From the IMG/VR virus record IMGVR_UViG_3300032167_007519: a DNA stretch of 64,000 nucleotides. One strand, given 5' to 3'. The notes beneath the pieces were generated by a model, which did no database searches, was not told where the DNA came from, and was given only the letters and a program-made list of their open reading frames with translations. Origin of the DNA: a virus (Duplodnaviria; Heunggongvirae; Uroviricota; Caudoviricetes). Below, one piece after another: positions 1-64,000 of this stretch. The first letter of the stretch is position 1. The number at the start of each line of letters is the position of its first letter. The position numbers were made by a program, and so were the translations under genes.

Positions 1-794
1 ATGGTGTCGGTTAAGGCAATTCCGTTCTTAGTACCATATTCTTTAATCCAAGCCTTCATAGCATAGTGGTTAGAATAAGCTGGATTGTGCTTTGGATTTC
101 CCTGACCTACGCACATAATCCATTCGTGTGCCATGGTGCCAACAGGGGTTAATCCAAATTTCTTAGCAAGATACACATTACTCGTTCCAATAAAAGTGGA
201 GCAAGCATACTGAGTTTCAGCTAAAGCCTTAACAACCATCTCCTGTGCTTCAGCAGACAACCTTCTACGCAAACCAAATTCACTGAAATTGGAAAGGCAA
301 TACTTACCACCTCGGCCAACCCAAGATAACTTTTCATCAAGTTTTTCCTTAGCACTATGTAACAACATAGTATAATCATGAGCCATACGGAAGTATACCT
401 CATTTACGATTGCTAACACTGGGACTTCATACATAGAAGTATTAAGCCATGTACCATAAGTCTCAATGCTAAGTCCCTTATCTCCTTCATTTGTAATAGT
501 GAAGTCTTCATAACGAGGATGCCATAATCTTAAAAAGTTTATATAAGAACGCTTCATCCACTTGAATCTCGCAAGGAACTCCAATTCATCTTCCTTGAAT
601 CTGAGCTCACAGTAAGCCTTAATCTGTTCTTTAATTTCCTCCACCATTTCGGCAGTAAAAAAGACATTTTCATTCCGGCATTTGAAGGTCCAACCAGTTT
701 CATATGTAGGAAACTGATGATAAATTGCCTGCCCCATACTAAATTTATAGAGGTCATTTTCTAATAAACTTGTGATAATTGGATGTAATTTCAT
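1..794 (-). CDS. pncB: Nicotinate phosphoribosyltransferase. The C-terminus is cut off by the window start; ATG at 792-794 gives MKLHPIITSLLENDLYKF...
   Basis: Hand translation of the minus strand aligns along its length with E. coli PncB, e.g. [20 protein letters not shown] vs SLLENDLYKFSMGQAIYHQF and [23 protein letters not shown] vs GTSNVYLAKKFGLTPVGTMAHEW. The ORF track shows only short alternative frames here. Confidence 0.85.
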   Translation of the reverse strand, partial: MKLHPIITSLLENDLYKFSMGQAIYHQFPTYETGWTFKCRNENVFFTAEMVEEIKEQIKAYCELRFKEDELEFLARFKWMKRSYINFLRLWHPRYEDFTITNEGDKGLSIETYGTWLNTSMYEVPVLAIVNEVYFRMAHDYTMLLHSAKEKLDEKLSWVGRGGKYCLSNFSEFGLRRRLSAEAQEMVVKALAETQYACSTFIGTSNVYLAKKFGLTPVGTMAHEWIMCVGQGNPKHNPAYSNHYAMKAWIKEYGTKNGIALTDT

Positions 795-836
795 AAGAAC
801 TCTCCTTTATAATTCATTTGTAAAATTTTGCTGTGT

Positions 837-1727
837 TTAAAAGATAAGAGAAGCTTTTGTATCCCATTTGCTATATAAATGACCATCCGGTCTTAAAATA
901 AGATATTTAACTTCTTCTTTATGTGCTTCCTGTGCCATGGAATCTTCATCAATCACTGTAGAAAAGCCTTCGAAATCGTATCTACAAGCACCATATTCTA
1001 AAGTATCTAAATATTTACCATGTTCTTTTACCTGTAATTTAAAATACTGGATAAAATCATGAGTCAGATTGGTAACATTATTTGCAATCCATTCTGCCTG
1101 AGGTGTACCATCTTCGGAAGTCCATAAAGCTCTGCAAGTAAGCTGGTCAGCGCCAAGTTTTCTACAAATGCCTATAATATCTGCTAAGGCATGTTCTTTA
1201 TCACGAAGAGTACAAACCATATGGTCATTCATATTGAGACAAATCCGAAGATTCATATTTCTTTTTTTAATATTCTGGCATAGTGGTAATAAGTATAAAT
1301 TGTAGTCCGGAGTCTTAATAAGGTCTTGGTTAGTTTTTGGATTGTCTAGACTGGCAACCGAAATAGCAATTGTAGTAACACCAATCGCTTTTAAGAAATC
1401 TAACATGTCTTCATCAATAAAAGCTCCAGATGTTTGGATTTCAATATTGAGAAATGGGTCCTGTAAAGACTGATTAACAACTCCTAATGTTCTTAAAAAT
1501 GCCTTATTTTGCTGAGGTTCATTATTTCCGGTAAGCATTAAAGTATTACAACCATTATCTCTGGCATACTGGAGTCTTTTCTTCATGTCTTTAATATAAC
1601 TCATAGTTGTAGAAAGCGGTGTAAATCTATCTTTATAATCTCCACCATGCATTTTGCTACAACAAAATTCACAATCATTGATACAACGACTTGCCGGAAC
1701 ACATATGCTTAAACTCTGGATATTCAT
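837..1727 (-). CDS. Radical SAM enzyme
   Basis: CINDCEFC is a CxxxCxxC cluster motif near the N-terminus and TLMLTGNNEP is GGEP-like. A promoter motif lies at 1777-1800 and RBS AGGAGG precedes the start. Confidence 0.7.
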   Translation of the reverse strand: MNIQSLSICVPASRCINDCEFCCSKMHGGDYKDRFTPLSTTMSYIKDMKKRLQYARDNGCNTLMLTGNNEPQQNKAFLRTLGVVNQSLQDPFLNIEIQTSGAFIDEDMLDFLKAIGVTTIAISVASLDNPKTNQDLIKTPDYNLYLLPLCQNIKKRNMNLRICLNMNDHMVCTLRDKEHALADIIGICRKLGADQLTCRALWTSEDGTPQAEWIANNVTNLTHDFIQYFKLQVKEHGKYLDTLEYGACRYDFEGFSTVIDEDSMAQEAHKEEVKYLILRPDGHLYSKWDTKASLIF

Positions 1728-1776
1728 ATGAGGGAGCCTCCTTTAGAAAATTATAATTATTTATAGTTGTTTACAC

Positions 1777-1800
1777 TTATTAGCTACTTTTTGGTTTAAG
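1777..1800 (-). promoter_or_regulatory. Conserved intergenic motif copy 1 (promoter-like), upstream of radical SAM gene
   Basis: ttattagctactttttggtttaag + atgtcgg, 50 nt upstream of the ATG. Confidence 0.6.
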
Positions 1801-1813
1801 ATGTCGGAGAGTT

Positions 1814-1842
1814 TAGAAAAAGTCTCTGTTAAAACAGAGACT
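1814..1842 (-). terminator. Intrinsic terminator (minus strand) after gene 1882..3072
   Basis: Hairpin AGTCTCTGTT-AA-AACAGAGACT followed on the minus strand by UUUUUC. Confidence 0.6.
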
Positions 1843-1881
1843 AATTCTAAAAAAATATATTTAGGGTTTAAATTAGATAGA

Positions 1882-3072
1882 TTACCAAAGATTTGCATAC
1901 GGAGTAACAGCTCTGATAGAATCTCTTACTTCTTCATCATATGGTAAAATAGTTCTAATATCATAGAAATCTTTACGTTTGGAAATAACCATGACTAATT
2001 CTGGAGTCTGATTGATATCTACATTGACATGTAGTGGCAGAACCCAATGTAATTCATCTTCTTTTGCTTTATAAATTGCTTTTGCATAAGAACCACCACA
2101 ACGATGAATACTAAGACCTGTATCTAATTCCTGAGAAATCTTTCTGGCTAATTCGAAATCAGAAATTTCTGCAATATTTTCCGGAAATCTTTCTCTTCTG
2201 GAATCAACACAATGACTTAAACTCTGATAGCTTGCATCATACAATTTTGGATTTGTGGAGAATGATGCAAAACGGTTATCTAATAAAGAAATTGGTTTCA
2301 ATTCTTTTGCTGCATCTTCCATAGTAAAACCATGTTCTGTGTAAGTTGTTTTACTTAAAATGATTTTGAACGGATAATAACAGTTATCTGTAACATGATA
2401 ACGATACATAACATGGAGATATCCGCCAAATCGATTTAATAAACCAATGTTAATTACTACCGATTTAATATTATTGACAACATAGTAATCTGTCATCTTG
2501 TTGTTGACATAGTACTTAATTTGATTGCTTAAGATTAACAAATATCTACGAAGACCGTTTGGAGATTCCCAATTATTTAATAATAACAACTCTTTTAACT
2601 GTTCGGCTATATCTCCAGCATCACGAACTTGTACAGATTCGTTCGAAGTATTTTCACTTACTGGCAACTCATCTAAACAGTTATCTTTATATTTTCTTAA
2701 AAAATTAAAACCATTTAACTGGAATTCTTCCTTATTTGCTTCGAAATCCGAGTTTCTTAAGATAAGATAACTGCCTTCTGCGACAAAATGACCTTCAAAT
2801 ACGCCAAAATGTTTCATCAAACATAAGAAAACAGGCTTTCCGTTGCTATTATTACACTTTAAATCAATCCACGCATATTTTGCGTCTTTTTTAGTTACTC
2901 GTTTGCACTTATTATCAAAATAATAAATATCTGTTTCGTTATTTTTTATTTTTTCTGCTAATTGAGCAAGGTCACACTCCATTCCAGTAAACTGGGAATA
3001 AAATTTTTCAAACTGTTCGACTCCGGTTAGTAATAAATCATCGCTTAATTGGAAATCAGATTCATATGCCAT
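1882..3072 (-). CDS. Hypothetical protein (396 aa)
   Basis: Long minus-strand ORF with an RBS. Promoter motif upstream at 3189-3212 and a terminator hairpin downstream at 1814-1842. Confidence 0.55.
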   Translation of the reverse strand: MAYESDFQLSDDLLLTGVEQFEKFYSQFTGMECDLAQLAEKIKNNETDIYYFDNKCKRVTKKDAKYAWIDLKCNNSNGKPVFLCLMKHFGVFEGHFVAEGSYLILRNSDFEANKEEFQLNGFNFLRKYKDNCLDELPVSENTSNESVQVRDAGDIAEQLKELLLLNNWESPNGLRRYLLILSNQIKYYVNNKMTDYYVVNNIKSVVINIGLLNRFGGYLHVMYRYHVTDNCYYPFKIILSKTTYTEHGFTMEDAAKELKPISLLDNRFASFSTNPKLYDASYQSLSHCVDSRRERFPENIAEISDFELARKISQELDTGLSIHRCGGSYAKAIYKAKEDELHWVLPLHVNVDINQTPELVMVISKRKDFYDIRTILPYDEEVRDSIRAVTPYANLW

Positions 3073-3188
3073 ATTTTATTTTTCCTTTCTTATCAACAAA
3101 CAACAATTTTTTTGACTTATAAAAAACTATCTTAATCCAATGGAATCCCCTCCTTTTTTTTGTTTAGAACAACAAATATAAGGTACGT

Positions 3189-3212
3189 CTATTAGCTATT
3201 TTTTGGTTTAAG
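3189..3212 (-). promoter_or_regulatory. Motif copy 2
   Basis: ctattagctattttttggtttaag + atggcgg. Confidence 0.6.
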
Positions 3213-3225
3213 ATGGCGGGAATCC

Positions 3226-4275
3226 TTAACGAACGAGGTGTATAGATTTATCAACGGTTTCTTTTTTACGACGAAGCTCTGCTTTTCCAACTTCTCGGAT
3301 TAAAATATATCTCATAATACGGTCATCACAATTTGCAATTTCTTTTAAACAAGGACGAATTGTTTGATATAACATACGCTTCATTTCTCTACAACCAAAT
3401 TCAGATTTGGCTAAAATCGCAAATTGAACACAGGCTTCCTTTGTAGATTTTAAAAGTATATCTTGTTCTTTTCCCAGTTCTTCTAAAGTTTTTAAATACA
3501 ATCCTTGAAAAGCTTTGTCATCAATGACATGAAAGTTATAAAGAGAATCAAAACGACCAACTAGTTCTACAGCTCCTCCAACAGATACGAGGTCTCTCAT
3601 AGACATATCATAAAATTCTAAGGATTGAGATGTTGTAGCAGAAAATCCAAGAGTTTTTTCTGGAGTCATTTTCTGTTTGCGAAAATCGGTAAATGCTCCC
3701 ATACCTATAAATAATGTTTTATTGGTATCTACCATTTTTGCTAAATTTGGCTTTGTGGATGATTGACATTCTTTACCTTCTAAAAGAGAAAGCATTTCGT
3801 GCTGAAGAGCGCTATGAAAATTCTCATTGCCACTACTGGATAATGGCAATAAAATCTTGTCAAATTCATCAAGAAAAACAATTGCATAGCCAAGAGAACC
3901 TTGTGCAGCAATACGCTCTGGAATAGAAGATAGTCCAGTTCCTACAAACCCAGCAGGTGAAAATCCGGAAATATCAACATGTAATACAGGAATTGGACAA
4001 TTATATTGTTTTAATATTTTTTTTACAGTACGATATAATTCTGTTTTTCCGGAAGCCGATGGTCCAGAAATCATAATGTTGTGTTTAATACATTTTCCAG
4101 AAAAACTTCCAGAAATATATTGATAAATATCATAAGCAATATCAGAGATTGCTTCATCTTGTCCATAAACAGAATTTTGAATATCCCAAACAAATTGTTC
4201 ATAAGAAATTGGGAAATCATAAGGTTCATTTTCATCAAAAAGGTCGTCATTAAAAAAGTCATGGATATATGTCAT
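3226..4275 (-). CDS. ClpX/HslU-like AAA+ ATPase (unfoldase-like). No N-terminal zinc-binding domain seen.
   Basis: VYGQDEAISDIAYDIY resembles the ClpX VIGQEQAKK..AVYNHY region. Walker A is ISGPSASGKTEL and Walker B is IVFLDEFDKI. SGFSPAGFVGTGLSSI resembles ClpX TEAGYVGEDVENI. Confidence 0.7.
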   Translation of the reverse strand: MTYIHDFFNDDLFDENEPYDFPISYEQFVWDIQNSVYGQDEAISDIAYDIYQYISGSFSGKCIKHNIMISGPSASGKTELYRTVKKILKQYNCPIPVLHVDISGFSPAGFVGTGLSSIPERIAAQGSLGYAIVFLDEFDKILLPLSSSGNENFHSALQHEMLSLLEGKECQSSTKPNLAKMVDTNKTLFIGMGAFTDFRKQKMTPEKTLGFSATTSQSLEFYDMSMRDLVSVGGAVELVGRFDSLYNFHVIDDKAFQGLYLKTLEELGKEQDILLKSTKEACVQFAILAKSEFGCREMKRMLYQTIRPCLKEIANCDDRIMRYILIREVGKAELRRKKETVDKSIHLVR

Positions 4276-4347
4276 ACTACTACCTCCTGAAATGATTCAG
4301 ACAGGATTTGTTATAACATAAATATATAATTTTTCTAAATTGTAGCC

Positions 4348-4530
4348 TTATGTTATAACAACATCTTCGTCGTCAAAAAACATAGTATCAGTGTCGTCAC
4401 TTGGATAATATTTTTCTTCTCCTACATGACAACATTCCAGAGTTCCATCTTTTTCAATATTTACAACAGAAACTTTTACAAAAATAATATCTCCAACCTT
4501 AATATTCGCTGTGTTCTGCATGGGAACCAA
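4348..4530 (-). CDS. Hypothetical small protein (60 aa)
   Basis: ORF with RBS GGAGG and promoter motif 4607-4631 upstream. Confidence 0.4.
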   Translation of the reverse strand: MVPMQNTANIKVGDIIFVKVSVVNIEKDGTLECCHVGEEKYYPSDDTDTMFFDDEDVVIT

Positions 4531-4606
4531 CCTCCTTTTTCGTATGTAACATAGAATTTTTATAAAATTCTTTATAATTATTTATAACTCTTTATAGTTC
4601 TTTCTA

Positions 4607-4631
4607 CTTATTAGCTAATGTTTGGTTTAAG
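4607..4631 (-). promoter_or_regulatory. Motif copy 3
   Basis: cttattagctaatgtttggtttaag + ttgtcgg. Followed in the transcript by TATAAATAATTATAA. Confidence 0.6.
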
Positions 4632-4640
4632 TTGTCGGAA

Positions 4641-4676
4641 ACACACAAGAAAAGAGCCTCGGGAACTCCGGGGCTC
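4641..4676 (-). terminator. Intrinsic terminator (minus strand) after gene 4686..5195
   Basis: GC-rich hairpin GAGCCTCGG-GAAC-TCCGGGGCTC, then UUUUCUUGUGUGUUU on the minus strand. Confidence 0.6.
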
Positions 4677-4685
4677 GTGTACTTC

Positions 4686-5195
4686 TTAATGAAAACTAAA
4701 TAAAAGTGGCTTTTTCTTAAAGCTTGCTAAGACTTTTTCTCTTTCTGATTCTATTGTATTAGGAACAATTGGACCATAATTGTTATGACGTTTTTTCTTA
4801 TCCCAACCACACAAAAATGAAATGTCAGAGTTGTCTTCTTTACTAATTTCTCCAAAAAGATTAGCAGATTTTTCTATGGTAAAATATTTTACTTTGGAAA
4901 ATTTTTTATCAAAAAGAATGTAAAGCCGTCTACATAACGGGCCTTGTTCTGGTTCTGGCAAGTTAATAACTGCAATCAAAACATCTTCATAAGAAAAACG
5001 TTCGATTTTAAAGTCTTCTACCTTATATGGATTTTTCATTCCATTTTCTTCATATAGGGCATCTAATAAATCATAATAATAATTTAGAGTAGGATGAGAT
5101 AAACAAATTATGGTTCTCTTCGGGTTGTCAAAAAGTAATTCAGGGAAAATGCTATGTTCCATAGCGTAACGTATATTATAATTTTTATCTTGCAT
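4686..5195 (-). CDS. Hypothetical protein (169 aa)
   Basis: ORF with RBS. Promoter motif 5234-5258 upstream and a GC hairpin terminator downstream. Confidence 0.5.
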   Translation of the reverse strand: MQDKNYNIRYAMEHSIFPELLFDNPKRTIICLSHPTLNYYYDLLDALYEENGMKNPYKVEDFKIERFSYEDVLIAVINLPEPEQGPLCRRLYILFDKKFSKVKYFTIEKSANLFGEISKEDNSDISFLCGWDKKKRHNNYGPIVPNTIESEREKVLASFKKKPLLFSFH

Positions 5196-5233
5196 ATAAA
5201 TCTCCTTTCAGAAATAAAAAAATGTTAGTAACA

Positions 5234-5258
5234 ATTATTAGCTGTGTTTTGGTTTAAG
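5234..5258 (-). promoter_or_regulatory. Motif copy 4 (variant AGCTGT)
   Basis: attattagctgtgttttggtttaag + aaaacgg. Confidence 0.55.
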
Positions 5259-5271
5259 AAAACGGAGATAT

Positions 5272-5299
5272 TAAAAAAAGAGCTATAGAATTAGCTCTT
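5272..5299 (-). terminator. Intrinsic terminator (bidirectional hairpin) at the end of the long gene block
   Basis: AAGAGCTA-TAGAAT-TAGCTCTT, flanked by an A-run and a T-run. Confidence 0.6.
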
Positions 5300-5304
5300 T
5301 TCTT

Positions 5305-6072
5305 TTAACTCCATGTTTTTAATGTTTTATATTCATCTTCCACATTCATAATCTGAGCCCATCTGGTAGTAATTAGTTTCGCATAATCAGACTGATATAA
5401 ACCATAGCTACCTAAAGCGTAAGCATCATTTTGTTCTAAAAATACAGTTTGTTCTCTTCCACCAATAATGGCTACTGCAAAATCTAAACTACAAGCCATT
5501 GGTCGGTCATGCCATGTACAAAATTCTTCTAGGGCTTTATCAATAATTGCAGGATTATAAGTAAAATGCCAATCGCCTTTATAAGGACGAATATCAATTA
5601 CAGCATCATAACGGACAAAAACTCGCCATTCTCTCTTTATATCTATCACATCAGTACAAAGAATCTCAAAATTTTCGTCCTGATTTCCACAGCCGATTAA
5701 GTCTTTCGGTTCTCTGACAATTCGTCCGGTGAAAGCTTTATGGCTTACGGGTTTTACAAAACAGTTCCAAAGTTCTGGATGCGTATTAAAATGGTCAATG
5801 GTATCTGTCCAAATTTTACGCCCCATAAATGGTCTAAGAACTTCCGGATAATCACAAAGTTCTGGATGTTTCGTGAATTTGTCAAAAATATAATTGCATT
5901 GGTCAATACCATCTAAAACGATATCTTCTTTTTCGACCTTGTCGTAAATCTCATTTACCAGACGATATGGAATAATTTCAGCTCCTAAATCTTTAAATCC
6001 AGTCGCTGCATTAAAAATGTTGACATTATAATATTCCGTTGAATTTTGTTTTGTTCTTGTGTATACTTTCAT
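5305..6072 (-). CDS. Hypothetical protein (255 aa)
   Basis: Last gene of a long polycistronic block. A terminator hairpin at 5272-5299 follows it. Confidence 0.55.
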   Translation of the reverse strand: MKVYTRTKQNSTEYYNVNIFNAATGFKDLGAEIIPYRLVNEIYDKVEKEDIVLDGIDQCNYIFDKFTKHPELCDYPEVLRPFMGRKIWTDTIDHFNTHPELWNCFVKPVSHKAFTGRIVREPKDLIGCGNQDENFEILCTDVIDIKREWRVFVRYDAVIDIRPYKGDWHFTYNPAIIDKALEEFCTWHDRPMACSLDFAVAIIGGREQTVFLEQNDAYALGSYGLYQSDYAKLITTRWAQIMNVEDEYKTLKTWS

Positions 6073-6089
6073 ATCATTTCCTCAAAAAA

Positions 6090-6758
6090 TTATCTTTGTA
6101 TAATTGGTATTTGTGCATTCTTTTCTAAAAGAGCTTCTTCAGCTTCTTCCGGAGTATAAAAGATAGTTTCTCCAAAGTCTTTGATAGGTAATTTTAAACT
6201 ACTATGTTTTGCTTTTAAAAATGTAGAGTTTTCTTCAATTACAATTTCAGAAACTGTAAACGGAATGACTTGGTAAGATTCATCAAAAGTTCCTTTATAT
6301 ACGCAATAAAGAGTGTCTCCTATATGGCAAGGCACAATGTAAGTCATAGGTTTTTTCCGGTCTCTGAGATATTCTAATCGTTCTAAAGCAGATTCGTGTG
6401 TAGAAAATAATTTATCCTTGCTAAAACGAAGAGGGATATCTTCCACACCATCTAAAGCAATCATCCATTCATTACCTTGTTTATAATATCTATCTATTGT
6501 ACATTCACGAATTTGCTCGTTATGCAAACAGTAAACTGTTTCGTGCATATGAAATGGAAATTTTGGAAGAAGTTCTTGTTTTTGCAAATCTCTTAAAAGA
6601 GCAGCTTCTGGTTTTATCGCTTGAAGATGATAAGTATTACTTCTCATATTTTTTGCAAAAGCTCTTAATTGCTGTTCGTTATCAAAATTTGTCTGGAACA
6701 TTGTTTCAGAATCCCAAACTTCATTCCAAATTCGAGTCATTTCTTCTACTGTAAGCAT
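6090..6758 (-). CDS. Hypothetical protein (222 aa)
   Basis: Tiling minus-strand ORF, tightly spaced. Confidence 0.5.
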   Translation of the reverse strand: MLTVEEMTRIWNEVWDSETMFQTNFDNEQQLRAFAKNMRSNTYHLQAIKPEAALLRDLQKQELLPKFPFHMHETVYCLHNEQIRECTIDRYYKQGNEWMIALDGVEDIPLRFSKDKLFSTHESALERLEYLRDRKKPMTYIVPCHIGDTLYCVYKGTFDESYQVIPFTVSEIVIEENSTFLKAKHSSLKLPIKDFGETIFYTPEEAEEALLEKNAQIPIIQR

Positions 6759-7561
6759 AGTTTATCCTCCTGTTTTTCGGTTGAAAATTCTTCTATAAAA
6801 TCGTCAGAACCTTGCCATGCAACATAGCGGTCATATAAGGTATCGTCAGAGAATAAAAGTTCTTTTATTTTTTCTTCACAAGCTTCACTCTCTTCTGATT
6901 TTATCTTAGAAGCACTGATAAAGTCTCCTAAGGTAATACAATCTTCAAAAGAAGAGGTATCAACAAACCAACATTGATTTTCTGAATCTAAAGCATCTAA
7001 TTCGGCTTTAATACGAGACTCTTCAGTTTCCATAAGTTGATGAATTTCTTCAATTTTTTTGTTACGAAAATTGCGTTCTTCGGAATCTTTATCAAGCAAA
7101 GCGATGCCATTGAAATATTTCATTTGCTCTTTAAATAATTCATTCCAATGAGACCGAACAGATTCTCTTTTTTCGAAATATGCTAATTGTGCCGAAATAA
7201 AATCTAAAACATCTTGATTGCTATGGATATTTAATAACTCTCCATAATATCCTACAACAACCGGATAATTTGACCAATCTAAAGATTTTATCAATTTATC
7301 TTTTATAGTTTTCTTTACTTTACCATCTTCAATAATATGAAGATAGTATTGATAATCGGCATATTTACTTTCCGGGAAACGATTATAATCTAAAATGATA
7401 AAATTTTTACCATAGTTATAATGAGGTTTTCGAAAAGGAACTTCAGAGCCTTTTTCATAATATTTTAAATCTCCTCCATGATAAGTAATTTCTCCATGAT
7501 ATAGAGAAACCCATGGGAAGCATTTTACCTGCTCCCCATTGATGGTATCATACATTCCCAT
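6746..7561 (-). CDS. Hypothetical protein (271 aa)
   Basis: Tiling ORF that overlaps its neighbour by a few codons. Confidence 0.5.
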   Translation of the reverse strand: MGMYDTINGEQVKCFPWVSLYHGEITYHGGDLKYYEKGSEVPFRKPHYNYGKNFIILDYNRFPESKYADYQYYLHIIEDGKVKKTIKDKLIKSLDWSNYPVVVGYYGELLNIHSNQDVLDFISAQLAYFEKRESVRSHWNELFKEQMKYFNGIALLDKDSEERNFRNKKIEEIHQLMETEESRIKAELDALDSENQCWFVDTSSFEDCITLGDFISASKIKSEESEACEEKIKELLFSDDTLYDRYVAWQGSDDFIEEFSTEKQEDKLCLQ

Positions 7562-7586
7562 AAATGAATTCCTTTCTTAAAATGAT

Positions 7587-8063
7587 TTAGCGGTAAAAAT
7601 TAGGGCTTTGTTTGAATTTTTCTTCTATAGATTCTTCTGCTTTTTCTTCAGAAAAAAATATAGACTCTCCAATTTGAGCTATAGAATATTTGACCTTGTT
7701 GTCATCTACTAAATAAATTTGGCCATTTTCTTTCGTAATTTTGCTAATTGTAATTGGCATTATAGTCGGAATTATTCCAGAACCAAAAGGTTTATATCCA
7801 TATAATTTAGTTCCAATTTTACAAGGGAGTTTACATTCTTTTGTTAATTGTTTAAAGGCTTCATATTGCGAATCAAATAATTCTTTTCCAAAAGCATCTC
7901 CACGAAAGAGTTTTTGCTGAACGTTATCAATATAGGCAACTCCATTTTTGTCGATTATGATTTTATGGATTGTAACGGGTTCTATTTCTTTATCTCCGTT
8001 TCTATGAGTGATTACTTGATATAATGTGTCTTCGGGATTAAACGGGAAATGATAAGTCATCAT
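7587..8063 (-). CDS. Hypothetical protein (158 aa)
   Basis: Tiling ORF. Confidence 0.5.
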   Translation of the reverse strand: MMTYHFPFNPEDTLYQVITHRNGDKEIEPVTIHKIIIDKNGVAYIDNVQQKLFRGDAFGKELFDSQYEAFKQLTKECKLPCKIGTKLYGYKPFGSGIIPTIMPITISKITKENGQIYLVDDNKVKYSIAQIGESIFFSEEKAEESIEEKFKQSPNFYR

Positions 8064-8136
8064 AATAAAAAATCCTCCATTGATATAACGGACGCCTTTT
8101 TCCTGCTTTGCAGGAACTAATCTCCGTTATCTAGAA

Positions 8137-8547
8137 TTACATTGTCATTGTTTTCTTTTGAAACTCATATTCGGAACACTCTAAACCATGTTCTCGTATC
8201 CAATCAGCAACTAATTGTCTATGACAAAAATCTGTGGGTTTTTCGTAACAAATAAGAGCAATGTCTTTTCCGCCAGAAAGGTTCATTAACTCTTCTATTG
8301 TTTGATTAAAATCTAAAACACCTAAAACCTGTTCCTGAAAACATTTGTCATAGTGCTCTGCATCGCCATCTTCTTTATATTTTGCAAAAAAGCTATATTT
8401 TGGAGCTAGTTTTTTATATTGGATACCCGTATACCAAGCCGGAGCTTTGCCACAAATAGAAATAGGGACAATATCTTCCGGTAAGTCTTTTAATTTTGCA
8501 AAATAACTTGTATAAAATGACACGTTTTTTGTAGAATCTTTTATCAT
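8137..8547 (-). CDS. Hypothetical protein (136 aa). It has an FCHR motif; a DUF488-like assignment is possible but uncertain.
   Basis: ORF. The motif is ICYEKPTDFCHRQLVADWI. Confidence 0.45.
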   Translation of the reverse strand: MIKDSTKNVSFYTSYFAKLKDLPEDIVPISICGKAPAWYTGIQYKKLAPKYSFFAKYKEDGDAEHYDKCFQEQVLGVLDFNQTIEELMNLSGGKDIALICYEKPTDFCHRQLVADWIREHGLECSEYEFQKKTMTM

Positions 8548-8564
8548 GATTCAAGTCCTTTCTG

Positions 8565-9350
8565 TTACCTCATAATAAGTGGATTTCCACTATATTCTAT
8601 AGATTCTTGTTCTGAAATATATGCTATAGCATCTTGTTCCTCAATAAAGACTTTACCATCTTTTATCTTTTGAATATCTTCCAGTTTCAAATAATGATGG
8701 TCGATTTCCCAAGCTCCGTCTCCACAGAACTTATAAGGTTCATGAACCATGGTTCCAATTGGACACGGCAAAACAGGACTTAAATCTCCTGTTAATTCTG
8801 CTTGTTTATATCGGTCAAATTCTAAAGCAACCGGAATTACTTCATAAGGAGAAATATAATACATTCCCGGTTTATAGTCGGCATAAGTAACTGTTTTTTG
8901 CTGAAAATACACCTTACAATCTGAATTATCTTTTGCTGTATACCAATGATACTTTACATGAAGGCTATATTTTTCGTCGTTGATACGAAATTCCTGACCT
9001 TCTTTTACCTTAAGGTTATTAGTTACCATATGTTCTGGAGAAATTTCAATAAATGCACCATAATCACCAATAACAATACGTTCAATGTCAGTACAAAGTA
9101 AGGTCCCATCTAAAGAAATCAATGGATACTGTTTTTGTTTAGAAGCAGTTTTGCACCATTCCGGGAGTTCTGCTCTGTATTTTTCTATAAAACTGTCATC
9201 ATGAATTAGCTTTGGATTTTCTGGACTAATGAGATTATTTGAATTATATTGAGGATTCTTTTTTAATATTAGTTTATAGCCGTGCTTGGTTGCTAAATCA
9301 GCTTGGAATTGTAACATTTCTTTTCCTTTTTCGGATATTGGATATTTCAT
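8565..9350 (-). CDS. Hypothetical protein (261 aa)
   Basis: Tiling ORF. Confidence 0.5.
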   Translation of the reverse strand: MKYPISEKGKEMLQFQADLATKHGYKLILKKNPQYNSNNLISPENPKLIHDDSFIEKYRAELPEWCKTASKQKQYPLISLDGTLLCTDIERIVIGDYGAFIEISPEHMVTNNLKVKEGQEFRINDEKYSLHVKYHWYTAKDNSDCKVYFQQKTVTYADYKPGMYYISPYEVIPVALEFDRYKQAELTGDLSPVLPCPIGTMVHEPYKFCGDGAWEIDHHYLKLEDIQKIKDGKVFIEEQDAIAYISEQESIEYSGNPLIMR

Positions 9351-9362
9351 AAAATAATCTCC

Positions 9363-9668
9363 TTATCTTGAAAATGCGTGTGTACTTTCTGCAATATATT
9401 CGATAAATTCTTCTTCACATTCTTTAAAGATTTCTTTTCCTGAAATCACAGAATAAACAGCAAGAGAATATAAATATTTAGCATGGTCGTTACAGCCCCA
9501 GTCAAAGGTCGATTCGAGCATTTTTGAATATTTTTCCAACTTCTCCTGCTTTTCTAAGGCATCAACTGCCATAGCATAGGCAATATCAACACTTGGAGTA
9601 TTATTCTGTTTCCGTTCACATTCCAGTTTATTGATTGCACTTTGGCTTGTCATATCATGCTCATGCAT
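9363..9668 (-). CDS. Hypothetical protein (101 aa)
   Basis: Tiling ORF ending in an FSR tail. Confidence 0.5.
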   Translation of the reverse strand: MHEHDMTSQSAINKLECERKQNNTPSVDIAYAMAVDALEKQEKLEKYSKMLESTFDWGCNDHAKYLYSLAVYSVISGKEIFKECEEEFIEYIAESTHAFSR

Positions 9669-9672
9669 AACT

Positions 9673-10065
9673 TTACCTCCGTAAAATATCTGGATTCTCT
9701 CCTAAAAGGCCTTGTTCTGCAACGAATTCATCATAAGCAGATGCTTTGTCTAATGCTTCACGAAATTCTTCTACGGTTCCAAGACAGGCGTATTTTCCAA
9801 GTTCAACATCTAATCCACCTATTTTTTCAAGAATTTGTATAGGAGTTCCTAAGAATTCATATTGTTCTAGTATTTGTTTCGAACTCTGTAACTCTTTGAG
9901 AGCTTTGATGCCTAGCTTGAGAGCCATATCATAATCACTATCATGATTGTCTTCTACCATTCCGATAAGATTATCCAGTAATTCAATAGCTTCAGGGATT
10001 TGCATACTATTTATTTTATCGGTCATAGAGTCTTTTGTATTTTTAATATCTAGAATAAGCTGCAT
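9673..10065 (-). CDS. Hypothetical protein (130 aa)
   Basis: Tiling ORF. Its C-terminal CGG AGG TAA doubles as the SD for the next gene. Confidence 0.5.
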   Translation of the reverse strand: MQLILDIKNTKDSMTDKINSMQIPEAIELLDNLIGMVEDNHDSDYDMALKLGIKALKELQSSKQILEQYEFLGTPIQILEKIGGLDVELGKYACLGTVEEFREALDKASAYDEFVAEQGLLGENPDILRR

Positions 10066-10080
10066 AAATACCTCTAATAG

Positions 10081-10377
10081 TCATCTTGTAAATTCTTTGT
10101 AATAATCTTTTGAACGCAATTCTGTAATATACGATATAGCTTCTGGAAGATATTTGAGAATATATTCTTCTGTCATATCTTCTAAAAAAGAGGATATCCA
10201 TTGAAGATTTTTAATATGTAGCTCTTCTGCTGTGTCAATATTTTTAGCAACAATTGTATTATGAAAAGAATTATCGGCATGAATCGGATTGTTATCATTA
10301 AAAGTCATATAACAAGTAATCCAAAAATTGCTCTCTCGTTCATACTCTTTATCTTCTGAATGGTACATATTTATCAT
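10081..10377 (-). CDS. Hypothetical protein (98 aa)
   Basis: Tiling ORF. Confidence 0.5.
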   Translation of the reverse strand: MINMYHSEDKEYERESNFWITCYMTFNDNNPIHADNSFHNTIVAKNIDTAEELHIKNLQWISSFLEDMTEEYILKYLPEAISYITELRSKDYYKEFTR

Positions 10378-10428
10378 AATGGTTTTTCCTTTCTTATAAA
10401 GTTATCTATGCCGGGTTTATTCATAAAA

Positions 10429-10704
10429 TCACCTCCGTAGATTAGATTTCTGTTTTAAAAAAGCTTCGTAAGCATCATGTGCTTTTTCAGGGGTTGTAAA
10501 AAACCTTCCATCTTCTTTGTCAATACTGTATTCATGCATCGGATAATAGCCTGAACTTTGAGAAAAACTATCTGAATGAACCGTATATAAAATTCCATCC
10601 GGATAAAATTCATGATTTTTAACAAATTGCATTGCAATTATAGTATATGAAGCCTCAGATTCTTCATAGTCTATGTAATAAATTTTTGAACCTTTATTAA
10701 GCAT
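10429..10704 (-). CDS. Hypothetical protein (91 aa)
   Basis: Tiling ORF. Confidence 0.5.
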   Translation of the reverse strand: MLNKGSKIYYIDYEESEASYTIIAMQFVKNHEFYPDGILYTVHSDSFSQSSGYYPMHEYSIDKEDGRFFTTPEKAHDAYEAFLKQKSNLRR

Positions 10705-10710
10705 AATACG

Positions 10711-11040
10711 TTACCGTCCTTGTTGTTCTGCATAATAATCTTTTGATAACTGCAGTTCGTCCATATACTCCTGATAAGCATCTCGAATATTAAATTCTAT
10801 ATCTTCTGGATAAGCACAATCTTGTTCTAATGCATTTTTAACTTCTTTAATGAATTCCAATGCCGCACGTAATTCAGAAGGAGAACCAAGTTCTTTATAT
10901 TGGTCTACTAGATTTACACAGTCAATGGCGATATCTAATGCTTTAGTTTCTGCATTAGGACTCCAGCCATCTCCTTGTTCAGGGAGACCGCAATTTCTTT
11001 TTGTGTATTCCAAAGTTTTTATAATGTTTTCTTTTGTCAT
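10711..11040 (-). CDS. Hypothetical protein (109 aa)
   Basis: Tiling ORF. Confidence 0.5.
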   Translation of the reverse strand: MTKENIIKTLEYTKRNCGLPEQGDGWSPNAETKALDIAIDCVNLVDQYKELGSPSELRAALEFIKEVKNALEQDCAYPEDIEFNIRDAYQEYMDELQLSKDYYAEQQGR

Positions 11041-11753
11041 TTTTGTATTCCTTCTAATGTTTTATTGAATTCTTCTGTATACTCCAAAGCTTCCGGAATG
11101 TATTGTTTTACGATAGCTTCAAACTCCTCTAATGAACCATGCCAAGTAATAATCGGATACTCTGCAGAACTGTCATCATAAATTGCAACAGCACGATAAA
11201 TATCATTGTTGTTCTTTCTTGTTAAATATGTAGATATAGTTACCGGAAGAATACCGTCTTGCTGACGATGCTTAAAGTTGGACCAAATTTGTCTATCACT
11301 CAGCCCATCAAGAAAATAAAGCATTTTATAAGTATATTCTGGCATTGTATACATAGTTTCCAAAGTGTCTATAAGCTCGTTAAAACGATTCTGTAGCTTT
11401 TTCATTTCTTCAAGTTCTATTTGGTCTGCCTTATCTTGAATTTTGAGTTCTTCTTGTTCTAGAAATTCAAACATTTTTTGTAATGGATACATTTTCTTTC
11501 GGATTGTCGTCTGCAAGAGGGAAATAGCTTTTAAAGGATTATCTTCCAATAAACATACTGACAGATATCGATTATCAACTTTTTCAATTTCTTTAGTCTT
11601 TATGCCATATGTGTACGGTTCTGGCATAGGACTCCATCCAACTTTTTCGTATACATCTCCGTTAAAATTATCATGACGGAAGGTAACCTCATATTCTTTT
11701 TGAATTAAACCTTCATTTGGAGAAATGCAATAATAATATAATTTTTGTTCCAT
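11037..11753 (-). CDS. Hypothetical protein (238 aa)
   Basis: Tiling ORF. Confidence 0.5.
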   Translation of the reverse strand: MEQKLYYYCISPNEGLIQKEYEVTFRHDNFNGDVYEKVGWSPMPEPYTYGIKTKEIEKVDNRYLSVCLLEDNPLKAISLLQTTIRKKMYPLQKMFEFLEQEELKIQDKADQIELEEMKKLQNRFNELIDTLETMYTMPEYTYKMLYFLDGLSDRQIWSNFKHRQQDGILPVTISTYLTRKNNNDIYRAVAIYDDSSAEYPIITWHGSLEEFEAIVKQYIPEALEYTEEFNKTLEGIQK

Positions 11754-11768
11754 AAATCATAAAGCTCC

Positions 11769-12026
11769 TTACCTGTAAAAAGAATCGTTAAAAGAATTGT
11801 GTTCCGTTTCTGTTTGTGAATTTTCTTCTTGAAAAACTATTTTGGAAATATCTCCAATCAATCTTTCTGCAGTAGAAATTTCTTCTGCCAGATGTGCATC
11901 GGTACAAAAATCCCATTGTTCATCTTCATTTACTTTTTTGATAATCATTAAAGATTGTCCAAGCAAACTGTTTATGGAGCGTAAAGCTTTTAGTGTATTG
12001 TCTTTGTCTATAATGTGTCCTGCCAT
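11769..12026 (-). CDS. Hypothetical protein (85 aa)
   Basis: Tiling ORF. Confidence 0.45.
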   Translation of the reverse strand: MAGHIIDKDNTLKALRSINSLLGQSLMIIKKVNEDEQWDFCTDAHLAEEISTAERLIGDISKIVFQEENSQTETEHNSFNDSFYR

Positions 12027-12037
12027 ATATAAACTCC

Positions 12038-12787
12038 TTATCTTGAAAATATTGGTGGATTCATTTTTTGTTGGTTTCTTTTTTCTAACATTTTTTGTGC
12101 ATCTGATTCATTTAGGAAGACTACTTTATCAAAGTCATCAGTTTCGAATTCATACTCTTCAACGGGGTCTCCATAAGAATCATAAAGGCAACAATTATAT
12201 TGATATATTGGACCTTTCACACCTTTTGAAATTATTATTCCGGTAACATCTAATAGAAAGACTTGATTATAAAATTCGTCCATAAAATGAACATGGTCTC
12301 CAATATTACATTTTGGAAGAAACGAGGAAGACTCTTTCATTGAAGTTGTTATTTGTTCTACTTTGCAGATGGCATAATCTAAGCCTTCTACTTTGCCTTC
12401 ATAACGATAATATTCTGCATCGCTATCGGTTCCAATAGGGTTTGCATATATAGTTCTTTCGCTCTTTAAGTTCTCTAATAAATCCTGAAAAACTTGTAAA
12501 TCAACAGGCGTGGTTGCCTGAGACATGGAGACATAATCTTCTTCAAACTGTTTTTTAGGAACAGCTTTAAGAAAAGAACCAGTTTCGGAAAAAATAAGAT
12601 AATTGTTTTCGTATATTCTCTGAATTCCATGACCCGGAACGGCAAGAGAAAAATAACAAGCTCCATCCGGTCTTCTTTCAATGGTAAAATCAAAAGCATT
12701 TCCTTTTGTCATCTTCCGAATTTCATCAAAATTATCTCTCGTAAATAAAATGGCGTTTGTTTTAGAATCTTTGCGAAAATATTCCAT
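12038..12787 (-). CDS. Hypothetical protein (249 aa)
   Basis: Tiling ORF. Confidence 0.5.
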   Translation of the reverse strand: MEYFRKDSKTNAILFTRDNFDEIRKMTKGNAFDFTIERRPDGACYFSLAVPGHGIQRIYENNYLIFSETGSFLKAVPKKQFEEDYVSMSQATTPVDLQVFQDLLENLKSERTIYANPIGTDSDAEYYRYEGKVEGLDYAICKVEQITTSMKESSSFLPKCNIGDHVHFMDEFYNQVFLLDVTGIIISKGVKGPIYQYNCCLYDSYGDPVEEYEFETDDFDKVVFLNESDAQKMLEKRNQQKMNPPIFSR

Positions 12788-12821
12788 AAAAACCTCTTTC
12801 TAAAGCACTTGAAAATACGTT

Positions 12822-13931
12822 TTATAAAGGCATTGTTGAAAAATTAGAAACAGAAGCTAAAGAAGCATTTTTATAAGAATTATCTTCTGTTACCTCTTTA
12901 ATAATTTTGATTTGTTCTGGAAATGAAATACTTTGATTTTCATCACTTAATTCAATTTCCATAATTGCTTTCTTTTTCCAGAAAGGATAGGTATCAATTT
13001 CAAAATATTGATTTTCATGAGTTAAACAATATCTCGTTTTTCTAATTGGTCTTTTTTCTGGGTCTGCGTCCATTAGTAGTTCTAAATATTCTTCTTTAGA
13101 AATTCTACGTTCTGTTTCAATCCGTTTTATATCAGAAATTTTTTTCTTTGTAGTTTGAGAATAGGTATAATGCCCGTTAATACCTCTCTGTCGAATGCGA
13201 GATTCTTCTCCTTCTGGAGCATTTAAATATGTTTGTATTATTTCTACTCGTTGACAATTTGGATTTTGTTCTAACCAGTCTAAATCAGGGTATTCAATCA
13301 AAAACTTACGTTCAATTTCCAATGGTTCTGGTTCTCCTAAAAAGGAGGAAATTTCAGCAATTGTTCTTCTCATTTTCTCAGAAAAATCTGTTGAGTTATC
13401 AATAACTCTTAAATGAGGATGTCCAGTCCATGCAGAAACTAATTTTGCATCAGCCTCAATAGCTTCTTCCGTGGTTTCTCTTCTTGCGGCATTATTTTCT
13501 AAGGTATAAAACTCTTCCGCACCTTTGGCAGCAGTCACTAAATGAAATACCGCATCATATTCATCACGAAGTTCTACTTCATTTTTATTAAGATTTTTTA
13601 AGACTTGCTTAAATTGTTCTTCTGTAACAAAAGCCTTTCCATCTAAAGCACCTCTATCACAAATAATAAGGACTTTATCACAATCCATTTTTTTAGCAGC
13701 TTCTTCAAAGATATGCTCTTTTTCTAACTGAAGACGCATAATATAGGTCTGAAAGTCTACAATATCTTGACAAGTAGTTCCGGAAATACCTCCTAGAATT
13801 AGCTCAGTTGCTGTTTCAGGAACAAATAAAACTCGATATCCTTTATTTTCAAATTCGGTTTGAACTAAACTCATTGAGGTTGATTTCCCGGCACATGGGC
13901 CACCTGTTAATACGATTTTTGATATTTTCAT
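12822..13931 (-). CDS. P-loop NTPase/kinase (AAA_28, NadR-kinase-like) fused to a C-terminal CYTH (triphosphate tunnel metalloenzyme) domain
   Basis: N-terminal Walker A LTGGPCAGKSTS. The C-terminal domain opens with EIERKF, the ExExK CYTH signature, followed by basic/acidic residues typical of CYTH. Confidence 0.6.
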   Translation of the reverse strand: MKISKIVLTGGPCAGKSTSMSLVQTEFENKGYRVLFVPETATELILGGISGTTCQDIVDFQTYIMRLQLEKEHIFEEAAKKMDCDKVLIICDRGALDGKAFVTEEQFKQVLKNLNKNEVELRDEYDAVFHLVTAAKGAEEFYTLENNAARRETTEEAIEADAKLVSAWTGHPHLRVIDNSTDFSEKMRRTIAEISSFLGEPEPLEIERKFLIEYPDLDWLEQNPNCQRVEIIQTYLNAPEGEESRIRQRGINGHYTYSQTTKKKISDIKRIETERRISKEEYLELLMDADPEKRPIRKTRYCLTHENQYFEIDTYPFWKKKAIMEIELSDENQSISFPEQIKIIKEVTEDNSYKNASLASVSNFSTMPL

Positions 13932-13941
13932 AGTGAAAACC

Positions 13942-14325
13942 TTATCTTGAAATTTCTTTTGGGGAAGAATTAGTTAGTTCTTCCTGTTTTCTAAGATATT
14001 CTAAATAAGCATCTATAGCTGCCTCATCTCTATCCTGAGAATGAGAATGTTGTAAAGCTTGCTGTAAATTTTTTGCCAATTCTAAAGCATTTTGAAGTTC
14101 TTCTACAGTTCCTAATTTTTGATATTCTTCTAATAGCAATTGGTCATCATTTGATAAAGAAGGGATATAAGAAACTATTTCCTGCTTCAATTGCTTGAAT
14201 AAATTTTGCACTGCTTTTTTACTTATTGCAGGTTTTTCATCTACCCATGCCAAATGCACGGATAAATTATTTAATTTTTGTTCGTATTTAGCTATAATAT
14301 TTAAAATTGGATGATTAGAATTCAT
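13942..14325 (-). CDS. Hypothetical protein (127 aa)
   Basis: Tiling ORF. Confidence 0.5.
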   Translation of the reverse strand: MNSNHPILNIIAKYEQKLNNLSVHLAWVDEKPAISKKAVQNLFKQLKQEIVSYIPSLSNDDQLLLEEYQKLGTVEELQNALELAKNLQQALQHSHSQDRDEAAIDAYLEYLRKQEELTNSSPKEISR

Positions 14326-14338
14326 AAGGTATTCCTCC

Positions 14339-14626
14339 TTATCTTGTTAGGGATAAACTATTAGAGGTTAAGTCTAAAATATCTTCGCCTTCTGCTTCTA
14401 AAAGTTTTCTATCAAGGGTTGTGAGTTGATAGATTTGACCAATATCTTCACAATCATAAGTGTCTAGAGCTTCTTGGACTAGATAATGTTCTTTAATTTT
14501 CCAAGAAGATACTTGTGTTAAATCTTCATCACTTAATGCAAAAACAGTGTTTCCACGTTCCGGAACATTATCTTCGTTATAATAAATAAGTGGAATTCCA
14601 TAAAGTTGTAAGCTATCTTTGGGCAT
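14339..14626 (-). CDS. Hypothetical protein (95 aa)
   Basis: Tiling ORF. Confidence 0.5.
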   Translation of the reverse strand: MPKDSLQLYGIPLIYYNEDNVPERGNTVFALSDEDLTQVSSWKIKEHYLVQEALDTYDCEDIGQIYQLTTLDRKLLEAEGEDILDLTSNSLSLTR

Positions 14627-14683
14627 ATTTAATTCCTTTTGTTTTGAAAATACTGGATATAAATAATTAACCTTGATTTTTGA

Positions 14684-14959
14684 TTAGATGGAAAAATTAT
14701 AGACAGAGTTAGAAAAATCATCTTCTTCCTCTTCTTCTTTTTTCGCTTCTTTTAATTCCGGATGTAAATCAATGATTTTTCCATATTCTGTGTGAAGACT
14801 GCCTAAACTTCTTGCTTGAAGGTCTGTTTTAATTATTGACATTGGAAAATCTTCAGCGGTTATTTTTTCCCAAAGAGTCTGAATGGCATCTTTAGCATCT
14901 TTAGCAGATACAATAAAGGAATAGTCGGTATTTTTAATAGTAAGTAAATAATCTTTCAT
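14684..14959 (-). CDS. Hypothetical acidic protein (91 aa)
   Basis: Tiling ORF. Confidence 0.5.
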   Translation of the reverse strand: MKDYLLTIKNTDYSFIVSAKDAKDAIQTLWEKITAEDFPMSIIKTDLQARSLGSLHTEYGKIIDLHPELKEAKKEEEEEDDFSNSVYNFSI

Positions 14960-14972
14960 ATAGCCTCCTTTA

Positions 14973-15431
14973 TTATCTGGAAAGTGATTGTGTTTTGTAT
15001 TGATTTAAAGACTCTTGATTTAATTCGTCTCTTTTGGCAAAAGCTTCTTCAGAGGAGAAAAATACAAGTTCGTGGAATCTGTCAGTTCCTACCACACAGC
15101 TTCTTGGTGTTGCTTCTTTTGTTCTCATCCAAACTTCATCTTTTTTGTTACGAGAAATAAGGGATTCTACTCTAGATTCTACAACATCCCATGTTTGGAA
15201 TTTACCGTCGGGATAATCAATGGTTTGTGTTACTATTAGATTCCAAACAGTATCTCCTGCTTTACAAGGGAAAATTTTTAAATGGCCGGATTCTTCTAAC
15301 TCTTTATATCGATTTAATTCTTCTTGTATTTTTTCAATATAACGTTGTTCGGATATGTCTAATTTATTTGCAAATGTAAAAATAGAACGTTTACTCATAA
15401 AGGATTCCTTATCTTGAAAATACTGTTTCAT
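14973..15431 (-). CDS. Hypothetical protein (152 aa), paralog of 15409..15840
   Basis: Shares IFTFANKLD...E..L..Y..LEE......P.C.GD with its neighbour. Confidence 0.55.
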   Translation of the reverse strand: MKQYFQDKESFMSKRSIFTFANKLDISEQRYIEKIQEELNRYKELEESGHLKIFPCKAGDTVWNLIVTQTIDYPDGKFQTWDVVESRVESLISRNKKDEVWMRTKEATPRSCVVGTDRFHELVFFSSEEAFAKRDELNQESLNQYKTQSLSR

Positions 15432-15840
15432 TTTGTTGATTCTCTTCTTCTAAACCATTCATCGCATTTAGTGTGTTTTTACGAGCTGTAGCTGCTTCTA
15501 AAGTAAGGAAAACAGTGTTACCAAATTCTTTAAAATTGATACGATTATCCTCTGTATCTATTACGTAATTTTGATAACGACTTAATTCAATGCTTTGAAC
15601 AATAATTTCTTTTATGTCATAATGAACGTTATTTCCTTTTTTAGCTCTTACGGAAACAATTTCATATAACTTATCACCACAAGCACATGGTAAAGTGGCT
15701 AATCTATTTTGTTCTTCTAATGATTCATACTTTTTTAAACGTTCTTGGACTTTCGTTACATAAGCTTGTTCGGTTTTATCTAACTTGTTTGCGAACGTAA
15801 ATATTGTATTAACTAATTTTTTCATAGAATTAACTTTCAA
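15409..15840 (-). CDS. Hypothetical protein (143 aa), paralog of 14973..15431
   Basis: Tandem duplicate with a conserved N-terminal half. Confidence 0.55.
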   Translation of the reverse strand: MKVNSMKKLVNTIFTFANKLDKTEQAYVTKVQERLKKYESLEEQNRLATLPCACGDKLYEIVSVRAKKGNNVHYDIKEIIVQSIELSRYQNYVIDTEDNRINFKEFGNTVFLTLEAATARKNTLNAMNGLEEENQQNETVFSR

Positions 15841-15923
15841 ATTGAAAACACTATAACTTCATAGTTCCAGAAGACACCCTGACGCCAATCAGAGTGCTCT
15901 GGAATAGAAGTGTTTAATAATTA

Positions 15924-16439
15924 TTACATCGTTAATGCTGGAGCTTGTTCCTGCTCCTCTTCAGATTTTTCTCTTTCTTCCGCCTCTTCCATAATCCGGT
16001 AATATTCGCTGGCTTTCATCGGAATACAAAAATCCGGCAATGAGATTTCAGAATTTGTTTCTATTTTTCCGTACAAAGTATCGTCAATGTGGAATAATTG
16101 CTCGGACCAACGACCATATACACTGACATGATAACCAACCATAGGTTTATGGATAAGGTTTACGTCAGTCATTCTGTCTCGCCAAGCTTTACTTACTTCA
16201 GAGTTCTTTTTGAAAGCACCATAATCACTTTTCATTAACTGGTCCTTAAAATTTAGTTTATCTTGTTGCGTAGGAACTATCTGTAATGTGTCTTTTCTTG
16301 GGTAGTATTCCTTGGTTTCTATGCCAAAATCTTCTCTTATAATGCCAAAAGCTCTGTTTATTCTTTTTCTGTCTTCTATCCATGAAAAATAAGTCTGGTA
16401 AAAAGGACTGTCTTTTTGAATTTCGAAGTATTTCTCCAT
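15924..16439 (-). CDS. Hypothetical protein (171 aa)
   Basis: Tiling ORF. Confidence 0.5.
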   Translation of the reverse strand: MEKYFEIQKDSPFYQTYFSWIEDRKRINRAFGIIREDFGIETKEYYPRKDTLQIVPTQQDKLNFKDQLMKSDYGAFKKNSEVSKAWRDRMTDVNLIHKPMVGYHVSVYGRWSEQLFHIDDTLYGKIETNSEISLPDFCIPMKASEYYRIMEEAEEREKSEEEQEQAPALTM

Positions 16440-16456
16440 AAAAATAATCTCCTGTT

Positions 16457-16828
16457 TTATCTTGAAAGTGCTTGATTTTTTTGTAATCCAACTGAGCTAA
16501 AAAGGTTGTGTTTTATATGTATGTCATACATATTTGCCCAATCAGGATGTAATTGTTTCCCCAAAAAAGAGTCTAAGGAAACACCATTGATAATTTTTTG
16601 TAAAGAGCTTCTATTGATATTCTCACAATTCATTGAGATTGCCGGATATTCGTCTTCTAACGTATAAAAGGCAAACCCAAAAACATCTTCATCATAAACT
16701 ATCATACCTTCTAATGTTTTAGTGTCTTCGTTCCAATCATCAGGACAGAGTTCAAATTGGACTACATCTCCACTATATAGCGGAACTTGCTCTTTATCAT
16801 ATCCAACAAGAAAGTTTGGAATAATCAT
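16457..16828 (-). CDS. Hypothetical protein (123 aa)
   Basis: Tiling ORF. Confidence 0.5.
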   Translation of the reverse strand: MIIPNFLVGYDKEQVPLYSGDVVQFELCPDDWNEDTKTLEGMIVYDEDVFGFAFYTLEDEYPAISMNCENINRSSLQKIINGVSLDSFLGKQLHPDWANMYDIHIKHNLFSSVGLQKNQALSR

Positions 16829-16847
16829 TTGTGTTTTCCTCCTTTTT

Positions 16848-17792
16848 CTATTTAGTAAGTTTCAGGTTATAAGCGTCATCAATAGCTGCATATAATTCCT
16901 GTTGTTTACCAAGAACACAAGCAATACTTATTGCATTTCTGGCAATCTGTTCATCAAAAGAACTATTCTCCATATAACTATTCTCTGTATGAGAATATTC
17001 AGATGGCCATTCTGTGCCATTTGGAAAGAATAATGTATGTTGTTCCTCGTAGCCTTGATTGTCGGTGCAATCTTCAAACTGAGTTGTGACAGTATTGTTA
17101 GAAAGTAAATCATACAAGGCATCCACATAAGATTCATCCGGTACCGGAGTTTTTTGTGGTTTTGATGTAGATGCAGAGGTTTGTGATTGAGCGTCTTTGA
17201 TAGCCTTCATTTCTTCTATAGAGAAATCAGAATTGGCATAACTGGTAACATCTTCCCCTTGAGAAACTTGTTTCAAAAGGAACAACTTCTGTTCGTCAGT
17301 AAAAAAATCCCATCCATGGTTAATACATGGAGAAACATCATATCCACATACCAGACATCTACGAATAGCAGCTAATACTTGTTCATTTTCAGAGTCATTT
17401 AAATATGGAGATAAGTCTACTCCTTGATAACAACCTCTGAAATATTCTTTCATAATTCCTTCTGAATAATAAGGTCTTGCTACTGGTTCAATATTGTATC
17501 CATTTTTAAGAGCTTGAGATAAACGCTCTAATTGAGCAACGGTATATTTTGGATTACAGAGAAGAGAAATATCGGTAATGCCAAAACGTTGAACATCTGA
17601 AATTAACTGCATATGTTTTGCTGAAAAATATGGTTGTAAATATGGAATAATGTCACAACCATCTTTATAAGCATCTGCAAGTACTTTTAATTGCATAGAA
17701 TTGAATCTTGAGTTTACTAAATGAGAAATGCCATATCCATTTTCTTTTGCTTGATTTAAAACAGCTAATTGCTGTTCTGTATAAGTATTCAT
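16848..17792 (-). CDS. Tandem ~36-aa repeat protein. Repeat unit G-x-D-[IV]-[ST]-P-[YW]-x-N-P-x-[FY]-x(5)-[ML]-x(2)-[IL]; first of three paralogs.
   Basis: At least six consecutive repeats, e.g. GVDLSPYLNDSENEQVLAAIRRCL and GYDVSPCINHGWDFFTDEQKLFLLKQV. Confidence 0.55.
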   Translation of the reverse strand: MNTYTEQQLAVLNQAKENGYGISHLVNSRFNSMQLKVLADAYKDGCDIIPYLQPYFSAKHMQLISDVQRFGITDISLLCNPKYTVAQLERLSQALKNGYNIEPVARPYYSEGIMKEYFRGCYQGVDLSPYLNDSENEQVLAAIRRCLVCGYDVSPCINHGWDFFTDEQKLFLLKQVSQGEDVTSYANSDFSIEEMKAIKDAQSQTSASTSKPQKTPVPDESYVDALYDLLSNNTVTTQFEDCTDNQGYEEQHTLFFPNGTEWPSEYSHTENSYMENSSFDEQIARNAISIACVLGKQQELYAAIDDAYNLKLTK

Positions 17793-17814
17793 TTTATTGG
17801 TCCTTTCTTTATGC

Positions 17815-18177
17815 TTAGCTCATAAATCGTGGTAAACTATTTGCTCTTGCATATTCATCAACTGCAGCATGAATAACATCAAATCCGTCTGAACAATCTT
17901 CCAGTTGAGAAATGGAAAGATGGTTTAATACTTCAGTCACTGTCTCTTCATCCGTTGGGAAACCTCTATCTTCAAGAACAGATTTAATATCCTCTTCTTG
18001 CCATAGAACAGTTGCAATATAGGAATCACGGTCAATTAAATTGAGACCATCTCGATTATCGTGTTCCATGGCCTTTAACATTTGTTCTAATGCTTCTCGT
18101 AATGGTCTATGCACAGGATTGCCCAGATAATCCATATCTTTTAGACCTGCTTTAATAGCTTCTTTAGAAATAAACAT
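17815..18177 (-). CDS. Hypothetical protein (120 aa)
   Basis: Tiling ORF. Confidence 0.5.
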   Translation of the reverse strand: MFISKEAIKAGLKDMDYLGNPVHRPLREALEQMLKAMEHDNRDGLNLIDRDSYIATVLWQEEDIKSVLEDRGFPTDEETVTEVLNHLSISQLEDCSDGFDVIHAAVDEYARANSLPRFMS

Positions 18178-18203
18178 AATATATTTTACCTTTCTTCGAA
18201 AAA

Positions 18204-18401
18204 TTACATTGTCATAGCTGGAGTTTTAGTTTGGTATTCTGACAAAATTTGCTGAGCAATCTTATCCATTTCTTTTGGATACATTACTTCGTATCCACCT
18301 AGAAAATCAGCATCATATACGTTCCCTTTTACTTTCTTTGCAAAATCGTTTGCTTCTTTTTCTGTAGGGAACCACTCTTTTAAATAACTTTCTTTGTCCA
18401 T
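18204..18401 (-). CDS. Hypothetical protein (65 aa)
   Basis: Tiling ORF ending MTM then ATGTAATTT. Confidence 0.45.
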   Translation of the reverse strand: MDKESYLKEWFPTEKEANDFAKKVKGNVYDADFLGGYEVMYPKEMDKIAQQILSEYQTKTPAMTM

Positions 18402-18424
18402 AGAGAATACCTCTTTATTTGTAA

Positions 18425-18937
18425 TTACATGGTCATTGGAGTTTGAGATTGTTTTTCTTTAGAATCTTTTTCCAGATTTTGTTCGTATTCTTCATTGATG
18501 CCTGTGAAAAATTTATGAGTGTAATCTTCATTTTCTTCATCAGCCCATACTAAAGTTTCAATACCGTCTTGTCTAACAGCAAGTCCATTTAACCACTTAT
18601 ATGGAGCACGAACCATACAGACGTCTTGAACAACAACATTTTCTTGAGTGTCTTTGACAACTACGGATAGTTCTTCTATATCTCCAGAATCACAAACTTC
18701 AGCTTCTAACGCATAGCGTTCATCCTTTAATGGCGTCTGGATTATTTTATAATTATCACTGCCAAACGTTCTGTGATGATTCTCAATCGAAGGCAAACGT
18801 TCTTCGTCTGTAAATTCGGTATAATGTCTTAAATATAAGCCGGAATCTTCTAACCACCCAAAAGCACTTTGAGGGTCTCCGTTTTCTATTTCTTTAAGCT
18901 TAGCTTCATCGACATCAAATGCTGCTATAATTTTCAT
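18425..18937 (-). CDS. Hypothetical protein (170 aa)
   Basis: Tiling ORF. Confidence 0.5.
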   Translation of the reverse strand: MKIIAAFDVDEAKLKEIENGDPQSAFGWLEDSGLYLRHYTEFTDEERLPSIENHHRTFGSDNYKIIQTPLKDERYALEAEVCDSGDIEELSVVVKDTQENVVVQDVCMVRAPYKWLNGLAVRQDGIETLVWADEENEDYTHKFFTGINEEYEQNLEKDSKEKQSQTPMTM

Positions 18938-18966
18938 AAAATACTCCTATCTGGTTGTAAATACAT

Positions 18967-19161
18967 TTAAAATATTGAGATATCACAAATTTGCTCAATT
19001 TTTTGTTCATGTTCCTCTATAAGGAATTTGAGCATACTTGGTTCAATATGGATTTTTACTTTTTTCCAATCTCCCATAGCAAAAGAATCAGAGATTAGAA
19101 CTTCTCCATTATTCATAATAAAACCATCTAACTCAATGGTTTCTTCTTCATTGATTATCAT
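18967..19161 (-). CDS. Hypothetical protein (64 aa)
   Basis: Tiling ORF. Confidence 0.4.
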   Translation of the reverse strand: MIINEEETIELDGFIMNNGEVLISDSFAMGDWKKVKIHIEPSMLKFLIEEHEQKIEQICDISIF

Positions 19162-19295
19162 AAAGTACCTCTATTTTGTAATTACTTGTGATTGAACAAG
19201 TTCATCAAAAAGTATTAGTTGTTCAATATATTCTCTGCCTTCTCCTTTAAATGTTGGAATGTCTAAATCTATTTTCCAACCATTCTAAAGAAAAA

Positions 19296-19655
19296 TTACA
19301 TGGTGAGAGGATAATGAGTATCTTCTTTTAAAGAATCCTCTTTCTGGAGATTAAGAAGTTTTTCATAAGCAGCAGACAGTTCTTCTTTGTAGGTGGTTGC
19401 CACTTCGTCAATTTTTCTGGTACCTATCACTTTGCAATGAGATTTTTCTTTGAGCCAAGGTTTCGTATGGTCAGGTGTGTATTCAAAACTTCCTCTTATA
19501 GAAGATTTCTTTAATCGTTCTGTGAATTCATCAATGGTCTGTTCACGAACATATTGTTTGTACTTTATAATACTCTCATAAAGAAATCGAAGTGATTCTT
19601 TATCTAGATGTTCCAGTTCTTTAATTTTAGCTAAATCATCAATAAGTGGTTGCAT
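19296..19655 (-). CDS. Hypothetical protein (119 aa)
   Basis: Tiling ORF. Confidence 0.5.
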   Translation of the reverse strand: MQPLIDDLAKIKELEHLDKESLRFLYESIIKYKQYVREQTIDEFTERLKKSSIRGSFEYTPDHTKPWLKEKSHCKVIGTRKIDEVATTYKEELSAAYEKLLNLQKEDSLKEDTHYPLTM

Positions 19656-19676
19656 AATAACTCCTTTTTGTTAATA

Positions 19677-20471
19677 TCACAGTTTCATATTGTGATTAGA
19701 ATTTAAATTCTGTTCTTGACTGTCAAGAAATTCTTCTGCAAGTTCAGACATAGTGGTAAATGGTCTTTCCAACAACTTAGAAGTATCTTGTTCGTCAATG
19801 TATTCTGCAATAAAACAAGCAAAATCTTCTATTTGACATCTATCAGATTCTTTATTCTGAGTAGAATTTGTCTTTTCTTTCGACTTGAGCTGTTCTGTTG
19901 CCAGTGTAAAGGCCAGCATATAAAGGTCTAAGATACCAGTATCTTTCTTTCCAAGGTCATATGCCCATTCCCACGCATCTTCATCAATTTTAGAAAGATG
20001 TTGGAAACCGCTAGTACCAATGCCATTATTTTCATAATCCCTAAGAATACAACGGATGCCTTCTTCAATTATAGATTCTTCATCATCTTCGTATCTTGTA
20101 TAACCTAAGTCATAAAACTCCGGATTATCTAACCAACGCTCTTCTATAATACGTTCTCTTAATTCCTGTTCAGCAAGGTTATAGTCATAGACATCTAGTG
20201 GACGGCTATGACAGTTAATTTTTTCTCTGAAATATCCAGTGTTTCTGGTAAAGTCCGTAAATTTTTCAAATCGCATATTATTGTAATTTGTTGCGACTAA
20301 TTCTCCCAAATCACCGGAGATATGTAATCGACAATAGTCTTCTTCAAATAAAAACCGAATACGATAATGAGAAGAATTTGGGTCTGCAAAATCTAGGATT
20401 TTAATATTGCCAAGGTCTGTTAATGTTGCGATATGATTTTTAAAATTTTGTTTTTGATGTTCAAGGTTCAT
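19677..20471 (-). CDS. Hypothetical protein (264 aa)
   Basis: Tiling ORF. Confidence 0.5.
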   Translation of the reverse strand: MNLEHQKQNFKNHIATLTDLGNIKILDFADPNSSHYRIRFLFEEDYCRLHISGDLGELVATNYNNMRFEKFTDFTRNTGYFREKINCHSRPLDVYDYNLAEQELRERIIEERWLDNPEFYDLGYTRYEDDEESIIEEGIRCILRDYENNGIGTSGFQHLSKIDEDAWEWAYDLGKKDTGILDLYMLAFTLATEQLKSKEKTNSTQNKESDRCQIEDFACFIAEYIDEQDTSKLLERPFTTMSELAEEFLDSQEQNLNSNHNMKL

Positions 20472-20492
20472 AACAAAATACCTTTTTTGAAA

Positions 20493-21008
20493 TTACATAG
20501 TGATTGCTTGAGTTTGTTCCTGTTCTTCTTGATTTTCTTGATATTGTTTTGTAAAATCTTCCAGCAAATCCGCCCAAATACCATTTGGGTTCACATAAAC
20601 AGGACAATTGGTGACTACACTGGTACTAATGGTATTATGACTACAAAAGTCCTTTAATTCTTCTACATACTCTTTAAGAATCTCTGCCTGAAGATATTGT
20701 TTCATCTCCGGAGAAATCATTGTAAGAATGTTTGGTTTTTCATTACTATAACTATGATTCCAAAGAAAATTTTTCCATTTAAAGCACTCAAATTTGGTCG
20801 CATCAAAATCGTAAGAGTAGAGATTTGTTTGATTTAAATTCACAATGTATCCAATGAGAGGACCATTTTTTGTATAAATGCGGCAAGTAATTTCGTTATA
20901 TTGTTTATACCGCATAATATTTTCCACTCTTGTAATATCTGTGAACACCTCTTTTAGTGCTTCTATAATTTCTTTATCAGAAATATTCATAAATTCTTTA
21001 CAAATCAT
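20493..21008 (-). CDS. Hypothetical protein (171 aa)
   Basis: Tiling ORF. Confidence 0.5.
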   Translation of the reverse strand: MICKEFMNISDKEIIEALKEVFTDITRVENIMRYKQYNEITCRIYTKNGPLIGYIVNLNQTNLYSYDFDATKFECFKWKNFLWNHSYSNEKPNILTMISPEMKQYLQAEILKEYVEELKDFCSHNTISTSVVTNCPVYVNPNGIWADLLEDFTKQYQENQEEQEQTQAITM

Positions 21009-21032
21009 GTGAATTAACCTCTTTTGTTGAAA

Positions 21033-21362
21033 TTACATACTCATTACCGTTTGTCGGAGATTTTGAACAGTTTCTCTTTCTAAATCTTCTTTTAATTGCT
21101 CTATCATTCTGAGGTCTTCGATATAAGCGAGCTCTTTATGATAGGCGCTTCCGGTTAAATGTTTTGTGTCTCCACTTAATTTTTGGGAAATTATCTGGCA
21201 TACTTCTTTGAGAATTTCTGATTGAGCTTTTTGTTTTATTGATTCTTCTGAAATAGCAATTTCTTTTAATTCCCGTTCAATGTTTACAGCTTTACGTCCT
21301 TCGACACAGGCCTCATTAAACAGAATATCCCAAAATCTTTCGTCATTAGTGTCAATTAACAT
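21033..21362 (-). CDS. Hypothetical protein (109 aa)
   Basis: Tiling ORF. Confidence 0.5.
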   Translation of the reverse strand: MLIDTNDERFWDILFNEACVEGRKAVNIERELKEIAISEESIKQKAQSEILKEVCQIISQKLSGDTKHLTGSAYHKELAYIEDLRMIEQLKEDLERETVQNLRQTVMSM

Positions 21363-21376
21363 AAGAAATTTCCTTT

Positions 21377-21622
21377 TTATCTTGTAAATACTGGTTTGAT
21401 TGTCTCTTCTACTTCATCTTCATCAACGATTTCATATGACAAAATATGCCCCTGTTGTCTGTCGCTCTCCATATTTGAAAGTTCAAACTCGTCAAACTCT
21501 TCTTGAGACATTTTGATAAAAGAATTTTTCTTTAACGCAACTTTTGTATCATATATTTGAGTTTTATTTGGTTCTGAAAAATGTACATACTTTATTTTCA
21601 TATTATTTGTTCTCCAAATCAA
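21377..21622 (-). CDS. Hypothetical protein (81 aa)
   Basis: Tiling ORF. Confidence 0.45.
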   Translation of the reverse strand: MIWRTNNMKIKYVHFSEPNKTQIYDTKVALKKNSFIKMSQEEFDEFELSNMESDRQQGHILSYEIVDEDEVEETIKPVFTR

Positions 21623-21685
21623 ATAAGATTAGATATAGATAATATTCTTTTTGATTTTTAAAAGGCTTCTTTTTTTTTATTGAAA

Positions 21686-22309
21686 TCACATTCGCATTTG
21701 AGGAGTGGTTACAACCTCTTCTACCTCGTCTTCATCTAATAACTGAAGACTGCCTTCATAATCTCCAGCTTTATCTAACGCTTCTTCCGGAGAAGAGGCC
21801 TTGACTGTTACTGTAGACTGGTAATAACGTTTTACAATGTATTCTTTTTCTTCCAAAAGAGATTGATTGCGTTCATCAAGAGGACGCTTAATCTCTTCAA
21901 AAGAAAGTGATTTGTGCTCAGGAAAAATTATATAATTATTTTCCCGAATGCATCTGGCAATAATTTCAGTTTCGAATGCTGCAAATGTTTCTCCGTCAGC
22001 AAACTTAATCATCCACATAGGATAGTTTACTATCTCAGAATCAAAACTTTCATTTCTATATTGTAATGATGAATATAGTGTTGACGGAATTTTAACTCTT
22101 TCAAGTAGTTGATATGGTTGACCATGATATTTATCTGCTCTTCCATGAACACTATAATAAATGGGACAGAAATCATCCTCAGCTTCGTAACAATCATACA
22201 TGTCGTTTATAAAATGAATCTCTTCGAGGGGAGTCATATCTTTTCGAAATTTATCTGGAGTAATTTTCTGCCACATTTGTCTTGCTTTTTCATTCATAAA
22301 TTTAGGCAC
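21686..22309 (-). CDS. Hypothetical protein (207 aa)
   Basis: Tiling ORF. Confidence 0.5.
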   Translation of the reverse strand: MPKFMNEKARQMWQKITPDKFRKDMTPLEEIHFINDMYDCYEAEDDFCPIYYSVHGRADKYHGQPYQLLERVKIPSTLYSSLQYRNESFDSEIVNYPMWMIKFADGETFAAFETEIIARCIRENNYIIFPEHKSLSFEEIKRPLDERNQSLLEEKEYIVKRYYQSTVTVKASSPEEALDKAGDYEGSLQLLDEDEVEEVVTTPQMRM

Positions 22310-22339
22310 CTTTTTTTATTGAAGTTTCTTATTTTTAAA

Positions 22340-22741
22340 CTATCTTGTAATTGCTGGTGAAGGCTGAAGTAACTGCTCGATTCGTCTTTTGGCTGCATCT
22401 TCCGAATAAAAGATACGTGTTCCAATGTCAGAAGGATAAATATTTGTACTATCAATACACCAAAGAGGAACGTCATCTTCAAAACTTAATAGAGTGATTT
22501 CTTTGCAATGAAGCTCTATAATTTCCGGAGACTCTCTATCGTCTAAAAAGTCAGAAATATCATAAAGTGTATCTCCAATTTTACATGGAGGTTGAAAATA
22601 ATATTTCGTTAAGGGCAAATATCTTTGAACAATTTTTTTTGCATCTTTTAACCAAATTTTATCATGTCCACCAGTACCGCTTGGACAATGGTTAGCAGCT
22701 TCTTGTAAATCCGTTACTATAGAATTGAATATATTTTTCAT
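22340..22741 (-). CDS. Hypothetical protein (133 aa)
   Basis: Tiling ORF. Confidence 0.5.
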   Translation of the reverse strand: MKNIFNSIVTDLQEAANHCPSGTGGHDKIWLKDAKKIVQRYLPLTKYYFQPPCKIGDTLYDISDFLDDRESPEIIELHCKEITLLSFEDDVPLWCIDSTNIYPSDIGTRIFYSEDAAKRRIEQLLQPSPAITR

Positions 22742-22774
22742 ATTTATTCTCCTGTTTTTTCTTGTGATTACTAT

Positions 22775-23074
22775 TTATATTTTAGGAGTGGGAGTAATTG
22801 TCACAGGGGCATACTCCTCTTCCGGCATAATTGGAGAAATCTCAATTACGGGAGATATTGTAGGGATTATTTCTATCGTAGGCGTTGGTCTACTGGTAGG
22901 TGAAGGTTCTGGAGTCGATGTGGCAGAATAAAGCAAATCACCATTCTCTATAGTCAAGACATTTTTTGTCTCATCTATTTTGGGAAGTGTTTTTTGTTTG
23001 TCAAAGAAAATAACAGCAATGACTAGTATTAAAAAAACTATTCCTAAGCTTCTTAAAACTCTTTTCTTAGTCAT
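22775..23074 (-). CDS. Small membrane-anchored Pro/Thr-rich protein (99 aa)
   Basis: N-terminal hydrophobic helix LGIVFLILVIAVIFF, then a PT-rich tract. Confidence 0.5.
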   Translation of the reverse strand: MTKKRVLRSLGIVFLILVIAVIFFDKQKTLPKIDETKNVLTIENGDLLYSATSTPEPSPTSRPTPTIEIIPTISPVIEISPIMPEEEYAPVTITPTPKI

Positions 23075-23097
23075 AGAACCTCCTTATCCTTTTCTAT

Positions 23098-24402
23098 TTA
23101 TAATTGAAGATACCAAGGATTTTCTTTATCATCATCTTCATCATTTTCTTCGTTGTCTTCCTTCCATGGGAAATATTCAGCTCTTTCTTTGTTTTTCTGC
23201 CATTCTTCATAACGATGTAGCCAATCGGACATATTCGCTTCATCTGCTAATTTTCCATAGTCTTTGATATGTTTTTCTTCCAGCTCTTTACGAATCTGTT
23301 TCGATTCTTGAGCAGAAATATGAGCTGCTAAATAAGAGGAAACACGGATACCATGTTTCATTCCTTGACGAATCTGTTTCATTTTGTCAGCGGGTATGGA
23401 AGAACAAGCATATGTAGCAACATCAATTAAAACTCCGTCAAATGGAATTTCCATTTCTGTTGCCATATCTGCAATTTCTCTTACTTTTTGATTATGTTCT
23501 AATCCAAGATAAATTTGTTTCATTTGCTCTTCTGAAAATTCTAATCCATTATAGAGAGTAACATCGAATCCACGAGCAATTCCGTCAAAAATAATTTCCA
23601 TTTGCTCTGCAGAAAAATCAGGATGGTTATATAGCAGGACATTATAACCTTTTTCTAATCCGATTCGAATCCAAGTCATTTGTTCTACATCATAACAAGG
23701 TTTCGCATAGAGTAGAACATCTACGCCTCTTTCTAAACCAAAAATTATTTGACGCATCTCTTGATTATTAAATACCGGATTCGCAACAATAGAAATATCA
23801 AGACCTTTTTCTAAAGCAGACAATAATGTATGAATCTGTTTTGTATTAAAATCAGGATTTAATAACCACGAAATGTCTAATCCCTGAGCTAAAGCAGAGT
23901 GGAATAGTCTCATACTTTCTACCGGATAAATTGGGTTTGTATAAGCAGAAACATCAAATCCTGACAATTTGCTTGTAATTAACGCATTCATTTGTGCCGG
24001 AGTAAATTCAAAATTAGCAAACGGAGTTACGTCAATACCTAAACGAATACCTCTAACCAATTCCAGAAGTTGCTTATTATTAAGGCGAGAATCTAAAAGA
24101 GGGGTAATGTCTAAGCCTTCTTCTAGTGCTTCACGGAATAATTCCATTTTAGAAGAAGAAAATTGTGGATTTTCTATCAGAGAAACATCTACTCCATGTT
24201 CTTTTGCTAAATCTAACTGCTTTAATTGTTCTGCGTTATAAATAGTTTCTAATTGTTCTTTTCTAGTTTTTAATTGAAATTCAATTTCTTCTGCCAGAAT
24301 CTCTTTATTTAACTCATCTAAAGCAGGTAAATTATTTCTTACTAAAAAATCATTAAAAACTTCGATTATATTTGAGGTGTTGGAAAGTTGAGAATAAGTC
24401 AT
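23098..24402 (-). CDS. Tandem ~36-aa repeat protein, paralog 2, with about ten repeats
   Basis: Repeats include GLDITPLLDSRLNNKQLLELVRGIRL, GLDISWLLNPDFNTKQIHTLLSALEK and GVDVLLYAKPCYDVEQMTWIRIGLEK. Confidence 0.6.
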   Translation of the reverse strand: MTYSQLSNTSNIIEVFNDFLVRNNLPALDELNKEILAEEIEFQLKTRKEQLETIYNAEQLKQLDLAKEHGVDVSLIENPQFSSSKMELFREALEEGLDITPLLDSRLNNKQLLELVRGIRLGIDVTPFANFEFTPAQMNALITSKLSGFDVSAYTNPIYPVESMRLFHSALAQGLDISWLLNPDFNTKQIHTLLSALEKGLDISIVANPVFNNQEMRQIIFGLERGVDVLLYAKPCYDVEQMTWIRIGLEKGYNVLLYNHPDFSAEQMEIIFDGIARGFDVTLYNGLEFSEEQMKQIYLGLEHNQKVREIADMATEMEIPFDGVLIDVATYACSSIPADKMKQIRQGMKHGIRVSSYLAAHISAQESKQIRKELEEKHIKDYGKLADEANMSDWLHRYEEWQKNKERAEYFPWKEDNEENDEDDDKENPWYLQL

Positions 24403-24482
24403 ATTTTGCCTCAGTTATTTTGAAAATACATTACTGGTTGATATAATCAAGAGCTTCTTACTTTGTCATAATTATCTACTTT

Positions 24483-24791
24483 TTAATAAAATCCTCGTAC
24501 CATTCCGCCAAACAACGTATTAAACTTTTCTCTTACCTCTGCAGAATGTTTTTCAGTTTCTAATAAGGTTCTCATTTCATCTTCCGGCATGTCCATGTAT
24601 TCTAAAAGACGATTTATCCATTCTTGTTGTTCTTCTATTTGACGTTTTAGTTCACGATTTTCTTCTTTTAAAAGATAACTTTCTCTCTTCGCTGCAAGAG
24701 TTTCAGACTCTTTTTCTCTTATTGCCTGTCGGAACTTAGCTCGCTCTTTTTCAAAGGCAATATCTTTTGCAGATTTTTGATTTTGTGCCAT
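24483..24791 (-). CDS. Coiled-coil protein (102 aa)
   Basis: ORF with E/K/R-rich heptad-like sequence. Confidence 0.5.
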   Translation of the reverse strand: MAQNQKSAKDIAFEKERAKFRQAIREKESETLAAKRESYLLKEENRELKRQIEEQQEWINRLLEYMDMPEDEMRTLLETEKHSAEVREKFNTLFGGMVRGFY

Positions 24792-24977
24792 AGTTATCGT
24801 CCTTCCTCTGAGTTAATATCTGGATTATGTATACTTGATTCATTTTTATAAATGGATTTAATGATTTCTAACAACCCCTTTAAAACCATAGCATCCATGG
24901 CTATTACAGCTAGGCCAAGGATTAAAGCAAATAAAATAAAAACGATAATGATAATGTTGTCTCCCATGAGATAGACC

Positions 24978-25376
24978 TCAACTTTCTATGAGATTTGGGT
25001 TGTCAAATTTATTTCCAAGTAATTTGATGCTTACTATTTCATATCTTAAATCACAGCCATCACAGTCATATTCCCATGACCAAGGAGTAATGCCATGTGC
25101 GGCGAAAAGAATTTCTACAATATTGGTATCTTCTTCTTGACCATTAGTGTCTGTAACTTCAACAATGTCGTGTTCCCACAAAGCATTACCTTCGTCATCA
25201 GAATCGTAAACATACTTGCAAAGTGTCTCTGGGTCTATTTCATACCAGTCTGGATAGTAGTCACCACAATCTTTTTCTGCATGGCCAGTATAAATACGGT
25301 GATGTTTTTCATTGAGACATACATAATAGCCTTCTATCCATTCGTTATTATCTTTTCTTTTTGCTCTATATAACAT
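24978..25376 (-). CDS. YopX-family phage protein. Start is probably the internal Met: MLYRAKRKDNNEWIEGYYV.
   Basis: The M-x-[FY]-R-A-x(2-4)-N-x-W-[IV]-x-G-x-[YV] pattern is typical of YopX N-termini. The track ORF begins 14 codons earlier. Confidence 0.55.
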   Translation of the reverse strand: MLYRAKRKDNNEWIEGYYVCLNEKHHRIYTGHAEKDCGDYYPDWYEIDPETLCKYVYDSDDEGNALWEHDIVEVTDTNGQEEDTNIVEILFAAHGITPWSWEYDCDGCDLRYEIVSIKLLGNKFDNPNLIES

Positions 25377-25389
25377 AATAATTATCTCC

Positions 25390-26430
25390 TTATTGATTAA
25401 GATTTCCGTCAAATACAATTACAGTTCCTCGTTCTGGCAAGTTTGTATCGTCAAAAACATAATAATTTGGTTTTGCTGTATAATACTCTGTATATTCTTG
25501 TATTTGCGCATCTGTTTGCATGAAACATAAGTACGTATGTCCGGCTTTTCTAGGACTGGAATCGCAATGATACCAACCATCACCTACATTGACTAAATTC
25601 CACCAGTGATTGGAAGTACCCCCAATCCGTCTTACTTCCAGATTATCAATACCACACTCTGTTAACAATACAGCAAAGGTTGCATAAAAAGTATAACAAT
25701 CTCCTTTGTGGTCAAAGAAACCTTCGTAAGCACCTGTATAAATAGAAGTTCTGTCACCTGTAGTATTTGTATATTTAATATTTCGTCGACACCAATTCCA
25801 TAAAGAGTAACAAGCATCCCACTTTGACATATTTTCTGTAATAGTCGTCGAAATAACTTCAGTAGCCATTCGTTTTACCTTAGATGCTTTATCATCAATG
25901 GCAGTAACCGTTACTGTAATTTGAAGACTCGTTGTGTTACCAGAGCTATCTGTCGCTATATAAGTAACCGGATATACCCCCGGAGTATTTAAATCTACTT
26001 CGGAAGAATCAACAGTAAACGTAGGGGATTCATCTATATCGTCAGAAATTACAATGCCTTTTTTATAAGAAACGGTTTCTCCAACAAAAACCACTTTATC
26101 CTCTGCGCCTTCAATAATTGGTGCTAAGACATCCAAAATAGGGGTGGGTGTAGGAGTACAAGTAGGGGTTGGAGTAGCGGTTACAATTATTACTGGAGTA
26201 GGCACTGGAGTATTGGTAGGTACTGGAGTGCTAGTTATTGTAGGAATGACCACGACAGATTCTGTAATATAAGGAGAAATTTGTTGTGATATTACTTCGT
26301 TTTCTTCATTAATCAACGGAATAGACTGTGTCAAAGAATTAGAGGGAATTATGTTACAACCGCTGCAGGATAAAATAAAAAGAATTGCAAAAGTTCCTAT
26401 CTTATATAACCTAGTTCTATGTAGCATCAT
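25390..26430 (-). CDS. Secreted lipoprotein with a PT-rich linker and a transglutaminase-like cysteine protease domain
   Basis: Signal peptide with lipobox LSCSGC. TPVPTNTPVPTP linker. Core GDCYTFYATFAVLLTECG...NHWWNLVNVGDGWYHCDSSP matches the Cys-His-Asp transglutaminase-like fold. Confidence 0.6.
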   Translation of the reverse strand: MMLHRTRLYKIGTFAILFILSCSGCNIIPSNSLTQSIPLINEENEVISQQISPYITESVVVIPTITSTPVPTNTPVPTPVIIVTATPTPTCTPTPTPILDVLAPIIEGAEDKVVFVGETVSYKKGIVISDDIDESPTFTVDSSEVDLNTPGVYPVTYIATDSSGNTTSLQITVTVTAIDDKASKVKRMATEVISTTITENMSKWDACYSLWNWCRRNIKYTNTTGDRTSIYTGAYEGFFDHKGDCYTFYATFAVLLTECGIDNLEVRRIGGTSNHWWNLVNVGDGWYHCDSSPRKAGHTYLCFMQTDAQIQEYTEYYTAKPNYYVFDDTNLPERGTVIVFDGNLNQ

Positions 26431-26443
26431 GTAATTCTCCTTA

Positions 26444-27071
26444 TTAAATCGTTCTAATAATTTCTTCTACCGGAAGAATTTCATAATTCTCGTTTTCTGC
26501 ATTAAACCAACTGCTAATAAAAGAAGATTTTGCTTTCTTTTCAGAAAGATAGGTTTTAATAGCAGTATCTCCAATATCATCTATTGGCTTAAACTGATAA
26601 TGTCTTGCTAAGCCACAAAAAATTTCAGTACGATTATTTCTTACAACAATATATCTAACTCTACAGATTTCCATAAAAAAATGTTCCTTTCTGTGGGGAT
26701 ACATGTTCCAAAGACCAAAGATTGATAGCTTCTGAAACATCATTTGTTTTTTCTTTATTTTCTTTAATTATTTTTCCTTGCCAGCGGAATTTATCATTCC
26801 ATGTTGGTTTAATAACTAACAGATATTCAGCAATTGTTTCTTTATTTTGTGTATCAGAAACTAATAAGCCTAACATAAAAGACTTTTTTAATTCGGAATA
26901 ATAAAAACAACCGTATAAAGATAAAGATTCGTTAATATCCAATATGTCTTCTTGAATGGGAGGAGCAAAAATCTGATTTGAGAAATCAAAATCAATGTTT
27001 TTGCTTTGAGACACAAAAGCTTGTCCTAATTGACAAATCTGAATTTTTTCTGAAGATGGATGAAATAACAT
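26444..27071 (-). pseudogene. Two overlapping ORFs (26661..27071 and 26444..26743) joined at an A7/T7 homopolymer. This could be a frameshifted gene, a slippage site or a sequencing error.
   Basis: Removing one T from the T7 run (plus-strand A7 at 26675-26681) fuses the 127-aa N-terminal ORF to the downstream MEICRV... frame. Confidence 0.4.
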
Positions 27072-27109
27072 ATACTTTTCCTTTATCGGTTGTAAATACT
27101 AGTATTATA

Positions 27110-27364
27110 TTAGATAAAATCTTCTATTGGTTTTGTTAAAAAGCTGAGTAATGAGTCTTTTGTCAACCTTCCTAATTTTTCTGTTGTTTCATCATGATTC
27201 CAAAGCCACTCTGCTTTTTCTTCTGGTGTCATTTGATTGATTTTATCGTTAAGTGTAATTGGTGGTTCTTTTTCATACATTTTACAAACCAACTGTCGAT
27301 TTTCAACGACCTCTTGGGTTTCACAAACAGCTCTGTGAATACATTCTGGGCAGTTATTTAACAT
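27110..27364 (-). CDS. Small Cys-rich protein (84 aa)
   Basis: ORF with CPECIHRAVC motif. Confidence 0.45.
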   Translation of the reverse strand: MLNNCPECIHRAVCETQEVVENRQLVCKMYEKEPPITLNDKINQMTPEEKAEWLWNHDETTEKLGRLTKDSLLSFLTKPIEDFI

Positions 27365-27612
27365 AGTTTCTCCTCTATCATAATTTCTACTAATCTAGCA
27401 GTTAGTTCGGAAGCTTCTTCTAAAACAGACTCTCTTTGATAAATATCTTCTGGGCAGGTAATGTCATGTTGATAAAGAAAAGAAGAAATTTCTTCTATAA
27501 TCCTGTTGCTTTTTGCATAATTACAAGTGGAATAAATCTGTTTATTAGTACAGTTATGGTCCTGACAATAAATACAAGTCTTAATGTTACAACATGGCAG
27601 GTCGATTCTCAT
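27358..27612 (-). CDS. Small Cys-rich protein (84 aa)
   Basis: ORF with CCNIKTCIYCQDHNC. Confidence 0.45.
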   Translation of the reverse strand: MRIDLPCCNIKTCIYCQDHNCTNKQIYSTCNYAKSNRIIEEISSFLYQHDITCPEDIYQRESVLEEASELTARLVEIMIEEKLC

Positions 27613-28156
27613 AATTAGTTTTTTCTTCCTCTTCTTTTTCTATTTGATAAGCATCATTGATGTGTTGACGCCATGCAGTTACTTCTACTCGTAGTGCCTC
27701 TCCGTCTAAAGACCAGTACCAACGGTCATGGTCATGATAGGCAAGATGACCAGTTTCCGGAGCTTCTGTACTATAGTTAAGAAATGTAATTTCAACATCT
27801 TTAAAGTCTTTTGGATAAGTTCCAGAGCTACAAGGTATCCATGGTCGTGAATTTTCTGCTTGAAATACTTTAGACTCTTTCGTCCATTCATCAATCACTC
27901 GGACTTTTTTGATAGAGTTGAAATAATCACTTGGAACTTCACAATCCAGACTATCCGAATGCACAGTTTCGATTACAGTAGAACTACCTCTGGTAGCATT
28001 CTCATACATATGAAGTAACACAGTATAATAATCTTCTGAGATATGTAACAACTGAATTAACTTTTCTTTACTCATATTTTTTAATACAGAGTCCTTTGGG
28101 AGTTTCTTTCCAATAACTCCGTTTGTTGCGCCTGCCGTATCAATAATCATTAGCAA
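27587..28156 (-). CDS. Hypothetical protein (189 aa)
   Basis: Tiling ORF. Confidence 0.5.
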   Translation of the reverse strand: MLMIIDTAGATNGVIGKKLPKDSVLKNMSKEKLIQLLHISEDYYTVLLHMYENATRGSSTVIETVHSDSLDCEVPSDYFNSIKKVRVIDEWTKESKVFQAENSRPWIPCSSGTYPKDFKDVEITFLNYSTEAPETGHLAYHDHDRWYWSLDGEALRVEVTAWRQHINDAYQIEKEEEEKTNYENRPAML

Positions 28157-28168
28157 TGTCCTTTCTGG

Positions 28169-28372
28169 TTATAAAGTTCTATTCTTTCTTCTTGATTCTT
28201 CTCGCAAATGAGTCAACATACTTCTTAATTCACTTTGATTATCCCAATATAATTCTTCAGTTAGATAAGTTTGGTGACAAGAAACACATTGTCGTTTGCG
28301 AATTCCAGAGGTTTTAGAAGAGGCACATTCTATCACTTTAGTTTGTGGATGATTACAATAAATACAATTCAT
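28169..28372 (-). CDS. NrdR-like zinc-ribbon protein (67 aa, no ATP-cone)
   Basis: MNCIYCNHPQTKVIECASSKTSGIRKRQCVSCHQTY parallels the NrdR N-terminus M.CP.C....V.DSR.......RRR.C..C..F. Confidence 0.55.
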   Translation of the reverse strand: MNCIYCNHPQTKVIECASSKTSGIRKRQCVSCHQTYLTEELYWDNQSELRSMLTHLREESRRKNRTL

Positions 28373-28388
28373 AATTATCTCATTTCTA

Positions 28389-28793
28389 TCAATTTAAATT
28401 CGTCAATAAGGACTGAATATCAAAATGTCTGCCTGTCTTAGAAAGCTTGTCGACAGACTCTCTAAGAGACATTCCAGAATGTAACAGGATTTCTGCAGTA
28501 TTGTCTTCATAAAGAAATGTGATAATTCCTTTTTTACCCCGTACAAGAATTTCGTCATTGACTTCTAAACTAATTCTGGCATCATATGCCTGTGTTTTTT
28601 CTAAAACTTCTTCCGGAGAACAAGATTTTAATACTTCAAAACTTGTTTTATCTCCAAACATTGCATTTATTTCTTCATGAAGATATCCACCATCCAAAGG
28701 AGATAATACCAATCTTTTTGCTAAAGTCCATGCTTCAGCTCTTCCTTCAATTAAACCATCTTCATATGTTTTGTTTTCATTATCATCCACCAT
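28389..28793 (-). CDS. Hypothetical protein (134 aa), first gene after the promoter motif at 28849
   Basis: ORF with a promoter motif 56 nt upstream. Confidence 0.5.
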   Translation of the reverse strand: MVDDNENKTYEDGLIEGRAEAWTLAKRLVLSPLDGGYLHEEINAMFGDKTSFEVLKSCSPEEVLEKTQAYDARISLEVNDEILVRGKKGIITFLYEDNTAEILLHSGMSLRESVDKLSKTGRHFDIQSLLTNLN

Positions 28794-28848
28794 AGGGATA
28801 CCTCCATATCAATCTATACATCGTAATCATAAAAAATATACTCTACAA

Positions 28849-28872
28849 GTATTAGCTATAAATTGGTTTAAG
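28849..28872 (-). promoter_or_regulatory. Motif copy 5. Heads the ~23.5-kb gene block 28793-5305.
   Basis: gtattagctataaattggtttaag + ttgtcgg. Confidence 0.6.
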
Positions 28873-28879
28873 TTGTCGG

Positions 28880-28914
28880 CATAAAAATAGCCTTAGTCTT
28901 ACGACTAAAGCTAT
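28880..28914 (-). terminator. Intrinsic terminator (minus strand) after guanylate-kinase-like gene
   Basis: ATAGCCTTAGTC-TTAC-GACTAAAGCTAT, then UUUUUAU on the minus strand. Confidence 0.55.
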
Positions 28915-28919
28915 TCGTT

Positions 28920-29486
28920 CTATAAAGTCATTTTTTGGTTGCGTGAAGCTTCGTCAAATTCTGCAATCTTGTTGGCTAAATCATATAAGCTAGAATCTCT
29001 ATGATTATATAGAATTAAGTCAACATTTTCAGAAATTCCATCAAAATCAATTTCATCCTGTTGGATACGTCTATCAATTTCTTTTGGATTGTCTCCTCGT
29101 TTTGCTAAACGTTCTCTGGCAGTTAATTCATCCGAATCTAATAATACAGTAATTGCATGTTCCGGAAGCAGTTTTTGAATATCTCTAAACCCAGCAGGAG
29201 TTAAAATAATAATGTCATTTTCTTTCGCTTCTAAAATAGATTCCATAGAACATCCATATCTCCAAACGCCATGAACGGTATCGTAAGCTTTATGTTCTGC
29301 AAAAAATCCTTCGTTTACTTTTTTACAAAAATCATCTTCTGAGGTATAATGATATGTTTTTCCGGCAATTTCTCCCGGACGCATTGGTCTGGTAGTGTAA
29401 GTAGGGATTTTTTCATATCCCATAGTAAGTAAAATATTTTGGACCGTATCTTTTCCTCTTGCTGTTTTCCCAAGCAAAATAATCAT
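28920..29486 (-). CDS. Guanylate kinase-like protein
   Basis: TYTTRPMRPGEIAGKTYHYTSEDDF matches the GMP-kinase signature TTR.PR.GE.DG.DY.FV. The N-terminal P-loop is LLGKTARGKDT. Confidence 0.6.
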   Translation of the reverse strand: MIILLGKTARGKDTVQNILLTMGYEKIPTYTTRPMRPGEIAGKTYHYTSEDDFCKKVNEGFFAEHKAYDTVHGVWRYGCSMESILEAKENDIIILTPAGFRDIQKLLPEHAITVLLDSDELTARERLAKRGDNPKEIDRRIQQDEIDFDGISENVDLILYNHRDSSLYDLANKIAEFDEASRNQKMTL

Positions 29487-29527
29487 AATTACCTCTTAAT
29501 ATATTGAAAGTTCTTTTTATTCTCTTA

Positions 29528-29552
29528 CTTATTAGACAACTTTTGGTTTAAG
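29528..29552 (-). promoter_or_regulatory. Motif copy 6 (variant TAGACA)
   Basis: cttattagacaacttttggtttaag + aagtcgg. Confidence 0.55.
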
Positions 29553-29724
29553 AAGTCGGGAGGCAGGATATATCACATTTTTCACAAATAAATTCATCCA
29601 ATATCTCATCATAGCGATAGTTTTTATTATCATTCGTCCTCTTATAACCTGTTTCAGTATCTGTCTCGGTAAATAAATAGGTTCCACATTTCGTACAATG
29701 GATATGATTGATGTCTCCAAGCAT
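29548..29724 (-). CDS. Small C4 zinc-ribbon protein (58 aa). Re-called with an ATG start in place of track ORF 29532..29720.
   Basis: AGGAGAATACAAC ATG, then MLGDINHIHCTKCGTYLF...ICEKCDISC. The stop falls inside the promoter motif. The track ORF uses a TTG start in another frame. Confidence 0.45.
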   Translation of the reverse strand: MLGDINHIHCTKCGTYLFTETDTETGYKRTNDNKNYRYDEILDEFICEKCDISCLPTS

Positions 29725-29751
29725 GTTGTATTCTCCTATTAAGCAATATTT

Positions 29752-29955
29752 TTAGTCATGTTTCAAAGCTTCTAAGACTAACTCATAAGCTTTAATTAAA
29801 CGTGGTCTTGGTAAATTCACTCTTTCTGCATTTGTTTTTGCTTCGTGATATTTCTTTATTGGTTCAGATAAAATAAAAATGGCATCTTCCAATGTCATAT
29901 CTTTCATATCTTCATAGGTGGCATGTAAGCATTCTTCTCCATTTCGGTAATTCAT
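29752..29955 (-). CDS. Hypothetical protein (67 aa)
   Basis: ORF. Confidence 0.4.
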   Translation of the reverse strand: MNYRNGEECLHATYEDMKDMTLEDAIFILSEPIKKYHEAKTNAERVNLPRPRLIKAYELVLEALKHD

Positions 29956-30045
29956 AGATAAAAATCTCCTTTTTGCATAATTTTAAAGCTATGTATAAAG
30001 CAATCATATCTAACACCTAGTTTCTTATCAGTTATAATTCTAGCA

Positions 30046-30267
30046 TCATTCAACTTTATATGGGTTTCCAACAGGAATTCCACATAAAGTGTCTTGTCTC
30101 ATAGTAACTTCCACAACTTTCATTTCTGATACAAGAGGAACAGATACATCACAGCATTCGCAATCGTCTCCCCATCTCTCACAAGTTTCACATGGATTAT
30201 CATAACCTTCCATTACACGAGTAGTACCTTCGACTGGCACAACTCTTACCTCTTTCCATTCAAACAT
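30046..30267 (-). CDS. Small Cys-rich protein (73 aa)
   Basis: CETCERWGDDCECCD. Confidence 0.45.
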   Translation of the reverse strand: MFEWKEVRVVPVEGTTRVMEGYDNPCETCERWGDDCECCDVSVPLVSEMKVVEVTMRQDTLCGIPVGNPYKVE

Positions 30268-30301
30268 GATACGACACCTCCATAAAATCCTGCATCTATC
30301 A

Positions 30302-30457
30302 CTATTCTTTCGTCAACTCATCATGAACTGGAATATCTTCAACCATGCTGAGGATTCTTGCTTTATCATAAGAATCAGAAAATCCATTAGGGGAATTAGG
30401 TAAATCATTTATGGCTTTTATTAAATCTTCAAGATAAATTACTTTCTTCTTTTTCAT
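30302..30457 (-). CDS. Small protein (51 aa) below the ORF-track cutoff
   Basis: Strong RBS GGAGGAATTGAA ATG, then MKKKKVIYLEDLIKAINDLPNSPNGF... Confidence 0.4.
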   Translation of the reverse strand: MKKKKVIYLEDLIKAINDLPNSPNGFSDSYDKARILSMVEDIPVHDELTKE

Positions 30458-30492
30458 TTCAATTCCTCCTTTGAAATCACTCTTTAATTGCC

Positions 30493-31023
30493 TTATGCTA
30501 CGATTTTAATATATCCATCTTTAATTAAGGAAATCATATCCATCGTGTAATAGTCGTCACTACTTGCAACAGTATCGTCTGCTTCTATCGGGACAAGAGT
30601 CAACTTGTAATTGTTTTTGACTTCTCTATTATATCTTTCTTCAATTCTACATACGGTATCTTTGGTCTTTTTTCCGTCTAATAAAGAAATTCCAAAGCCT
30701 CTTACCGATACAATATTGAGTGGAACAAGAAACTTTACATTTTCAATGCCGTCAGAAAGAATTGCCTGACATAAATCATCAGATGTTACCCATTCGTTTC
30801 TTTCGATTTTTTCTTTTAGTTCCTTCATGGAAGTTCTAATCCAATCCTTAAGATAAATTTTATTCTTATTCCATGTAAAGAACTTTCCATGTTCATCTTC
30901 ACGAATAGTTCTGTCATAAGTTTTCTTTGTCTTATTGTCAGTTACGGTTACTTCCGGATGGAAATCATCGTTCCATACCCATACTCTGATTACTTCATTT
31001 CCACAAGCATAGTTATAATTCAT
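30493..31023 (-). CDS. Hypothetical protein (176 aa)
   Basis: ORF with promoter motif 31091-31113 upstream. Confidence 0.5.
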   Translation of the reverse strand: MNYNYACGNEVIRVWVWNDDFHPEVTVTDNKTKKTYDRTIREDEHGKFFTWNKNKIYLKDWIRTSMKELKEKIERNEWVTSDDLCQAILSDGIENVKFLVPLNIVSVRGFGISLLDGKKTKDTVCRIEERYNREVKNNYKLTLVPIEADDTVASSDDYYTMDMISLIKDGYIKIVA

Positions 31024-31090
31024 ATTTTTCTCCTTAATAGTATCTTTTAAAAATAATAGCTATTTATATTGGCTTATCTTTCCTCTTATA

Positions 31091-31113
31091 TATTAGCTAT
31101 TATTTGGTTTAAG
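31091..31113 (-). promoter_or_regulatory. Motif copy 7
   Basis: tattagctattatttggtttaag + ttttagg. Confidence 0.55.
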
Positions 31114-31131
31114 TTTTAGGCAAAACACAAC

Positions 31132-31168
31132 TATAAAAAGAGCACCGTCATTGTTTTGACAGTGCTCC
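31132..31168 (-). terminator. Intrinsic terminator (minus strand) after flotillin gene
   Basis: GAGCACCGTCA-TTGTTT-TGACAGTGCTC, then UUUUUAU on the minus strand. Confidence 0.6.
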
Positions 31169-31199
31169 TTTAAAATCACATCTTAACTTATGTATTTCA

Positions 31200-32786
31200 C
31201 TACTTTGTAGCTTCAGAAGAGTTGTCGGCTAACTTACCACCGATAAATCCGGCAAGTAAAGACTTTAAGTCGATGCCTAAAGACTCGTTTAAACCTTCGG
31301 AAATCTGTGTGGTAGTAGACATAATGTTGCCAGCTAACTGACTGGAATCATTACCAAGCATTACAATCTTATCTACACCCTTATAACCTTCACCAACAGC
31401 TCTTGCAATTTCCGGTAACTGTTCGAAGTAAAGCTTTAAGGCTTCAATCTGCATGTCCATCTTCGCCGCATCTTCATACTGCTTCATGGCTTCTGCCTTC
31501 TTTAAGAGACCTTCTGCTTCCGCCTCTGCCTTTGCCTGAATAGCTGCGGCTTCTGCCTCACCCTTTGCTTTTGCGGCTTCTGCTTCTGCAATACCCTGAG
31601 CCTTAATCGCATCGGCAAGTGCTTTCTGTGCGGCAGCCTGCTGTTCTGCTTCAAACTTTTCTGCTTCTGCTTTCTTCATTCTTTCAAAAAGTTCTGCTTC
31701 AGATGCCTTCTGAGTTGCATAAAGCTCGGTATCTGCCTTCTGCTGTGCAGCATACTTCTCAGCATCTGCCTTCTTCTTGATTTCAGCTTCGAGAGCACGT
31801 TCAGTCAGTTCAACTTCCTTCTGCTTTAAGAGAATTGCCTTTTCCTGACGGGCAAGGTTTGCTTCTGCAGTAGCAATTTCGATGGTCTTACGTTCTGTTT
31901 CCTGCTGAATCTGATAGGAAGCATCAGCGATAGCCTGCTTGGTGTCAGCATCCTTCTGGAGCTCTGCCTTCTTGATGGCAAGTTCATTTTCCTTCTGGGC
32001 AATCTGAGTGTTTGCTTCAATTTCAGCTTCCTTAGCGGCCTGCTGTGCATTTGCTCGAATAATTGCCTTTTCCTTTTCTGCGTTTGCCTTTGCATTTTCA
32101 ATCGCAAGAGCAGCCTGAATCTGTGCATCATTGGATTCCTTTGCGGCATTTGCCTGTGCTACGGCAATTTCCTTTTCACTGACTGCACGGGAAATAGCTG
32201 CAGACTTCTGAATCTTTACAATGTTATCTACACCAAGGTTTTCAATAACACCATTTTCATCTACAAAGTTCTGCACATTAAAACTTACTAAGGCAAGACC
32301 CATCGCTCTAAGGTCTGGTTCTGCATTTTCCTTTACCTTTTCTGCAAAGGCCTGACGGTCACTAACCATCTGTTCCAGTCGCATCTGACCTACAATTTCA
32401 CGAATATTACCTTCCAATAACTGCTGGGCAATATGAGAAATATAATCGGTATTCTGATTTAAGAAGTTCTGTGCGGCAACCTTTAATAATTCTGCGTCAT
32501 CACTAATCTTTACATTGACTACTGCATCAACCATAATATTGATGTAGTCGGCAGTTGGTACAGAACTGGAAGTCTTAACGTCAATCGGGATAATCTGAAG
32601 ATTTAATTCATCCTTCTTTTCTAAGAACGGAATCTTAATACCAGCCTTACCGATTAAAACCTTCGGTTCCTTCTTTAAACCAGAAATGATGTACGCTGTA
32701 TCCGGAGATGCCTTTACATAGCCAGATGCAAATAAAAGTACGGTTAACACAACAATAATTCCAAGAATAACTAAAGTCATTGGCAT
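31200..32786 (-). CDS. Flotillin-like SPFH (band 7) protein with a long A/E/K coiled-coil region
   Basis: N-terminal membrane helix, SPFH core, then an ~200-aa AEAK-rich coiled coil and a C-terminal tail, the layout typical of FloT/YqiK. Confidence 0.7.
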   Translation of the reverse strand: MPMTLVILGIIVVLTVLLFASGYVKASPDTAYIISGLKKEPKVLIGKAGIKIPFLEKKDELNLQIIPIDVKTSSSVPTADYINIMVDAVVNVKISDDAELLKVAAQNFLNQNTDYISHIAQQLLEGNIREIVGQMRLEQMVSDRQAFAEKVKENAEPDLRAMGLALVSFNVQNFVDENGVIENLGVDNIVKIQKSAAISRAVSEKEIAVAQANAAKESNDAQIQAALAIENAKANAEKEKAIIRANAQQAAKEAEIEANTQIAQKENELAIKKAELQKDADTKQAIADASYQIQQETERKTIEIATAEANLARQEKAILLKQKEVELTERALEAEIKKKADAEKYAAQQKADTELYATQKASEAELFERMKKAEAEKFEAEQQAAAQKALADAIKAQGIAEAEAAKAKGEAEAAAIQAKAEAEAEGLLKKAEAMKQYEDAAKMDMQIEALKLYFEQLPEIARAVGEGYKGVDKIVMLGNDSSQLAGNIMSTTTQISEGLNESLGIDLKSLLAGFIGGKLADNSSEATK

Positions 32787-32824
32787 AATTTTTTCCTCCT
32801 AATGGGTGTTTTAAAAGTGTAGGG

Positions 32825-33064
32825 TTACTTAATTGCAAACCGGGAAAGTTCACTGAATAATTTTGCGACTTCAGGTCCCGACTCTTTTGTGGTGATAATT
32901 ACTGGCTTACTTAACTTTAAAGAGAAGATACCCATAATAGACTTTGCATCAATGACATAATGGTCATCAAAACTGCGAATATCAATGTCAAAATCATACT
33001 TGGATGTAATTTTTACAAACTCTTCTACTTCTTCATACGGTAACTTGATACGTAACGTATTCAT
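32825..33064 (-). CDS. Hypothetical protein (79 aa) upstream of flotillin. An NfeD-like beta-domain is a possibility.
   Basis: Positioned like the NfeD partner of flotillin. No family signature seen. Confidence 0.4.
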   Translation of the reverse strand: MNTLRIKLPYEEVEEFVKITSKYDFDIDIRSFDDHYVIDAKSIMGIFSLKLSKPVIITTKESGPEVAKLFSELSRFAIK

Positions 33065-33081
33065 AATTTTATCCTCCTTTG

Positions 33082-33516
33082 CTAATTGATATATTCTTTC
33101 ACAGTTTCCTGTGCAAGTTTTCCATCACATAGAGCTCCAAAATGACCCTTTAAGGTCTTCATGCAAATGCCCATATTCTTTTCTACAGAAAGAGCCGTAA
33201 GATACTCTAACATATCTTCTTTTGATGCCATTGCCGGAAGTAATGCCTTTGCATAGGCAATCGCAGACATGGTATCTTCATAGCGATATCCACCAGTTTC
33301 CTTATTCAGATATTCCAAAACATCTTCTAACTGCTTTAGCTCTTTCTTTACGGCATCATAAATAAGTTCATCTGATAATACGTCAATTCGCTTATCTTTT
33401 GCTGTCTTCTGTGCCTTTTCTAAAATGTTCTTATAAGTCTGGTAACGAGTACTATTACCAGTTTCTTTTCGCTCAATCATTGCTTCCTTAATGAGCGCAC
33501 GTAACTTCTTCTCCAT
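33082..33516 (-). CDS. GatB/YqeY-domain protein
   Basis: The C-terminal KNMGICMKTLKGHFGALCDGKLAQETVKEYI parallels YqeY [29 protein letters not shown]. Confidence 0.6.
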   Translation of the reverse strand: MEKKLRALIKEAMIERKETGNSTRYQTYKNILEKAQKTAKDKRIDVLSDELIYDAVKKELKQLEDVLEYLNKETGGYRYEDTMSAIAYAKALLPAMASKEDMLEYLTALSVEKNMGICMKTLKGHFGALCDGKLAQETVKEYIN

Positions 33517-33542
33517 AAGAGAAAAACCTCCTTTTCTTTCGG

Positions 33543-34340
33543 TTATTCCATATCTATATTGATTTCATTTGATATGGATGGGATATAAATATCATAACTG
33601 TAATATTCATCTGAATAGGTATTATAATCAGTTTTATATTCTTTAAAATGTCGTATGATTACAAGCCTTGGGATACAATCCGGACCTTTTTCAAAAATGT
33701 TTACCAAATCTTTATTATAGATTAAACTATCAATTACGGTTTCTCCATTACTACCTTCATAGGCATAATACAGATTGTAATTATCAGAAATGTTTCCTTG
33801 AATATATCCGGAACCGAATGTCATTTTTCCATTTACAGAACCTGTGGTGGTATGACCATCGCCTAATGCTTTTAAATAAATTGTATTTTCCTCTACGGTA
33901 TATTCCATGGCTTTGAATTGAGTCTTATCAATTTCTTCATGTAACAGAGGAACTGTAATACAACAAAATACAACAAAAAGCGCTGTTAAAACGAGACTAT
34001 GTATTGCTGGAAAATGGTCAATGCATAAATCGTTGATAGAGACAAATGTCACTAAAACACAGGGGACAATATATATGATTGCACAGATTTTAAAAGCTTC
34101 ATAAGTTCCATAGCTCTCAATTGTTTCAAAGTCTTTTTCAAAAATCCAGACTCCCAGTATGTTTTTTATGATTACCAGATAAATGGTTTCAATTGCATAG
34201 TCTAAAAGCAATAAGATGGAAAACAATCCAATTTCTTTTTTGAGGTTTCCACTTCCCCAACCACCACCAGCTTCGTTTAATCCTAACATAATGCCTTCGA
34301 AGATAAGAGGCATAAGGATGAAAAATAAAAGTCTACTCAT
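33543..34340 (-). CDS. Polytopic membrane protein (265 aa)
   Basis: Several hydrophobic segments. Confidence 0.5.
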   Translation of the reverse strand: MSRLLFFILMPLIFEGIMLGLNEAGGGWGSGNLKKEIGLFSILLLLDYAIETIYLVIIKNILGVWIFEKDFETIESYGTYEAFKICAIIYIVPCVLVTFVSINDLCIDHFPAIHSLVLTALFVVFCCITVPLLHEEIDKTQFKAMEYTVEENTIYLKALGDGHTTTGSVNGKMTFGSGYIQGNISDNYNLYYAYEGSNGETVIDSLIYNKDLVNIFEKGPDCIPRLVIIRHFKEYKTDYNTYSDEYYSYDIYIPSISNEINIDME

Positions 34341-34342
34341 TT

Positions 34343-34591
34343 TTATTCTCCTTCTTCTTTATAGGCTCGATACTCAGGTAAATATACTTTGCCTGTCGTG
34401 AAAAGCTCTTTAAAAGCAGTTATAGCTTCTGACTGTGTTTTTAAAGAGATACGCAAAGATACATATCGACGTTCTCCGTGTGTCCAAGTCTTTGCAGGAG
34501 CATAAAAAACTAAGTCTGAATTATCTTGACTGATTCGGTCAATTTCGTAAATGGTAGGAATTCCGTTTTCGTTGTTTGTAAGAATAAGCAT
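34343..34591 (-). CDS. Hypothetical protein (82 aa)
   Basis: ORF. Confidence 0.45.
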   Translation of the reverse strand: MLILTNNENGIPTIYEIDRISQDNSDLVFYAPAKTWTHGERRYVSLRISLKTQSEAITAFKELFTTGKVYLPEYRAYKEEGE

Positions 34592-34629
34592 AGTGTTTTC
34601 TCCTTATACAAGGCCTTGAAATTATTTTA

Positions 34630-35157
34630 TTACTGAGAGTCAAGAGCATATTCCATAGAGATACTTCCTTCCGGAATATAGAAAATATAGTAATCAGTAC
34701 TAATAGCTTCTTCGAGAGAAGGAGCAAAAATGTTCCACCAACCATGACGCTGATAATTACAATATTGCTCTACTCGTGGAGATTCTTCTGTAAACTGAAA
34801 ATAAGCATCGTCAGAATAGAATTTCTTTGTCTCTTTATATAAGCCTTTTTCTGATTCAACCCAGTAAGTATAAGTACAACTGGAAGAAGAATTTGTTTTG
34901 CAGGATAGGTAGTAATTATCCGTTAAACTATGTAATGGATAAGTTTCAGATAATCGGCTTTCTGTAGGAATCACTAACAATCCAAAAATAAAATAGATAC
35001 AAACGAACAACAATATTGTGATTACAACACTTCCACCAGCTAAAAGTGCAATGCCTTCGATTTTTTCTTTTTTATCATAGGTTTTAAATTCTTTTCTCAA
35101 CCATAATGTAAAGATTGTAAAAATAAGAATAGCTATAATAGCATAGGTGATAAACAT
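34630..35157 (-). CDS. Membrane protein (175 aa)
   Basis: Two N-terminal TM helices. Confidence 0.5.
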   Translation of the reverse strand: MFITYAIIAILIFTIFTLWLRKEFKTYDKKEKIEGIALLAGGSVVITILLFVCIYFIFGLLVIPTESRLSETYPLHSLTDNYYLSCKTNSSSSCTYTYWVESEKGLYKETKKFYSDDAYFQFTEESPRVEQYCNYQRHGWWNIFAPSLEEAISTDYYIFYIPEGSISMEYALDSQ

Positions 35158-35190
35158 GATTTAATTCCTCATTCTTTCTGGGAGGGGAGA

Positions 35191-36219
35191 TTATTCCTCT
35201 CCCCTTGTGTATTCAGGTGTTTCTGTTACTAATTTTGTAATATCCATAAAAGTATTGCCAGCTTCGCCCATGACAATTGGTAAATCTCCACTCCACTTTT
35301 CGTACATCAACATCTGAATCAGTTCCGGAGTAAGAGATTCTGCAATCTTTCGATTAGCCTCTGCTTCGGCTTCTGCCTGAATCTTTAATACTTCCGCTTC
35401 TGCTTCTGCAGCAATCTTGATAGATTTAGCAGCAGCTTCCGCCTTTGCAATCTCTACTTCATTTAAGTTCTGCTGTGTTGTTAATAACTGCTCGGAACTA
35501 AACTTTTCATCAATTGCCTTCTGAATAGCATCATTTTCATAAGAAATACCTTCCTTCATACCAAGGACAGTAATGGTAACGCCATATTCTTCAAAATGAG
35601 CTTTTACATTAGTGACAACTTCATTCATGATAGAACTCTTATTCGCCTGTAAGTCAGCAATATTATACTTGCCAACGGCTTTATTGAATTCATCTTCTAC
35701 CATGGCTCTAATATCTTTATCGATAACAGTCTCTAAGGAGGTATTGTTATATCGATATAAGAACTTTGTAGCATTTGCTTCTTCAATCTGAGCACTACAA
35801 TTCATACCGACGAAAATTCCAATACCATCTAAAGATTCTCCAAAAATGGCATTATTGGCTGTAGAAGTTGCATCAGTTGTCGATACCCATTCTCTGGTAA
35901 CTGGCTTACGTTCTACTACAATTAACTTAGCTGATGGTCTCCAGTCACCAGTACTTGCCATTCGACCAGTCTGTACCCAACGGTGAGGAATCTGAATTTC
36001 TTTTGTCGCTACTTTTGCCTGTTCTAACAGTTCTTCAGAAGCAAAGCTTGCCTGTCCTTCGGTATCTCCTACCAATGGTACTAAAAACGCTGTCTGACTA
36101 GCTTCAATTGTTACAAATTCCGGGGTGTCGTAAGGCTTAATACAGCCACCCAATCCCATTAAACTCATTACTACAATCGCTAATAATAAAATTCTCTTAC
36201 TTACTCGCATGTTCTTCAT
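35191..36219 (-). CDS. SPFH/band-7 domain lipoprotein. Start is probably MKNMRVSK..., not the upstream track start.
   Basis: GGAGAATAAAAATC ATG. Lipobox LMGLGGC. SPFH core and a C-terminal AEAEA coiled coil. Confidence 0.6.
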   Translation of the reverse strand: MKNMRVSKRILLLAIVVMSLMGLGGCIKPYDTPEFVTIEASQTAFLVPLVGDTEGQASFASEELLEQAKVATKEIQIPHRWVQTGRMASTGDWRPSAKLIVVERKPVTREWVSTTDATSTANNAIFGESLDGIGIFVGMNCSAQIEEANATKFLYRYNNTSLETVIDKDIRAMVEDEFNKAVGKYNIADLQANKSSIMNEVVTNVKAHFEEYGVTITVLGMKEGISYENDAIQKAIDEKFSSEQLLTTQQNLNEVEIAKAEAAAKSIKIAAEAEAEVLKIQAEAEAEANRKIAESLTPELIQMLMYEKWSGDLPIVMGEAGNTFMDITKLVTETPEYTRGEE

Positions 36220-36538
36220 GATTTTTATTCTCCTTTTCTTCAAAAGACCTCTGGTCCTTTTTTGTGAGCTTTTTTGTAATATACGCAATTTCTTTATGGA
36301 AAAAGGCTAATGCTGCAAACACATAGGCAAGCCAAATACCATTTCTAAAATAGGTATATATGGAAATCCAACTGCTACTTAAATCATCATTACCCATCTG
36401 TTGCATGGCTAAATTATTCATATAGATAGGTTCGACATAAGCTAATAACCCATTTCCTAAGAAAATTAGCACAATTAACAATAGGACTTTGACAATTGTC
36501 CATGTCTTATTCATTTGTTTCTCCTTCCTTATAAGCAT
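36197..36538 (-). CDS. Small membrane protein (113 aa)
   Basis: First ORF after promoter motif 36564-36587. Confidence 0.5.
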   Translation of the reverse strand: MLIRKEKQMNKTWTIVKVLLLIVLIFLGNGLLAYVEPIYMNNLAMQQMGNDDLSSSWISIYTYFRNGIWLAYVFAALAFFHKEIAYITKKLTKKDQRSFEEKENKNHEEHASK

Positions 36539-36563
36539 TTATAGTTTGTTATAATACTTACAC

Positions 36564-36587
36564 CTATTAGCTATAATTTGGTTTAAG
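36564..36587 (-). promoter_or_regulatory. Motif copy 8, heads the flotillin/SPFH operon
   Basis: ctattagctataatttggtttaag + ttttcgg. Confidence 0.6.
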
Positions 36588-36608
36588 TTTTCGGCAAATC
36601 GTCATAAT

Positions 36609-37061
36609 TTATCTAGCCATGGTTTCGTCAAGATAGTCGTTTAATTCTTCAAAATAGTTTTCATTTGGTGATTCTTGATGCTGGAATGTTTGAGTTGTTA
36701 ACATTTTTTTATTTTGAGTAGAAAATAGATTTGGTCGACTTAAAAAGTCTTCTACTATTTCTCCATCAATTTTAGCCACAGAATAAACCACATCTTCTGT
36801 TTGATAGGTTTCATCTTCTACATAACCGTCTTCAAAATCGAAATTGTCCGGAAGCCAAGTAATAGAAACAATAGCATAGGTTCGTTCAACACCAGCTTCT
36901 ACATATTTTCTGGCATTTGCAATTGCAACAAGCTTATTTGTTTCGTAATATTGTCCTTCATCATAAAAGCCGTATAAATTATTATAAACTTGAGAATAAG
37001 CTTCAAATTCTTCGTCTTCTGGAGATAATAAAACTCCTTCGTCAATTAAATACGCATTCAT
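36609..37061 (-). CDS. Hypothetical acidic protein (150 aa)
   Basis: ORF. Confidence 0.5.
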   Translation of the reverse strand: MNAYLIDEGVLLSPEDEEFEAYSQVYNNLYGFYDEGQYYETNKLVAIANARKYVEAGVERTYAIVSITWLPDNFDFEDGYVEDETYQTEDVVYSVAKIDGEIVEDFLSRPNLFSTQNKKMLTTQTFQHQESPNENYFEELNDYLDETMAR

Positions 37062-37075
37062 AGATGGCCTCCTTT

Positions 37076-37285
37076 TTATAATTTCACCTTTTTAATATGA
37101 CAAACATAAAGAGTAATACCAACAATCTTTCCGTTTTTCTTTACAAATTCGGAATTTGTATACTGACAGCCTGTTTTCTTCATCATTTTTGCAACGGCTG
37201 CTTTATCTTTTCCTTTTGCCAAATCATGTTCGGTATAGGTACCTACAAAATATCCTTTTCCTTCTACATACTTCATCATTGCCAC
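37076..37285 (-). CDS. Hypothetical small basic protein (69 aa)
   Basis: ORF. Confidence 0.4.
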   Translation of the reverse strand: MAMMKYVEGKGYFVGTYTEHDLAKGKDKAAVAKMMKKTGCQYTNSEFVKKNGKIVGITLYVCHIKKVKL

Positions 37286-37417
37286 CTCTTACCAACTTTA
37301 GTTTTATATTCTGCAAAATAAATTTCTTCTTTTTCTCCACAAAACGGACAAGGTAAAGCAAGTGGATTATTTTGAAATTCATTATTTTTAATAATTCTCA
37401 TATAACTGTCTCCTATA

Positions 37418-37879
37418 TTAAGAGATTTCCCATTTTCCGAAAGACCAGTTTTTATTACATAATGTATTTTCTCTAACCCATGTTTCTTTTTTGATTAGGT
37501 CTCCATTTTTATAAGTGTTTACAGTTGCCATATCGTTTTCTTTTGGATACAAATTTGCATATTTAGACATTTTTTTACGAAGTTCCTTGTAATCCGCAGC
37601 ATACACCGGTTCATATATATCATCAACAAACCCCTCATATACAATTTCAGAACGAGCAAACAAGGCAACTCTTTGCTTTTCTCTATTATTTTGTCTCACT
37701 GCCTCCTGTTTGTCTAAGTGTTTTGAATGAGCATGATGTATATCAGTTCTTACGGATAAGGAACGCATAAGTAATCGTTCCTCTTCTTTAGTTAATTCTC
37801 TTTCTTTTTTTAATTCACGAAAATAATCCATAACATCTCTTATGTATTTATCAAGTTTTTCATAAGCTTCTTGTTTCAT
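37418..37879 (-). CDS. Hypothetical protein (153 aa)
   Basis: ORF. Confidence 0.5.
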   Translation of the reverse strand: MKQEAYEKLDKYIRDVMDYFRELKKERELTKEEERLLMRSLSVRTDIHHAHSKHLDKQEAVRQNNREKQRVALFARSEIVYEGFVDDIYEPVYAADYKELRKKMSKYANLYPKENDMATVNTYKNGDLIKKETWVRENTLCNKNWSFGKWEIS

Positions 37880-37913
37880 AATTCGTTTTCCTTTTCAAAA
37901 CCAAATACAAATT

Positions 37914-38084
37914 TTATTCGTCGTCCGTATATAACACACAACAATAATGCCATACATTGTATACCTCGTTTCCACTCACAGCATACGAAATATTTTCAAT
38001 ATGGTGTGTTTTTGCAAAGTCGTTTATTCTATTCTGCAATACGATTATATTTTCACCCTGAATAAATTCGACCTTCTGTCTCAT
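37914..38084 (-). CDS. Small protein (56 aa) not in the ORF track
   Basis: GGAGGTTGAA ATG, then MRQKVEFIQGENIIVLQNRINDF... Coordinates within about 1 nt. Confidence 0.4.
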   Translation of the reverse strand: MRQKVEFIQGENIIVLQNRINDFAKTHHIENISYAVSGNEVYNVWHYCCVLYTDDE

Positions 38085-38093
38085 TTCAACCTC

Positions 38094-38264
38094 CTAATAG
38101 CCACAGTGTCCACAGTGACCTCCATGCCAAAACTCACTGTCTCCACACTCAGGGCAAGTATCTAAGTAATTACCTTCATCCAACTCTTCGAATTGAACAT
38201 TATTTGTCTTTGCCCATTCTTCGAAAGCAACAGCTTGTTCCCAATTGTCAATCTTATATAACAT
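38094..38264 (-). CDS. Small zinc-ribbon protein (56 aa) not in the ORF track
   Basis: GGAGGAGATAT ATG, then MLYKIDNWEQ...CPECGDSEFWHGGHCGHCGY. Confidence 0.45.
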   Translation of the reverse strand: MLYKIDNWEQAVAFEEWAKTNNVQFEELDEGNYLDTCPECGDSEFWHGGHCGHCGY

Positions 38265-38299
38265 ATATCTCCTCCTTATATAATAAAATGTTGGTTTGG

Positions 38300-38509
38300 T
38301 TACTCAATGCTCCAACTATAATCGTCCCAAGTTACTTTATATGTTTTTCCTAGTAACATGCATTCTGTCTGATAAGTTGTAGTAAATCCATTAGTTCCCT
38401 CAAACATTTCACCAACAAGGCAATGCCAATATTCGATAGTTTGATTAAATCTAACTAAAATTTCATTTTTCATTTCTGTATAACTCATATTTCTTTCCTC
38501 CAATCTCAA
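38300..38509 (-). CDS. Hypothetical protein (69 aa)
   Basis: ORF after promoter motif 38566-38589. Confidence 0.45.
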   Translation of the reverse strand: MRLEERNMSYTEMKNEILVRFNQTIEYWHCLVGEMFEGTNGFTTTYQTECMLLGKTYKVTWDDYSWSIE

Positions 38510-38565
38510 GTAAATAAGGGTTTATAGTTATTTATATTGTTTTATATTCTTCCATCTATTAGCTA

Positions 38566-38589
38566 ACTTTTGGTTTAAGACGTCGGCAA
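38566..38589 (-). promoter_or_regulatory. Motif copy 9
   Basis: ctattagctaacttttggtttaag + acgtcgg. Confidence 0.6.
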
Positions 38590-38610
38590 AATTACTGACG
38601 GAAATAAGAA

Positions 38611-38655
38611 ACAGACAGCCTTAAGAAACTTAAAACTGTCTGTGTGCTATCTTTT
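38611..38655 (-). terminator. Intrinsic terminator (minus strand) after gene 38654..39022
   Basis: CAGACAG..CTGTCTG stem with a long loop, then UUUCUUAUUU. Confidence 0.45.
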
Positions 38656-39022
38656 ATCTGGCAAGATGTGGAGAATCCGAATAATTTGCAGACGGATTTG
38701 TTAAATTATATCCATGATATTCAATTTCTTCGTCTTCTAATTCCGGAAACTCACGAAGTAGTGCAGTGACTAATTCATTTACTGTTTCTGTCATAGATGC
38801 AAAAGTTTCTTTTATAGCAGATAGCTTCTGTTCTGCAAGAGCTTGTCGTTCCGGAGAAGCATTCGGCAATAGATTACTGGAATATGGGCCATCGTTCGGT
38901 TCACATAATTCCGGAACCGTTCGCTTTAAATCTTCCTGTTCCTCTTGAATTTGTTCTTCATATAGGTTGATGCAATTTTTTATTGTCGTAAGTCTGGCTT
39001 CAATTTCTATAGAATATGTCAT
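38654..39022 (-). CDS. Hypothetical acidic protein (122 aa)
   Basis: ORF followed by terminator hairpin 38611-38655. Confidence 0.5.
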   Translation of the reverse strand: MTYSIEIEARLTTIKNCINLYEEQIQEEQEDLKRTVPELCEPNDGPYSSNLLPNASPERQALAEQKLSAIKETFASMTETVNELVTALLREFPELEDEEIEYHGYNLTNPSANYSDSPHLAR

Positions 39023-39037
39023 ATATTTTTTTACCTC

Positions 39038-40498
39038 CTAGCATAATTTCCATGGTGTTGACGCATGTAATAAATTCTCTTTGATAGTGGCTTCGTCTAA
39101 GTCCTGTTTCGCTTCTGATTTTTGTGCTAATTGACGAAGGGTCTGTCTTTTTTGAACAAGCTTATCATATTTTGAAAGTTCTTGAGTTTGAGCATTATTT
39201 ACTTTTTGTCGGTCATGTCTTTTAAAATGAGGTTTCCATGCTAAAACAGTACCATCTACGTCAAATGCCGGAGGGCTATCTTTTTTATTACGGAATTCTA
39301 CTAATCGTTCTGCCAATCTTCCGGTATCAGGTTCTCTGATAACTACTTGGTAATACCCAAAAGTTTTTGGATATTGTTCAGAGCAACTAATCCAGTCTTC
39401 TGTTTTGGGACCAGTTTGTTTTGGCTCTTCTTCCTGACGTAATGCACTATATGTAATATAGTTGCCGTTTTTGGGTTTGTTTTGGTCAGAAATGACTGTC
39501 TTTTCTACTGGATTGCAAGTGAAATAGACACCAGAAAGTTTACCAGAACTACTTTTTCGTCTAAGGTCTTGTGTATATTGCAAGGAAGATAATGTATTTA
39601 ATAGTTCATAAGCTTCTGATTCGTGTCTTGCATGAATAACAAAAGGTTCTTGTTTTTCGTGTAAATCAAGTAAAGAATCATCTAGTTTTTCTATTTTTTC
39701 GTTTTTAGTTTCATAAATATTACGAAACTTTTCATAAAGCGCTTGATAACGTTTCTTCATTTCTTCTGCTGTTAAATTTGGATTTTTAAAAGTAGTGATA
39801 TCTACACCAGCAGATAAGGCTAATCTTAAAACCTTTAGTTGTTCACGGTTATAGGCTGGATTCATAATTTCCCAAACAGGAAGATGGTCTTGTAAAGCAA
39901 GTCGGAATTGTTCCATTTGGACTCCATCATATAAAGGATTTGCATAATATTGAACAGGAAGACCAGCTTCAATCCCTAAACGGATTTGTCTCATGGCTTC
40001 ACAAGAAAACATAGGATTTCTATACCACGAAGTATCTAAGCCTTTTGTAAGACCCACTCGAATTTCAGCCATTTGACGGTCATTATATTCTGGGTTAGAA
40101 TAATATTCTATTTTTATTCCAGCATTAAGACCCATAGCTATTTGCTTCATTTGGAGAAGTGTATACTTTGGATTTAATAAGTAAGAAATATCTAAACCTT
40201 GTTTGTAAAGTTTTTCTAGATAGGTTTTTTGCTCATTACTATATTGATTGTCTTTTGTTAATTCTGCAATAATATCTTTTCTTGCTAAAGATTCTTTTTT
40301 TTCTCTAATACAACGTTCTTTAATATGTTTCTGTTCTTCTAGAGATAAATAATTTAATTCTCTAACTAAAATAGAATGTCGAGTATTACAAGCATCAACA
40401 GAACGTCCTAATACTTTTGCAATTTCTTTTCTTGGAGCGTCAGAATTTAATAAAATCTCGTCTTCTGATTTTGTCCAAGGTTTTGTTCCTTTAGGCAT
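39038..40498 (-). CDS. Tandem ~36-aa repeat protein, paralog 3, with an N-terminal Myb/SANT-like motif
   Basis: KPWTKSEDEILL is SANT-like. Repeats include GLDISYLLNPKYTLLQMKQIAMGL and GLDTSWYRNPMFSCEAMRQIRLGI. Confidence 0.55.
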   Translation of the reverse strand: MPKGTKPWTKSEDEILLNSDAPRKEIAKVLGRSVDACNTRHSILVRELNYLSLEEQKHIKERCIREKKESLARKDIIAELTKDNQYSNEQKTYLEKLYKQGLDISYLLNPKYTLLQMKQIAMGLNAGIKIEYYSNPEYNDRQMAEIRVGLTKGLDTSWYRNPMFSCEAMRQIRLGIEAGLPVQYYANPLYDGVQMEQFRLALQDHLPVWEIMNPAYNREQLKVLRLALSAGVDITTFKNPNLTAEEMKKRYQALYEKFRNIYETKNEKIEKLDDSLLDLHEKQEPFVIHARHESEAYELLNTLSSLQYTQDLRRKSSSGKLSGVYFTCNPVEKTVISDQNKPKNGNYITYSALRQEEEPKQTGPKTEDWISCSEQYPKTFGYYQVVIREPDTGRLAERLVEFRNKKDSPPAFDVDGTVLAWKPHFKRHDRQKVNNAQTQELSKYDKLVQKRQTLRQLAQKSEAKQDLDEATIKENLLHASTPWKLC

Positions 40499-40509
40499 CG
40501 TTTTATACC

Positions 40510-40944
40510 TTATATTGTAAGTACATTTTTATTCTTTTTTGATTCTGCATAAGCGTATAAGATGTTCATATCAAAACCATTTTCTACAAACTCTTCTGAT
40601 AATTTTCGATGACAACCATTTCCAAGATAGGTATAAATAAATTCCACCTCTTCTTCGGAAAAATCTGTTTCTAAAAAACGATTGATGCCATCTAACATGA
40701 ATTTGTGAAATTTATCGTTATTCGCATCTGTTTTATAGACTAATGTCTTAAATGCACCACGGGTTAAATATTCTAATACTTTACAATTGACCTCTGTCCA
40801 TGAAGTACATTCATATAAATTAAAATATTGGTTTCCTTTTGTATGAACAAGAACTTCTCCATTGGCTAATAATCTCGTTTCTGGGAAACTTTTTTGAAGT
40901 CTTGAAAGGACTTGTTCTATAAAATTGTTTGGTAAATCTGGCAT
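40510..40944 (-). CDS. Hypothetical protein (144 aa)
   Basis: ORF. Confidence 0.5.
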   Translation of the reverse strand: MPDLPNNFIEQVLSRLQKSFPETRLLANGEVLVHTKGNQYFNLYECTSWTEVNCKVLEYLTRGAFKTLVYKTDANNDKFHKFMLDGINRFLETDFSEEEVEFIYTYLGNGCHRKLSEEFVENGFDMNILYAYAESKKNKNVLTI

Positions 40945-40956
40945 ATAAATTCCTTT

Positions 40957-41445
40957 CTATCTTAAGTTCGCAATTTGGAAGGCATGTTGTAATTCGTTTG
41001 CAGATTCTCTTGCTGAAGCAAAATAATTGTCTATATTTGTGACTAAGGTATTTATATTTGTTAAGATTCCTTTTGCAGATAATCCATAAGGAATAAATGC
41101 AAAAAAATTGTCAGTGCCAAATCCTTCTGAGTTGTGGCCATAAGCATAAATGGTTTTACCGGAAGAATATTTATGAGTGGCAGCTTCTGCTAATCGAATT
41201 ACATGAGAATGTCTTGCATTGTCTGAATCACAATATTCTTGGTCATAAGAATATACGGCAAGAAGTCCATAAGTATCTTTATACTGTACAAGATAAGTTT
41301 TTTGTGAGGATTTAAGGGCTTCTTGATACCAAGAAATAACCTCTTTCGGTACTGTAGATTCCTTATTGAGAACATTGCCGTCTTTTGCTAAAAAAGTAAT
41401 TTGTGGATATAGTTCTTTAAAATTTATTGCAGTTTTGGCTTGCAT
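40957..41445 (-). CDS. Hypothetical protein (162 aa)
   Basis: ORF. Confidence 0.5.
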   Translation of the reverse strand: MQAKTAINFKELYPQITFLAKDGNVLNKESTVPKEVISWYQEALKSSQKTYLVQYKDTYGLLAVYSYDQEYCDSDNARHSHVIRLAEAATHKYSSGKTIYAYGHNSEGFGTDNFFAFIPYGLSAKGILTNINTLVTNIDNYFASARESANELQHAFQIANLR

Positions 41446-41490
41446 AAAATTATTCCTCTTTTTCTTTTGAAAATACTGAGTTTTTTAAAA

Positions 41491-41733
41491 TTATATAGTT
41501 AAAAATTGTTCTGCTCTTTTTGGAGATAGTCCTTTGAGATAATCAGCTTGAATTCTTGTAGTAACAATACATCGTAGTTCAAACTCAATCATATTATTAT
41601 GAATGAGTTGTTTTACTTCATCTTCTGTGATTATTTGTGGATTATATAAAACACTCATTTCTTCTTCTGTTCCAACAATCGGATTATTGTCTGAATCACA
41701 AGTAAGTTTAGAAAAATCTATTCGTAAAACCAT
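41491..41733 (-). CDS. Hypothetical protein (80 aa)
   Basis: ORF after the promoter motif near 41758. Confidence 0.45.
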   Translation of the reverse strand: MVLRIDFSKLTCDSDNNPIVGTEEEMSVLYNPQIITEDEVKQLIHNNMIEFELRCIVTTRIQADYLKGLSPKRAEQFLTI

Positions 41734-41757
41734 TATTACTTATTCCTTTCGCTATTT

Positions 41758-41783
41758 ACTTATTAGCTAATTTTTGGTTTAAG
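41758..41783 (-). promoter_or_regulatory. Motif copy 10
   Basis: acttattagctaatttttggtttaag + ctttcgg. Confidence 0.6.
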
Positions 41784-42002
41784 CTTTCGGGATAAAAAGC
41801 TCTCGGAATTTAAAGAGGAAATCATTTAGAAAAACTTTTAGAAACTTGTTTAGAATTTTTATGTGCATTTAAAAATATATTGTATATATTAGTATATGTG
41901 AAAGTTTGACATATTTTTAATCTTTCACAAAAGAAAAAAAAGAAAAACACCCATTGCTGAGCGTTTCTCTTTGTAGGAAGGACACTATATGAAAAAAGAA
42001 AT

Positions 42003-42794
42003 TTATTTGTTAATCTGATAGGTGAAGCCTTGGTCTTTCATATACTGCTCTAAGTTACCACCTGCTGGGATATAGAAGATACAGTCATCTGCAACACCAC
42101 GAATGGCGTATTCATCAATAGTTGTGAAATCTTCTAAAAAGATAACTTCTTTTAAATTTGGACATCTATCAATGGTAAAACCAGCTAAATATCCATTATT
42201 CATTTTTGCAGATTCAAATATTAAAGATTCTAATGCCGAACAACCGTGAAATGTATATTTTTCTGTTTCAGCAGCAAGAACAGTAAACTTCTTTAGAGAT
42301 GCACTGGAAATCATACAAACATTGTCTCGGTCACCTGTACTTTTATGAGCTTCAACTAATGTAGAAGAATATACAACTTCTTCTAATTTTAACAATCTGT
42401 TAACACTTGGAATAAGATTCACTTGAGTTTTTCCTTCAGGAACTATTAAACGAACTGCGTTCTCAAATACATATTTAACTTCTTCTGTAACTTCTCCAGC
42501 TTCTACAGCTTCAGGAATAATAAGTTTTCCAAAATAGCTCTGAAGATTTCCTTCGGTATCATAATACTGATATTCAAATAGATTTGCATTTGTCGGCTCT
42601 TTGTTTTCTGAAGAATTTCCTTCAGGGTTGGTTGTTACTTCTTCCTGATTATTTGTTTCCGGGAAGTTTTCCTGTGGAGTTTCAGATGGATTCTCAATTG
42701 TTGGAGTAGTTACTGGAGTTTCGTCTGTGGTCTTACAGCCACCAAGCATTACTAAACTGATTACTAACATCATACTTAACATACGTCTTTTCAT
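42003..42794 (-). CDS. Lipoprotein with BspA-type leucine-rich repeats (LRR_5)
   Basis: Lipobox LGGC. FHGCSALESLIFESAK...DRCPNLKEVIF...IDEYAIRG matches the LRR_5 pattern. Confidence 0.6.
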   Translation of the reverse strand: MKRRMLSMMLVISLVMLGGCKTTDETPVTTPTIENPSETPQENFPETNNQEEVTTNPEGNSSENKEPTNANLFEYQYYDTEGNLQSYFGKLIIPEAVEAGEVTEEVKYVFENAVRLIVPEGKTQVNLIPSVNRLLKLEEVVYSSTLVEAHKSTGDRDNVCMISSASLKKFTVLAAETEKYTFHGCSALESLIFESAKMNNGYLAGFTIDRCPNLKEVIFLEDFTTIDEYAIRGVADDCIFYIPAGGNLEQYMKDQGFTYQINK

Positions 42795-42906
42795 AATTTT
42801 TTCCTCATTTCTTTAATTTGACTGCTGAAAATCAGCATTGGGTTTATTGTATCAAAAATTGATTTTTGTTTCAACTATTTTCCATAGTTTATTTGTTGCC
42901 TCCTAT

Positions 42907-42931
42907 ATATTAGCTACAAAATGGTTTAAGA
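42907..42931 (-). promoter_or_regulatory. Motif copy 11
   Basis: tatattagctacaaaatggtttaag + atggcgg. Confidence 0.55.
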
Positions 42932-42991
42932 TGGCGGTAAATATTGCGATATTTTTAAAAAAGATTTTGAATAAAAAAACTCTGCAAAAGC

Positions 42992-43246
42992 CTAAACCTT
43001 CGCAGAGATTTTATTGTCAACTATAACTAGTTTTCCTTCATCAATATATCGTAAGATTTCTGAGATGGGAACGTTTGTATCTCGGAAAATATCTAAAGCA
43101 CAACTTAATGGGTGTTTGATTAAATAATTCTCAATAACCGTAAATTGCTCATTATCAATATGTCTACAATTTTGACAGTAGGCTAAAGGAATTATCGATT
43201 GAAAAATAGCTTTACAATGTCTGCAAGTATTTACTTTTTGCTTCAT
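42992..43246 (-). CDS. Small protein with a zinc-ribbon-like CxxC...CxxC (84 aa)
   Basis: CRHC...CQNC. Confidence 0.45.
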   Translation of the reverse strand: MKQKVNTCRHCKAIFQSIIPLAYCQNCRHIDNEQFTVIENYLIKHPLSCALDIFRDTNVPISEILRYIDEGKLVIVDNKISAKV

Positions 43247-43267
43247 AAATGCTTTTCACCCACTTCA

Positions 43268-44401
43268 TTATCGTGTTATTAAATAATCGGCTTCAGAAAT
43301 ATAAGAAAGATACATTTTCCATAAATCATCTACAGTTTTTTCTTTAAAAAGGTTATGCTTTTTACATAAGTCATTCGTATAGTCTTTTAAATAATAAACA
43401 CAATAATTTCCTTTTTCTAAATGAGTAATTGTAGGGATTAACTCATAATTAGAGATAAAGGTTGTAGAATGGTCTCCAATCGATACTTTACGAATTGTAA
43501 TATCAGCCATACCACCTATCATTCTTGGGTCTTTATTCTGCGTGGAAATAAAATTGCCAAGACTATAGTAAACAACGGCAGTATTTCCTGCATCTGTAGT
43601 ACGTTTGCCATAGGTTTCTAAGACATGTGGATGCGCACATAAAACTAAATCTGCTCCAAGGTCAATAAATTTATCAACATGTTTTCTGGCATAACTGGTG
43701 GGAGTATATACATATTCATCTCCAACATGCAAAATAGCAATCTGAAAATCACTATTTTCACTCGCTTCTTTCATGGTGTTGTCAATGTTTTCATCAGATA
43801 ACATATCAACAACATAGTCTTTGCCCTTCTTTAAAGAATCTAATCCGTTTAAACCATAGGTATAATTTACAAAAGAAAAAACAATATTATTATTTATAAT
43901 ATAACAAATGTCGGAATCTTCTTCTGAATCATGAATTCCTAAAACATTGATTTCTGGATATTTGCTCCAAAAATTTAATGTCTGTTCAATACCAGATAAA
44001 CCTTGGTCTAATGTATGATTCGTAGCATGGGCAATAACATCAAATCCGGCCTCAACTAAAGAGTCTCCAATTGCCATAGTGGTTCCAAATCGTGGATAAC
44101 CAGAATAGTCGGATTCATCTTCTACAAACATGGTCTCTTGGTTAATAATGGCAATATCAGCAGATTGAATTTCTTCTTTGACATGCTCGTACATAATGGT
44201 TTCTTTGTAAGAACCGTCAGCTTGCTTACACTGATTATTAAGAGAGCCATGAATTAAATTATCTCCAACCATCTTAATATTGGATTCTGTTACTTTAATA
44301 AGCTTTTGAGTAATTGGACGAGCAATTGTTTCTTCGGTGAATGGAACTTCAGAAATAATTGTAAGACCAACTAACATTGTTGCTATTACTTCTTTAATCA
44401 T
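43268..44401 (-). CDS. CapA/PGA_cap-family metallophosphatase-like protein with signal peptide
   Basis: VLCAHPHV and VYYSLGNFIS are typical CapA motifs. N-terminal hydrophobic signal. Confidence 0.6.
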   Translation of the reverse strand: MIKEVIATMLVGLTIISEVPFTEETIARPITQKLIKVTESNIKMVGDNLIHGSLNNQCKQADGSYKETIMYEHVKEEIQSADIAIINQETMFVEDESDYSGYPRFGTTMAIGDSLVEAGFDVIAHATNHTLDQGLSGIEQTLNFWSKYPEINVLGIHDSEEDSDICYIINNNIVFSFVNYTYGLNGLDSLKKGKDYVVDMLSDENIDNTMKEASENSDFQIAILHVGDEYVYTPTSYARKHVDKFIDLGADLVLCAHPHVLETYGKRTTDAGNTAVVYYSLGNFISTQNKDPRMIGGMADITIRKVSIGDHSTTFISNYELIPTITHLEKGNYCVYYLKDYTNDLCKKHNLFKEKTVDDLWKMYLSYISEADYLITR

Positions 44402-44435
44402 AAATCATATTCCTTTCTTTAAACAAAAAATGCTA

Positions 44436-44460
44436 CTTATTAGCTACTTTTTGGTTTAAG
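44436..44460 (-). promoter_or_regulatory. Motif copy 12
   Basis: cttattagctactttttggtttaag + attttgg. Confidence 0.6.
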
Positions 44461-44470
44461 ATTTTGGAAT

Positions 44471-44508
44471 AAAATAAAAAAAACCGAAGACTGTATGAGG
44501 TCTTTAGG
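44471..44508 (-). terminator. Intrinsic terminator (minus strand)
   Basis: Imperfect hairpin CCGAAGAC..GTCTTTAGG, then U8-13 on the minus strand. Confidence 0.5.
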
Positions 44509-44705
44509 TTTTCATAATTTATTGGGAATATTTATTTTTAAGAGGAACTCCCCAATCGTCATAAAGTGCATTGTCTGCGGGCTCTCCTAACCGGGGACCT
44601 TTGTGAATATACAGGAGATTATGACTTTCCAAAATAATCTCAATTGAGATTATTGCTAGATATCTAGCGCCTCACAAAGGAAATCATGAAATACATCAGA
44701 TTGCA

Positions 44706-44737
44706 AATAGCTAACCAAAAGATTAGCTACAACAACC
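44706..44737 (+). promoter_or_regulatory. Degenerate copy of the motif in the opposite orientation (would direct plus-strand transcription)
   Basis: aatagctaaccaaaagattagctacaacaac, compared with minus-orientation consensus CTTAAACCAAAAAGTAGCTAATAA. Confidence 0.3.
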
Positions 44738-44932
44738 AGACGCAGAGATGGGATTTGAACCCATGCTATGAAAAAGGAGAATGGATAGTAAAAATGACAA
44801 AATTTACTTAAGGAGTTTATCAAAATGGTTAATTGCTAAATATATGTAATTCGGAGGTTTTAACAAATATGCAAAAAAAACTGCCCAAACACCTTTTTCC
44901 TAATATAGCTTCCTTTATTCTCTGCGATATTT

Positions 44933-44959
44933 AGAGGGGTAGAATCCCCTCTTATTTTT
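44933..44959 (+). terminator. Plus-strand intrinsic terminator (perfect 7-bp GC hairpin with T-run on the plus side)
   Basis: AGAGGGG-TAGAAT-CCCCTCT TATTTTT. Confidence 0.5.
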
Positions 44960-44961
44960 AA

Positions 44962-45402
44962 TTATTCAAAATCTTCGCTATCATCGTCTTCTTCATCGTC
45001 GACTTCAACAGCTACTATAAAGCCTAAGGATGGACCTTCATACTCGTCAAAGCCCCAGAGCTCGCTGAATTCTGCTAATTCTGCTCTTAAATCCTTGTGA
45101 GATTTTGCCGCAAAGTTAATCTGATTTCTGAGGACTTCTCGATTGACAACATCTTCTGGAATTTCAGAAGAAAGGTCTAATTCCTTAAACTGTTTTAGAG
45201 CTTCTGCATGAACCTTTTCTAACTGCTCTAACTTCTGACAAAGGTCATCATACTCTTTTACAGCTTCATAATAATCGTTTTCCATTTCTTTCTCATAACG
45301 ACGATTGCGAATTGCTGTACAAATCTTTGGAATAGCAATAACTCCTGCTACAAGGCTGGCAACACCTGCACCAATTCCAATACATAATTTCTTATTATTC
45401 AT
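44962..45402 (-). CDS. Membrane-anchored coiled-coil protein with an acidic C-terminus (146 aa)
   Basis: N-terminal TM helix, then a coiled coil, then DDEEDDDSEDFE. Confidence 0.5.
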   Translation of the reverse strand: MNNKKLCIGIGAGVASLVAGVIAIPKICTAIRNRRYEKEMENDYYEAVKEYDDLCQKLEQLEKVHAEALKQFKELDLSSEIPEDVVNREVLRNQINFAAKSHKDLRAELAEFSELWGFDEYEGPSLGFIVAVEVDDEEDDDSEDFE

Positions 45403-45489
45403 TGGATTTTTATCCTCCTTAAAGATTATTTTTTTATGGGAAGTAGGCAGGTCTAATAGACCTACCTAATCCATTTTTTTATGTACTTA

Positions 45490-46407
45490 TTACTTCTTGA
45501 ACTGCTTTAAAATGGTTAAAGCAACGGAAATTCCTTCGTCAGAAGCATTCTGAGCTGCCTCTAATAAGTCTACATATCTTGGGTCAATTTTTGCGGCTTC
45601 TGCAGCAGTTTCAAAAGAATTTGTTAAAGTCTTTGTTAATTCTTCACAGAATGCAAAAGATTCTAAAATGGAAGCCTTAATGGTATCAAGACTCTTTTCT
45701 ACGGTCAAACCATCTACCGGGTCAGTCTTCTTTAAGCCCATTACTTTACGAAGCTTTGCTTCCATTTCTGGGGTTAATGCCTTTAATTCGGCCTGCTTCT
45801 TTGCTCTGGTAGCCTTTGGCTTGGTTTCGGCGGTAACGGACTGGTCCATGGTCTTAATCTCCTTCTTCTTCTCTTCGGTTTTTTCTACTGGCTTCTTCTT
45901 TGGGGAAGAAACATTGGGCTTCTTAGGTTCTACAGTTTTGGTTTCCTGTTTTTCAGTCTTTGTTGGGGTAACTTCTACAGGTTTTGGCATTGGAAAATCT
46001 TCTTTTTCTGTCTTTTCCGCTACAGACTTTTTTACAGGCTCTTTCTTATCAGGAGTCTCCGCCTTCTTATCAGGGGTCTCCGCCTTTTCCGCCTTCTTTT
46101 CAGGAGCGGAAGATTCCTTTTCTGTAGGGGTAACTGTTTTTGTAGTCTTTCCGGCAGAAGGAATTTCTGCAAGATTTCCACCGTTTTTTTTAATTTCTTC
46201 ATAAAATTCAGAAATTGGATAATCTAAGTTTTTGCAAATCAATTCAATTTCTTCTTTCGTTGGAATAGTAACACCTTTTAACCAGTCGTTATACTGTGCT
46301 TCAGAAATGTTTACCTGAGAACAAACACTTTTTAATGTGGTCTGATTACATTTCTTTACTGTAGCTGCTAAATTCATTACTAACAGCTTTCCTAATGCGT
46401 ATGCCAT
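45490..46407 (-). CDS. HTH (XRE-like) protein with a long Lys/Glu/Pro-rich low-complexity middle region
   Basis: N-terminal helix-turn-helix-like segment, then repeats ETPDKKAETPDKKEP. Confidence 0.5.
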   Translation of the reverse strand: MAYALGKLLVMNLAATVKKCNQTTLKSVCSQVNISEAQYNDWLKGVTIPTKEEIELICKNLDYPISEFYEEIKKNGGNLAEIPSAGKTTKTVTPTEKESSAPEKKAEKAETPDKKAETPDKKEPVKKSVAEKTEKEDFPMPKPVEVTPTKTEKQETKTVEPKKPNVSSPKKKPVEKTEEKKKEIKTMDQSVTAETKPKATRAKKQAELKALTPEMEAKLRKVMGLKKTDPVDGLTVEKSLDTIKASILESFAFCEELTKTLTNSFETAAEAAKIDPRYVDLLEAAQNASDEGISVALTILKQFKK

Positions 46408-46451
46408 GATTCATTTCCTCCTGTTCATGGAATATAAAATTAGTAGGTACA

Positions 46452-46476
46452 ATTATTAACTACTTTTTGGTTTAAT
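46452..46476 (-). promoter_or_regulatory. Motif copy 13 (variant TTAACTA / TTTAAT)
   Basis: attattaactactttttggtttaat + ttgtcgg. Confidence 0.5.
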
Positions 46477-46493
46477 TTGTCGGTAAGTGTTTT

Positions 46494-46537
46494 CAAACAA
46501 AAAGAAAAAGCTATGTAAGATATTCTCTCACATAGCT
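46494..46537 (-). terminator. Intrinsic terminator (minus strand) after the Big_2 gene
   Basis: AGCTATGT..ACATAGCT 8-bp stem, then UUUUUCUUUUUGUUU. Confidence 0.55.
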
Positions 46538-46554
46538 TAATCCTTTTAACTTGT

Positions 46555-49461
46555 TTAATTATAATTAGTCTTCATGCGAATTGCTTTATTCACATTGGAT
46601 AAAGTAATCAGATAGCTTGGACCATCTGTAGAATGTCCATCATATGGAACTCGTAATACTAAATCCTTAATGGTAACATAATTATTCTTTACAGAATAGG
46701 TTACATCTTCAATCATATTCGCTGAGAAATCTAACCATTCACTGCCTTGATAGCTGAAACGGAAGGTTTCGGCTACAACTGCCTTAGCATCAGATACACT
46801 ACTTACAATAATTTCTGTTAAAGAGCTCTTTACTCCTTGGAACATTACATCAGTAGATGCATTCTGGATAGTAAATGTGGTTGTCTTCTTTGCGGTATTT
46901 ACTGTAATTCCATCGTTCTTGGTGATGTAGGTAGCCTTTACAGTATATGTACCGTTACTTAATACGTTCATAGCTCCAGATTCATCCATTGTAGAAGCAA
47001 GTACCTGAATTCTACCATTGAAAATGGTTAAACTGGAACCACTTGCGGTAGCACTGGAAAGAACTTTTCCGTTTGGTCCGGTGATAGTTACATATACATC
47101 ACCTTCGGAACAGTTATTTACAGTGTACTTCTGGTTGGAATTGTTGGAAAGATATACATTAGAATCCTGTACACCAACCTTAACATTTCCACTTGTTCTA
47201 AATACGTCTACAAAGAAACTCTGTGGACCACTTGTGTAACTTAAGGTTAAATCATGAACCTTGGATTCTCCTAAAGACCAACCATCAACAACAATTAAAT
47301 TGTCTCTTACTATTGGATTCTTTACAGTTACATTTACTCTTGCTGTCTTACCGGAAATCAATTCGGTAATTAAGAACTGAACACTGCTTCTGTTTGTGTA
47401 AGAACGGATGGCAGCACCATTTACAACAAGAGTGTTTCCAATCATGTATGCTGGAGAACCAGAACCTCCACGTAAACCTTCTTGAACTTCCTGTGTAGTA
47501 CAACTGATTTCGTATTCACAATCTCCGGTCCAAAGCTTACCATACTGGTCTAATGGGAAAACTTTAACCGTATCAACACATACAATGCTTTCCATATTGT
47601 TGATAGCTGTACTGGAAACATAAAGATTGTTGGAAGAAGTAGTAAGCTGATTTACCTGAGATGGAGTTAATACTTTAATGGAAATGGTGCCAATATTCTT
47701 TTCAGCACCTTCAATATCTAAGTACTGTACTCTGGTTGGGATAGAGCCTGCTCTATCAAAAGCATAAACTTCTCCATAAGCACCAACATAATAATTGGAA
47801 TTTGTAGAAGCAACATAGTTAATCTGACCACCATAATATGCATATGGAGCCTTATAATCATTTAAACTATAAATTTCTCTTGCAGTATTGATACCACGGT
47901 CATCACTTGTGTATGTATAACCATAGTTATCTGTAATCAATACAACTAACTGATATGCTTTTTCTGTACCAGCAACAACTTCATGAACTGGTTTATCCCA
48001 GTTAATCGTTGCGGTAGAATCAGTCTTAACTAATGTCCATTCCTTAATGCCTGTTACTCGGTATGGTGCATGTTCAATAGAACGAATTACAGTGACTGGA
48101 CTTACTAATTCCTTTGTTTCTCCGGCAGTATTCCAATAGGTAAAGGTTGCTTTTACAGTCGCTACCTTATTGGCTTCGTAGAATAATAAGGAATTTTCAT
48201 TAAATACTACATCAGGAGAACTATCGCCAACTAGTTCATAGGAAATGTAGCCATACATACAATAGGTATTTGTTACATCAACACCATCTGCATATAAACG
48301 ATAGTCTAACTCAGTTTCAGAATCTTCTGTGTAATAACTATAGTTCATTGCATAAGCTTTACCCTGTTCTCCTAAAGAAGAATATACTACTTCTAAGCGG
48401 TCTGGTGTCGCAAAATCTGCTGTGATTTCTTCAAGATATTCATCTACAGTTACTTCATAAGTTCCACCAGTTACAAAAGTTTCAGTAGTAGTTAGGATAA
48501 CAGTCTGCGCATTTTTCTGTTCCATAGACTCTACAGTGTAAAAAACACCATCTTTGGATACTTTATATGCATTCTTATCATAATTTACAGCTTCCGGAAA
48601 CATAAGCTGTACCTTATTGTCGGCCACAAATACTAAATTCATTTCTGGCTTAGGGATTTCTGTTGGTTCTGGGTCTTCTACAGGTTCCTCTGGAAGGTTA
48701 GGATTTTCTACATCTTCTGGAGTTTCTGGGAGAACACTTACATAGCTGCCAACAGTAACTGTAGTTGGGAATACATTTAATTCCTTACCAGTTAATTTGT
48801 TTACAATGGAAAGATAAATGGTAGCAATACCTTCTTCTTTTGCAAAGAATAAACCATTATTTGCTACATAAAGAATATCTTCATTGTCTGTGAACCATGT
48901 ACACTTAAAGTTCTTTGCTTTGTAATTCTTAACGCCGTAGAAATTAAGGTCAACCATGTCTCCAACTTCTACTGTCATTTCTTCATACAAGTTATCTCTG
49001 GATGTACCAAGGTATACTGCAGTGGTATCTTCTTCTTCAAGTGTAGGTTCTTCTTTTGTCTCTACAATGACTGGTGCCTCATCTGTTACAGTTAAGGTAA
49101 CACCAGTAGAAGTATAAGCGCTGCCATTTCCGACATATACTTTAATGGTAGTCGTTCCAGTTTTCTTTGCTGTGATTACACCATCAGAATCTACTGTAGC
49201 AACTTTTTCATTACTACTAGTCCATAAAATAAGACTACTGTTCTTTGGCGTACCCTTTGTGTCCATGTCTTTGGTTTCACCTACGGTCATGGATAAATTA
49301 GTTACTTCTTTTCCATCAATTTCATAGGTGAATACGGTTCTGTTGTCTGCATAAACGGATGTCATTGGCATAGAAGTACATACCGTAACTGCAGCAACAA
49401 GTGCGGCAAATAATCTCGTAATCCGACTCATTGGATTATCCTCCTTTTTCTCGTTGTTCAT
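46555..49461 (-). CDS. Large secreted protein with Big_2 (bacterial Ig-like) domains. Start is possibly at the internal MSRITRLFAALVAAV signal peptide (~49431).
   Basis: VATVDSDGVITAKKTGTTTIKV is a Big_2 signature. Signal peptide present. 968 aa. Confidence 0.6.
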   Translation of the reverse strand: MNNEKKEDNPMSRITRLFAALVAAVTVCTSMPMTSVYADNRTVFTYEIDGKEVTNLSMTVGETKDMDTKGTPKNSSLILWTSSNEKVATVDSDGVITAKKTGTTTIKVYVGNGSAYTSTGVTLTVTDEAPVIVETKEEPTLEEEDTTAVYLGTSRDNLYEEMTVEVGDMVDLNFYGVKNYKAKNFKCTWFTDNEDILYVANNGLFFAKEEGIATIYLSIVNKLTGKELNVFPTTVTVGSYVSVLPETPEDVENPNLPEEPVEDPEPTEIPKPEMNLVFVADNKVQLMFPEAVNYDKNAYKVSKDGVFYTVESMEQKNAQTVILTTTETFVTGGTYEVTVDEYLEEITADFATPDRLEVVYSSLGEQGKAYAMNYSYYTEDSETELDYRLYADGVDVTNTYCMYGYISYELVGDSSPDVVFNENSLLFYEANKVATVKATFTYWNTAGETKELVSPVTVIRSIEHAPYRVTGIKEWTLVKTDSTATINWDKPVHEVVAGTEKAYQLVVLITDNYGYTYTSDDRGINTAREIYSLNDYKAPYAYYGGQINYVASTNSNYYVGAYGEVYAFDRAGSIPTRVQYLDIEGAEKNIGTISIKVLTPSQVNQLTTSSNNLYVSSTAINNMESIVCVDTVKVFPLDQYGKLWTGDCEYEISCTTQEVQEGLRGGSGSPAYMIGNTLVVNGAAIRSYTNRSSVQFLITELISGKTARVNVTVKNPIVRDNLIVVDGWSLGESKVHDLTLSYTSGPQSFFVDVFRTSGNVKVGVQDSNVYLSNNSNQKYTVNNCSEGDVYVTITGPNGKVLSSATASGSSLTIFNGRIQVLASTMDESGAMNVLSNGTYTVKATYITKNDGITVNTAKKTTTFTIQNASTDVMFQGVKSSLTEIIVSSVSDAKAVVAETFRFSYQGSEWLDFSANMIEDVTYSVKNNYVTIKDLVLRVPYDGHSTDGPSYLITLSNVNKAIRMKTNYN

Positions 49462-49540
49462 TTTTCAAGGTGCATTTTTTGTTTTTCTCATTCTTATTCG
49501 GAGTTTTTTAGGATGTGACATAATAAAAATGATAAAACAA

Positions 49541-49630
49541 CGACAATGGTAGGATTCGAACCTACGGACCTCTTTCGAGAGTCAACGGTTTTCAAGACCG
49601 CCGCAATAAACCAGACTCTGCCACATTGCC
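49541..49630 (-). tRNA. tRNA-Ser (anticodon TGA), class II with long variable arm
   Basis: Reverse complement folds as GGCAATG/CATTGTC acceptor, 3-bp D-stem, anticodon loop CTTGAAA, variable arm, T-arm GTAGG-TTCGAAT-CCTAC. Very similar to E. coli tRNA-Ser. Confidence 0.85.
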
Positions 49631-49727
49631 ACATATACTTTTCCTATAGCCTTTCTAAAAGGCTAAGAAATTTAACCCTTTAGAAAAAACTACAGGATGA
49701 GGAAGAATGATAAAGTTTTTATTCACA

Positions 49728-49751
49728 CTTATTAGCTACTAATTGGTTTAA
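49728..49751 (-). promoter_or_regulatory. Motif copy 14, upstream of tRNA-Ser
   Basis: cttattagctactaattggtttaat + ctttcgg. Confidence 0.55.
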
Positions 49752-49840
49752 TCTTTCGGTAATAAATGACATTTAGGCTTATTTTGCCAGATAATCAAAA
49801 CTTTTTTAGTTGCTTTAATAAACATTCTTTTTTTTAAGTT

Positions 49841-49885
49841 AAAAAAACTCAGAGACATAGGAATAAATATATTTTCATCTCTGAG
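49841..49885 (-). terminator. Hairpin with U7 tract (minus strand) between the tRNA-like elements and the tRNA-Ser promoter
   Basis: CTCAGAGA..TCTCTGAG 8-bp stem with a 22-nt loop, then UUUUUUU. Confidence 0.4.
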
Positions 49886-50002
49886 ACATGGAGGTTAGAA
49901 AACCTAAAAAATGTTTAGTTTTATAATAGAGCTTCTAATTCTTTTATTTCAGCTCTTAATTCTCTCACTTCTTTTAAAAGAAGTTTTTTTTGCTTTAAAG
50001 AT

Positions 50003-50116
50003 TACGGGAGAGAGGATTCGAACCTCTCATATAATGAATCCTGACCATATGATTATTTCTAATCACAGATTCCCATGGAGAATGAGTCCATGCACTTACC
50101 AACCGTGAACTCCCAT
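50003..50116 (-). ncRNA. tRNA-like RNA with CAT anticodon-like loop and a ~47-nt structured extra arm (GAAA-tetraloop hairpin)
   Basis: Acceptor ATGGGAG/CTCCCGT, D-arm CAC..GTG, anticodon stem ATGGA/TCCAT with loop CTCATTC, T-arm AGAGG-TTCGAAT-CCTCT. The extra arm is GAATC..TGATTA-GAAA-TAATCA..GATTC. Confidence 0.45.
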
Positions 50117-50189
50117 AACTAACTTTTTGGTCGAAAGAACAAGAAAATCAAAATAACTACCAACGCTTTTGGAAGGAAACGTTGAGAAC

Positions 50190-50245
50190 CCAAATGCTTC
50201 CTAAGGGAATCGAACCCTTTTTTATGCCAATTAGGAAGCAGATAG
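50190..50245 (-). ncRNA. tRNA minihelix-like element (acceptor stem plus T-arm only)
   Basis: GCTTCCT ... AAGGG-TTCGATT-CCCTT AGGAAGC: a 7-bp terminal stem directly flanking a T-arm. Confidence 0.35.
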
Positions 50246-50329
50246 ATAGGACCATTTTCGTAGCCCTATCTTTAGAAAGGAAGATAACATTTTGTAGAGA
50301 AAAGCAAATTTGAGAATAACCCTACAAAA

Positions 50330-50503
50330 GAGAGGTGGCGGATTTGAACCGCCAATTAGTTCCTATCAGATGTAACAAACTGTTTACCTAAGGAGAAAAA
50401 TTTATGTCTACCCTGCCCAAAGAGTATACATGATAAGTCAAATACACAACACACTGGAGAAAAATAGATAGGACTAATTACCGTTTTCGTTATAAAAACG
50501 AAA
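50330..50503 (-). ncRNA. Structured RNA candidate with a tRNA-like T-arm, a long internal helix and a terminal stem (Y-RNA-like?)
   Basis: 3' end GGCGG-TTCAAAT-CCGCC then ACCTCTC pairs with GAGAGGA at the 5' end. Internal 13-bp helix AATTAGTCCTATC/GATAGGAACTAATT. Hairpin CGTTTTTATAACGAAAACG. Confidence 0.3.
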
Positions 50504-50830
50504 TTCCTCTCAAATAGTAAAGATGAGGAATGAGAAGTTTAAAAATGGATGAAGAGACTCCTCACTCCTTACCTTTTACTTACTTCGATTGGCATATCGG
50601 ACCAGTTTCGAAGAGTGCTTGCATTGCCGAAGCCCACAAGCGATGAAACTCTTACGTTGACGATATTTTAATAAGAGAATCATCTCATCCAATCTAATAG
50701 ACAAATTGCTGTTTGTTTCCCTATTGCGGATTGGTGTGTGAGATGGAGGCCGCTTTGTACAGGAAACATTAGGGGGCTCTGTTATGGACTTATTGCATAT
50801 TGATTTATGACTAATTGCCATATCCCTAGT

Positions 50831-50956
50831 AGAGAAGGTCGGGCTCGAACCGACGACAACCAGCTTGGACTTAATTTTTTCCTTGCTGTTAGTTTCACAC
50901 GTACATATGAAACATTTTTATAAGGGCTGATGCTCTCCCATCTGAGCTACTTCTCT
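50831..50956 (-). ncRNA. tRNA-like gene with a ~53-nt insertion in the anticodon loop (intron-like, contains hairpin GTTTCA..TGAAAC)
   Basis: Acceptor AGAGAAG/CTTCTCT, canonical D-arm TAGCTCAGATGGGAGAGC, T-arm GTCGG-TTCGAGC-CCGAC. Anticodon stem TCAGC/GCTGG encloses 60 nt in place of 7. Confidence 0.5.
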
Positions 50957-51021
50957 ATTTTTTATTAGAACATAGTGAGGAAGAAGGCCTACCTATTGGT
51001 TAGATAGGCCTTTTGTTCCTA

Positions 51022-52497
51022 TTATGCTACTACCTTTTCGTAACGCTCACTGTTGACTACTGCCATCATGAGCTCGTAAGGTGTGGTTCCAATGTTCTCC
51101 ATTACCTGCTTAAAGATGTTTGGACTATATCCACTTACCATAGATACGCCTCTTGCACTCTTAGCAGCATGGAAGGTTGGATTCTTTGCGTTGACATTCC
51201 AGAATACTACCTGTGGAAGATGATATCCTGCTTCGTTATAACGCTTTTTCATAACATCGTAAAATGTCATGTTCTGCTCACGGTCAACACCCTCTACACA
51301 GTTAATCTGCATATCAGATACAATGACAATAGCATCTGGCATTTCTTCTGGAGTTACCTTACCCTTAATACAGGTCTTAAGTAATAACTCAAAAGCCGCT
51401 TCAAGGTCGGTAGAACCATCCCAATCAGCTTCCTTTACGATATTAAGATTATCCTTTAATGTAGCACCGTTAAGCTCTACATATTCCGGATGAGTGCTGA
51501 AAGTCATGAATACATCCTTTAAGTCACCCTTGTTTCTCTGAGCAAAATAAATTGCTAGAGCTGTAGCGACTTCAATTGGATACATACCTCCAGACTTATC
51601 CCAGCTCATAGAACCGGAAGTGTCACACATGACTAAAGCATTTCCCTTACATACATCCGGAAGAGACTTCCACATGGTTTCAAGGTCTCTGGTATAGTTG
51701 GTATTTACCTGATGAATAATGTCACATGGAGTAACAGTACCCATGTTCATCTTCTCTTCACCAGTTTCTACCTTCTGATTGAATTCTGTCCAACGAGCTT
51801 CATCATGCTTTACAAAAGCCTTACGGTTCTTAAGTAAAAACTTAGATGCACACTTGCTGTACTCAATCTCGTCCCACTTACCAGCACACATCTTTGCTTC
51901 CGGTAAATCTAAATACTTACGAAGAGAACGGAGCTTCTTTTTATAGTCAGACATGGTCTTGAAGGAATAACCTAACTTCTTGGCAGTTAACTTACCAAGC
52001 TTCTTTGTTTCTTCAGAACCAGAGTCCGGTGTAGCAATCCACTTAGCCAATAAAGAAATACTATTTCCCTTTGCTAAGTTCTCTAAGTCTAACTCAAACT
52101 GAGCCTTCATAAACTGCCACATTGCAGATTCTGCAGGAGTTCCAATCAAACAATATAAGTCCTTGGCACGACCAAATTCTAATACTGCCCAAAGGTTCTT
52201 CTCTACAGATGCTGGATTGATTTCAGCTAAATGACGGAACATATCCATAAAGGTATCTCTTTCTCCATATCCGCCACGAATGTCTCGGGTATAGAATAAT
52301 AACTTTACGGCAATATCCTTGTTTTCCTGAAAAGCTCTGCTAAATAACAGGTTCTTTTCTTCTGTAGTAGCCTGTCTCATTGCTCCGGCTCTACCAAATA
52401 AGTCTAGACAGGTGGAATCTGTGGTCTTTAAGGTATCACAACCATTCCATGTTTCTGTCCACTTTGCTTCGTTGTGAATAGCTTCACGTAAACTCAT
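51022..52497 (-). CDS. DUF2828-family protein: N-terminal TROVE/Ro60-like region plus C-terminal vWA domain
   Basis: vWA MIDAS VMCDTSGSMSW...DGSTD. Domain order and size (491 aa) match the phage DUF2828 family. The TROVE relationship is from memory, not a search. Confidence 0.55.
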   Translation of the reverse strand: MSLREAIHNEAKWTETWNGCDTLKTTDSTCLDLFGRAGAMRQATTEEKNLLFSRAFQENKDIAVKLLFYTRDIRGGYGERDTFMDMFRHLAEINPASVEKNLWAVLEFGRAKDLYCLIGTPAESAMWQFMKAQFELDLENLAKGNSISLLAKWIATPDSGSEETKKLGKLTAKKLGYSFKTMSDYKKKLRSLRKYLDLPEAKMCAGKWDEIEYSKCASKFLLKNRKAFVKHDEARWTEFNQKVETGEEKMNMGTVTPCDIIHQVNTNYTRDLETMWKSLPDVCKGNALVMCDTSGSMSWDKSGGMYPIEVATALAIYFAQRNKGDLKDVFMTFSTHPEYVELNGATLKDNLNIVKEADWDGSTDLEAAFELLLKTCIKGKVTPEEMPDAIVIVSDMQINCVEGVDREQNMTFYDVMKKRYNEAGYHLPQVVFWNVNAKNPTFHAAKSARGVSMVSGYSPNIFKQVMENIGTTPYELMMAVVNSERYEKVVA

Positions 52498-52597
52498 AAT
52501 AAAATCCTCCTTACATGATTCGTAAAATAATTTTGTAAAATTTGCGATTTACAGTTCTGTTTTAAGATTTGCTGTAAGAATCACAAGATGGATTAGT

Positions 52598-52620
52598 CCC
52601 TACATAAGTAGGGGTTTTTT
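52598..52620 (+). terminator. Plus-strand terminator-like hairpin upstream of the TROVE-like gene
   Basis: CCCTAC-ATAA-GTAGGG GTTTTTT. Confidence 0.4.
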
Positions 52621-53014
52621 ATTAACTTATTGCTTGTTCTGTTATAGAACAAATGCTGAATTATAGTGATGAGCTATCGGCATTGAAACTAACTTTAAAT
52701 TTGTAGTATTCTAGTCATCGTCATGACCTGCCGTCTATGTCAAATTACTTTCTAAAGCTTATGCACACTTAGCTAAAGATTTTATTTTATAGAAATTCAG
52801 CAAAATATTTGTTTGTTCTGTTCAGAGGAGCCTCTTCCTTCCTTACTCCCTAGCTGCACCTCTCCGGGATAGGATACCTTTTCGCAGACTCCTCTGCCAG
52901 TGCAACATGCTTGATGTGCAGTCAAAGACTATTGTTGCAATATGTACTGGTTTCTAACCAATAGCCCACCACTCTGTTCCTAAATAATTTGTTTACAGAG
53001 AACCATAAAAATTA

Positions 53015-53242
53015 TTATAAAACTTCAAAAATATCAAAAAGTATTTCTGAAGATATAATACTGTTTGGCGCAATTTCTTTTCTAGTTCCTAAATTACGTA
53101 GTTTGTTTAGATATCCTGAACATTGCTGGCAACAAAAGAAAGTATTCTTACCTTTTCTTTTTTTTCTATTATATTCGGATATTGATTTCTCAAACTTTTT
53201 GTTACATTCTGGATTAAAACAAGTTAATGTTATTGTATTCAT
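53015..53242 (-). CDS. Small zinc-ribbon protein (75 aa)
   Basis: CFNPEC...CCQQCSGY. The only credible ORF in this part of the ncRNA-rich region. Confidence 0.4.
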   Translation of the reverse strand: MNTITLTCFNPECNKKFEKSISEYNRKKRKGKNTFFCCQQCSGYLNKLRNLGTRKEIAPNSIISSEILFDIFEVL

Positions 53243-53677
53243 AAATACCTTAATTCAAAATAATATAGGATGAGATAATGAGTGGACCTGAGGAGAGTCG
53301 AACTCCTGTCTGGAACACCGCCATAAAACTTTCTACACGTTTATCTTATTTTTGGTACCAGCCGATGTTTAAATAAGCAAACCCATCGACATCGCACAGC
53401 CAGATTTTATTTTGATATGGCTTTCTGGGTGAACTTTTACCGTATCTCAACCGCTATTTTTGAACCCTCCGGAGTATAGCGGTGTTATCCGGAGAGCTTA
53501 TCCCTTACCATTTCAGATAAGGGTGTAGTCTACTTACCTATTAGGCAGCCTGAGCTACTGGTCTGTATGCGTTAGCATTTATTCTTTGGTGTCGGATTTA
53601 AGAGGTGTCCACCATCCTCTACGTGCTTATTTTCCTTTGTATGCCCCATCGAAACCGGGACAGGCCCAAATGTTTTT

Positions 53678-54145
53678 TTATTTGCGTTTTACGCGCGATT
53701 TTTTTAAATATTGACCCGTAAGTTTTCCATTCTTTACGAGTACTTTATGTATGTCACTTTCTACAATTTTACGCTCTTCGTCTAACAAATGAAAAGAATA
53801 TATGCCACACCTGTTTTTTAAATATTGATAAACTTCTTCTTGGGACCAGCAAAGTTTACGTAAAAAATCAATATTTTCGGGTGCTCGTTGTTGAGCTTCT
53901 CTTGATGCGAGGCCTATATTATTATTATATCTTGGTTTAAGCTTTAACCTAATTGCTATATCAAGGTCATGTATTTTTTCATTATCTGTGTTTATATATG
54001 AACCAAAAGCAACCATTTCGTCTACAAAACACGTAAACTCCGGATGTGATATTTCTTCATTAAGCTGCGAGATTCTTTCCAATAGTTCATTCAATTTTTT
54101 TTCTACTGTTTTTCTTTTGTATAACTTAGATTTACTCTCTGCCAT
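53678..54145 (-). CDS. Minimal nucleotidyltransferase (Pol-beta superfamily)
   Basis: AFGSYINTDNEKIHDLDIAI fits the GS-x(9-13)-DhD nucleotidyltransferase motif. Confidence 0.55.
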   Translation of the reverse strand: MAESKSKLYKRKTVEKKLNELLERISQLNEEISHPEFTCFVDEMVAFGSYINTDNEKIHDLDIAIRLKLKPRYNNNIGLASREAQQRAPENIDFLRKLCWSQEEVYQYLKNRCGIYSFHLLDEERKIVESDIHKVLVKNGKLTGQYLKKSRVKRK

Positions 54146-55214
54146 TGTAATTTCCTTTTTTTATGTTTTGTAAAACGTGAATTTAGATTAAAGTAGGGCT
54201 ATTTATTGTCATCTAGGTTGCCACCCTAAAATGTTTCTTACTCTCGGTCTTTCGTTCATATCTTTGATGCCCATCGGTTTCCTCTCAGATACACACATTT
54301 CAAACCTCATTGTGGATTCCTTATTTTCCGTAAGTTTTTTAGCGATACCGAACTTACAACACAAATACCAGTCACTAACGCTCTTTTAATTACCCTTTTG
54401 GGATAATTACCGTCTTTTCTTCGACGGACCTCGAATGGTTTATGCAAGAACCAATAAGCCTCTGTGTTTTGACATATCACAGAAGAAATATTCTCCTTTC
54501 GGATAGGTGGCTATAGGGGAATCGAACCCCATCATTGATATATTTAGCTCTCCACTTTTACACTACCGTCGTGTGGTCAGACTCGAACTGATTCCGGTGG
54601 TAAATATATCCCCGCTGGCAACCATCACTTCATAAGCAATTTTTAGGAATTACTATCAGTACAAGACTGTCAAACATCTGTCGCTGAACGAGCTCTTTTT
54701 TCAGAAATCTAAGCAGGTGGAATTTCCCCACAATGCATACTTAAATGATGTTCTTTACGTGGCCAGTTAGCCATATTTTGTTTTTTTACATAAAAATAAA
54801 ATCCTTAACTTACATGAAACGCTTTTTTTTTGAAGATTTTTCATAAAATTTTTCTTTTTCAAGTAGCAGAATTGCTGTATGTTTTACATTAAGAATTTTT
54901 TGACAATAGCTCAAATTTGGCTTTGTACATGTACGCTGCCAATAAAAAACTCTATCGGTTTTTGTTCGGTTGTTATCTTTATACAGGAAACTTTTTTTCT
55001 TCAACCCATTTGAATATGTAGTAGATTTGCTGTATGTTTCCCTAAAGATTGTTAGTTTACTTTTTACATGATGCTTTTTTGTTTGATTGCAAGAAGCAGG
55101 ACGCCTCTAATTGAATAATATGTTTTAGAATAGTTAATTCAAATTTTGCATTTTAGTTTTGCTGTAAGCATCACAAGTAACTATGTTAAATTATATTGGC
55201 TTTGACAGCCAAAG

Positions 55215-55286
55215 AGCACGTAACGAGAATCGAACTCGCATCTTCTGCTTGGAAGGCAGACATCTTAACCATTGGACCATACATGC
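55215..55286 (-). tRNA. tRNA-Gly (anticodon TCC)
   Basis: Acceptor GCATGTA/TACGTGC, anticodon stem TCTGC/GCAGA with loop CTTCCAA, T-arm GCGAG-TTCGATT-CTCGT. Confidence 0.85.
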
Positions 55287-62925: not shown

Positions 62926-63253
62926 GACATACTCCTTTCTTTATTCCTTTGTACTCAAAGATAACGCAAAAATATGGATTAAAATCTAATGGCCCTATGG
63001 TAGTACTTGCAGAAATAATGTCTACTAATTCCATTCTGTCGTTATAACAATAGAATTCCATGGTTTTGTCTGGTAATAATGGTACGTCGATTTGTTTGTA
63101 CGTTTGAAGCTCCCATGCGAAATGGTCAGCTTCGTATTCTAATGCATTCTGCATTATAAATTCTGTTCGGCTTTGTTTCATTTGTAATGGAGTAATAATA
63201 CATAATAGTAAAATTACAACAATTAGAAAAAAGGATTCGATTTTGGTCGACAT
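62915..63253 (-). CDS. Membrane-anchored protein (112 aa)
   Basis: N-terminal TM helix. Confidence 0.5.
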   Translation of the reverse strand: MSTKIESFFLIVVILLLCIITPLQMKQSRTEFIMQNALEYEADHFAWELQTYKQIDVPLLPDKTMEFYCYNDRMELVDIISASTTIGPLDFNPYFCVIFEYKGIKKGVCLEQ

Positions 63254-63488
63254 AAATTAGAAACCTCCTGAAGTTAATTGCTGGAAGGTTGCCATCATAA
63301 GATGCATAACACTGATACTTTTTAATAAAAAGATTAGTCCTAGCCCAAATAAAGCAAAGTCAAATAGAAAATGAAATAAATCTTCAATATAATCGACCAT
63401 GTAAATATTCCCTCCTTGTGTAGTTCTTTTCTTTAAGGAGATAGGAGGGGTACCCCCTCCTATACCTTTTTAGAAAAACTTTTCTAAA

Positions 63489-64000
63489 CTACTTTTGTGT
63501 AATAGTTACAAATGCTAATGCATTGTTAGAGGTGTAGTGACACTTAACAGCATATGTAGAAATTGGATTGATATAAGTTTTATCAGTCTTAATTCTGTAG
63601 TTTGCAGAAGTTGGAGTTGCAGATGCCGCAGCGCCTGTAAGCTGATATTCTGTAGCAGCTAAGTCGTATGGGTTTCCAGACAAACTGAACATTTTATCTG
63701 GGTCTGTTTCGTCCTCTTTCCATGTTGTTGGTCCCGTCTGGGTATATTCTGCAACAACACTACCACCATTGGTATATACTAATACATTTACATTGGCAGT
63801 AGAATTAGTTAAACTTTCTACCATGGAAATTACTGCACTACCTTGAATATCTTCTCCATCGTAGGAAGTTAAATCAATAGCGTTGATATTTACACCTTCT
63901 ACTGCGTTTAACACGCCATCAATGTGTTTTACTGTTACATCTTTACCACGATTAAAATAGAAAACCGTTAATGTGATAATTACTGCGAGTAACAGAAAGC
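63489..64000 (-). CDS. Membrane-anchored beta-rich protein. The N-terminus lies beyond the window end.
   Basis: The frame continues past 63914 to 64000 (..LLLAVIITLTVFYFNRGKDVTVKHIDG..). The Ser/Thr-rich sequence is reminiscent of pilin or pseudopilin-like proteins. Confidence 0.45.
   Translation of the reverse strand, partial: FLLLAVIITLTVFYFNRGKDVTVKHIDGVLNAVEGVNINAIDLTSYDGEDIQGSAVISMVESLTNSTANVNVLVYTNGGSVVAEYTQTGPTTWKEDETDPDKMFSLSGNPYDLAATEYQLTGAAASATPTSANYRIKTDKTYINPISTYAVKCHYTSNNALAFVTITQK

What the first reader, a model, noticed from the sequence alone, without database searches (positions are those of the whole stretch)
1..794. Phage-borne nicotinate phosphoribosyltransferase plus other nucleotide-metabolism genes: possible NAD+ reconstitution/anti-depletion function
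A clear PncB homolog, each with its own promoter motif, sits in a cluster with a radical SAM enzyme and a ClpX-like ATPase. Elsewhere there is a P-loop kinase (AAA_28, the fold of the NadR ribosylnicotinamide kinase domain) fused to a CYTH domain (12822-13931) and a guanylate-kinase-like gene. NAD+ salvage genes in phages are established counter-measures to NAD+-depleting defences such as Thoeris, DSR and CBASS effectors. PncB-type salvage is less commonly reported there than NadV/Nampt. Whether the kinase-CYTH protein is NAD-related is speculative.
Basis: partly seen in the sequence, partly recalled or inferred. Interest (0 to 1): 0.55.

Follow-up and report, generated by a model that had tools for sequence, protein, structure and literature searches.

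The report
NAD salvage genes on mobile element
The window opens inside an intact nicotinate phosphoribosyltransferase gene which, with a nicotinamidase gene just outside the window, gives a large mobile element of rumen Clostridia the first two steps for turning nicotinamide back into NAD+. That could hedge against NAD+-depleting immunity but is unproven, and the element looks more like a megaplasmid than a phage.

Summary
Window 1-794 (minus strand) encodes the N-terminal 264 of 402 residues of a genuine PncB. The missing part is the C-terminal third, not the upstream part. It is intact on an identical 117-kb metagenome contig, and the full protein passes NCBI's curated PncB cut-offs. A nicotinamidase (PncA) with all catalytic and metal-binding residues lies 0.8 kb further on, outside the window. 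Together they make nicotinamide -> nicotinate -> NaMN. No NadD, NadE or NadR was found in the 82 kb I could read, so completion to NAD+ would rely on the host. At least 160 IMG/VR phage contigs carry a 71-74% identical PncB. In the 80 fetched, it usually sits in a full PncA-DUF5662-PncB-NadD-NadE operon. Lachnospiraceae chromosomes carry pncA-pncB natively. The phage label is not supported. There is no capsid, portal, terminase or replication gene in 82 kb. A VirD4-like coupling protein and a Tad-pilus module adjoin the window; the Tad module matches 48 plasmids and no phage record. The kinase-CYTH protein is a copy of a common Lachnospiraceae gene and shows no specific NadR likeness. Promoter motifs are not above chance. 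Preiss-Handler clusters in gut jumbo phages were already reported in silico in 2024. This is a reduced two-gene member of a known kind, and the anti-defence role is inference.

The parts
1..794 (-). pncB, codons 1-264 of 402 (nicotinate phosphoribosyltransferase). Includes the start codon and the GTMAHEW motif with His223. The remaining 138 codons lie beyond window position 1.
   Evidence: The full gene is L001:10934-12142, 100% identical over the overlap, and scores 490.8 bits against the 379 cut-off of NF003704. Best solved structure is 1YIR, E 1e-95.
795..836 (-). 42-nt spacer between the radical SAM stop codon and the pncB start. Contains the Shine-Dalgarno AAGGAG (807-802), 7 nt before the ATG. 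No promoter-like site.
   Evidence: Read directly from the sequence; promoter scan.
837..1727 (-). Radical SAM protein of 296 aa (CINDCEFC cluster motif), probably co-transcribed with pncB. Function unknown, and no conserved link to PncB.
   Evidence: Pfam Radical_SAM 2.5e-10; no PDB relative; no homologue in 160 PncB loci.
1821..1842 (-). Terminator-like hairpin upstream of the radical SAM gene. With a second hairpin after the AAA gene (L001 15357-15386, outside the window), it brackets a putative unit: rSAM-PncB-p116-p115-PncA-SAH-AAA.
   Evidence: L001 9886-9907; window coordinate = 11728 minus L001 coordinate. This is a consensus match only.
1882..4275 (-). DUF3825 protein (1882-3072) and ClpX-like AAA_2 ATPase (3226-4275).
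   Evidence: no co-occurrence with PncB elsewhere.
12822..13931 (-). P-loop kinase (AAA_28) fused to a CYTH/triphosphate-tunnel domain (EIERKF motif at residues 205-210). It is a copy, without the HTH domain, of an abundant Lachnospiraceae chromosomal family. An NAD link is not supported.
28920..29486 (-).
   Evidence: Pfam Guanylate_kin; phrog_1815 at 1.4e-35.
49540..58054 (-). tRNA array (9 tRNAs) and a tmRNA (53280-53667). Context for the identity of the element.
   Evidence: tmRNA 132.8 bits against a gathering score of 47.
59111..64000 (-). Downstream end of a block that continues beyond the window into a Tad-pilus-like module (SAF, ParA/MinD-like, TadA ATPase, membrane proteins) and a VirD4-like coupling protein. 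This is the plasmid-type signature of the element.
   Evidence: L008 is 99.96% identical over this stretch.

Best explanation
The window begins inside an intact pncB gene. It belongs to a co-directional block on a mobile element of at least 117 kb and 34% G+C. The host is probably a rumen or gut Lachnospiraceae-type Clostridium. The block reads: radical SAM, PncB, 116-aa membrane protein, 115-aa basic protein, PncA nicotinamidase, SpoT/Mesh1-type alarmone hydrolase, AAA ATPase.

PncA deamidates nicotinamide to nicotinate. PncB, using PRPP and ATP through phospho-His223, converts nicotinate to nicotinate mononucleotide. These are the two entry steps of the deamidating (Preiss-Handler) salvage route. 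The last two steps, NadD and NadE, are not encoded in the 82 kb I could read and would be supplied by the host.

The most likely effect is a higher flux from free nicotinamide back to NAD+ while the element resides or replicates in the cell. Nicotinamide is what the canonical (SIR2/TIR-type) and RES-type NADase defences release. A higher return flux would blunt NAD+-depleting defences and also serve the element's general NAD+ demand.

Shown: gene identities, intactness, catalytic residues, the pairing of PncA with PncB, and the pattern in related loci. Inferred: the enzyme activities, reliance on host NadD/NadE, and the physiological role. The carrier is more likely a plasmid-like element than a phage.
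For: - The full PncB passes both curated cut-offs: NF003704 at 490.8 against 379, and TIGR01514 at 422 against 269.6. It aligns end to end with solved PncB structures, and GTMAHEW is conserved.
- The gene is intact and invariant in the contigs examined from five further samples. The one apparent split is a run of N.
- For PncA, the best solved relative is the P. horikoshii nicotinamidase. The Asp9/Lys93/Cys134 triad and the Asp50/His52/His69 metal site all align.
- PncA homologues lie next to PncB in 62 of 80 IMG/VR loci and 49 of 80 Clostridia genomes.
- In the viral loci the set is usually complete: PncA, NadD and NadE together in 57 of 80. Those loci sit among phage replication genes. This shows that mobile elements of this host group are selected to carry this route.
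- pncB G+C is 37.8%, close to the element's 33.9% and far from the 45% of bacterial homologues. It is therefore a long-resident gene.
- Phage NAD+ reconstitution from nicotinamide is an established counter-defence (NARP2, doi 10.1101/2024.02.11.579819; NARP3, PMC13464706).
Against: - There is no experiment.
- The element lacks NadD and NadE in all sequence I could see, so it does not encode a self-sufficient pathway.
- Likely hosts already carry pncA-pncB, so the gain is dosage or regulation only.
- About 37 kb of the contig was not retrievable.
- No NADase-related, ADP-ribose-processing or known anti-defence gene is nearby.
- If the carrier is a plasmid, a host-benefit vitamin-salvage role is at least as natural. 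Selenomonas ruminantium plasmid pSRC1 carries NUDIX-PncA-PncB-NadE among housekeeping genes.
- PncA fails the E. coli-type nicotinamidase equivalog cut-off: 30 bits against 174.
Confidence: 0.5

Rival explanations
1. Host-benefit metabolic cargo. The element is a megaplasmid, and pncA/pncB are ordinary niacin-salvage genes. They raise the host's capacity to use nicotinamide or nicotinate in the rumen and have no role in conflict with defence systems.
For: - The element has plasmid-type modules.
- pncA-pncB is a native chromosomal and chromid operon in Clostridia and in Selenomonas pSRC1.
- No defence or anti-defence gene lies next to the pair.
- NARP-like genes in bacteria are often housekeeping (PMC11724313).
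Against: - Likely hosts already have the operon.
- The element's other cargo is not metabolic. It is mostly ORFans, tRNAs, a tmRNA, an alarmone hydrolase and a guanylate kinase, which looks more like takeover or self-maintenance functions.
- pncB is rare on plasmids: 85 of 72,556 records, mostly chromids.
- The gene order differs from the host operon, with two unrelated small genes inserted.
Confidence: 0.3
2. The carrier is a large phage, and PncB is part of a phage NAD+ reconstitution pathway in the NARP sense: a phage-encoded route that rebuilds NAD+ during infection.
For: - The element has phage-like traits: tRNA array and tmRNA, YopX, and HNH and RuvC-like PHROG hits with phrog_850 and phrog_2376.
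- G+C is about 10 points below that of host loci, like the IMG/VR phages.
- Genuine phages of the same host group carry the homologous cluster (PMC11662467).
Against: - No terminase, portal, capsid, tail, polymerase or primase appears in 82 kb.
- The contig is absent from IMG/VR, and no relatives of its ORFans are found there.
- The Tad-like module matches 48 plasmids and 0 phage records.
- The VirD4-like protein matches 3553 plasmids against 34 phage records.
- No NadD or NadE is present, so the pathway is not complete on the element.
Confidence: 0.15
3. Passenger genes. pncB and pncA were captured from a host and persist without selected function on the element.
For: Several neighbours are also host-derived copies: the kinase-CYTH protein at about 70% identity to Lachnospiraceae, and a DUF5052 protein at 60-68%.
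Against: - Both reading frames are intact, with all catalytic residues.
- There are 0 and 1 (synonymous) differences across samples, while a neighbour carries 8.
- Composition has ameliorated to that of the element.
- The genes have a strong ribosome-binding site and tight spacing.
Confidence: 0.05

Closest known systems
Chromosomal or chromid pncA-pncB(-nadE) salvage operon of Clostridia and rumen Firmicutes (for example Butyrivibrio hungatei, Roseburia hominis, Selenomonas ruminantium pSRC1)
   Same: The same two enzymes. PncB is 66-74% identical and PncA about 45-55% identical. The genes are close together on one strand.
   Different: - Here the order is PncB...PncA, with two unrelated small genes between them.
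- No NadE and no NUDIX (NrtR-like) regulator is present.
- G+C is about 8 points lower.
- The carrier is a mobile element full of ORFans.
Preiss-Handler gene clusters of gut jumbo and large phages (PMC11662467, computational). Seen here as IMG/VR operons PncA-DUF5662-PncB-NadD-NadE, and in GenBank MT835470
   Same: Mobile-element-borne PncB of the same clade (71-74% identity) paired with PncA. The host group is presumably the same.
   Different: - Those loci encode the whole route to NAD+, often with DUF5662, and lie among phage replication and nucleotide-metabolism genes.
- This element has only the two entry enzymes, no DUF5662, and no phage hallmark genes.
- Its PncB is a separate lineage, equidistant from the viral and bacterial sequences.
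NARP2 (Nampt + Nmnat), NARP1 (Adps + Namat) and NARP3 (PnuC + NadR) phage NAD+ reconstitution pathways
   Same: Like NARP2, it would start from nicotinamide plus PRPP and be indifferent to the fate of the ADP-ribose moiety (doi 10.1101/2024.02.11.579819; doi 10.64898/2026.01.28.702374).
   Different: - The route is deamidating, through nicotinate, NaMN and NaAD, and needs four enzymes. Two of them are not on the element.
- PncB is not Nampt or Namat: its best curated family is PncB.
- No Adps, Nmnat, PnuC or NadR is present.
- No experimental evidence exists, and the carrier may not be a phage.
Kinase + triphosphate-tunnel tandem proteins (Arabidopsis TTM1, PDB 7Z67) and the inorganic triphosphatase NE1496 (PDB 2FBL/3TYP), for the AAA_28-CYTH protein
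   Same: A P-loop kinase domain followed by a CYTH/TTM domain with the ExExK motif. The C-terminal domain is 30% identical to NE1496.
   Different: - The kinase domain belongs to the AAA_28 family, not the uridine-kinase type.
- Bacterial relatives usually add an N-terminal XRE HTH domain.
- The substrate is unknown.
- NadR's ribosylnicotinamide kinase domain is only a distant fold match, at rank 31.

Membership tests
PncB / nicotinate phosphoribosyltransferase (TIGR01514, NF003704) | NAPRTase_N plus NAPRTase catalytic domain, with a full-length score above the curated cut-off | tested here: met
   The full gene from the identical contig scores 490.8 against 379 and 422 against 269.6. The window fragment alone scores 281, as expected for two thirds of the protein.
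PncB / nicotinate phosphoribosyltransferase (TIGR01514, NF003704) | Conserved histidine of the GT(M/Q)AHE motif. This is the phosphohistidine that couples ATP hydrolysis: His219 in Salmonella and His232 in yeast (residue numbers from my own knowledge). | tested here: met
   GTMAHEW at residues 219-225 with His223, aligned to the same motif in 1YIR and 3OS4.
PncB / nicotinate phosphoribosyltransferase (TIGR01514, NF003704) | Nicotinate-specific, ATP-stimulated phosphoribosyl transfer | not testable with these tools
   Requires an enzyme assay.
Nicotinamidase PncA (isochorismatase-like cysteine hydrolases) | Asp-Lys-Cys catalytic triad on an isochorismatase fold | tested here: met
   Pfam Isochorismatase 1e-24. 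Asp9, Lys93 and Cys134 align with Asp10, Lys94 and Cys133 of P. horikoshii PncA, 1ILW.
Nicotinamidase PncA (isochorismatase-like cysteine hydrolases) | Metal site Asp-x-His ... His, which distinguishes nicotinamidases within the superfamily (from my own knowledge) | tested here: met
   Asp50 and His52 (MDTH) and His69 (PVPHC) align with Asp52, His54 and His71 of 1ILW.
Nicotinamidase PncA (isochorismatase-like cysteine hydrolases) | Score above the curated equivalog cut-off (NF008623, E. coli type) | tested here: not met
   30.3 bits against 174, N-terminal 59 residues only. That model represents the longer enterobacterial form. The claim therefore rests on residues, the best PDB hit and the linkage to pncB.
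Nicotinamidase PncA (isochorismatase-like cysteine hydrolases) | Genomic linkage with pncB | tested here: met
   The gene lies 0.8 kb downstream of pncB here. Homologues are adjacent to pncB in 62 of 80 viral and 49 of 80 bacterial loci.
Phage NAD+ reconstitution pathway (NARP sense) | Encoded by a phage | tested here: inconclusive
   No virion, packaging or replication gene appears in 82 kb (Pfam lists). Plasmid-type VirD4 and Tad modules are present. Some phage-like genes are present too. About 37 kb is unseen.
Phage NAD+ reconstitution pathway (NARP sense) | The element itself encodes all steps from NADase products to NAD+ | tested here: not met
   No NadD, NadE, NadR or Nmnat homologue is found in the window plus flanks (Pfam lists). 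The unseen 37 kb could change this.
Phage NAD+ reconstitution pathway (NARP sense) | Restores NAD+ and rescues the element from NADase defence | not testable with these tools
   Needs infection or conjugation assays with SIR2, TIR or RES systems.
NadR-type ribosylnicotinamide kinase (for the AAA_28-CYTH protein) | Specific similarity to the NadR RNK domain beyond the generic P-loop kinase fold | tested here: not met
   No NadR hit by sequence at E<=1. Foldseek puts thymidylate and deoxycytidine kinases first and NadR 6GZO at rank 31. tblastn with a phage NadR finds nothing in the window.
NadR-type ribosylnicotinamide kinase (for the AAA_28-CYTH protein) | Association with NMNAT, PnuC or other NAD genes | tested here: not met
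   The gene is 12 kb from pncB. No kinase or CYTH homologue lies near PncB in 160 loci. The bacterial contexts examined show an ECF S-component or unrelated genes.
CYTH / triphosphate tunnel metalloenzyme | ExExK motif at the start of the tunnel domain, and the fold | tested here: met
   EIERKF at residues 205-210 aligns with NE1496. Foldseek gives E 6e-10 to 2FBL/3TYP.

The most novel reading that the evidence does not exclude
The deamidating Preiss-Handler route is a fourth, so far untested, NAD+ reconstitution strategy of mobile elements in gut and rumen Clostridia. Large phages carry it whole (PncA-DUF5662-PncB-NadD-NadE). This element carries a minimal PncB+PncA version. If the carrier is a Tad/VirD4-type megaplasmid, it would be a first case of a plasmid using NAD+ salvage against NAD+-depleting anti-plasmid immunity, such as SIR2- or TIR-linked short Argonautes (PMC9097488; doi 10.1101/2021.12.14.472599).
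Probability: 0.15. Interest if true: 0.7.

Novelty: new member of a known kind. Interest (0 to 1): 0.35.

Why it matters
The experimentally shown NAD+ counter-defence routes (NARP1, 2 and 3) all come from phages of aerobic model hosts, and none uses nicotinate. This locus, and above all the 57 of 80 related IMG/VR loci with the full four-enzyme set, give a concrete and testable candidate for a deamidating route in anaerobic gut Firmicutes. The route depends only on nicotinamide and PRPP, so it should be insensitive to how the ADP-ribose half of NAD+ is modified. The two-gene version here asks whether the entry steps alone are rate-limiting. It also warns that a tRNA- and ORFan-rich 'phage-like' window can belong to a plasmid-type element. 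By itself, however, the finding is two canonical enzymes on a mobile element, a pattern already reported in silico.

Tried and rejected
1. Extending the 117-kb contig beyond L001. The metagenome scan with the last gene found only 60-66% relatives, so the contig is not in that collection. The large protein search did not return the exact protein. About 37 kb therefore stays unread.
2. Looking for relatives of the element in IMG/VR with an ORFan and with the kinase-CYTH protein: none found.
3. The 'split PncB' in contig L005 is a run of N, not a frameshift.
4. Promoter motifs are not above the shuffled expectation.
5. NadD, NadE, NadR or DUF5662 in the window: none found.
6. A radical SAM or ClpX-like link to PncB: no co-occurrence in 160 loci. 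The radical SAM protein has no PDB relative.
7. HD_4 as a counterpart of the phage DUF5662: no similarity, and no PDB relative for DUF5662. The phage phosphatase that extends NARP1 is a Macro domain, not an HD domain (doi 10.64898/2026.01.28.702374).
8. A defence island around PncB: PADLOC finds nothing apart from a DUF262 protein 7 kb away.
9. GenBank 'phages' MT835470 (also 117 kb) and MT835474 as relatives of the element: each shares only one or two genes with it.
10. A CYTH-PncB association suggested by MT835470: not seen in 160 loci.
11. Placing PncB by distance clustering: it is equidistant from the viral and bacterial sequences, so its origin is unresolved.

Full report
**What is at 1-794.** The minus strand from 794 to 1 is a single open frame of 264 codons that starts at ATG 794-792. 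It is preceded by AAGGAG at 807-802, seven bases upstream (sequence).
- It matches Pfam NAPRTase_N (1e-27) and the first 93 positions of NAPRTase (3.5e-21).
- It matches NCBIfam PRK05321 at 1.3e-83 over profile positions 5-257 of 398.
- The window therefore holds the N-terminal two thirds of a PncB. The missing piece is the C-terminus, not the 'upstream part'.

**The rest of the gene.** The adjacent radical SAM protein is encoded by the identical sequence on 23 public contigs.
- The longest is JGI 3300029305 Ga0307249_10003745 (117,296 bp). It is 100% identical to the window over all 11,727 shared bases and is evidently its source.
- On it, PncB is 402 aa. It scores 490.8 bits against NF003704 (cut-off 379) and 422 against TIGR01514 (cut-off 269.6).
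- It aligns end to end with solved PncB structures; the best is 1YIR at 1e-95. The GTMAHEW motif is conserved, with His223.
- The copies examined from five further samples differ at no position in pncB. One apparent split gene is a run of N.

A 183-aa isochorismatase-family protein lies 0.8 kb downstream of pncB, after genes for a 116-aa membrane protein and a 115-aa basic protein.
- Its best solved relative is the Pyrococcus horikoshii nicotinamidase (1ILW, 1e-14).
- The catalytic triad Asp9/Lys93/Cys134 and the metal ligands Asp50/His52/His69 all align.
- It fails the enterobacterial nicotinamidase equivalog cut-off, 30 bits against 174. The assignment therefore rests on residues, the best structural relative and gene linkage.
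- The linkage is strong. PncA homologues lie beside PncB in 62 of 80 IMG/VR loci and 49 of 80 Clostridia genomes.
- PncA plus PncB convert nicotinamide to nicotinate mononucleotide, the entry half of the Preiss-Handler route.

**What is missing.** tblastn with phage NadD, NadE, NadR and DUF5662 found nothing in the window or its two flanks. The precomputed Pfam lists for nearly every gene show no CTP_transf_like, NAD_synthase, Nudix, Macro or PRPP-synthetase domain. In the 82 kb I could read, the element depends on host NadD and NadE.

**Relatives.** At least 160 IMG/VR contigs carry a PncB relative; the 80 best, which I fetched, are 70-74% identical.
- Among those 80 loci the modal arrangement is PncA-DUF5662-PncB-NadD-NadE. 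Counts are NadE 76, PncA 62, NadD 60, DUF5662 51, and PncA+NadD+NadE together 57.
- Four of these loci, scanned with PHROGs, lie among primase/helicase, NrdD, polynucleotide kinase and RNA ligase genes, so they are real large phages.
- GenBank MT835470 is another example.
- PncB is just as similar (69-74%) to chromosomal PncB of Lachnospiraceae and other rumen and gut Clostridia. There pncA sits directly upstream, nadE sometimes follows, and DUF5662 is never present.
- The window's PncB is a lineage of its own, equidistant from both groups.
- Its G+C is 37.8%, against 33.9% for the element, 45% for bacterial homologues and 35% for viral ones. It is not a recent capture.
- Only 13 of 50,697 GenBank phage records match the window's PncB fragment, and 85 of 72,556 plasmids match the full-length protein. 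The best plasmid match is Selenomonas ruminantium pSRC1, with NUDIX-PncA-PncB-NadE.

**Is the carrier a phage?**

*For a phage:*
- nine tRNAs and a strong tmRNA;
- YopX, and HNH and RuvC-like PHROG hits;
- the phage-typical DUF2828 and AAA ATPase proteins;
- near-total co-orientation of small genes;
- low G+C.

*Against a phage:*
- A PHROG scan of all 114 ORFs in 82 kb gives no terminase, portal, capsid or tail, and the Pfam lists show no polymerase or primase.
- The contig and relatives of its ORFans are absent from IMG/VR.
- Contig L008 is 99.96% identical over 4.9 kb and extends the element 8.3 kb past position 64000. It carries a VirD4-like coupling protein of the CD1115 family (220 bits), then a SAF protein, a MinD/ParA-like protein and a TadA-like ATPase.
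- The coupling protein has homologues in 3553 plasmids against 34 'phage' records, 28 of which are unannotated faecal contigs.
- The Tad-like block is syntenic with 48 large Firmicutes plasmids, including Clostridium and Butyrivibrio, and matches no phage record.
- Two repeat-rich ORFans have two dozen matches in a Finegoldia magna plasmid.

I put a plasmid-like element at about 0.6 and a phage or phage-plasmid at about 0.35. About 37 kb of the contig could not be retrieved.

**The other genes in the finding.**
- The radical SAM (CINDCEFC) and ClpX-like proteins are as described, but they never accompany PncB elsewhere.
- Promoter-like sites are no more frequent than in shuffles, and none precedes pncB. 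Two terminator-like hairpins bracket rSAM-PncB-p116-p115-PncA-SAH-AAA.
- The AAA_28-CYTH protein is confirmed. It has more than 8000 relatives at about 70% identity, mostly with an extra XRE HTH domain. One that carries a source name, and whose context I examined, is from a Lachnospiraceae genome.
- Its C-terminal domain is a triphosphate-tunnel enzyme like NE1496, with the ExExK motif.
- An AlphaFold model (pLDDT 79.6) matches the Arabidopsis TTM1 kinase+TTM tandem. For the kinase half it matches thymidylate and deoxycytidine kinases ahead of NadR, which ranks 31.
- No kinase or CYTH homologue lies near PncB in 160 loci. An NAD role is unsupported, though not excluded.
- The guanylate kinase is real.

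**Mechanism and literature.** NADase defences of the SIR2, TIR and RES types release nicotinamide (doi 10.1101/2024.02.11.579819; doi 10.64898/2026.01.28.702374).
- A PncA/PncB boost would return nicotinamide to NaMN using PRPP and ATP, whatever happens to the ADP-ribose half. In this it resembles NARP2.
- NARP1, 2 and 3 are the experimentally shown routes (PMC13464706), and none uses nicotinate.
- Preiss-Handler clusters (pncB-nadD-nadE, with pncA) in gut jumbo phages were reported computationally (PMC11662467).
- NAD+-depleting short Argonaute systems act on plasmids (PMC9097488; doi 10.1101/2021.12.14.472599). A plasmid could therefore profit too, but nothing here tests that.

**Verdict.**
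- The phage label and the wider 'cluster' are not supported.
- The anti-depletion role is a reasonable inference at about even odds, against ordinary salvage cargo.
- Novelty is modest: a reduced two-gene member of an already described kind.

Noticed in passing
window 53280-53667 (-), and tRNAs between 49540 and 58054: The element carries its own tmRNA (Rfam 132.8 bits; tag peptide ANAYRPVAQAA) and nine tRNAs. One 127-nt tRNA match at 50830-50956 was not called by ARAGORN and may contain an intron.
   Followed up: partly
L001 13550-14203 (1.8-2.5 kb beyond window position 1) and window 28920-29486: A SpoT/Mesh1-type small alarmone hydrolase (HDVVED motif; PDB hits to Rel hydrolase domains, MESH1 and a (p)ppApp hydrolase) lies next to PncA. 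A guanylate kinase lies elsewhere in the window. Both would oppose (p)ppGpp-mediated GTP limitation in Firmicutes, and the hydrolase could counter toxic alarmone synthetases.
   Followed up: partly
L036 9433-9999, L009 9463-9984 and 49 other IMG/VR loci: DUF5662 (HDLSKF and HHKGRNKHH motifs) sits between PncA and PncB in 51 of 80 viral loci and in 0 of 80 bacterial loci. It is a phage-specific addition of unknown function to the Preiss-Handler operon, with no PDB relative.
   Followed up: partly
L001 12585-12932 (between PncB and PncA, outside the window): The 115-aa basic protein carries 8 substitutions (6 non-synonymous) between samples. PncB has none and PncA has one synonymous change, so this is a local hot spot of variation.
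   Followed up: no
window 39038-40498 and 23098-24402: Two large ORFans are built of about 35-residue repeats (NPxF/Y..QM..I..GL..G.D). tblastn finds 23-24 matching places in the Finegoldia magna plasmids NC_010371 and NZ_CP085956.
   Followed up: no
L178 5481-7317 (Lachnospiraceae chromosome): The chromosomal HTH-AAA_28-CYTH gene overlaps the end of an ECF-transporter S-component gene (ECF-ribofla_trS). This hints that the family acts on an imported vitamin or nucleoside. Only one genomic context of this kind was examined.
   Followed up: no
L001 14230-15348 and window 51022-52497: The AAA ATPase (phrog_2376) and the DUF2828 'RNA-binding' protein (phrog_850) are adjacent in many phages (Aeromonas LAh_8, Acinetobacter ME3) but about 50 kb apart on this element.
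   Followed up: no
window about 63769-63986 and L008 7636-7853: A 218-nt segment is repeated at 90% identity. It reflects two tandem paralogous genes with pilin-like hydrophobic N-termini, just downstream of the Tad-like module.
   Followed up: no
MT835470.1 17048-27388 (loci L183-L185): A 117-kb human-gut phage contig has PncA-like, PncB, NadE-like and NMNAT-like genes in a row, and a stand-alone CYTH protein 5 kb upstream. It is otherwise unrelated to this element.
   Followed up: partly
L120 (MAG labelled Odoribacter, CAKVCR010000001.1): Its PncB is 98-99% identical to that of a group of IMG/VR phage contigs (L012, L025 and others). It is probably a phage contig binned into a bacterial MAG.
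   Followed up: no

Follow-up and report, generated by a model that had tools for sequence, protein, structure and literature searches.

Gene Block and Gene Ends

The locus lies in a 64,000-nt stretch of DNA from a caudoviricete (IMG/VR record IMGVR_UViG_3300032167_007519), the whole of which is called the window here; the phage is SPbeta-like and falls outside the Herelleviridae. Positions 6090-22741 carry, on the minus strand, a co-oriented block of 33 tightly packed small genes with gaps mostly of 4-26 nt, and the JGI gene calls agree in placing all genes of the region on that strand. An earlier note on this DNA had drawn attention to recurrent Arg and Met ends among the encoded proteins, and the recurrence is real. 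Between 7587 and 22741, Arg is the last residue in 16 of the 31 gene products and Met in 8; inclusion of the two adjacent genes (6090-7561) brings the block to 17 Arg and 8 Met ends among 33 genes, compared with 7 and 1 among the 68 genes of the window outside it (Fisher p = 2e-10). Against background end frequencies of 3.7% (R) and 2.0% (M), the excess in the block is highly significant (binomial p = 2e-16 and 2e-7, respectively), and the pattern hydrophobic-[ST]-[RMK]-stop closes 18/33 block genes vs 1/68 elsewhere in the window. The two classes are clustered, R tails between 6 and 16.8 kb, M tails between 15.9 and 22.3 kb.

The proteins bearing these tails had been described as unrelated. 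This holds for the M-tail proteins, among which sequence comparison detected no kinship, but not for the block at large, which includes two sets of paralogues (g6090, g7587, g14973, g15409 and g22340; g10711 and g13942). The 3′ ends of g15924 and g20493 have ~33 nt in common, although the two genes show no other similarity. The ClpX-like unfoldase that the note had placed at the locus is an AAA+ protein encoded at 3226-4275, which is distantly ClpX/HslU-like and matches ClpX structures with E = 2e-11. A tmRNA is also encoded in the same genome, near the block.

A Motif Upstream of the Shine-Dalgarno Sequence

The gene junctions carry a 10-nt motif, GTAWTTWCAA, which lies 5′ of both the start codon (by 19-32 nt) and the Shine-Dalgarno (SD) sequence (by 1-13 nt; Table 1). 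TTTCAA is the most enriched hexamer at positions -40 to -12 of starts (18 observed vs 0.89 expected, p = 7e-18) and is likewise enriched upstream of starts outside the block (6 vs 0.85 expected). On the coding strand, 29 of the 101 copies of TTWCAA occur 12-40 nt 5′ of a start, with a peak at 20-24 nt. The exact 10-mer is present in 12 copies on the coding strand and in one on the other, where about one per strand is expected, and all 12 coding-strand copies place TTWCAA 23-27 nt upstream of a start. A position weight matrix (PWM) reveals conservation of G(-4), A(-2) and TTWCAA, and none further upstream of these positions. The junction RNA is weakly structured, with a mean MFE of -4.8 kcal/mol vs -7.1 kcal/mol in internal windows.

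Eight R tails have the motif in frame 1 of the upstream gene and 4-5 M tails have it in frame 2; it also occurs in at least six non-coding spacers and in one coding interior. In frame 1, GTA TTT WCA AGA TAA-GGAG is read as V/A-F-S/T-R-stop, while in frame 2 xxG TAA TTW CAA gives M-stop. ATGTAATTT, earlier said to occur six times, is found at four gene ends, and the figure of six holds only for ATGTAATT; AAGATAAGG is present at five gene ends and once internally (6 observed vs 1.3 expected). Nor is ATGTAATTT the separate signal that had been suggested, since it is the same motif (G-TAA-TTT-CAA) met in the other frame of the upstream ORF, with the stop codon within the motif.

Table 1. Positions of motif copies and associated features in the window.
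Feature	Position	Strand	Context
GTATTTACAA	21382..21391	-	frame 1; g21377 tail KPVFTR, AGA TAA; 29 nt 5′ of start 21362
GTATTTTCAA	15414..15423	-	frame 1; g15409 tail ETVFSR, then TAA-GGAA; next start probably 15398
ATATTTTCAA	12043..12052	-	frame 1; g12038 tail PPIFSR, AGA TAA GGAG
GCATTTTCAA	9368..9377	-	frame 1; g9363 tail THAFSR, AGA TAA GGAG
GAAATTTCAA	13947..13956	-	frame 1; g13942 tail PKEISR
GAATTTACAA	10086..10095	-	frame 1; g10081 tail YKEFTR, AGA TGA
GCACTTTCAA	16462..16471	-	frame 1; g16457 tail NQALSR
GCAATTACAA	22345..22354	-	frame 1; g22340 tail SPAITR, AGA TAG
GTAATTTCAA	21027..21036	-	internal stop, ATG-TAA TTT CAA; g21033 tail QTVMSM
GTAATTTCAA	20487..20496	-	internal stop; g20493 tail TQAITM
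GTAATTACAA	18419..18428	-	internal stop; g18425 tail QTPMTM
GTGATTTCAA, variant	21680..21689	-	internal TGA stop; g21686 tail TPQMRM
GTATTTACAA, non-coding	18955..18964	-	29-nt spacer before start 18937; whole spacer identical in relative L015
GTAATTACAA, non-coding	19176..19185	-	before start 19161; in L015, 3′ end (QSQVISK-stop) of g19296 orthologue
GTATTTTCAA, non-coding	14644..14653	-	57-nt spacer before start 14626
GTATTTTCAA, non-coding	12809..12818	-	34-nt spacer before start 12787
GTGTTTTCAA, non-coding	15842..15851	-	before start 15825
GAATTTTCAA	6781..6790	-	within g6746 coding region, 14 codons before stop; 32 nt (the usual distance) from overlapping downstream start 6758
Exact motif, non-coding	24420..24429	-	outside block; 27 nt 5′ of start 24402
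Exact motif	27090-27099		outside block
Exact motif	41467-41476		outside block
Relic of lost downstream gene	8064..8136	-	start now CTG; motif decayed to TTCTAG
~140 nt absent from L015	19162..19295	-	makes g19296 end HYPLTM-stop; old tail left as relic

Codon Choice in the Tails

Ser at position -2 of the R tails is encoded by TCA in 5 of 6 cases vs 12.4% of Ser codons (p = 1.6e-4), Thr at the same position by ACA in 4 of 4, and the terminal Arg by AGG in 4 of 17 vs a usage of 3.8%; the codon bias of the R tails is found at the nucleotide rather than the peptide level. The M tails carry Thr at -2 in 6 of 8 cases (p = 1.7e-6), encoded by all four ACN codons, and a residue at -3 that is always hydrophobic (NTN). 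This pattern looks like a peptide-level constraint, and the 10-nt motif leaves it unexplained. It is answered in part by the likeness of the M tails to a degenerate in-frame copy of the R-type junction (PWM score -6.7 vs -16.9 for control gene ends, p = 0.001).

Comparison With Relatives

The comparison within the lineage covered two short relatives (2.8 kb and 0.9 kb), whose orthologues are 65-73% identical to the genes of the window. All five comparable orthologous tails differ, one being wholly spacer in the relative: NPLIMR corresponds to NPLVMY, KTMTM to QTMIL, QTPMTM to ASILKM and HYPLTM to QSQVISK, and in relative L009 the DNA for the last 14 residues of g7587 corresponds to spacer. Terminal Met is retained in one orthologue. 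The M-tail protein g15924 was compared with 141 homologues, in which the conserved domain stops ~15 residues earlier; three of these homologues end in Met, five in Arg, and one shows the tail pattern. The R class had been read as a signature of translational coupling, and it does consist largely of stop-SD fusions, but such overlap is insufficient by itself, as the 155 gene ends of five SPbeta-like relatives with similar stop-SD overlap (L010-L014) include 8 in Arg and 1 in Met. In some relatives, whose spacers are longer, a comparable motif, GTTTTAAGGAGG, precedes the SD.

The motif preceding the g18967 orthologue is retained in L015 despite a different upstream context. Where the window holds the relic of a lost gene (8064..8136), L009 carries TAG TTTCAAATCACGGAG and, after it, a gene of 82 aa. 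The identity between the window and L015 shifts from ~75% to ~98% right at the junction motif 19176..19185, beside the 140-nt indel. L009 also contains a chimera of the g12038 N-terminus and the g8565 C-terminus, joined within paralogous domains and not at a junction.

Origin of the Tails

We favor an explanation in which the tails are by-products of a cassette at the gene junctions that has a role in translation initiation and, secondarily, as a recombination boundary, and give this explanation as a whole a probability of roughly 0.6. Its first element, that a conserved nucleotide cassette and no peptide signal underlies the tails, is very probable. The cassette, ~25-30 nt long, comprises [A/C][T/A]-GTAWTTWCAA, 1-13 nt (often GATAA), the SD (GGAG or AGAGG), a T-rich spacer and ATG, and the upstream ORF mostly ends within it because the genes of the block are so close together. 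An ORF entering in frame 1 would read GTA/GCA-TTT/ATT-TCA/ACA-AGA-TAA and end as [V/A]-[F/I/L]-[S/T]-R-stop, whereas one entering in frame 2 would run into the TAA of G-TAA-TT, with the preceding AT-G providing the terminal Met; in four more Arg ends, the AGG belongs to the SD (GGAGG-TAA or AGG-TAA-GGAG). Since the R class is largely AGA-TAA-GGAG or the AGG of GGAGG, it is a nucleotide signature of tight gene packing, a constraint of an already known kind that is met here in a lineage-specific form, and the driver of the tails is the longer, lineage-specific motif GTAWTTWCAA 5′ of the SD. Besides the Thr and the hydrophobic residue of the M tails, two observations count against the by-product reading: in 9 of the 17 R tails no copy of the 10-mer is present at two or fewer mismatches, two of these (CGC, CGG) having no obvious nucleotide reason, and one L015 orthologue retains ATG-TAA without TTWCAA after it. 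The motif belongs to, and travels with, the downstream gene. Going by its position alone, we tentatively suggest, at slightly less than even odds, that the cassette works at the mRNA level and extends the translation-initiation region by an unstructured U-rich/CAA element 5′ of the SD. The repeats are possibly also a recombination boundary, and would offer short homologies for the gain, loss and swap of accessory genes.

The degron or targeting tag proposed earlier is not supported. It would require hydrophobic-[S/T]-[R/M/K]-COOH, following a polar linker, to act as a degron or docking tag read by one shared partner, for instance the ClpX/HslU-like AAA+ protein of the phage, and the motif in the DNA would in part follow from this. 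A single pattern, [P/Q/T]-[A/V/P]-hydrophobic-[S/T]-[R/M] after E/Q/K-rich linkers, does cover both classes, and the use of all four Thr codons in M tails, the Met kept by one orthologue and the nearby AAA+ unfoldase and tmRNA genes agree with such a role. Yet the motif is intact where it is untranslated, both in non-coding spacers and after M-class stops, TTTTAC is shared by different frames and gives F-Y in one gene and I-L in another, and the Ser, Thr and Arg codons of R tails are far from genome usage. Moreover, the tails change between orthologues and are missing from the wider family and from the relatives' gene ends, and the C-terminal degrons known for ClpX have small non-polar residues at their end, e.g., LAA; we regard this reading as highly improbable. 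Somewhat less improbable, although still unlikely, is that the junction repeats reflect mainly descent and recombination, with the tails as inherited boundary pieces that have no regulatory role beyond carrying the SD, in a block grown and reshuffled by duplication, insertion and deletion at short boundaries, as with phage boundary sequences and T4 PeSL cassettes. The identity shift exactly at one junction motif, the gene relics adjoining junctions, the likeness of M tails to a degenerate R-type junction with an intact copy of the motif after it, the shared 3′ ends of g15924 and g20493 and the several paralogue families, which attest duplication, are in its favor, as are the separate M and R clusters, which suggest local spread of junction types. 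However, intact spacer copies at a fixed distance from starts, also outside the block, together with the decay of one copy after loss of its downstream gene, argue for present selection tied to that gene; besides, a single breakpoint was seen at a junction, and the L009 chimera was joined elsewhere.

Two further readings, both improbable, assign the motif to transcription or RNA processing. As a short, strand-specific element upstream of gene starts, GTAWTTWCAA could be a promoter that stands before many early genes and is recognized by a sigma factor or RNA polymerase specific to the phage; promoters of this kind are sometimes short and without a -35 element, as in T4 late transcription and for the phiKZ and AR9 non-virion RNA polymerases. 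Here, though, -35-like conservation is absent, the conserved positions are not the key ones of a -10 element, and sigma-70-like matches are not enriched (75 observed vs 84 expected). In TTTCAAAGGAGG at 30471, 59126 and 60344, TTWCAA abuts the SD, so that a transcript begun 3′ of the motif would lose the SD, and it would be unusual for 16 kb to hold ~20 promoters with no terminators, each 10-30 nt past the stop before it. Alternatively, an endoribonuclease, for example one of RNase Y type (cutting after G where the context is A/U-rich) or a RegB-like phage enzyme, could cleave the polycistronic early mRNA immediately 5′ of each SD, leaving monocistronic units. RNase Y prefers cutting after G in A/U-rich RNA, and a conserved G followed by an A/U-rich stretch in single-stranded RNA does precede each SD; this preference has no need of the best-conserved part, TTWCAA with its C and AA, and no nuclease gene was identified within the window.

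Comparison With Known Systems

Like C-terminal degrons (the ssrA tag ...LAA, ClpX C-motifs), the tails are short motifs at the extreme C-terminus after a flexible linker, in a genome with an AAA+ unfoldase and a tmRNA; they differ in their Arg/Met ends, in being unconserved between orthologues and in that the signal is in the nucleotides. The host-takeover module of SPO1 is described as 24-26 small early genes whose ribosome-binding sites are uniformly strong (PMC6873191, citing Stewart et al., 1998). On that description, the present block is similar in being a set of small co-oriented early/accessory genes of a Firmicutes phage with unusually uniform initiation regions, although this phage is SPbeta-like and the early timing of its block is presumed. 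To our knowledge, neither a pre-SD TTWCAA motif nor common C-terminal tails are known in SPO1. In T4-type phages, modules are shuffled by way of PeSL cassettes (promoter-early plus stem-loop; PMC2839356, PMC4122927). They too are short conserved regulatory elements that recur in a hyperplastic region, where they separate non-essential ORFs, and one recombination breakpoint here falls on a cassette; unlike them, the present cassette has neither a sigma-70-type promoter nor a stem-loop, is joined to the SD and extends into coding sequence.

Among the A/U-rich translational enhancers located upstream of the SD are S1 target sites, the T7 gene 10 epsilon and CAA-rich leaders, and low-GC Gram-positive bacteria are thought to depend little on S1. 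The motif resembles these enhancers in lying 5′ of the SD within the ribosome footprint and in its unstructured U-rich/CAA character, as does GTTTTAAGGAGG of the relatives; its conserved G and C are not accounted for by A/U-richness, and its enhancer role is putative. Eyre-Walker (1996) is reported to have treated the effects of gene proximity on stop and codon use. As in the SD/stop overlaps of translationally coupled operons, the upstream 3′ end carries the downstream ribosome-binding site, which limits both the stop codon that can be used and the final codons (AGG, GGA, GAG, or AGA-TAA-GGAG); here, however, the constrained stretch is longer, with an additional 10-nt motif 5′ of the SD, and ~25 proteins share a tail of 4-5 residues that is absent in related phages with the same overlaps.

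Arg and Met tails in the small-gene block

About 25 proteins of the small-gene block bear C-terminal extensions, which arise because the initiation region of the next gene is translated. The region has ORFs on the minus strand only, and the gene calls agree with the JGI calls for the source contig. Among the 33 block genes, 17 end in Arg and eight in Met, versus seven and one, respectively, among the 68 remaining genes of the window (Fisher p = 2e-10); with the composition of the window itself as background (3.7% R, 2.0% M), the binomial test gives p = 2e-16 for R and 2e-7 for M. The pattern hydrophobic-[ST]-[RMK]-stop closes 18/33 block genes vs 1/68 of the others. The recurrence of these tails, reported in an earlier note made from the sequence alone, is thus confirmed. 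That note also described the tailed proteins as unrelated, which agrees with the M class, where no relatedness among the proteins was detectable, but not with the R class, several members of which are paralogues sharing a PCxIGDTLY...FFxxEEA domain.

Codon choice in the R tails points to a constraint at the level of nucleotides and not of the peptide. Serine at position -2 is encoded by TCA in 5/6 cases, vs 12.4% of Ser codons (p = 1.6e-4), threonine at the same position by ACA in 4/4, and the terminal arginine by AGG in 4/17, vs a usage of 3.8%.

A motif preceding the Shine-Dalgarno sequence

Aligning the junctions on the downstream start codon, and not on the upstream stop, revealed the motif GTAWTTWCAA, which precedes starts by about 19-32 nt and the Shine-Dalgarno sequence (SD) by 1-13 nt. 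For its core, TTWCAA, the distance is 18-30 nt to the ATG and 1-13 nt to the SD, and 29 of the 101 coding-strand copies of this core precede a start by 12-40 nt, most often by 20-24 nt. At positions -40 to -12 of starts no hexamer is more enriched than TTTCAA (18 observed vs 0.89 expected, p = 7e-18), and its enrichment extends beyond the block (6 observed vs 0.85 expected). The exact 10-mer has 12 coding-strand copies, every one of them before a start, and a single copy on the opposite strand, about one per strand being expected. No conservation was found further upstream in the aligned motif flanks.

The motif is met in four contexts. At eight junctions GTA/GCA-TTT/ATT-TCA/ACA-AGA-TAA(-GGAG) is translated as [V/A]-[F/I/L]-[S/T]-R-stop. 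At 4-5 junctions the motif's own G-TAA-TT supplies the upstream stop, and the preceding AT-G gives the terminal Met. The sequence ATGTAATTT, which the earlier note counted six times at gene ends and considered a possible separate signal, is the same motif, and its actual count there is four (AAGATAAGG is present at five gene ends). Further copies lie in non-coding spacers, five in the block, one just upstream of it and two further out. Finally, one copy lies inside g6746 (window genes are named here by coordinate), 14 codons before the stop and at the usual distance from the overlapping downstream start. TTTTAC, too, is read in different frames, as TTT TAC in F-Y-R tails and as ATT TTA C in one I-L-R-R tail, and four Arg termini are AGG codons from within the SD.

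Most junction gaps measure 4-26 nt on the same strand, and the stop lies near or inside the downstream ribosome-binding site, with a TAA-GGAG fusion at five junctions and GGAGG within the last codons at two. The proposal that R tails are a signature of stop-SD overlap thus captured a genuine nucleotide-level junction signature, but the overlap alone does not make such tails, since of 155 gene ends in five related regions with similar overlaps only eight are R and one is M. The tails are produced by the lineage-specific motif. In some relatives an analogous pre-SD motif is present, G(A)TTTTAAG(G)AGG, which remains untranslated because their spacers are longer; the sister motif in relatives reads GTTTTAAGGAGG.

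Orthologous junctions

Comparable orthologous tails differ in 5/5 cases, one of them being spacer DNA in the relative. In L009, a short contig of the same lineage (about 65% identity), NPLIMR corresponds to NPLVMY and KTMTM to QTMIL. The L009 orthologue of g7587 stops 14 codons earlier, with no change in the distance to the next ATG, so that the window tail SIEEKFKQSPNFYR is spacer DNA in L009. The same contig has TAG-TTTCAA-ATCACGGAG ahead of an 82-aa gene that is lost in the window (start ATG to CTG), where the motif has decayed to TTCTAG. In a second such contig, L015 (73% identity), QTPMTM is replaced by ASILKM, and the g19296 orthologue ends in QSQVISK-stop at the junction CAAGTAATTTCAAAATAGAGG. 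In the window, about 140 extra nt supply the HYPLTM-stop end, and the former tail persists as a relic; the same downstream gene follows the motif in both genomes, and the spacer TAAATGTATTTACAACCAGATAGGAGTATTTTATG is unchanged. Identity jumps at this junction from about 75% to about 98%. Together with the relics, this jump suggests that the repeated cassette (motif, SD, spacer and ATG) may act as a recombination boundary. As to breakpoints, one identity jump with an indel coincides with a junction, and one chimera lies away from a junction. The latter, the L009 protein P0002, joins the N-terminal two-thirds of g12038 to the C-terminal domain of g8565, which indicates recombination between paralogous domains with deletion of the intervening genes.

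The 18 contigs carrying the same phage are 99.9-100% identical and thus offer no usable polymorphism. Megablast of the block against phage and plasmid collections gave no match. Viral contigs scanned for the exact pattern GYATTTWCAAGATAAGGAG contained two matches; the one inspected lies in what looks like an unrelated phage and is thus probably due to chance.

Role of the motif

We infer that the cassette would constitute an extended translation-initiation element. This reading draws on the tight distance to the start, the location of the motif within the stretch covered by a bound ribosome, the weak structure of the junction RNA (mean MFE -4.8 kcal/mol, vs -7.1 in internal windows; z = 0.05), the co-variation between the motif and the occurrence of the downstream gene and the improbability of a promoter. 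Folding of the 33 junctions gave no structure signal; on the mRNA strand the motif keeps a constant place 5' of the SD in unstructured RNA, as a translational enhancer would. A promoter role is unlikely, because the aligned motif flanks show none of the -35/-10 pattern expected of a T4 PeSL-type mobile regulatory cassette, and several copies abut the SD directly; a sigma-70-like scan gave no enrichment either (75 matches vs 84 expected). The stem-loop of a PeSL is likewise missing, as ten terminator-like sites were found vs 7.9 expected, none at a junction. Rfam recognized only the tmRNA and tRNAs in the window, with nothing in the block and no family for the motif. A palindromic protein-binding site was discarded, palindromes being limited to GTAATTAC variants, as was base pairing between TTTCA and the AUGAAA of the start region, which by inspection is inconsistent across genes. 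Extended pairing of AGA-U-AAGGAG with a Firmicutes 16S 3' tail was rejected, as relatives with the same overlaps show no AGA preference. Stop-codon reassignment or readthrough was dismissed too, because no suppressor tRNA is encoded and each of the three stop codons is used normally.

A C-terminal degron or targeting tag, also raised in the earlier note, finds little favor in these data. Besides the divergence of orthologous tails, the M-tail protein g15924 has 141 full-length homologues whose conserved domain stops about 15 residues short of where the window protein ends, and their termini are mostly K, E or D (three M, five R), with the tail pattern in 1/141. Nor is the signal confined to translated positions, at least six intact copies lying in spacers and TTWCAA following the M-class stops. 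The codons of the R tails deviate from genome usage, whereas the Thr of the M tails follows it. Neither tail sequence nor conservation fits ClpX-type degrons. The ClpX-like unfoldase of the earlier note is indeed an AAA+ protein encoded nearby, but it is only distantly ClpX/HslU-like. The same genome encodes a phage tmRNA.

The M tails show a feature that the 10-mer leaves unexplained: Thr at -2 in 6/8 (p = 1.7e-6) and an always hydrophobic residue at -3. They score better than control gene ends on a matrix of R-type junctions (-6.7 vs -16.9, p = 0.001), and may therefore represent an R-type junction that has become degenerate, with an intact copy of the motif after it; L015 retains ATG-TAA without TTWCAA. 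As Thr is reached through all four codons (ACG, ACA, ACC and ACT), a peptide role of the M tail keeps a small probability, with hydrophobic-Thr-Met-COOH recruited as a genuine tag. A start-stop minimal ORF (AUG-UAA) was rejected on inspection, since these ATGs have no GGAG/GAGG at the SD distance of 5-10 nt; ATG-TAA or ATG-TGA occurs at eight gene ends, and AGGA lies about 20 nt upstream in only two. We consider it rather improbable that GTAWTTWCAA is at once a lineage-specific cis-signal for a phage factor (for example a translational regulator or endoribonuclease), a gene-exchange boundary and a dual-coding junction whose M-class peptide has been co-opted as a tag. If so, a dedicated phage factor would co-ordinate expression of the whole anti-defence or host-takeover block.

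Lineage and gene content

The metagenomic contig that contains the window is at least 117 kb long, and a copy extends to as much as 164 kb. Five syntenic regions, found via g6746 homologues, encode YorF, YorH, DnaB, the PolIII alpha subunit and DNA ligase, which places the lineage among SPbeta-like phages. In three of them (L010, L013 and L014) the anti-defence Pfam families Tad8, Acb2/Tad1, NADAR, Sequestin and PARG lie beside the g6746 homologue, and this gene content suggests that the window block may be an anti-defence or accessory island. PHROGs and Pfam searches with ten block proteins returned only DUF488 and phrog_5051. Other features are listed in the table; no relatives of the AAA_28-CYTH gene were found in viral contigs. 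Two candidate identities for the tRNA-like RNA are a tRNA with an intron and a Y-RNA-like (YrlA-type) RNA that partners a Ro/TROVE-like protein.

Coordinates of features in the window and in related contigs
Feature	Coordinates	Strand	Remarks
Small-gene block	6090-22741	-	33 genes
Non-coding motif copies, block	12809, 14644, 15842, 18955, 19176
Non-coding motif copy, just upstream of block	24420
Non-coding motif copies, further out	27090, 41467
PCxIGDTLY paralogues	6090-6758, 7587-8063, 14973-15431, 15409-15840, 22340-22741		expanded family of small proteins, PCxIGDTLY ... (F/Y)F(S/T)xEEA domain; unmatched in Pfam and PHROGs
PCxIGDTLY paralogues, weaker	12038-12787, 8565-9350, 10429-10704
Tandem-repeat proteins	16848-17792, 23098-24402		~50-aa helical repeats, mutually related (E = 5e-21); consensus Nxx(F/Y)SxxQ(M/L)xxIxxGxxxGxD(V/I)
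AAA_28 NTPase-CYTH (triphosphate tunnel) fusion	12822-13931	-	mid-block
ClpX/HslU-like AAA+ protein	3226-4275
SPFH/flotillin-like proteins	31200-32786, 35191-36288	-	few kb apart
tRNA cluster	49540-58054	-	seven genes: Ser-tga, Gly-tcc, two Met-cat, Leu-tag, Gln-ttg, Lys-ttt; Ser-tga and Gln-ttg can read TCA and CAA of the motif
tRNA-like RNA	50830-50956	-	60-nt anticodon-loop insert; 47 bits to Rfam tRNA; no ARAGORN call; directly 3' of next entry
DUF2828/DUF7788/vWA gene	51022-52497
tmRNA	53280-53667	-	Rfam RF00023, 132.8 bits; tag ANAYRPVAQAA
P0002 chimera (L009)	130-810
IS605-type OrfB/TnpB and resolvase-like gene (L012, relative)	8002-9784		inserted immediately upstream of g6746 homologue

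Comparison with known systems

The block provides a clear natural case in which a non-coding signal dictates the amino-acid sequence of many unrelated proteins, and cautions that recurrent termini in compact phage genomes need not be degrons or sorting signals. In closely spaced genes, the downstream ribosome-binding site reportedly constrains the coding sequence, an observation attributed to Eyre-Walker in 1996. The pre-SD motif of this uncultivated SPbeta-like lineage is previously uncharacterised; it is a candidate translation element for low-GC Gram-positive hosts and could mark cassette boundaries within islands of accessory and anti-defence genes. For SPO1, one study describes small early-gene blocks with uniform strong ribosome-binding sites (PMC6873191). 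In T4-type phages, shuffling is mediated by repeated regulatory cassettes that combine a promoter with a stem-loop (PMC2839356), whereas the cassette of the window has neither.

Follow-up and report, generated by a model that had tools for sequence, protein, structure and literature searches.

The 64,000-nucleotide stretch of DNA of a large gut phage analyzed here (IMGVR_UViG_3300032167_007519; hereafter, the window) encodes a DUF2828/DUF7788 protein with a predicted Ro60-type fold, and the gene is surrounded by six copies of a short RNA element that accompanies this gene family in phages of many hosts. We consider it fairly probable that the protein and these RNAs form a Y-RNA-like ribonucleoprotein (RNP) of a divergent Ro family, in which the element is the cognate ligand and the protein probably regulates its own synthesis. 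The element consists of a helix of 7-9 bp with single-stranded (N)CAGCAA 0-2 nt beyond its 3'-proximal strand and ..UG-U after the other strand. An open unit is a stem-loop RNA of 60-130 nt, the two ends of which pair to form the helix; a closed unit has a loop-capped helix and is attached to the anticodon arm of a tRNA-shaped scaffold. All six units of the window carry ACAGCAA, lie on the gene strand (minus) within 2.7 kb of the gene, and are distributed as follows: three upstream, one in the mRNA leader, and two downstream.

55064-55175, minus strand: U1, open form, UGUGAUGCUU-ACAGCAA-82 nt-AAGCAUCAUG-UAA
54981-55042, minus strand: U2, open form, GGGAAAC-AU-ACAGCAA-35 nt-GUUUCCU-GUAU
54813-54888, minus strand: U3, open degenerate form, UGUAAAAC-AU-ACAGCAA-51 nt-GUUUCAUG-UAAG
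52514-52585, minus strand: U4, open form, in the mRNA leader, UGUGAUUC-UU-ACAGCAA-47 nt-GAAUCAUG
51022-52497, minus strand: gene of the DUF2828/DUF7788 protein, 491 aa, with an N-terminal helical domain and a C-terminal vWA domain with a complete MIDAS
50830-50956, minus strand: tRNA-shaped RNA with full acceptor, D, and T arms and with U5 in the anticodon-loop position
50883-50913, minus strand: U5, closed form, in the tRNA-shaped RNA, GUUUCAUAU-GUAC-GUGUGAAAC-UA-ACAGCAA
50706-50768, minus strand: U6, closed form with a 39-nt loop, UGUUUCCU...GGGAAACA-A-ACAGCAA

An earlier, sequence-only reading of this DNA had assigned the 491-aa product of the 51022-52497 ORF, which is indeed present, to DUF2828 with a C-terminal vWA domain, and this layout holds. 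The Pfam profiles of DUF7788 (PF25043; 145 bits, 2.6e-42, cut-off 27.1) and DUF2828 (PF11443; 109.9 bits, 1.7e-31, cut-off 29) match above their curated cut-offs, VWA_2 matches weakly, and PHROG 850 ('RNA-binding protein') matches residues 7-487 (5.2e-122), so that the assignment covers the full length of the protein. There are 2891 homologs at E<=1e-10, and the MIDAS residues D292-x-S294-x-S296, T363, and D395, which reproduce the DxSxS...T...D pattern of the Ro60 vWA domain, are invariant in 50 of them. A remote TROVE match had been expected from Pfam as well; however, no match to TROVE (PF05731) was found at E<=1, and neither phmmer nor a 50-homolog profile retrieved any Ro60 from the PDB sequences at E<=10, so that membership in the TROVE family by sequence was rejected. 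Because sequence methods fail to connect the protein with TROVE, the homology with Ro60 rests on predicted structure. When an AF2 model (pLDDT 92.4) was searched with Foldseek, all 13 matches at E<=0.001 were Ro60/TROVE entries, the Ro60 of phage phiLo among them, and a HEAT-like helical ring domain followed by the vWA domain matched Ro60 structures over the whole chain. Thus, the TROVE-like fold on which the sequence-only reading depended is recovered by structure prediction, and the protein, as modeled, has a divergent Ro60-type fold, a helical ring closed by the vWA/MIDAS domain.

DUF2828 proteins are encoded in 693 of about 50,700 phage records, including model and biocontrol phages (Felix O1-like, Listeria A511/P100-like, Staphylococcus, Campylobacter, and Enterococcus phages); the window protein is 28-45% identical to the homologs from phage isolates and up to 82% identical to metagenomic relatives. 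So far, the function of the family is represented by a Ro-like annotation ('Ro-like RNA binding protein' in actinobacteriophages, mycobacteriophages among them) and a single anti-defense report, according to which gp130 of the Felixounavirus Bas63, a Ro60-like protein that is probably a DUF2828/DUF7788 (PHROG 850) member, counters the Ppl defense system (PhageMaP preprint, PMC11482910). This 2024 preprint also speculates that some of the tRNA genes adjoining Bas63 gp130 might be Y RNAs (PMC11482910), which is the only literature we found on Y-RNA partners of DUF2828 proteins. In contrast to that idea, our candidates are not annotated tRNAs but CAGCAA stem-loops encoded in the spacers and, in gut and cyano phages, also module-bearing tRNA bodies.

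Five of the six units (50706-50768, 52514-52585, 54813-54888, 54981-55042, and 55064-55175, all minus) had been overlooked by the sequence-only reading, which placed its RNAs downstream of the gene; this placement is incomplete, given the units upstream and in the leader. U1, just downstream of tRNA-Gly, has 9-bp arms with the UGUG/CAUG signature. With covariance model R1, the RNA that contains U5 (50830-50956) scores 40.2 bits (E 5e-8) and U2 scores 16.6 bits. Two units score poorly, namely, U6 (12.5 bits), because of its long loop, and U3 (10.8 bits), the weakest of the six, which has one A.C mismatch in the helix and a possible alternative AU-rich pairing. The scaffold of U6 (about 50680-50822, 5' start GGCAAUUAGUC) is not a tRNA and resembles scaffolds in the loci L010 (7836-7970), L011, and L015.

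In an alignment of 24 sequences, the hairpin of the element is 100% paired, with compensatory changes at four pairs (for example, GUUUCA/UGAAAC, CGGUCA/UGACCG, AGACUCA/UGAGUCU, and GCCGAUCA/UGGUCGGU); the apical C-G, A-U, and U.G pairs and six of the seven bases of AC(A/G/U)GCAA are invariant. The covariation score is 0.356 compared to 0.154 in shuffles, none of 500 of which reached it, and slid controls gave at most 0.168. No Rfam family matches the motif.

The element is tightly linked to the gene. Across 17 diverse DUF2828 loci, the proteins of which are 28-41% identical to that of the window, there are 26 strict ACAGCAA units on the gene strand within 600 nt and none on the opposite strand, against a mean of 0.93 and a maximum of 5 in 200 shuffles. 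The helix with (N)CAGCAA lies beside the gene, on the gene strand, in 16 of the 17 lineages: E. coli phage wV8, Listeria phage LMSP-25, Mycobacterium phages Lumos and Enceladus, Bacillus phage Thrax3, Enterococcus phage VRE9_3, Staphylococcus phage S-CoN_Ph5, Campylobacter phage F207, Fusobacterium phage phiKSUM, Vibrio phage 6E35-1b, Sinorhizobium phage phiM12, Synechococcus phage B23, and the metagenomic loci L006, L008, L016, and L043. The one exception is Aeromonas phage Ah1, with no unit within 4 kb. In close relatives, with proteins 75-82% identical, 2-6 copies immediately follow the gene, and wV8 has no more than three strict units in its first 45 kb, all of them directly downstream of the gene. 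Conversely, in a metagenome scan seeded with the RNA pattern alone and counting matches with at least 2 kb on both sides, a same-strand DUF2828 gene was found within 2 kb of 28 of the 29 signature matches and near none of the 13 matches without the signature; many of the metagenome loci come from one human-gut lineage and are not independent. The gene of the window, like its homologs, lies within a tRNA island or adjacent to one (examples are wV8, which belongs to Felixounavirus as does Bas63, and the Listeria, Bacillus, Enterococcus, and Campylobacter phages), and RtcB, the CCA-adding enzyme, or phosphoesterases are encoded nearby in several lineages.

Given that this signature lies beside one gene family in phages of many hosts and has no Rfam match, the RNAs are probably partners of the DUF2828 protein, and the linkage suggests direct contact between the two. 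The coupling of structured RNAs, including tRNA mimics, to the gene that the sequence-only reading proposed is thus borne out, but its carrier is the previously missed helix with (N)CAGCAA. An ordinary phage tRNA island, in which degenerate tRNA pseudogenes happen to lie beside an unrelated vWA protein, might be invoked instead, considering that pseudo-tRNAs are common in such islands ('tRNA-OTHER' in wV8 and LMSP-25) and that three further tRNA-like structures of the window (see below) lack comparative support. This reading is hardly credible and is effectively refuted by the covariation of the motif arms, the unit count (26, compared with none on the opposite strand and about 0.9 for shuffled sequences), the 28 of 29 well-flanked matches in the unbiased scan, and the full-length match of the protein to Ro60.

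The 3' arm of U4 stops 1 nt before the Shine-Dalgarno (SD) sequence UAAGGAGG of the gene, the ATG of which is at 52497. Counterparts of U4 abut the SD at the same position in the relatives L005, L010, and L011, with compensatory changes in the arms (UGUGAUACU / AGUAUCAUG). Coordinate arithmetic places the end of a unit 11-45 nt ahead of the start codon or ribosome-binding site in the Campylobacter, Sinorhizobium, Fusobacterium, and Enterococcus phages, and in the Vibrio phage, a unit spans the start codon. With an open unit in the gene's own leader and its 3' arm touching the SD, autorepression of translation is probable: Ro-like protein in excess over its RNA partners would bind the leader unit and repress its own translation.

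The constant presence of one unit near the ribosome-binding site or start codon, and the location of the wV8 units in inter-tRNA spacers, where processing signals are expected, also would fit a motif that acts in cis only, be it as a leader element or operator, as a site of RNase processing, or as a stabilizer; it would serve the transcription unit in which DUF2828 and the tRNAs happen to lie and would be read by a host factor or another phage factor, not by the DUF2828 protein. However, the motif travels with the gene in phages of Firmicutes, Actinobacteria, Proteobacteria, Campylobacterota, Fusobacteria, and Cyanobacteria, which makes a host-specific factor unlikely, and, in the same genomes, it is absent from tRNA islands away from the gene, such as the window tRNAs at 55.2-58 kb. 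Tandem copies, downstream copies, and copies on tRNA-like or YrlA-like bodies are better compatible with a trans-acting RNP partner, and so is, in comparison with a processing site, the covariation of the arms around a fixed CAGCAA. We therefore regard a purely cis-acting signal as quite improbable.

The insert-bearing tRNA-like gene that the sequence-only reading recognized at 50830-50956 is confirmed: the Rfam tRNA model (RF00005) matches it at 47 bits, above the gathering score of 29, and locates an insert of 60 nt at the position of the anticodon loop; ARAGORN made no call there. The acceptor, D, and T arms of the cloverleaf are all present, and U8, A14, G18 G19, the G15:C48 pair, and the T-loop UUCGA are visible. 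The insert is the conserved module, that is, a hairpin with covarying arms followed by single-stranded ACAGCAA, and counterparts of the RNA lie downstream of the gene in L005, L010, L011, and L013. No 7-nt anticodon loop that combines U33 with a purine at 37 is formed, either directly or after removal of one insert: exhaustive excision together with a manual check yielded no canonical U33 loop, and manual enumeration put C or G at position 33 in all loop splits.

The closed modules alternatively could be small, protein-dependent phage tRNA introns of a new kind, with the Ro-like protein, as an RNA chaperone or platform, recognizing the intron and aiding its splicing or maturation, and the open units as decoys, regulators, or remnants. 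Indeed, like in intron-containing tRNA genes, the inserts of 45-80 nt are located in or near the anticodon arm, and 5 of the 17 tRNA-embedded modules regain canonical anticodon arms upon excision (Ile-GAU, Thr-UGU, Thr-CGU, Thr-GGU, and one with a UGA anticodon), which suggests introns rather than permanent Y-like RNAs. Specifically, L008 4272-4395 without the insert is a tRNA-Ile(GAU) with the loop CUGAUAA, and L008 4497-4612 gains the loop CUUGAAA; L010 and L011 contain tRNA-Thr(UGU) and tRNA-Thr(CGU) with covarying anticodon stems; and L043 2137-2252 gives Thr(GGU). The site of insertion is not fixed (about 26/27, 28/29, 29/30, and 33/34), as in archaeal non-canonical introns, an A-rich/U-rich helix P1 joins the two exon ends, and Listeria phage LMSP-25 encodes RtcB at a distance of 1.3 kb from the gene. 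Conserved 'enigmatic' tRNA introns have been described in Lak megaphages (Devoto et al. 2019), which similarly involve large gut phages and some otherwise canonical tRNAs.

However, in the window copy and most of its lineage, no excision yields a 7-nt loop with U33; the loops that remain after excision (CC-UCC-AA, CAUCCAA, AGGACAA, and the 6-nt AUGUCA) drift between orthologs, and many scaffolds, including that in the window, have no usable anticodon loop. Unlike tRNA introns, the insert motif also occurs in non-tRNA scaffolds, free-standing stem-loops, and the mRNA leader, and tracks a single protein gene. Unlike archaeal and bacterial tRNA introns, the modules show neither bulge-helix-bulge (BHB) geometry, the strands flanking P1 being 1-2 nt versus 5-16 nt, not the 3/3 of BHB, nor a group I core; the module regions match no Rfam family except tRNA, with no group I intron or small ribozyme, and the exon-intron junction nucleotides are not conserved. 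A Pfam search of 21 window ORFs identified no splicing endonuclease or RNA ligase. Altogether, we consider an intron origin unlikely, and its stricter version, in which the modules are true introns of a new protein-dependent class, with the DUF2828 protein recognizing helix-CAGCAA as a platform for excision and religation and the free-standing and leader units titrating or regulating it, is less probable again. If that version were correct, this would be the first bacterial or phage tRNA splicing system that is neither group I nor archaeal-type, and Ro-family proteins would be tied directly to the splicing and repair of tRNAs.

Among the four RNAs of the sequence-only reading, both comparative support and the motif were found only for 50830-50956. 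The remaining three are:

50328-50514 (originally 50330-50503), minus strand: element ii, tRNA-shaped RNA with a ~100-nt multibranch insert behind a 13-bp helix
50190-50245, minus strand: element iii, acceptor/T-arm minihelix; Rfam tRNA 25.1 bits, E 0.043, below the gathering score
50003-50116, minus strand: element iv, Type-II-like tRNA-shaped RNA with a long extra arm; Rfam tRNA-Sec 22 bits, E 0.5

The CAGCAA motif is absent from all three. Element ii folds into an acceptor stem, a T arm, and the 13-bp 'anticodon-position' helix (MFE -49.6 kcal/mol; z -3.77; 0 of 200 shuffles fold equally well), and no homolog was found in the fetched relatives. The fold z-scores of elements iii and iv are -2.6 and -1.95, respectively; the loop of element iv, CUCAUUC, has U rather than a purine at position 37, and ARAGORN did not call this RNA. 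These are plausible folds without comparative support and only candidate members of the module.

Under the Y-RNA-like RNP model that we favor, the helix with (N)CAGCAA would be the cognate RNA ligand of the DUF2828 protein, carried by several small RNAs around the gene in parallel to Ro60 and Y RNAs. Judging from Ro60/Y RNA/PNPase and the rsr-yrlA-rtcBA operon as analogs, the probable targets of the RNP would be tRNAs or other structured RNAs, on which it would act in quality control, in repair, or in protection from host defenses that attack RNA or tRNA, and the tRNA-shaped scaffolds might supply processing, stability, or recruitment of tRNA enzymes. A conserved candidate ligand, a 60-130-nt RNA with a 6-7-nt invariant motif, makes the Ro-like annotation testable. 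If the binding is real, these phages represent a second, far more widespread phage branch of Ro-Y RNA biology with a different recognition code; unannotated spacers of phage tRNA islands, along with at least one probable mis-annotated ORF, would be explained, a probable translational operator would be identified, and Rfam would gain a new family.

The closest known system comprises Ro60 (TROVE2/Rsr) and Y RNAs, including bacterial Rsr-YrlA/YrlB and phage Ro60-Yrl (Chen et al. 2014, PMC4201824; Thermus phage phiLo, PMC12135203). Canonical phage Ro60 binds Y-like RNAs that are encoded beside its own gene and combine a 5'-3' stem with a conserved CGAA in an internal loop (PMC12135203; PMC4201824). 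The shared features include two to six small structured RNAs on the same strand within about 3 kb, a 5'/3' terminal stem, a short conserved single-stranded motif on the 5' side of a large internal loop, tRNA-like domains joined at the anticodon-stem position, and a neighborhood of RNA-repair and tRNA genes; the six units of the window reproduce the Y-RNA layout (same strand, ~4 kb, paralogous copies, terminal stem, internal loop, and, optionally, a tRNA-like domain), and so do the units in 16 of the 17 lineages. The differences, besides the lack of a sequence-level TROVE match, are a helical domain of about 280 residues versus about 360 in Ro60, the closed tRNA-embedded (un-permuted) topology, the copy in the gene's own leader, and a motif, (N)CAGCAA by a helix ending UGUG/CAUG, that is distinct from every known Ro-binding motif (GGUCCGA, GNCGAA, or CGAA). 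Of the Y-RNA-like neighborhood envisaged by the sequence-only reading, the same-strand structured RNAs by a Ro-like gene stand, but the canonical features do not: the Y_RNA (RF00019) and YrlA (RF02553) models that it had suggested gave no match at E<=10 in 49400-53300 or at E<=1 in 53650-58200, and neither of the signatures GGUCCGA and GNCGAA matches in the window. In Mycobacterium phage Lumos, however, three units stand in tandem, and inside the middle one, 130 nt past the 'Ro-like' gene, YrlA matches a permuted tRNA-like domain (39.3 bits, E 1.8e-5, below the gathering score of 69). The tRNA-embedded form in the window is thus a circular permutation of this arrangement, and if the protein binds the element, the tRNA-plus-protein-handle design exists in both circular permutations.

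The minus-strand ORF 51022-52497 encodes a 491-aa protein with Pfam matches to DUF7788 (2.6e-42) and DUF2828 (1.7e-31), both far above the cut-offs, a weak match to VWA_2, and a match to PHROG 850, 'RNA-binding protein', that spans the whole protein (5e-122). With tblastn, 693 phage records proved to encode a full-length relative; Felixounavirus, Listeria Pecentumvirus, Mycobacterium cluster-L-type, Campylobacter, Vibrio, Bacillus, Staphylococcus, and Enterococcus phages are among them. The MIDAS residues (D292, S294, S296, T363, and D395) are invariant in 50 homologs. Neither Pfam nor phmmer and profile searches against PDB sequences reached Ro60/TROVE from the protein sequence. Because structure comparison does reach Ro60, the sequence-only reading, which had described a DUF2828 protein with a TROVE-like region and a vWA domain, proved correct: with the AlphaFold2 model (pLDDT 92.4, pTM 0.89) as the query, all 13 Foldseek matches at E<=0.001 are Ro60/TROVE entries (1yvr, E 1.3e-9, TM 0.62), Ro60 of the Thermus phage phiLo (2025) among them. 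The window protein is a DUF2828 member with a predicted Ro60 fold and, by sequence, not a TROVE member. On Ro60 itself, Y RNA occupies the outer surface.

Annotations already treat DUF2828 proteins as Ro-like ('Ro-like RNA binding protein' for several phage relatives); a full-text literature search for 'DUF2828' retrieved unrelated papers only, and an earlier mention in reviews is possible. The association of Ro60 with Y RNAs, phage examples included, is established (PMC4201824, PMC12135203), and gp130 of phage Bas63 is reported to resemble Ro60, to lie upstream of tRNA genes that are 'possibly Y RNAs', and to counter the Ppl defence (preprint, PMC11482910). Described here is a divergent Ro-family protein with a putative, previously unannotated RNA recognition element of its own.

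The exact window protein recurs in the metagenomes, on 13 contigs that reach up to 165 kb in length. Contigs of 0.27-0.72 Mb encode relatives at 62-82% identity, together with ClpP, a Clp-type ATPase, and a CCA-adding enzyme, and therefore the source of the window is a large or huge gut phage; one relative at 79% identity carries the label of a Lachnospiraceae MAG. The search for related loci in IMG/VR with protein and alignment queries gave only 5 usable loci; far more was gained from the search for encoding contigs and from a scan with the pattern.

Among the RNAs named in the sequence-only reading, the insert-bearing tRNA-like gene at 50830-50956 (minus strand) was borne out: it matches Rfam tRNA with 47 bits, contains 60 extra nucleotides at the anticodon-loop position, and is not called by ARAGORN. 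Over-long 'tRNAs' of this kind, one to several per locus, lie just downstream of the gene in the related loci L005, L010, L011, and L013 (75-82% protein identity). When these are aligned, the bodies differ, and what they have in common is the insert, GUUUCAUG...UGUGAAAC-NN-ACAGCAA. The alignment on which covariation was measured, 24 sequences from several lineages, shows 100% pairing in the hairpin. Its basal pairs covary (GUUUCA/UGAAAC, CGGUCA/UGACCG, AGACUCA/UGAGUCU, UCGUCA/UGACGA, GCCGAUCA/UGGUCGGU), the apical pairs (C-G, A-U, U.G) do not vary, nor do six bases of the seven in AC(A/G/U)GCAA, and shuffled and slid controls are exceeded on all five measures. A further helix, P1, is often formed by pairing of an A-rich strand on the 5' side with a U-rich one on the 3' side, and NN-ACAGCAA is then a 9-nt bulge that separates P1 from the hairpin. 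R1, a covariance model of this closed module, scores 40 bits at 50875-50922 in the window and finds 2-6 copies in each of the relatives, all adjoining the gene; its E-values are rough, and many of the metagenomic loci in these comparisons represent one lineage.

The other three are candidate RNAs. The one at 50328-50514 is predicted to fold like a tRNA, with one long helix and a sizeable insert (z -3.77), and the minihelix (Rfam tRNA 25 bits, fold z -2.6) and the CAU-loop RNA (tRNA-Sec 22 bits, fold z -1.95) are weaker; blastn gave no matches to any of the three, or to the other spacers, in any fetched locus. The proposed check against Rfam Y_RNA and YrlA gave no match in the window (49400-53300 at E<=10, 53650-58200 at E<=1). 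Across the window and the related loci, at the gathering threshold and at E<=10, the Rfam matches were confined to tRNA and tmRNA and, below threshold, to GOLLD, ROOL, and YrlA, and no family covers the CAGCAA motif; nor was a description of it found in the literature searched ('ACAGCAA' with 'phage'; partial coverage of reviews).

A second arrangement of the module was noticed through a weak R1 match in a spacer of Listeria phage LMSP-25. Here and in mycobacteriophage Lumos, the same elements occur in permuted order, as three tandem units X-NN-ACAGCAA-(loop)-X'-GU, with arms that are perfectly complementary yet unlike between units (GGAAUC/GAUUCC, GAGAGC/GCUCUC, and GGAAGC/GCUUCC in the Listeria phage; GGACAC/GUGUCC, GGACCCC/GGGGUCC, and GGACGG/CCGUCC in Lumos). 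In the middle unit of Lumos, 130 nt after the 'Ro-like' gene, the loop consists of a T arm, a closed acceptor stem, and a D arm, a tRNA-like domain in permuted order, and this domain matches Rfam YrlA with 39.3 bits (E 1.8e-5), below the gathering score. Both forms have the same order on the inner side of the helix, namely a bulge with CAGCAA, a short helix, and a tRNA body joined at the anticodon-stem position, and the open and closed forms differ in which end is closed; therefore the window RNA 50830-50956 is a circular permutation of a YrlA-like RNA. Unlike these RNAs, canonical Y and YrlA RNAs have GGUCCGA or GNCGAA at the place equivalent to CAGCAA (PMC4201824), and the experimentally bound Yrl RNAs of phiLo, which adjoin the Ro60 gene, have CGAA in an internal loop between 5'-3' stems (PMC12135203).

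The window contains six units, all on the minus strand and all with the signature X'...C(A/C)UGUA:

55064-55175, minus strand: U1, open form
54981-55042, minus strand: U2, open form
54813-54888, minus strand: U3, open form with one mismatch, the weakest of the six
52514-52585, minus strand: U4, open form, in the leader of the Ro-like gene
50883-50913, minus strand: U5, closed form, in the tRNA-like RNA
50706-50768, minus strand: U6, closed form, in a non-tRNA scaffold common to L010, L011, and L015

Three further ACAGCAA matches with arms lack the signature and are located in coding sequence. The ACAGCAA at 51854-51860 (minus strand), inside the Ro-like gene, was rejected as a unit: it belongs to GAG UAC AGC AAG, which encodes a conserved E-Y-S-K, and is present in the DUF2828 coding sequences of L010 and L011 too. 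We judge it to be a coincidence because the arm signature is absent.

The linkage between the module and the gene was assessed without bias by scanning a metagenome collection with the RNA pattern alone and then seeking a DUF2828 protein in the returned DNA. Of 29 matches that carry the CAUG/UGUG signature and are flanked by 2 kb or more on each side, 28 have a same-strand DUF2828 gene within 2 kb, most of these positives representing one second human-gut lineage (~60% identity to L008, ~41% to the window protein); the other, chance-like matches have such a gene nearby in 0 of 13 cases. In this second lineage, the DUF2828 gene has two module-bearing tRNA-like genes on its upstream side, at distances of up to ~340 nt, and a third ~1.3 kb downstream of it. 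A heuristic finder (ACAGCAA with arms of at least 7 bp, both topologies) located units beside the DUF2828 gene, on the gene strand unless stated, in diverse phages:

wV8: three units, in tRNA spacers
Listeria LMSP-25: three units
Lumos: three units
Enceladus: two units
Bacillus Thrax3: three units
Enterococcus VRE9_3: one unit
Staphylococcus S-CoN_Ph5: three units
Campylobacter F207: two units
Fusobacterium phiKSUM: one unit
Vibrio 6E35-1b: one unit
Sinorhizobium phiM12: one to two units
Synechococcus B23 and related locus L006: variant core UCAGCAA, with an additional closed ACUGCAA module within a 110-nt 'tRNA-Undet' in B23 (220408-220517 of MN695335.1)
Related locus L016: closed module only, 1958-2001 (minus strand of the locus), with the DUF2828 gene at 3139-4662 (plus strand)

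L016, a distant relative (28% identity), is the sole opposite-strand case seen, with the module 1.2 kb from the gene; a T-arm-like hairpin follows this module. Aeromonas phage Ah1 is the sole lineage among those examined with no unit by the gene. Within 600 nt of the gene in 17 loci, 26 strict units are on the gene strand and 0 on the opposite strand, and 200 dinucleotide shuffles gave a mean of 0.93 and a maximum of 5 units for the same count. The first 45 kb of wV8 contain just three strict units, all after the DUF2828 gene. The third of these, AGACCGUU-U-ACAGCAA...AACGGUCU-GGU, is overlapped by gp048 (6353-6610 of locus L001), a hypothetical CDS on the opposite strand that may be a mis-annotated RNA gene; in Enterococcus VRE9_3, tiny ORFs upstream of the gene overlap a unit. 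The CAGCAA element occurs in three contexts, as a free stem-loop, in YrlA-like RNAs, and embedded in tRNAs or leaders. RNA binding by the Ro-like protein, and its function, are inferred.

The leader unit U4 ends, with its 3' arm (GAAUCAUG), one base ahead of UAAGGAGG, the ATG being at 52497. L005, L010, and L011 have a leader unit in the same position with compensatory changes in the arms (UGUGAUACU / AGUAUCAUG), preceded by a good TTGACA...TATAAT promoter. In the Campylobacter, Sinorhizobium, Fusobacterium, and Enterococcus phages, the coordinates place the end of a unit 11-45 nt ahead of the RBS or start codon, and in the Vibrio phage the start codon of the gene lies within the unit. Because leader units are located by the SD sequence and start codon, in a conserved position and with compensatory arms, we propose that the Ro-like protein could regulate its own translation through them.

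The reading that we rank first, and consider probable, is that these are Y-RNA-like partner RNAs of a divergent Ro protein. Ranked second, and rather unlikely, is that the embedded modules are tRNA introns. Conserved tRNA introns have been reported in Lak megaphages (Devoto et al. 2019), and removal of the insert yields a canonical tRNA in 5 of the 17 embedded cases, with insertion points at about 26/27, 28/29, and 29/30:

L008, 4272-4395: Ile(GAU)
L008, 4497-4612: tRNA with a UGA anticodon
L010, 8376-8520, and L011, about 8370-8512: Thr(UGU) and Thr(CGU)
L043, 2137-2252: Thr(GGU)

In these genes, the module interrupts the 5' strand of the anticodon stem or directly precedes it, which, to our knowledge, is an unusual position among bacterial and phage tRNA inserts. 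However, the window copy and most copies of its lineage give excision loops that lack U33 and drift between orthologs, and the CAGCAA motif is found outside tRNAs as well. Neither BHB geometry nor a group I core is present in the module regions, and no known ribozyme matches them; an archaeal BHB intron or a small ribozyme was rejected on the geometry, the lack of model matches, and the non-conserved junction nucleotides. Pfam searches with 21 window ORFs detected no RtcB, splicing endonuclease, or RNA ligase; the matches include a weak Pol-beta nucleotidyltransferase and an HNH endonuclease. Exhaustive in-silico excision scored by ARAGORN was too permissive on arbitrary excisions and informative only where canonical loops arose. 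The partner-RNA and intron readings are compatible, in that the protein could bind the module within pre-tRNAs.

All substantial ORFs of the window are on the minus strand, and 49.5-58 kb is an RNA island with seven ARAGORN tRNAs and one tmRNA. In a DNA similarity search of a 4.3-kb region against isolated phages, tRNA-Ser alone was matched, and promoter-like sites were not enriched in a scan for promoters and terminators. Within a 1.3-kb gene-free stretch (55290-56580), a match to GOLLD at 55448-55898 (minus strand; 76.1 bits, E 4.7e-19, gathering score 150) suggests a GOLLD-like large ornate RNA in the island shared with the Ro-like gene. In LMSP-25 (NC_024360.1), about 1 kb from the DUF2828 gene on its upstream side, 2449-3000 of locus L002 matches ROOL with 88.5 bits (E 8.7e-17; gathering score 99.1). 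Two 'giant ornate' RNA families thus occur within a few kb of DUF2828 genes, which may reflect just a common preference for phage tRNA islands.

Upstream of the Ro-like gene, at a distance of 0.8 kb, is the tmRNA (53282-53667, minus strand; Rfam 132.8 bits, tag ANAYRPVAQAA); the interval contains a 75-aa ORF (53015-53242, minus strand) that has two CxxC-like pairs and no Pfam match. A small ORF between the tmRNA and the upstream units (53678-54145, minus strand) has the weak Pol-beta-type nucleotidyltransferase matches (24 bits, below the cut-off), and the HNH endonuclease ORF (57258-57755, minus strand) lies within the tRNA island, as in wV8, Thrax3, and S-CoN_Ph5. The closest relatives encode a CCA-adding enzyme (PolyA_pol and tRNA_NucTran2_2; L010 11732-13114, L011 12454 onward, L013 9147-10529) 1.7-5 kb downstream of the Ro-like gene, accompanied in L010 and L011 by ClpP and the Clp-type ATPase; the window has a 968-aa surface-protein-like ORF at this position instead. 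Right after the stop codon of the Ro-like gene, at 50984-51015 (minus strand), there is a strong hairpin, AGGCCUAUCUAACCAAUAGGUAGGCCUU, without a U-tract, which may be a processing or stabilizing element between the mRNA and the first tRNA-like RNA; its one Rfam match is a weak one to RefA9 (27.8 bits).

Follow-up and report, generated by a model that had tools for sequence, protein, structure and literature searches.

A long-armed tRNA-family gene of a tailed phage, best read as a class-II-style tRNA or a tRNA mimic

The window (i.e., the whole stretch of 64,000 nucleotides of Caudoviricetes DNA that was analysed) carries a 114-nt gene that is, with high probability, a real and selected member of the tRNA family, and the RNA that it encodes is best read as a class-II-style phage tRNA or a tRNA mimic. 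As far as sequence can tell, there is about an even chance that this RNA is a non-canonical class-II-style tRNA, whose most likely job would be that of an isoleucine-box decoder for its AT-rich phage. The window has a GC content of about 33%, all its genes lie on the minus strand, and it includes a tRNA/tmRNA island; tRNA fragments and oddities are common in it. The gene and its parts are located as follows:

50003..50116, minus strand: the whole tRNA-type gene, 114 nt, with its 5' end at 50116 and the discriminator A at 50003; CCA is not encoded
50110..50116, minus strand: 5' strand of the acceptor stem (AUGGGAG), pairing with 50004-50010 (CUCCCGU) over 7 bp, including one U-G
50093..50107, minus strand: D arm, with a 3-bp stem (CAC/GUG) and a 9-nt loop (GGUUGGUAA)
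50075..50091, minus strand: anticodon arm (AUGGA-CUCAUUC-UCCAU), with the anticodon CAU at 50082-50084
50036..50072, minus strand: variable arm, in which a basal helix (GAAUCU/GGAUUC) leads to an inner helix (GUGAUUA/UAAUCAU), 13 bp in total
50049..50066, minus strand: lineage-specific inner hairpin capped by GAAA (50056-50059), i.e., the 18-nt insertion relative to the homologue L116 (3548-3641)
50028..50035, minus strand: conserved single-stranded linker of 8 nt (AUUAUAUG) leading from the arm to the T stem
50011..50027, minus strand: T arm (AGAGG-UUCGAAU-CCUCU)

Read along the minus strand from 50116 to 50003, the RNA begins with AUGGGAG UU CAC GGUUGGUAA GUG C AUGGA CUCAUUC UCCAU, continues between the anticodon and T stems with GG GAAUCU GUGAUUA GAAA UAAUCAU AUGGUCA GGAUUC AUUAUAUG and ends with AGAGG UUCGAAU CCUCU CUCCCGU A. 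All the canonical cloverleaf features are present (7-bp acceptor stem, D arm, 5-bp anticodon stem, 7-nt anticodon loop, U33, 5-bp T stem and T-psi-C-type loop), and a sequence-only reading of the same DNA, which had described a tRNA(CAT)-like cloverleaf with the loop CTCATTC and a T at position 37 but had not stated its strand, is borne out in every piece that it named, all of them on the minus strand. Three traits of canonical tRNAs are missing, namely a purine at 37, an A at 14 and a variable region that stays within about 24 nt: the anticodon loop has U37 and C38 (A37 and A38 in the homologues), the D loop has a G where A14 is expected, and the stretch from the anticodon stem to the T stem measures 47 nt, or 46 nt if C25 and G43 pair. 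The 47-nt extra stretch made of GAATC/GATTC and TGATTA-GAAA-TAATCA was thus correctly recognised, as was the fact that it exceeds class II arms (46–47 nt vs. about 13–24 nt). On its 3' side, the arm carries a bulge of 7 nt, AUGGUCA (50042-50048). Several other interpretations of the locus were dropped: an intron, because the insert is placed in the variable region, falls well short of group I size and has no evident splice-restoring junction; a repeated or mobile insertion, because the inner hairpin has no second copy within the window; and a 65-aa ORF on the plus strand (49911-50108), because it matches no PHROG family and is antisense to every gene of the window.

Folding energy lends only modest support to the structure. 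The minimum free energy (MFE) and centroid folds both correspond to the cloverleaf with the extra arm, at -33.6 kcal/mol (z = -1.95), with 7/200 shuffled sequences folding equally well, and the extra arm folded alone gives z = -2.0. Stronger arguments against chance are the rarity of the pattern, the strand bias, the identity across contigs and the compensated helices of the homologues (for the last two, see below). The combined D-loop/anticodon/T-loop pattern has 0.00 expected occurrences in the shuffled window, and a scan for a T arm joined to a 7-bp acceptor stem yielded 16 candidates in the window, the gene among them, of which 16/16 are on the gene-bearing minus strand. ARAGORN did not call the element. 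The Rfam/Infernal scan that the sequence-only reading had proposed gave the tRNA side of its description a weak echo and the Y-RNA side none: the Rfam tRNA model (RF00005) did not match at the gathering score, nor at E <= 10, the sole permissive match was to tRNA-Sec (22 bits, E = 0.26, for a gathering score of 47), and Y_RNA (RF00019) and YrlA (RF02553) gave no match at E <= 10.

Contigs of the same phage were fetched from different samples via the identical Ro60-like protein encoded near the element (see below). The 114 nt are 100% identical in nine of them, while a tenth ends inside the element, and since variation among these contigs is zero, covariation cannot be tested there. Exact and degenerate DNA patterns of the element found nothing in the IMG/VR or JGI metagenome contigs scanned, even though the pattern does match the window itself, which indicates that the phage is not in those collections. 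Searches for relatives with linker-based and D-arm patterns returned only unrelated sequences in IMG/VR, blastn of the element and of its homologue L021 against GenBank phages returned only T-arm fragments, and no relative of the flanking 968-aa Ig-domain protein turned up in IMG/VR.

Homologues were obtained by two routes, and the RNA family now comprises five sequences in three lineages (the focal one; L021, L107 and L109; L116), all set in very large phage-like contigs from gut, rumen and faecal samples. The first route was a degenerate pattern (D loop, CTCAT, a gap of 40–70 nt, T loop), which, when scanned against 596 Gb of GTDB genomes, delivered one true relative, L021, whose 216-kb contig had been assigned to a Lachnospiraceae MAG; a second match, L022, was rejected as a chance match upstream of a normal tRNA. 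In the L021 RNA, the D stem is 3 bp long, the D loop is that of the focal RNA, the anticodon loop is CUCAUAA and the variable region measures 35 nt (7-bp helix, 12-nt loop and linker AUUGUAUG), its D loop, anticodon and long gap having been required by the very pattern that found it. Its gene is preceded by a tmRNA, 100 nt away, and followed directly by an MNT-HEPN gene pair. The second route went through homologues of the neighbouring HEPN protein rather than through RNA similarity and led to L107, L109 and L116. The RNAs of L107 and L109 are 94–95% identical to that of L021, and the arm helix of L109 shows a compensatory swap from C-G to U-A, within this one lineage. Besides, among 72 loci fetched by a pattern for the 3' end of tmRNA, we found two other long-arm tRNAs (L060 and L094), neither of which belongs to the focal family.

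L116 is an independent lineage, on a 260-kb contig whose HEPN protein is 49% identical, and its RNA reads GGUGGAA-UU-CUA-GGUUGGUAA-UAG-UACGC-UUGAUAA-CCGUA-G in its 5' part (anticodon GAU) and AGAAGU-GUGGUCA-ACUUCU-AUUGUGUG-GUGGG-UUCGAAC-CCCAC-UUCCACC-U in its 3' part. With the focal RNA, it has in common a D loop that is identical at 9/9 positions, the linker and the arm loop GUGGUCA, none of which was imposed by the route through which it was discovered. In the focal arm, the corresponding loop reads GU-GAUUAGAAAUAAUCAUAU-GGUCA, which is the GUGGUCA loop of L116 split by the 18 nt that form the GAAA hairpin; the 6-mer UGGUCA is common by chance, so that its weight comes only from its place in the arm. 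The idea of a tRNA with an inserted module, one of the options of the sequence-only reading, therefore holds in a specific sense, the family being already long-armed and the insertion interrupting a pre-existing loop when L116 is taken as reference. Across the family, the geometry is 7/5 (acceptor/T stems), with a variable-arm helix of 6–7 bp and a variable region of 27–47 nt. The D loop GGUUGGUAA is found in 4/5 sequences (L107 has GGUUGGCAA), position 14 is a G throughout, and the discriminator is A in the focal RNA and U in the homologues. The linker follows an 8-nt consensus, AUURURUG (variants AUUGUGUG, AUUGUAUG and AGUAUAUG in the homologues); its motif precedes 14/857 T-arm-like sites in the 1.0 Mb collected, five of these being the family itself and seven lying in loci fetched by that same pattern. 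Anticodon loops are canonical in the homologues (CUCAUAA, UUGAUAA), and the anticodons are CAU (focal and L021 type) or GAU (L116), both of the isoleucine/methionine codon box.

All five helices, including the basal helix of the arm, stay paired through compensatory changes. Because MAFFT alignments of the family were out of register, pairs were counted on a hand-made structural alignment of the five sequences from the three lineages. This alignment has 26 pairs, 95.4% of the cells being paired, with compensatory changes in 19/26 pairs (5/6 in the basal arm helix), figures to be read with the facts that it was fitted by hand to the cloverleaf and that, in the four standard helices, “compensation” is seen with any pair of tRNAs. 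In the acceptor stem, 6/7 pairs have compensatory changes across the homologues. RNAalifold run on the same alignment returns the cloverleaf with the arm; taken individually, the MFE folds of the L021 type prefer an alternative in which the linker pairs with the 3' strand of the anticodon stem. That the stems have wholly diverged from those of the homologues, yet every helix is intact, points to long-term selection for pairing. The conservation of the extra arm in homologues, which the sequence-only reading had chosen as its refutation test, is thus divided: on the sequences compared, the basal helix and the linker are conserved, whereas the distal GNRA hairpin (GAAA) is not kept and is specific to the focal lineage.

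Among known systems, the family is closest in layout to the class II tRNAs (Leu, Ser, Tyr), with which it shares the 7/5 geometry, the 3-bp D stem, the standard T loop, G18G19 and a helical variable arm that emerges from the core after the anticodon stem and before the T stem. It differs from them in its anticodons (CAU or GAU instead of those for Leu, Ser and Tyr), in the length of its variable region (27–47 nt vs. about 13–24 nt), in the conserved 8-nt single-stranded linker 3' of the arm and in G14, to which the focal copy adds U37. Nematode nev-tRNAs and nov-tRNAs, reportedly described by Hamashima et al. as combining a class II body with a class I-box anticodon, including Ile(UAU), offer a parallel for this combination; these V-arm tRNAs are eukaryotic and are said to have arms of 15–20 nt and to be charged with leucine, and the comparison is one of descriptions, with no homology implied. 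The allo-tRNAs (Mukai et al., Nucleic Acids Res 2017; PMC5389517) occur in Clostridia, rumen bacteria and phages, their isoleucine AUA-box anticodon predominates, and they have toxin-antitoxin genes as neighbours. The focal family shares their long variable arm, their non-Ser anticodon and a weak resemblance to tRNA-Sec, the toxin-antitoxin neighbourhood being shared by the homologues only. However, what defines an allo-tRNA is an acceptor/T branch of 8/4 or 9/3, together with a long tRNA-Sec-like D stem with a tetraloop (PMC5389517), whereas the focal family has a 7/5 branch, a 3-bp D stem and a 9-nt D loop. Membership was rejected on this basis, as an 8/4 branch would need an eighth pair that is U-U in the focal RNA or G-A in L021.

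According to our preferred reading, the gene would be transcribed from the minus strand within the phage tRNA/tmRNA island, and its product would be excised by the RNase P and RNase Z of the host. CCA would be added post-transcriptionally, since none is encoded in the gene, and relatives of the phage do encode a CCA-adding enzyme. The RNA would adopt the L shape through its intact G18G19/T-loop elbow, with the arm projecting from the core like class II arms, an orientation that would allow its distal part to grow harmlessly. Its most likely job would be isoleucine-box decoding in an AT-rich phage, where the CAU form would read AUA after lysidine modification of C34: the GAU anticodon of a homologous copy suggests that the CAU copies belong to the isoleucine box rather than to methionine. 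The basal arm and the linker may then serve as a handle for recognition or protection. In the window, AUA accounts for 87/623 isoleucine codons (14%), and the remaining tRNAs all serve codons that end in A or U; two more tRNAs with CAU, one of them initiator-like, are found as well. Against plain decoding, U37/C38 in the focal copy and G14 in the whole family break near-universal rules of tRNAs, the discriminator varies, and neither TilS nor IleRS was found among 30 of the larger ORFs of the window. From its sequence, we regard continued decoding by the focal RNA as somewhat less likely than not, and this copy, with its U37/C38, may have drifted from decoding towards a role as a tRNA mimic.

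A non-decoding tRNA mimic engaged in conflict, acting as decoy, antidote or substrate of a tRNA-directed nuclease or nucleotidyltransferase, is the alternative that survives best, unlikely as we hold it to be. Its targets might be the HEPN RNase and MNT pair found by the homologues or a host anticodon nuclease, and the long arm would be the handle that distinguishes the mimic from host tRNAs. The genomic setting is what speaks for it: in three contig lineages, an MNT-HEPN pair follows the homologue at a distance of 0.05–1.4 kb, a tmRNA shortly precedes the copies of L021, L107 and L109, and an MNT-like nucleotidyltransferase is encoded next to the tmRNA of the window. To this can be added that U37/C38 and G14 are poor for decoding and that allo-tRNAs with AUA anticodons and long arms are tied to toxin-antitoxin genes, several of them being inactive in translation (PMC5389517). 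However, the MNT-HEPN link may be a mere matter of conserved gene order: two related contigs (L111 and L114) have an ordinary 74-nt tRNA(CAU) upstream of the pair, in the slot that the long-arm gene occupies in L021, L107 and L109, an arrangement that also counts in favour of the preferred reading. Moreover, 3.5 kb separate the element of the window from the MNT-like gene, the window showed no HEPN gene, and the anticodon loops of the homologues stay canonical.

Less probable still is a class II tRNA that is charged with leucine or serine in spite of its Ile/Met-box anticodon, i.e., a missense or recoding tRNA like the allo-tRNAs or the nematode V-arm tRNAs. The 3-bp D stem and the long arm do correspond to a class II layout, the focal A73 is the discriminator of Leu, and a single substitution would turn CAU into CAA or CAG and GAU into GAG, all of them anticodons of Leu. 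The D loop of the family also resembles the UUGGUA of tRNA-Leu, a tRNA that is itself present in the window. In addition, the anticodon is not read by SerRS or LeuRS (PMC5389517). Nevertheless, the discriminator is not conserved (A vs. U), an arm with an 8-nt linker on its 3' side is unlike those of Leu, Ser and Tyr tRNAs, and inserting Leu or Ser at AUG codons would be harmful.

The sequence-only reading had also raised the possibility of a Y-RNA-like regulatory RNA, with reference to a TROVE protein encoded nearby. Two further features of the window are needed here:

51022..52497, minus strand: gene for a DUF2828/DUF7788 protein with a Ro60/TROVE and vWA fold, 0.9 kb upstream of the focal gene
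50830..50956, minus strand: a tRNA-shaped RNA with a GUUUCAU..GUGAAAC-ACAGCAA module in place of the anticodon loop, not part of the focal gene

The protein itself was well spotted, at the level of the fold. It has the Pfam domains DUF2828, DUF7788 and VWA, is annotated as “RNA-binding protein” in PHROG and has no sequence match to Ro60 in PDB; in the Foldseek search of its AlphaFold2 model (pLDDT 86.9) against PDB, 12/12 top matches are Ro60/TROVE structures, including the Ro60 of the Thermus phage phiLo (E from 5e-10 to 3e-5, TM-scores of 0.46–0.62). Contigs that encode its homologues reach 720 kb, a size that suggests huge phages.

Predicted partners of this Ro60-like protein are found immediately downstream of its gene, and the focal RNA is, on sequence grounds, not one of them. 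At the related loci (L001, L014-L019 and L023-L026; 57–82% identity for the protein), there are two to five module RNAs each, mostly tRNA-shaped, with a module of 40–70 nt either in place of the anticodon loop or between the D arm and the anticodon arm. In this module, GUUUCAUG/UGUGAAAC form a helix that encloses a variable insert, and NNACAGCAA (the ACAGCAA tail) comes next. In an alignment of 27 sequences, this helix is 98.6% paired with compensatory changes in 4/8 pairs, values reached by 0/500 shuffles, and a covariance model (R1) recovers 29 module copies (E < 1e-8) at nine loci, all on the strand of the Ro60-like gene and at most about 1.1 kb from it. In the window, R1 finds two copies (50877-50918 and 50700-50772; 43–44 bits), and the RNA at 50830-50956 matches the Rfam tRNA model at 47 bits with an insertion of 60 nt and R1 at 43.7 bits. 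Although the module RNAs, as tRNA scaffolds with a large inserted bulged hairpin, occupy the same intergenic region as the focal RNA, the focal arm lacks both the GUUUCAUG/UGUGAAAC helix and the ACAGCAA tail, and R1 does not match 50003-50116 even with filters off at E <= 10. A comparable construction is seen in L094, one of the long-arm tRNAs outside the family, which is a tRNA-Arg(UCU)-like gene with a 67-nt insertion in its variable region.

The notion that the focal RNA is a Y-RNA-like partner of the adjacent protein, with its bulged extra arm as the binding site, is consequently given little probability. It owes its appeal to the Ro60-fold gene lying just 0.9 kb away, to the tRNA-like domains of bacterial and phage Y RNAs (PMC4201824; PMC12135203), and to the shape of the arm, a helix with a large bulge, which is the general shape of Ro-binding sites. 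With the YrlA Y RNAs (RF02553), the focal RNA shares tRNA-like D and T arms and, as far as the copy of the window is concerned, a location near a Ro60-fold gene, but the Ro-binding stem of YrlA is made by the two ends of the RNA, its “acceptor” is closed into a stem-loop, and it carries a GNCGAAN0-1G motif (Chen et al. 2014, PMC4201824). In the focal RNA, instead, the 5' and 3' ends pair into an open acceptor stem of 7 bp that carries a discriminator, a full anticodon arm is present, no YrlA or Y_RNA model matches, and the motif is missing, the sole CGAA being that of the T loop (context UUCGAAU). Distribution argues in the same direction: the focal element is absent beside the Ro60-like gene in every relative examined (the closest at 82% identity), the slot downstream of that gene being filled at nine loci by the different, R1-type module, and BLASTP detected no Ro60-like neighbour of the homologues of the focal RNA. 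The module RNAs are the likelier RNA partners of the Ro60-like protein, and, being much better conserved than the focal family, they make better candidates for a novel type of phage Y RNA.

A decaying tRNA pseudogene with a junk insertion is improbable as well: U37/C38, the lack of the insertion in the homologues, the tRNA debris elsewhere in the window and the silence of both tRNA finders would fit, but all the helices are intact despite the complete divergence of the stems, the insertion is a perfect hairpin coaxial with the arm, and the D loop, T loop and linker are conserved.

The gene and its relatives are missed by tRNA finders, so that, if the preferred reading of a class-II-style phage tRNA or tRNA mimic is right, the tRNA repertoires of these huge gut and rumen phages, and the inferences on codon supply and recoding that are drawn from them, would be incomplete. 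In limited literature searches, we found no description of a 7/5 tRNA that combines an Ile/Met-box anticodon with a variable region of 27–47 nt, a combination that stretches the known limits of tRNA architecture. Going further, though this is rather unlikely, the family might represent a previously unrecognised class of phage tRNAs, whose arm and linker would be read by a phage or host factor, or which would be charged non-cognately, or which would provide the RNA component of a tmRNA/MNT-HEPN conflict system. Were this true, a private decoder of AUA, AUC or AUG could escape host defences that target tRNAs, and the enlarged GAAA arm would be a functional docking module rather than a neutral growth. 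The question raised by these genes is whether such an oversized arm is tolerated by RNase P, the CCA-adding enzyme, the synthetases, EF-Tu and the ribosome, or whether it is the mark of a mimic in a conflict between phage and host.

Directly downstream of the gene with the Ro60 fold (DUF2828/DUF7788), we found a conserved family of RNAs with two to five members per locus, both in the window and in relatives encoding a Ro60-like protein. These RNAs lie at the following positions, with further members at L018, L019, L023, L024 and L026, which are other loci of these relatives:

50830-50956, minus strand: module RNA in the window
50700-50772, minus strand: second module RNA in the window
L001 6845-7335: module RNAs
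L014 11530-12519: module RNAs
L015 11531-12512: module RNAs
L017 11619-12434: module RNAs

The module consists of a helix, GUUUCAUG/UGUGAAAC, enclosing a variable insert and followed by NNACAGCAA. Searching with R1, a covariance model of this module, recovered 29 copies over 9 loci; the helix is 98.6% paired, with covariation in 4 of its 8 pairs. The majority of these RNAs are complete tRNA scaffolds of various types, Leu-like and Thr-like ones among them, with the module standing either in place of the anticodon loop or between the D and anticodon arms, and a search of Rfam assigned them to no family. They are probably the actual RNA partners of the Ro60-like protein, for which they are our candidates. 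The second module RNA of the window is overlapped by an 81-aa ORF (50576-50821, minus strand), which has no match in Pfam, NCBIfam or PHROG and is probably not a gene.

Elsewhere in the window, R1 yielded three weak matches, of which two, inside the tRNA island, are possibly diverged module copies; a tRNA-shaped RNA was also observed:

6663-6704, minus strand: weak R1 match (20.1 bits, E = 0.0015)
54866-54955, minus strand: weak R1 match (17.9 bits, E = 0.007)
55021-55065, minus strand: weak R1 match (13.6 bits, E = 0.17)
60817-60941, minus strand: tRNA-shaped RNA of 125 nt

The latter has a good D arm, an “anticodon” stem of 10 bp (AUCUUAAUUC/GAAUUAAGAU) and a 52-nt loop with AACAGC and CAGCAAU, and may be related, in degenerate form, to the module RNAs.

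Other elements of the window show only part of a tRNA:

50195-50239, minus strand: 45-nt “minihelix” made up solely of an acceptor stem (7 bp) and a T arm
57215-57243, minus strand: T arm and 3' acceptor strand (UACCCCA)
50336-50354, 54518-54528, 44751-44761 and 58196-58262, minus (gene) strand: T-arm-like sites with no recognisable full tRNA, the last being a 67-nt acceptor-plus-T-arm candidate

With the tRNA model of Rfam, the minihelix (GCUUCCU-AAUUGGCAUAAAAA-AGGG-UUCGAUU-CCCU-AGGAAGC-A) reaches 25 bits; it is followed by a terminator-like hairpin at 50160-50185. A comparable element, weakly matching the tmRNA model, occurs at 2906-2984 (plus strand) of L094, a locus from the same 268-kb phage as L001. 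As for the partial tRNA at 57215-57243, it comes directly after an HNH endonuclease ORF (57258-57755), just upstream of which lies a complete tRNA-Gln (57781-57853) with a similar acceptor stem; it looks like a duplicated tRNA 3' half remaining from a homing-endonuclease insertion.

Unusual features also mark several other phage tRNAs, in the window and at two loci found through the tmRNA 3'-end pattern (L060 and L094):

57971-58053, minus strand: tRNA-Lys(UUU) with a 12-nt variable-region hairpin (GAAG-UAUU-CUUC), atypical of class I tRNAs
56581-56654, minus strand: initiator-like tRNA(CAU), anticodon loop CCCAUAA, where C takes the place of U at position 33
L094 1114-1248, plus strand: tRNA-Arg(UCU)-like gene with an oversized variable region (67 nt, two hairpins, z = -2.66)
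L060 2802-2894, plus strand: tRNA-Ile(UAU) with an oversized variable region (25-nt arm)

Long arms seem to recur in these phages on tRNAs decoding A-rich codons.

Downstream of the homologues of the focal long-arm tRNA lies a gene pair encoding MNT (NTP_transf_2) and HEPN proteins, often followed by a PARG-like gene; the last entry below is from the window itself:

L021 6088-6955, minus strand: MNT/HEPN pair
L107 and L109 3682-4498: MNT/HEPN pair
L116 4684-5477: MNT/HEPN pair
53678-54145, minus strand: small MNT-like nucleotidyltransferase of the window, directly upstream of its tmRNA

A tmRNA is found just upstream of the L021-type homologues. In the minimum free energy folds of the L021-type RNAs L021 and L109, the anticodon stem is not formed; its 3' strand (ACCGUA) is paired instead with UAUGGU, which spans the linker and the 5' side of the T stem. 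Similar pairing is possible in the separate lineage L116 (UGUGGU) and, in a weaker version, in the focal RNA; it could be an alternative conformer, or else a coincidence.

Set beside this long-arm tRNA, the module RNAs, which are probably a Y RNA with a reversed build, may be the more novel of the two.
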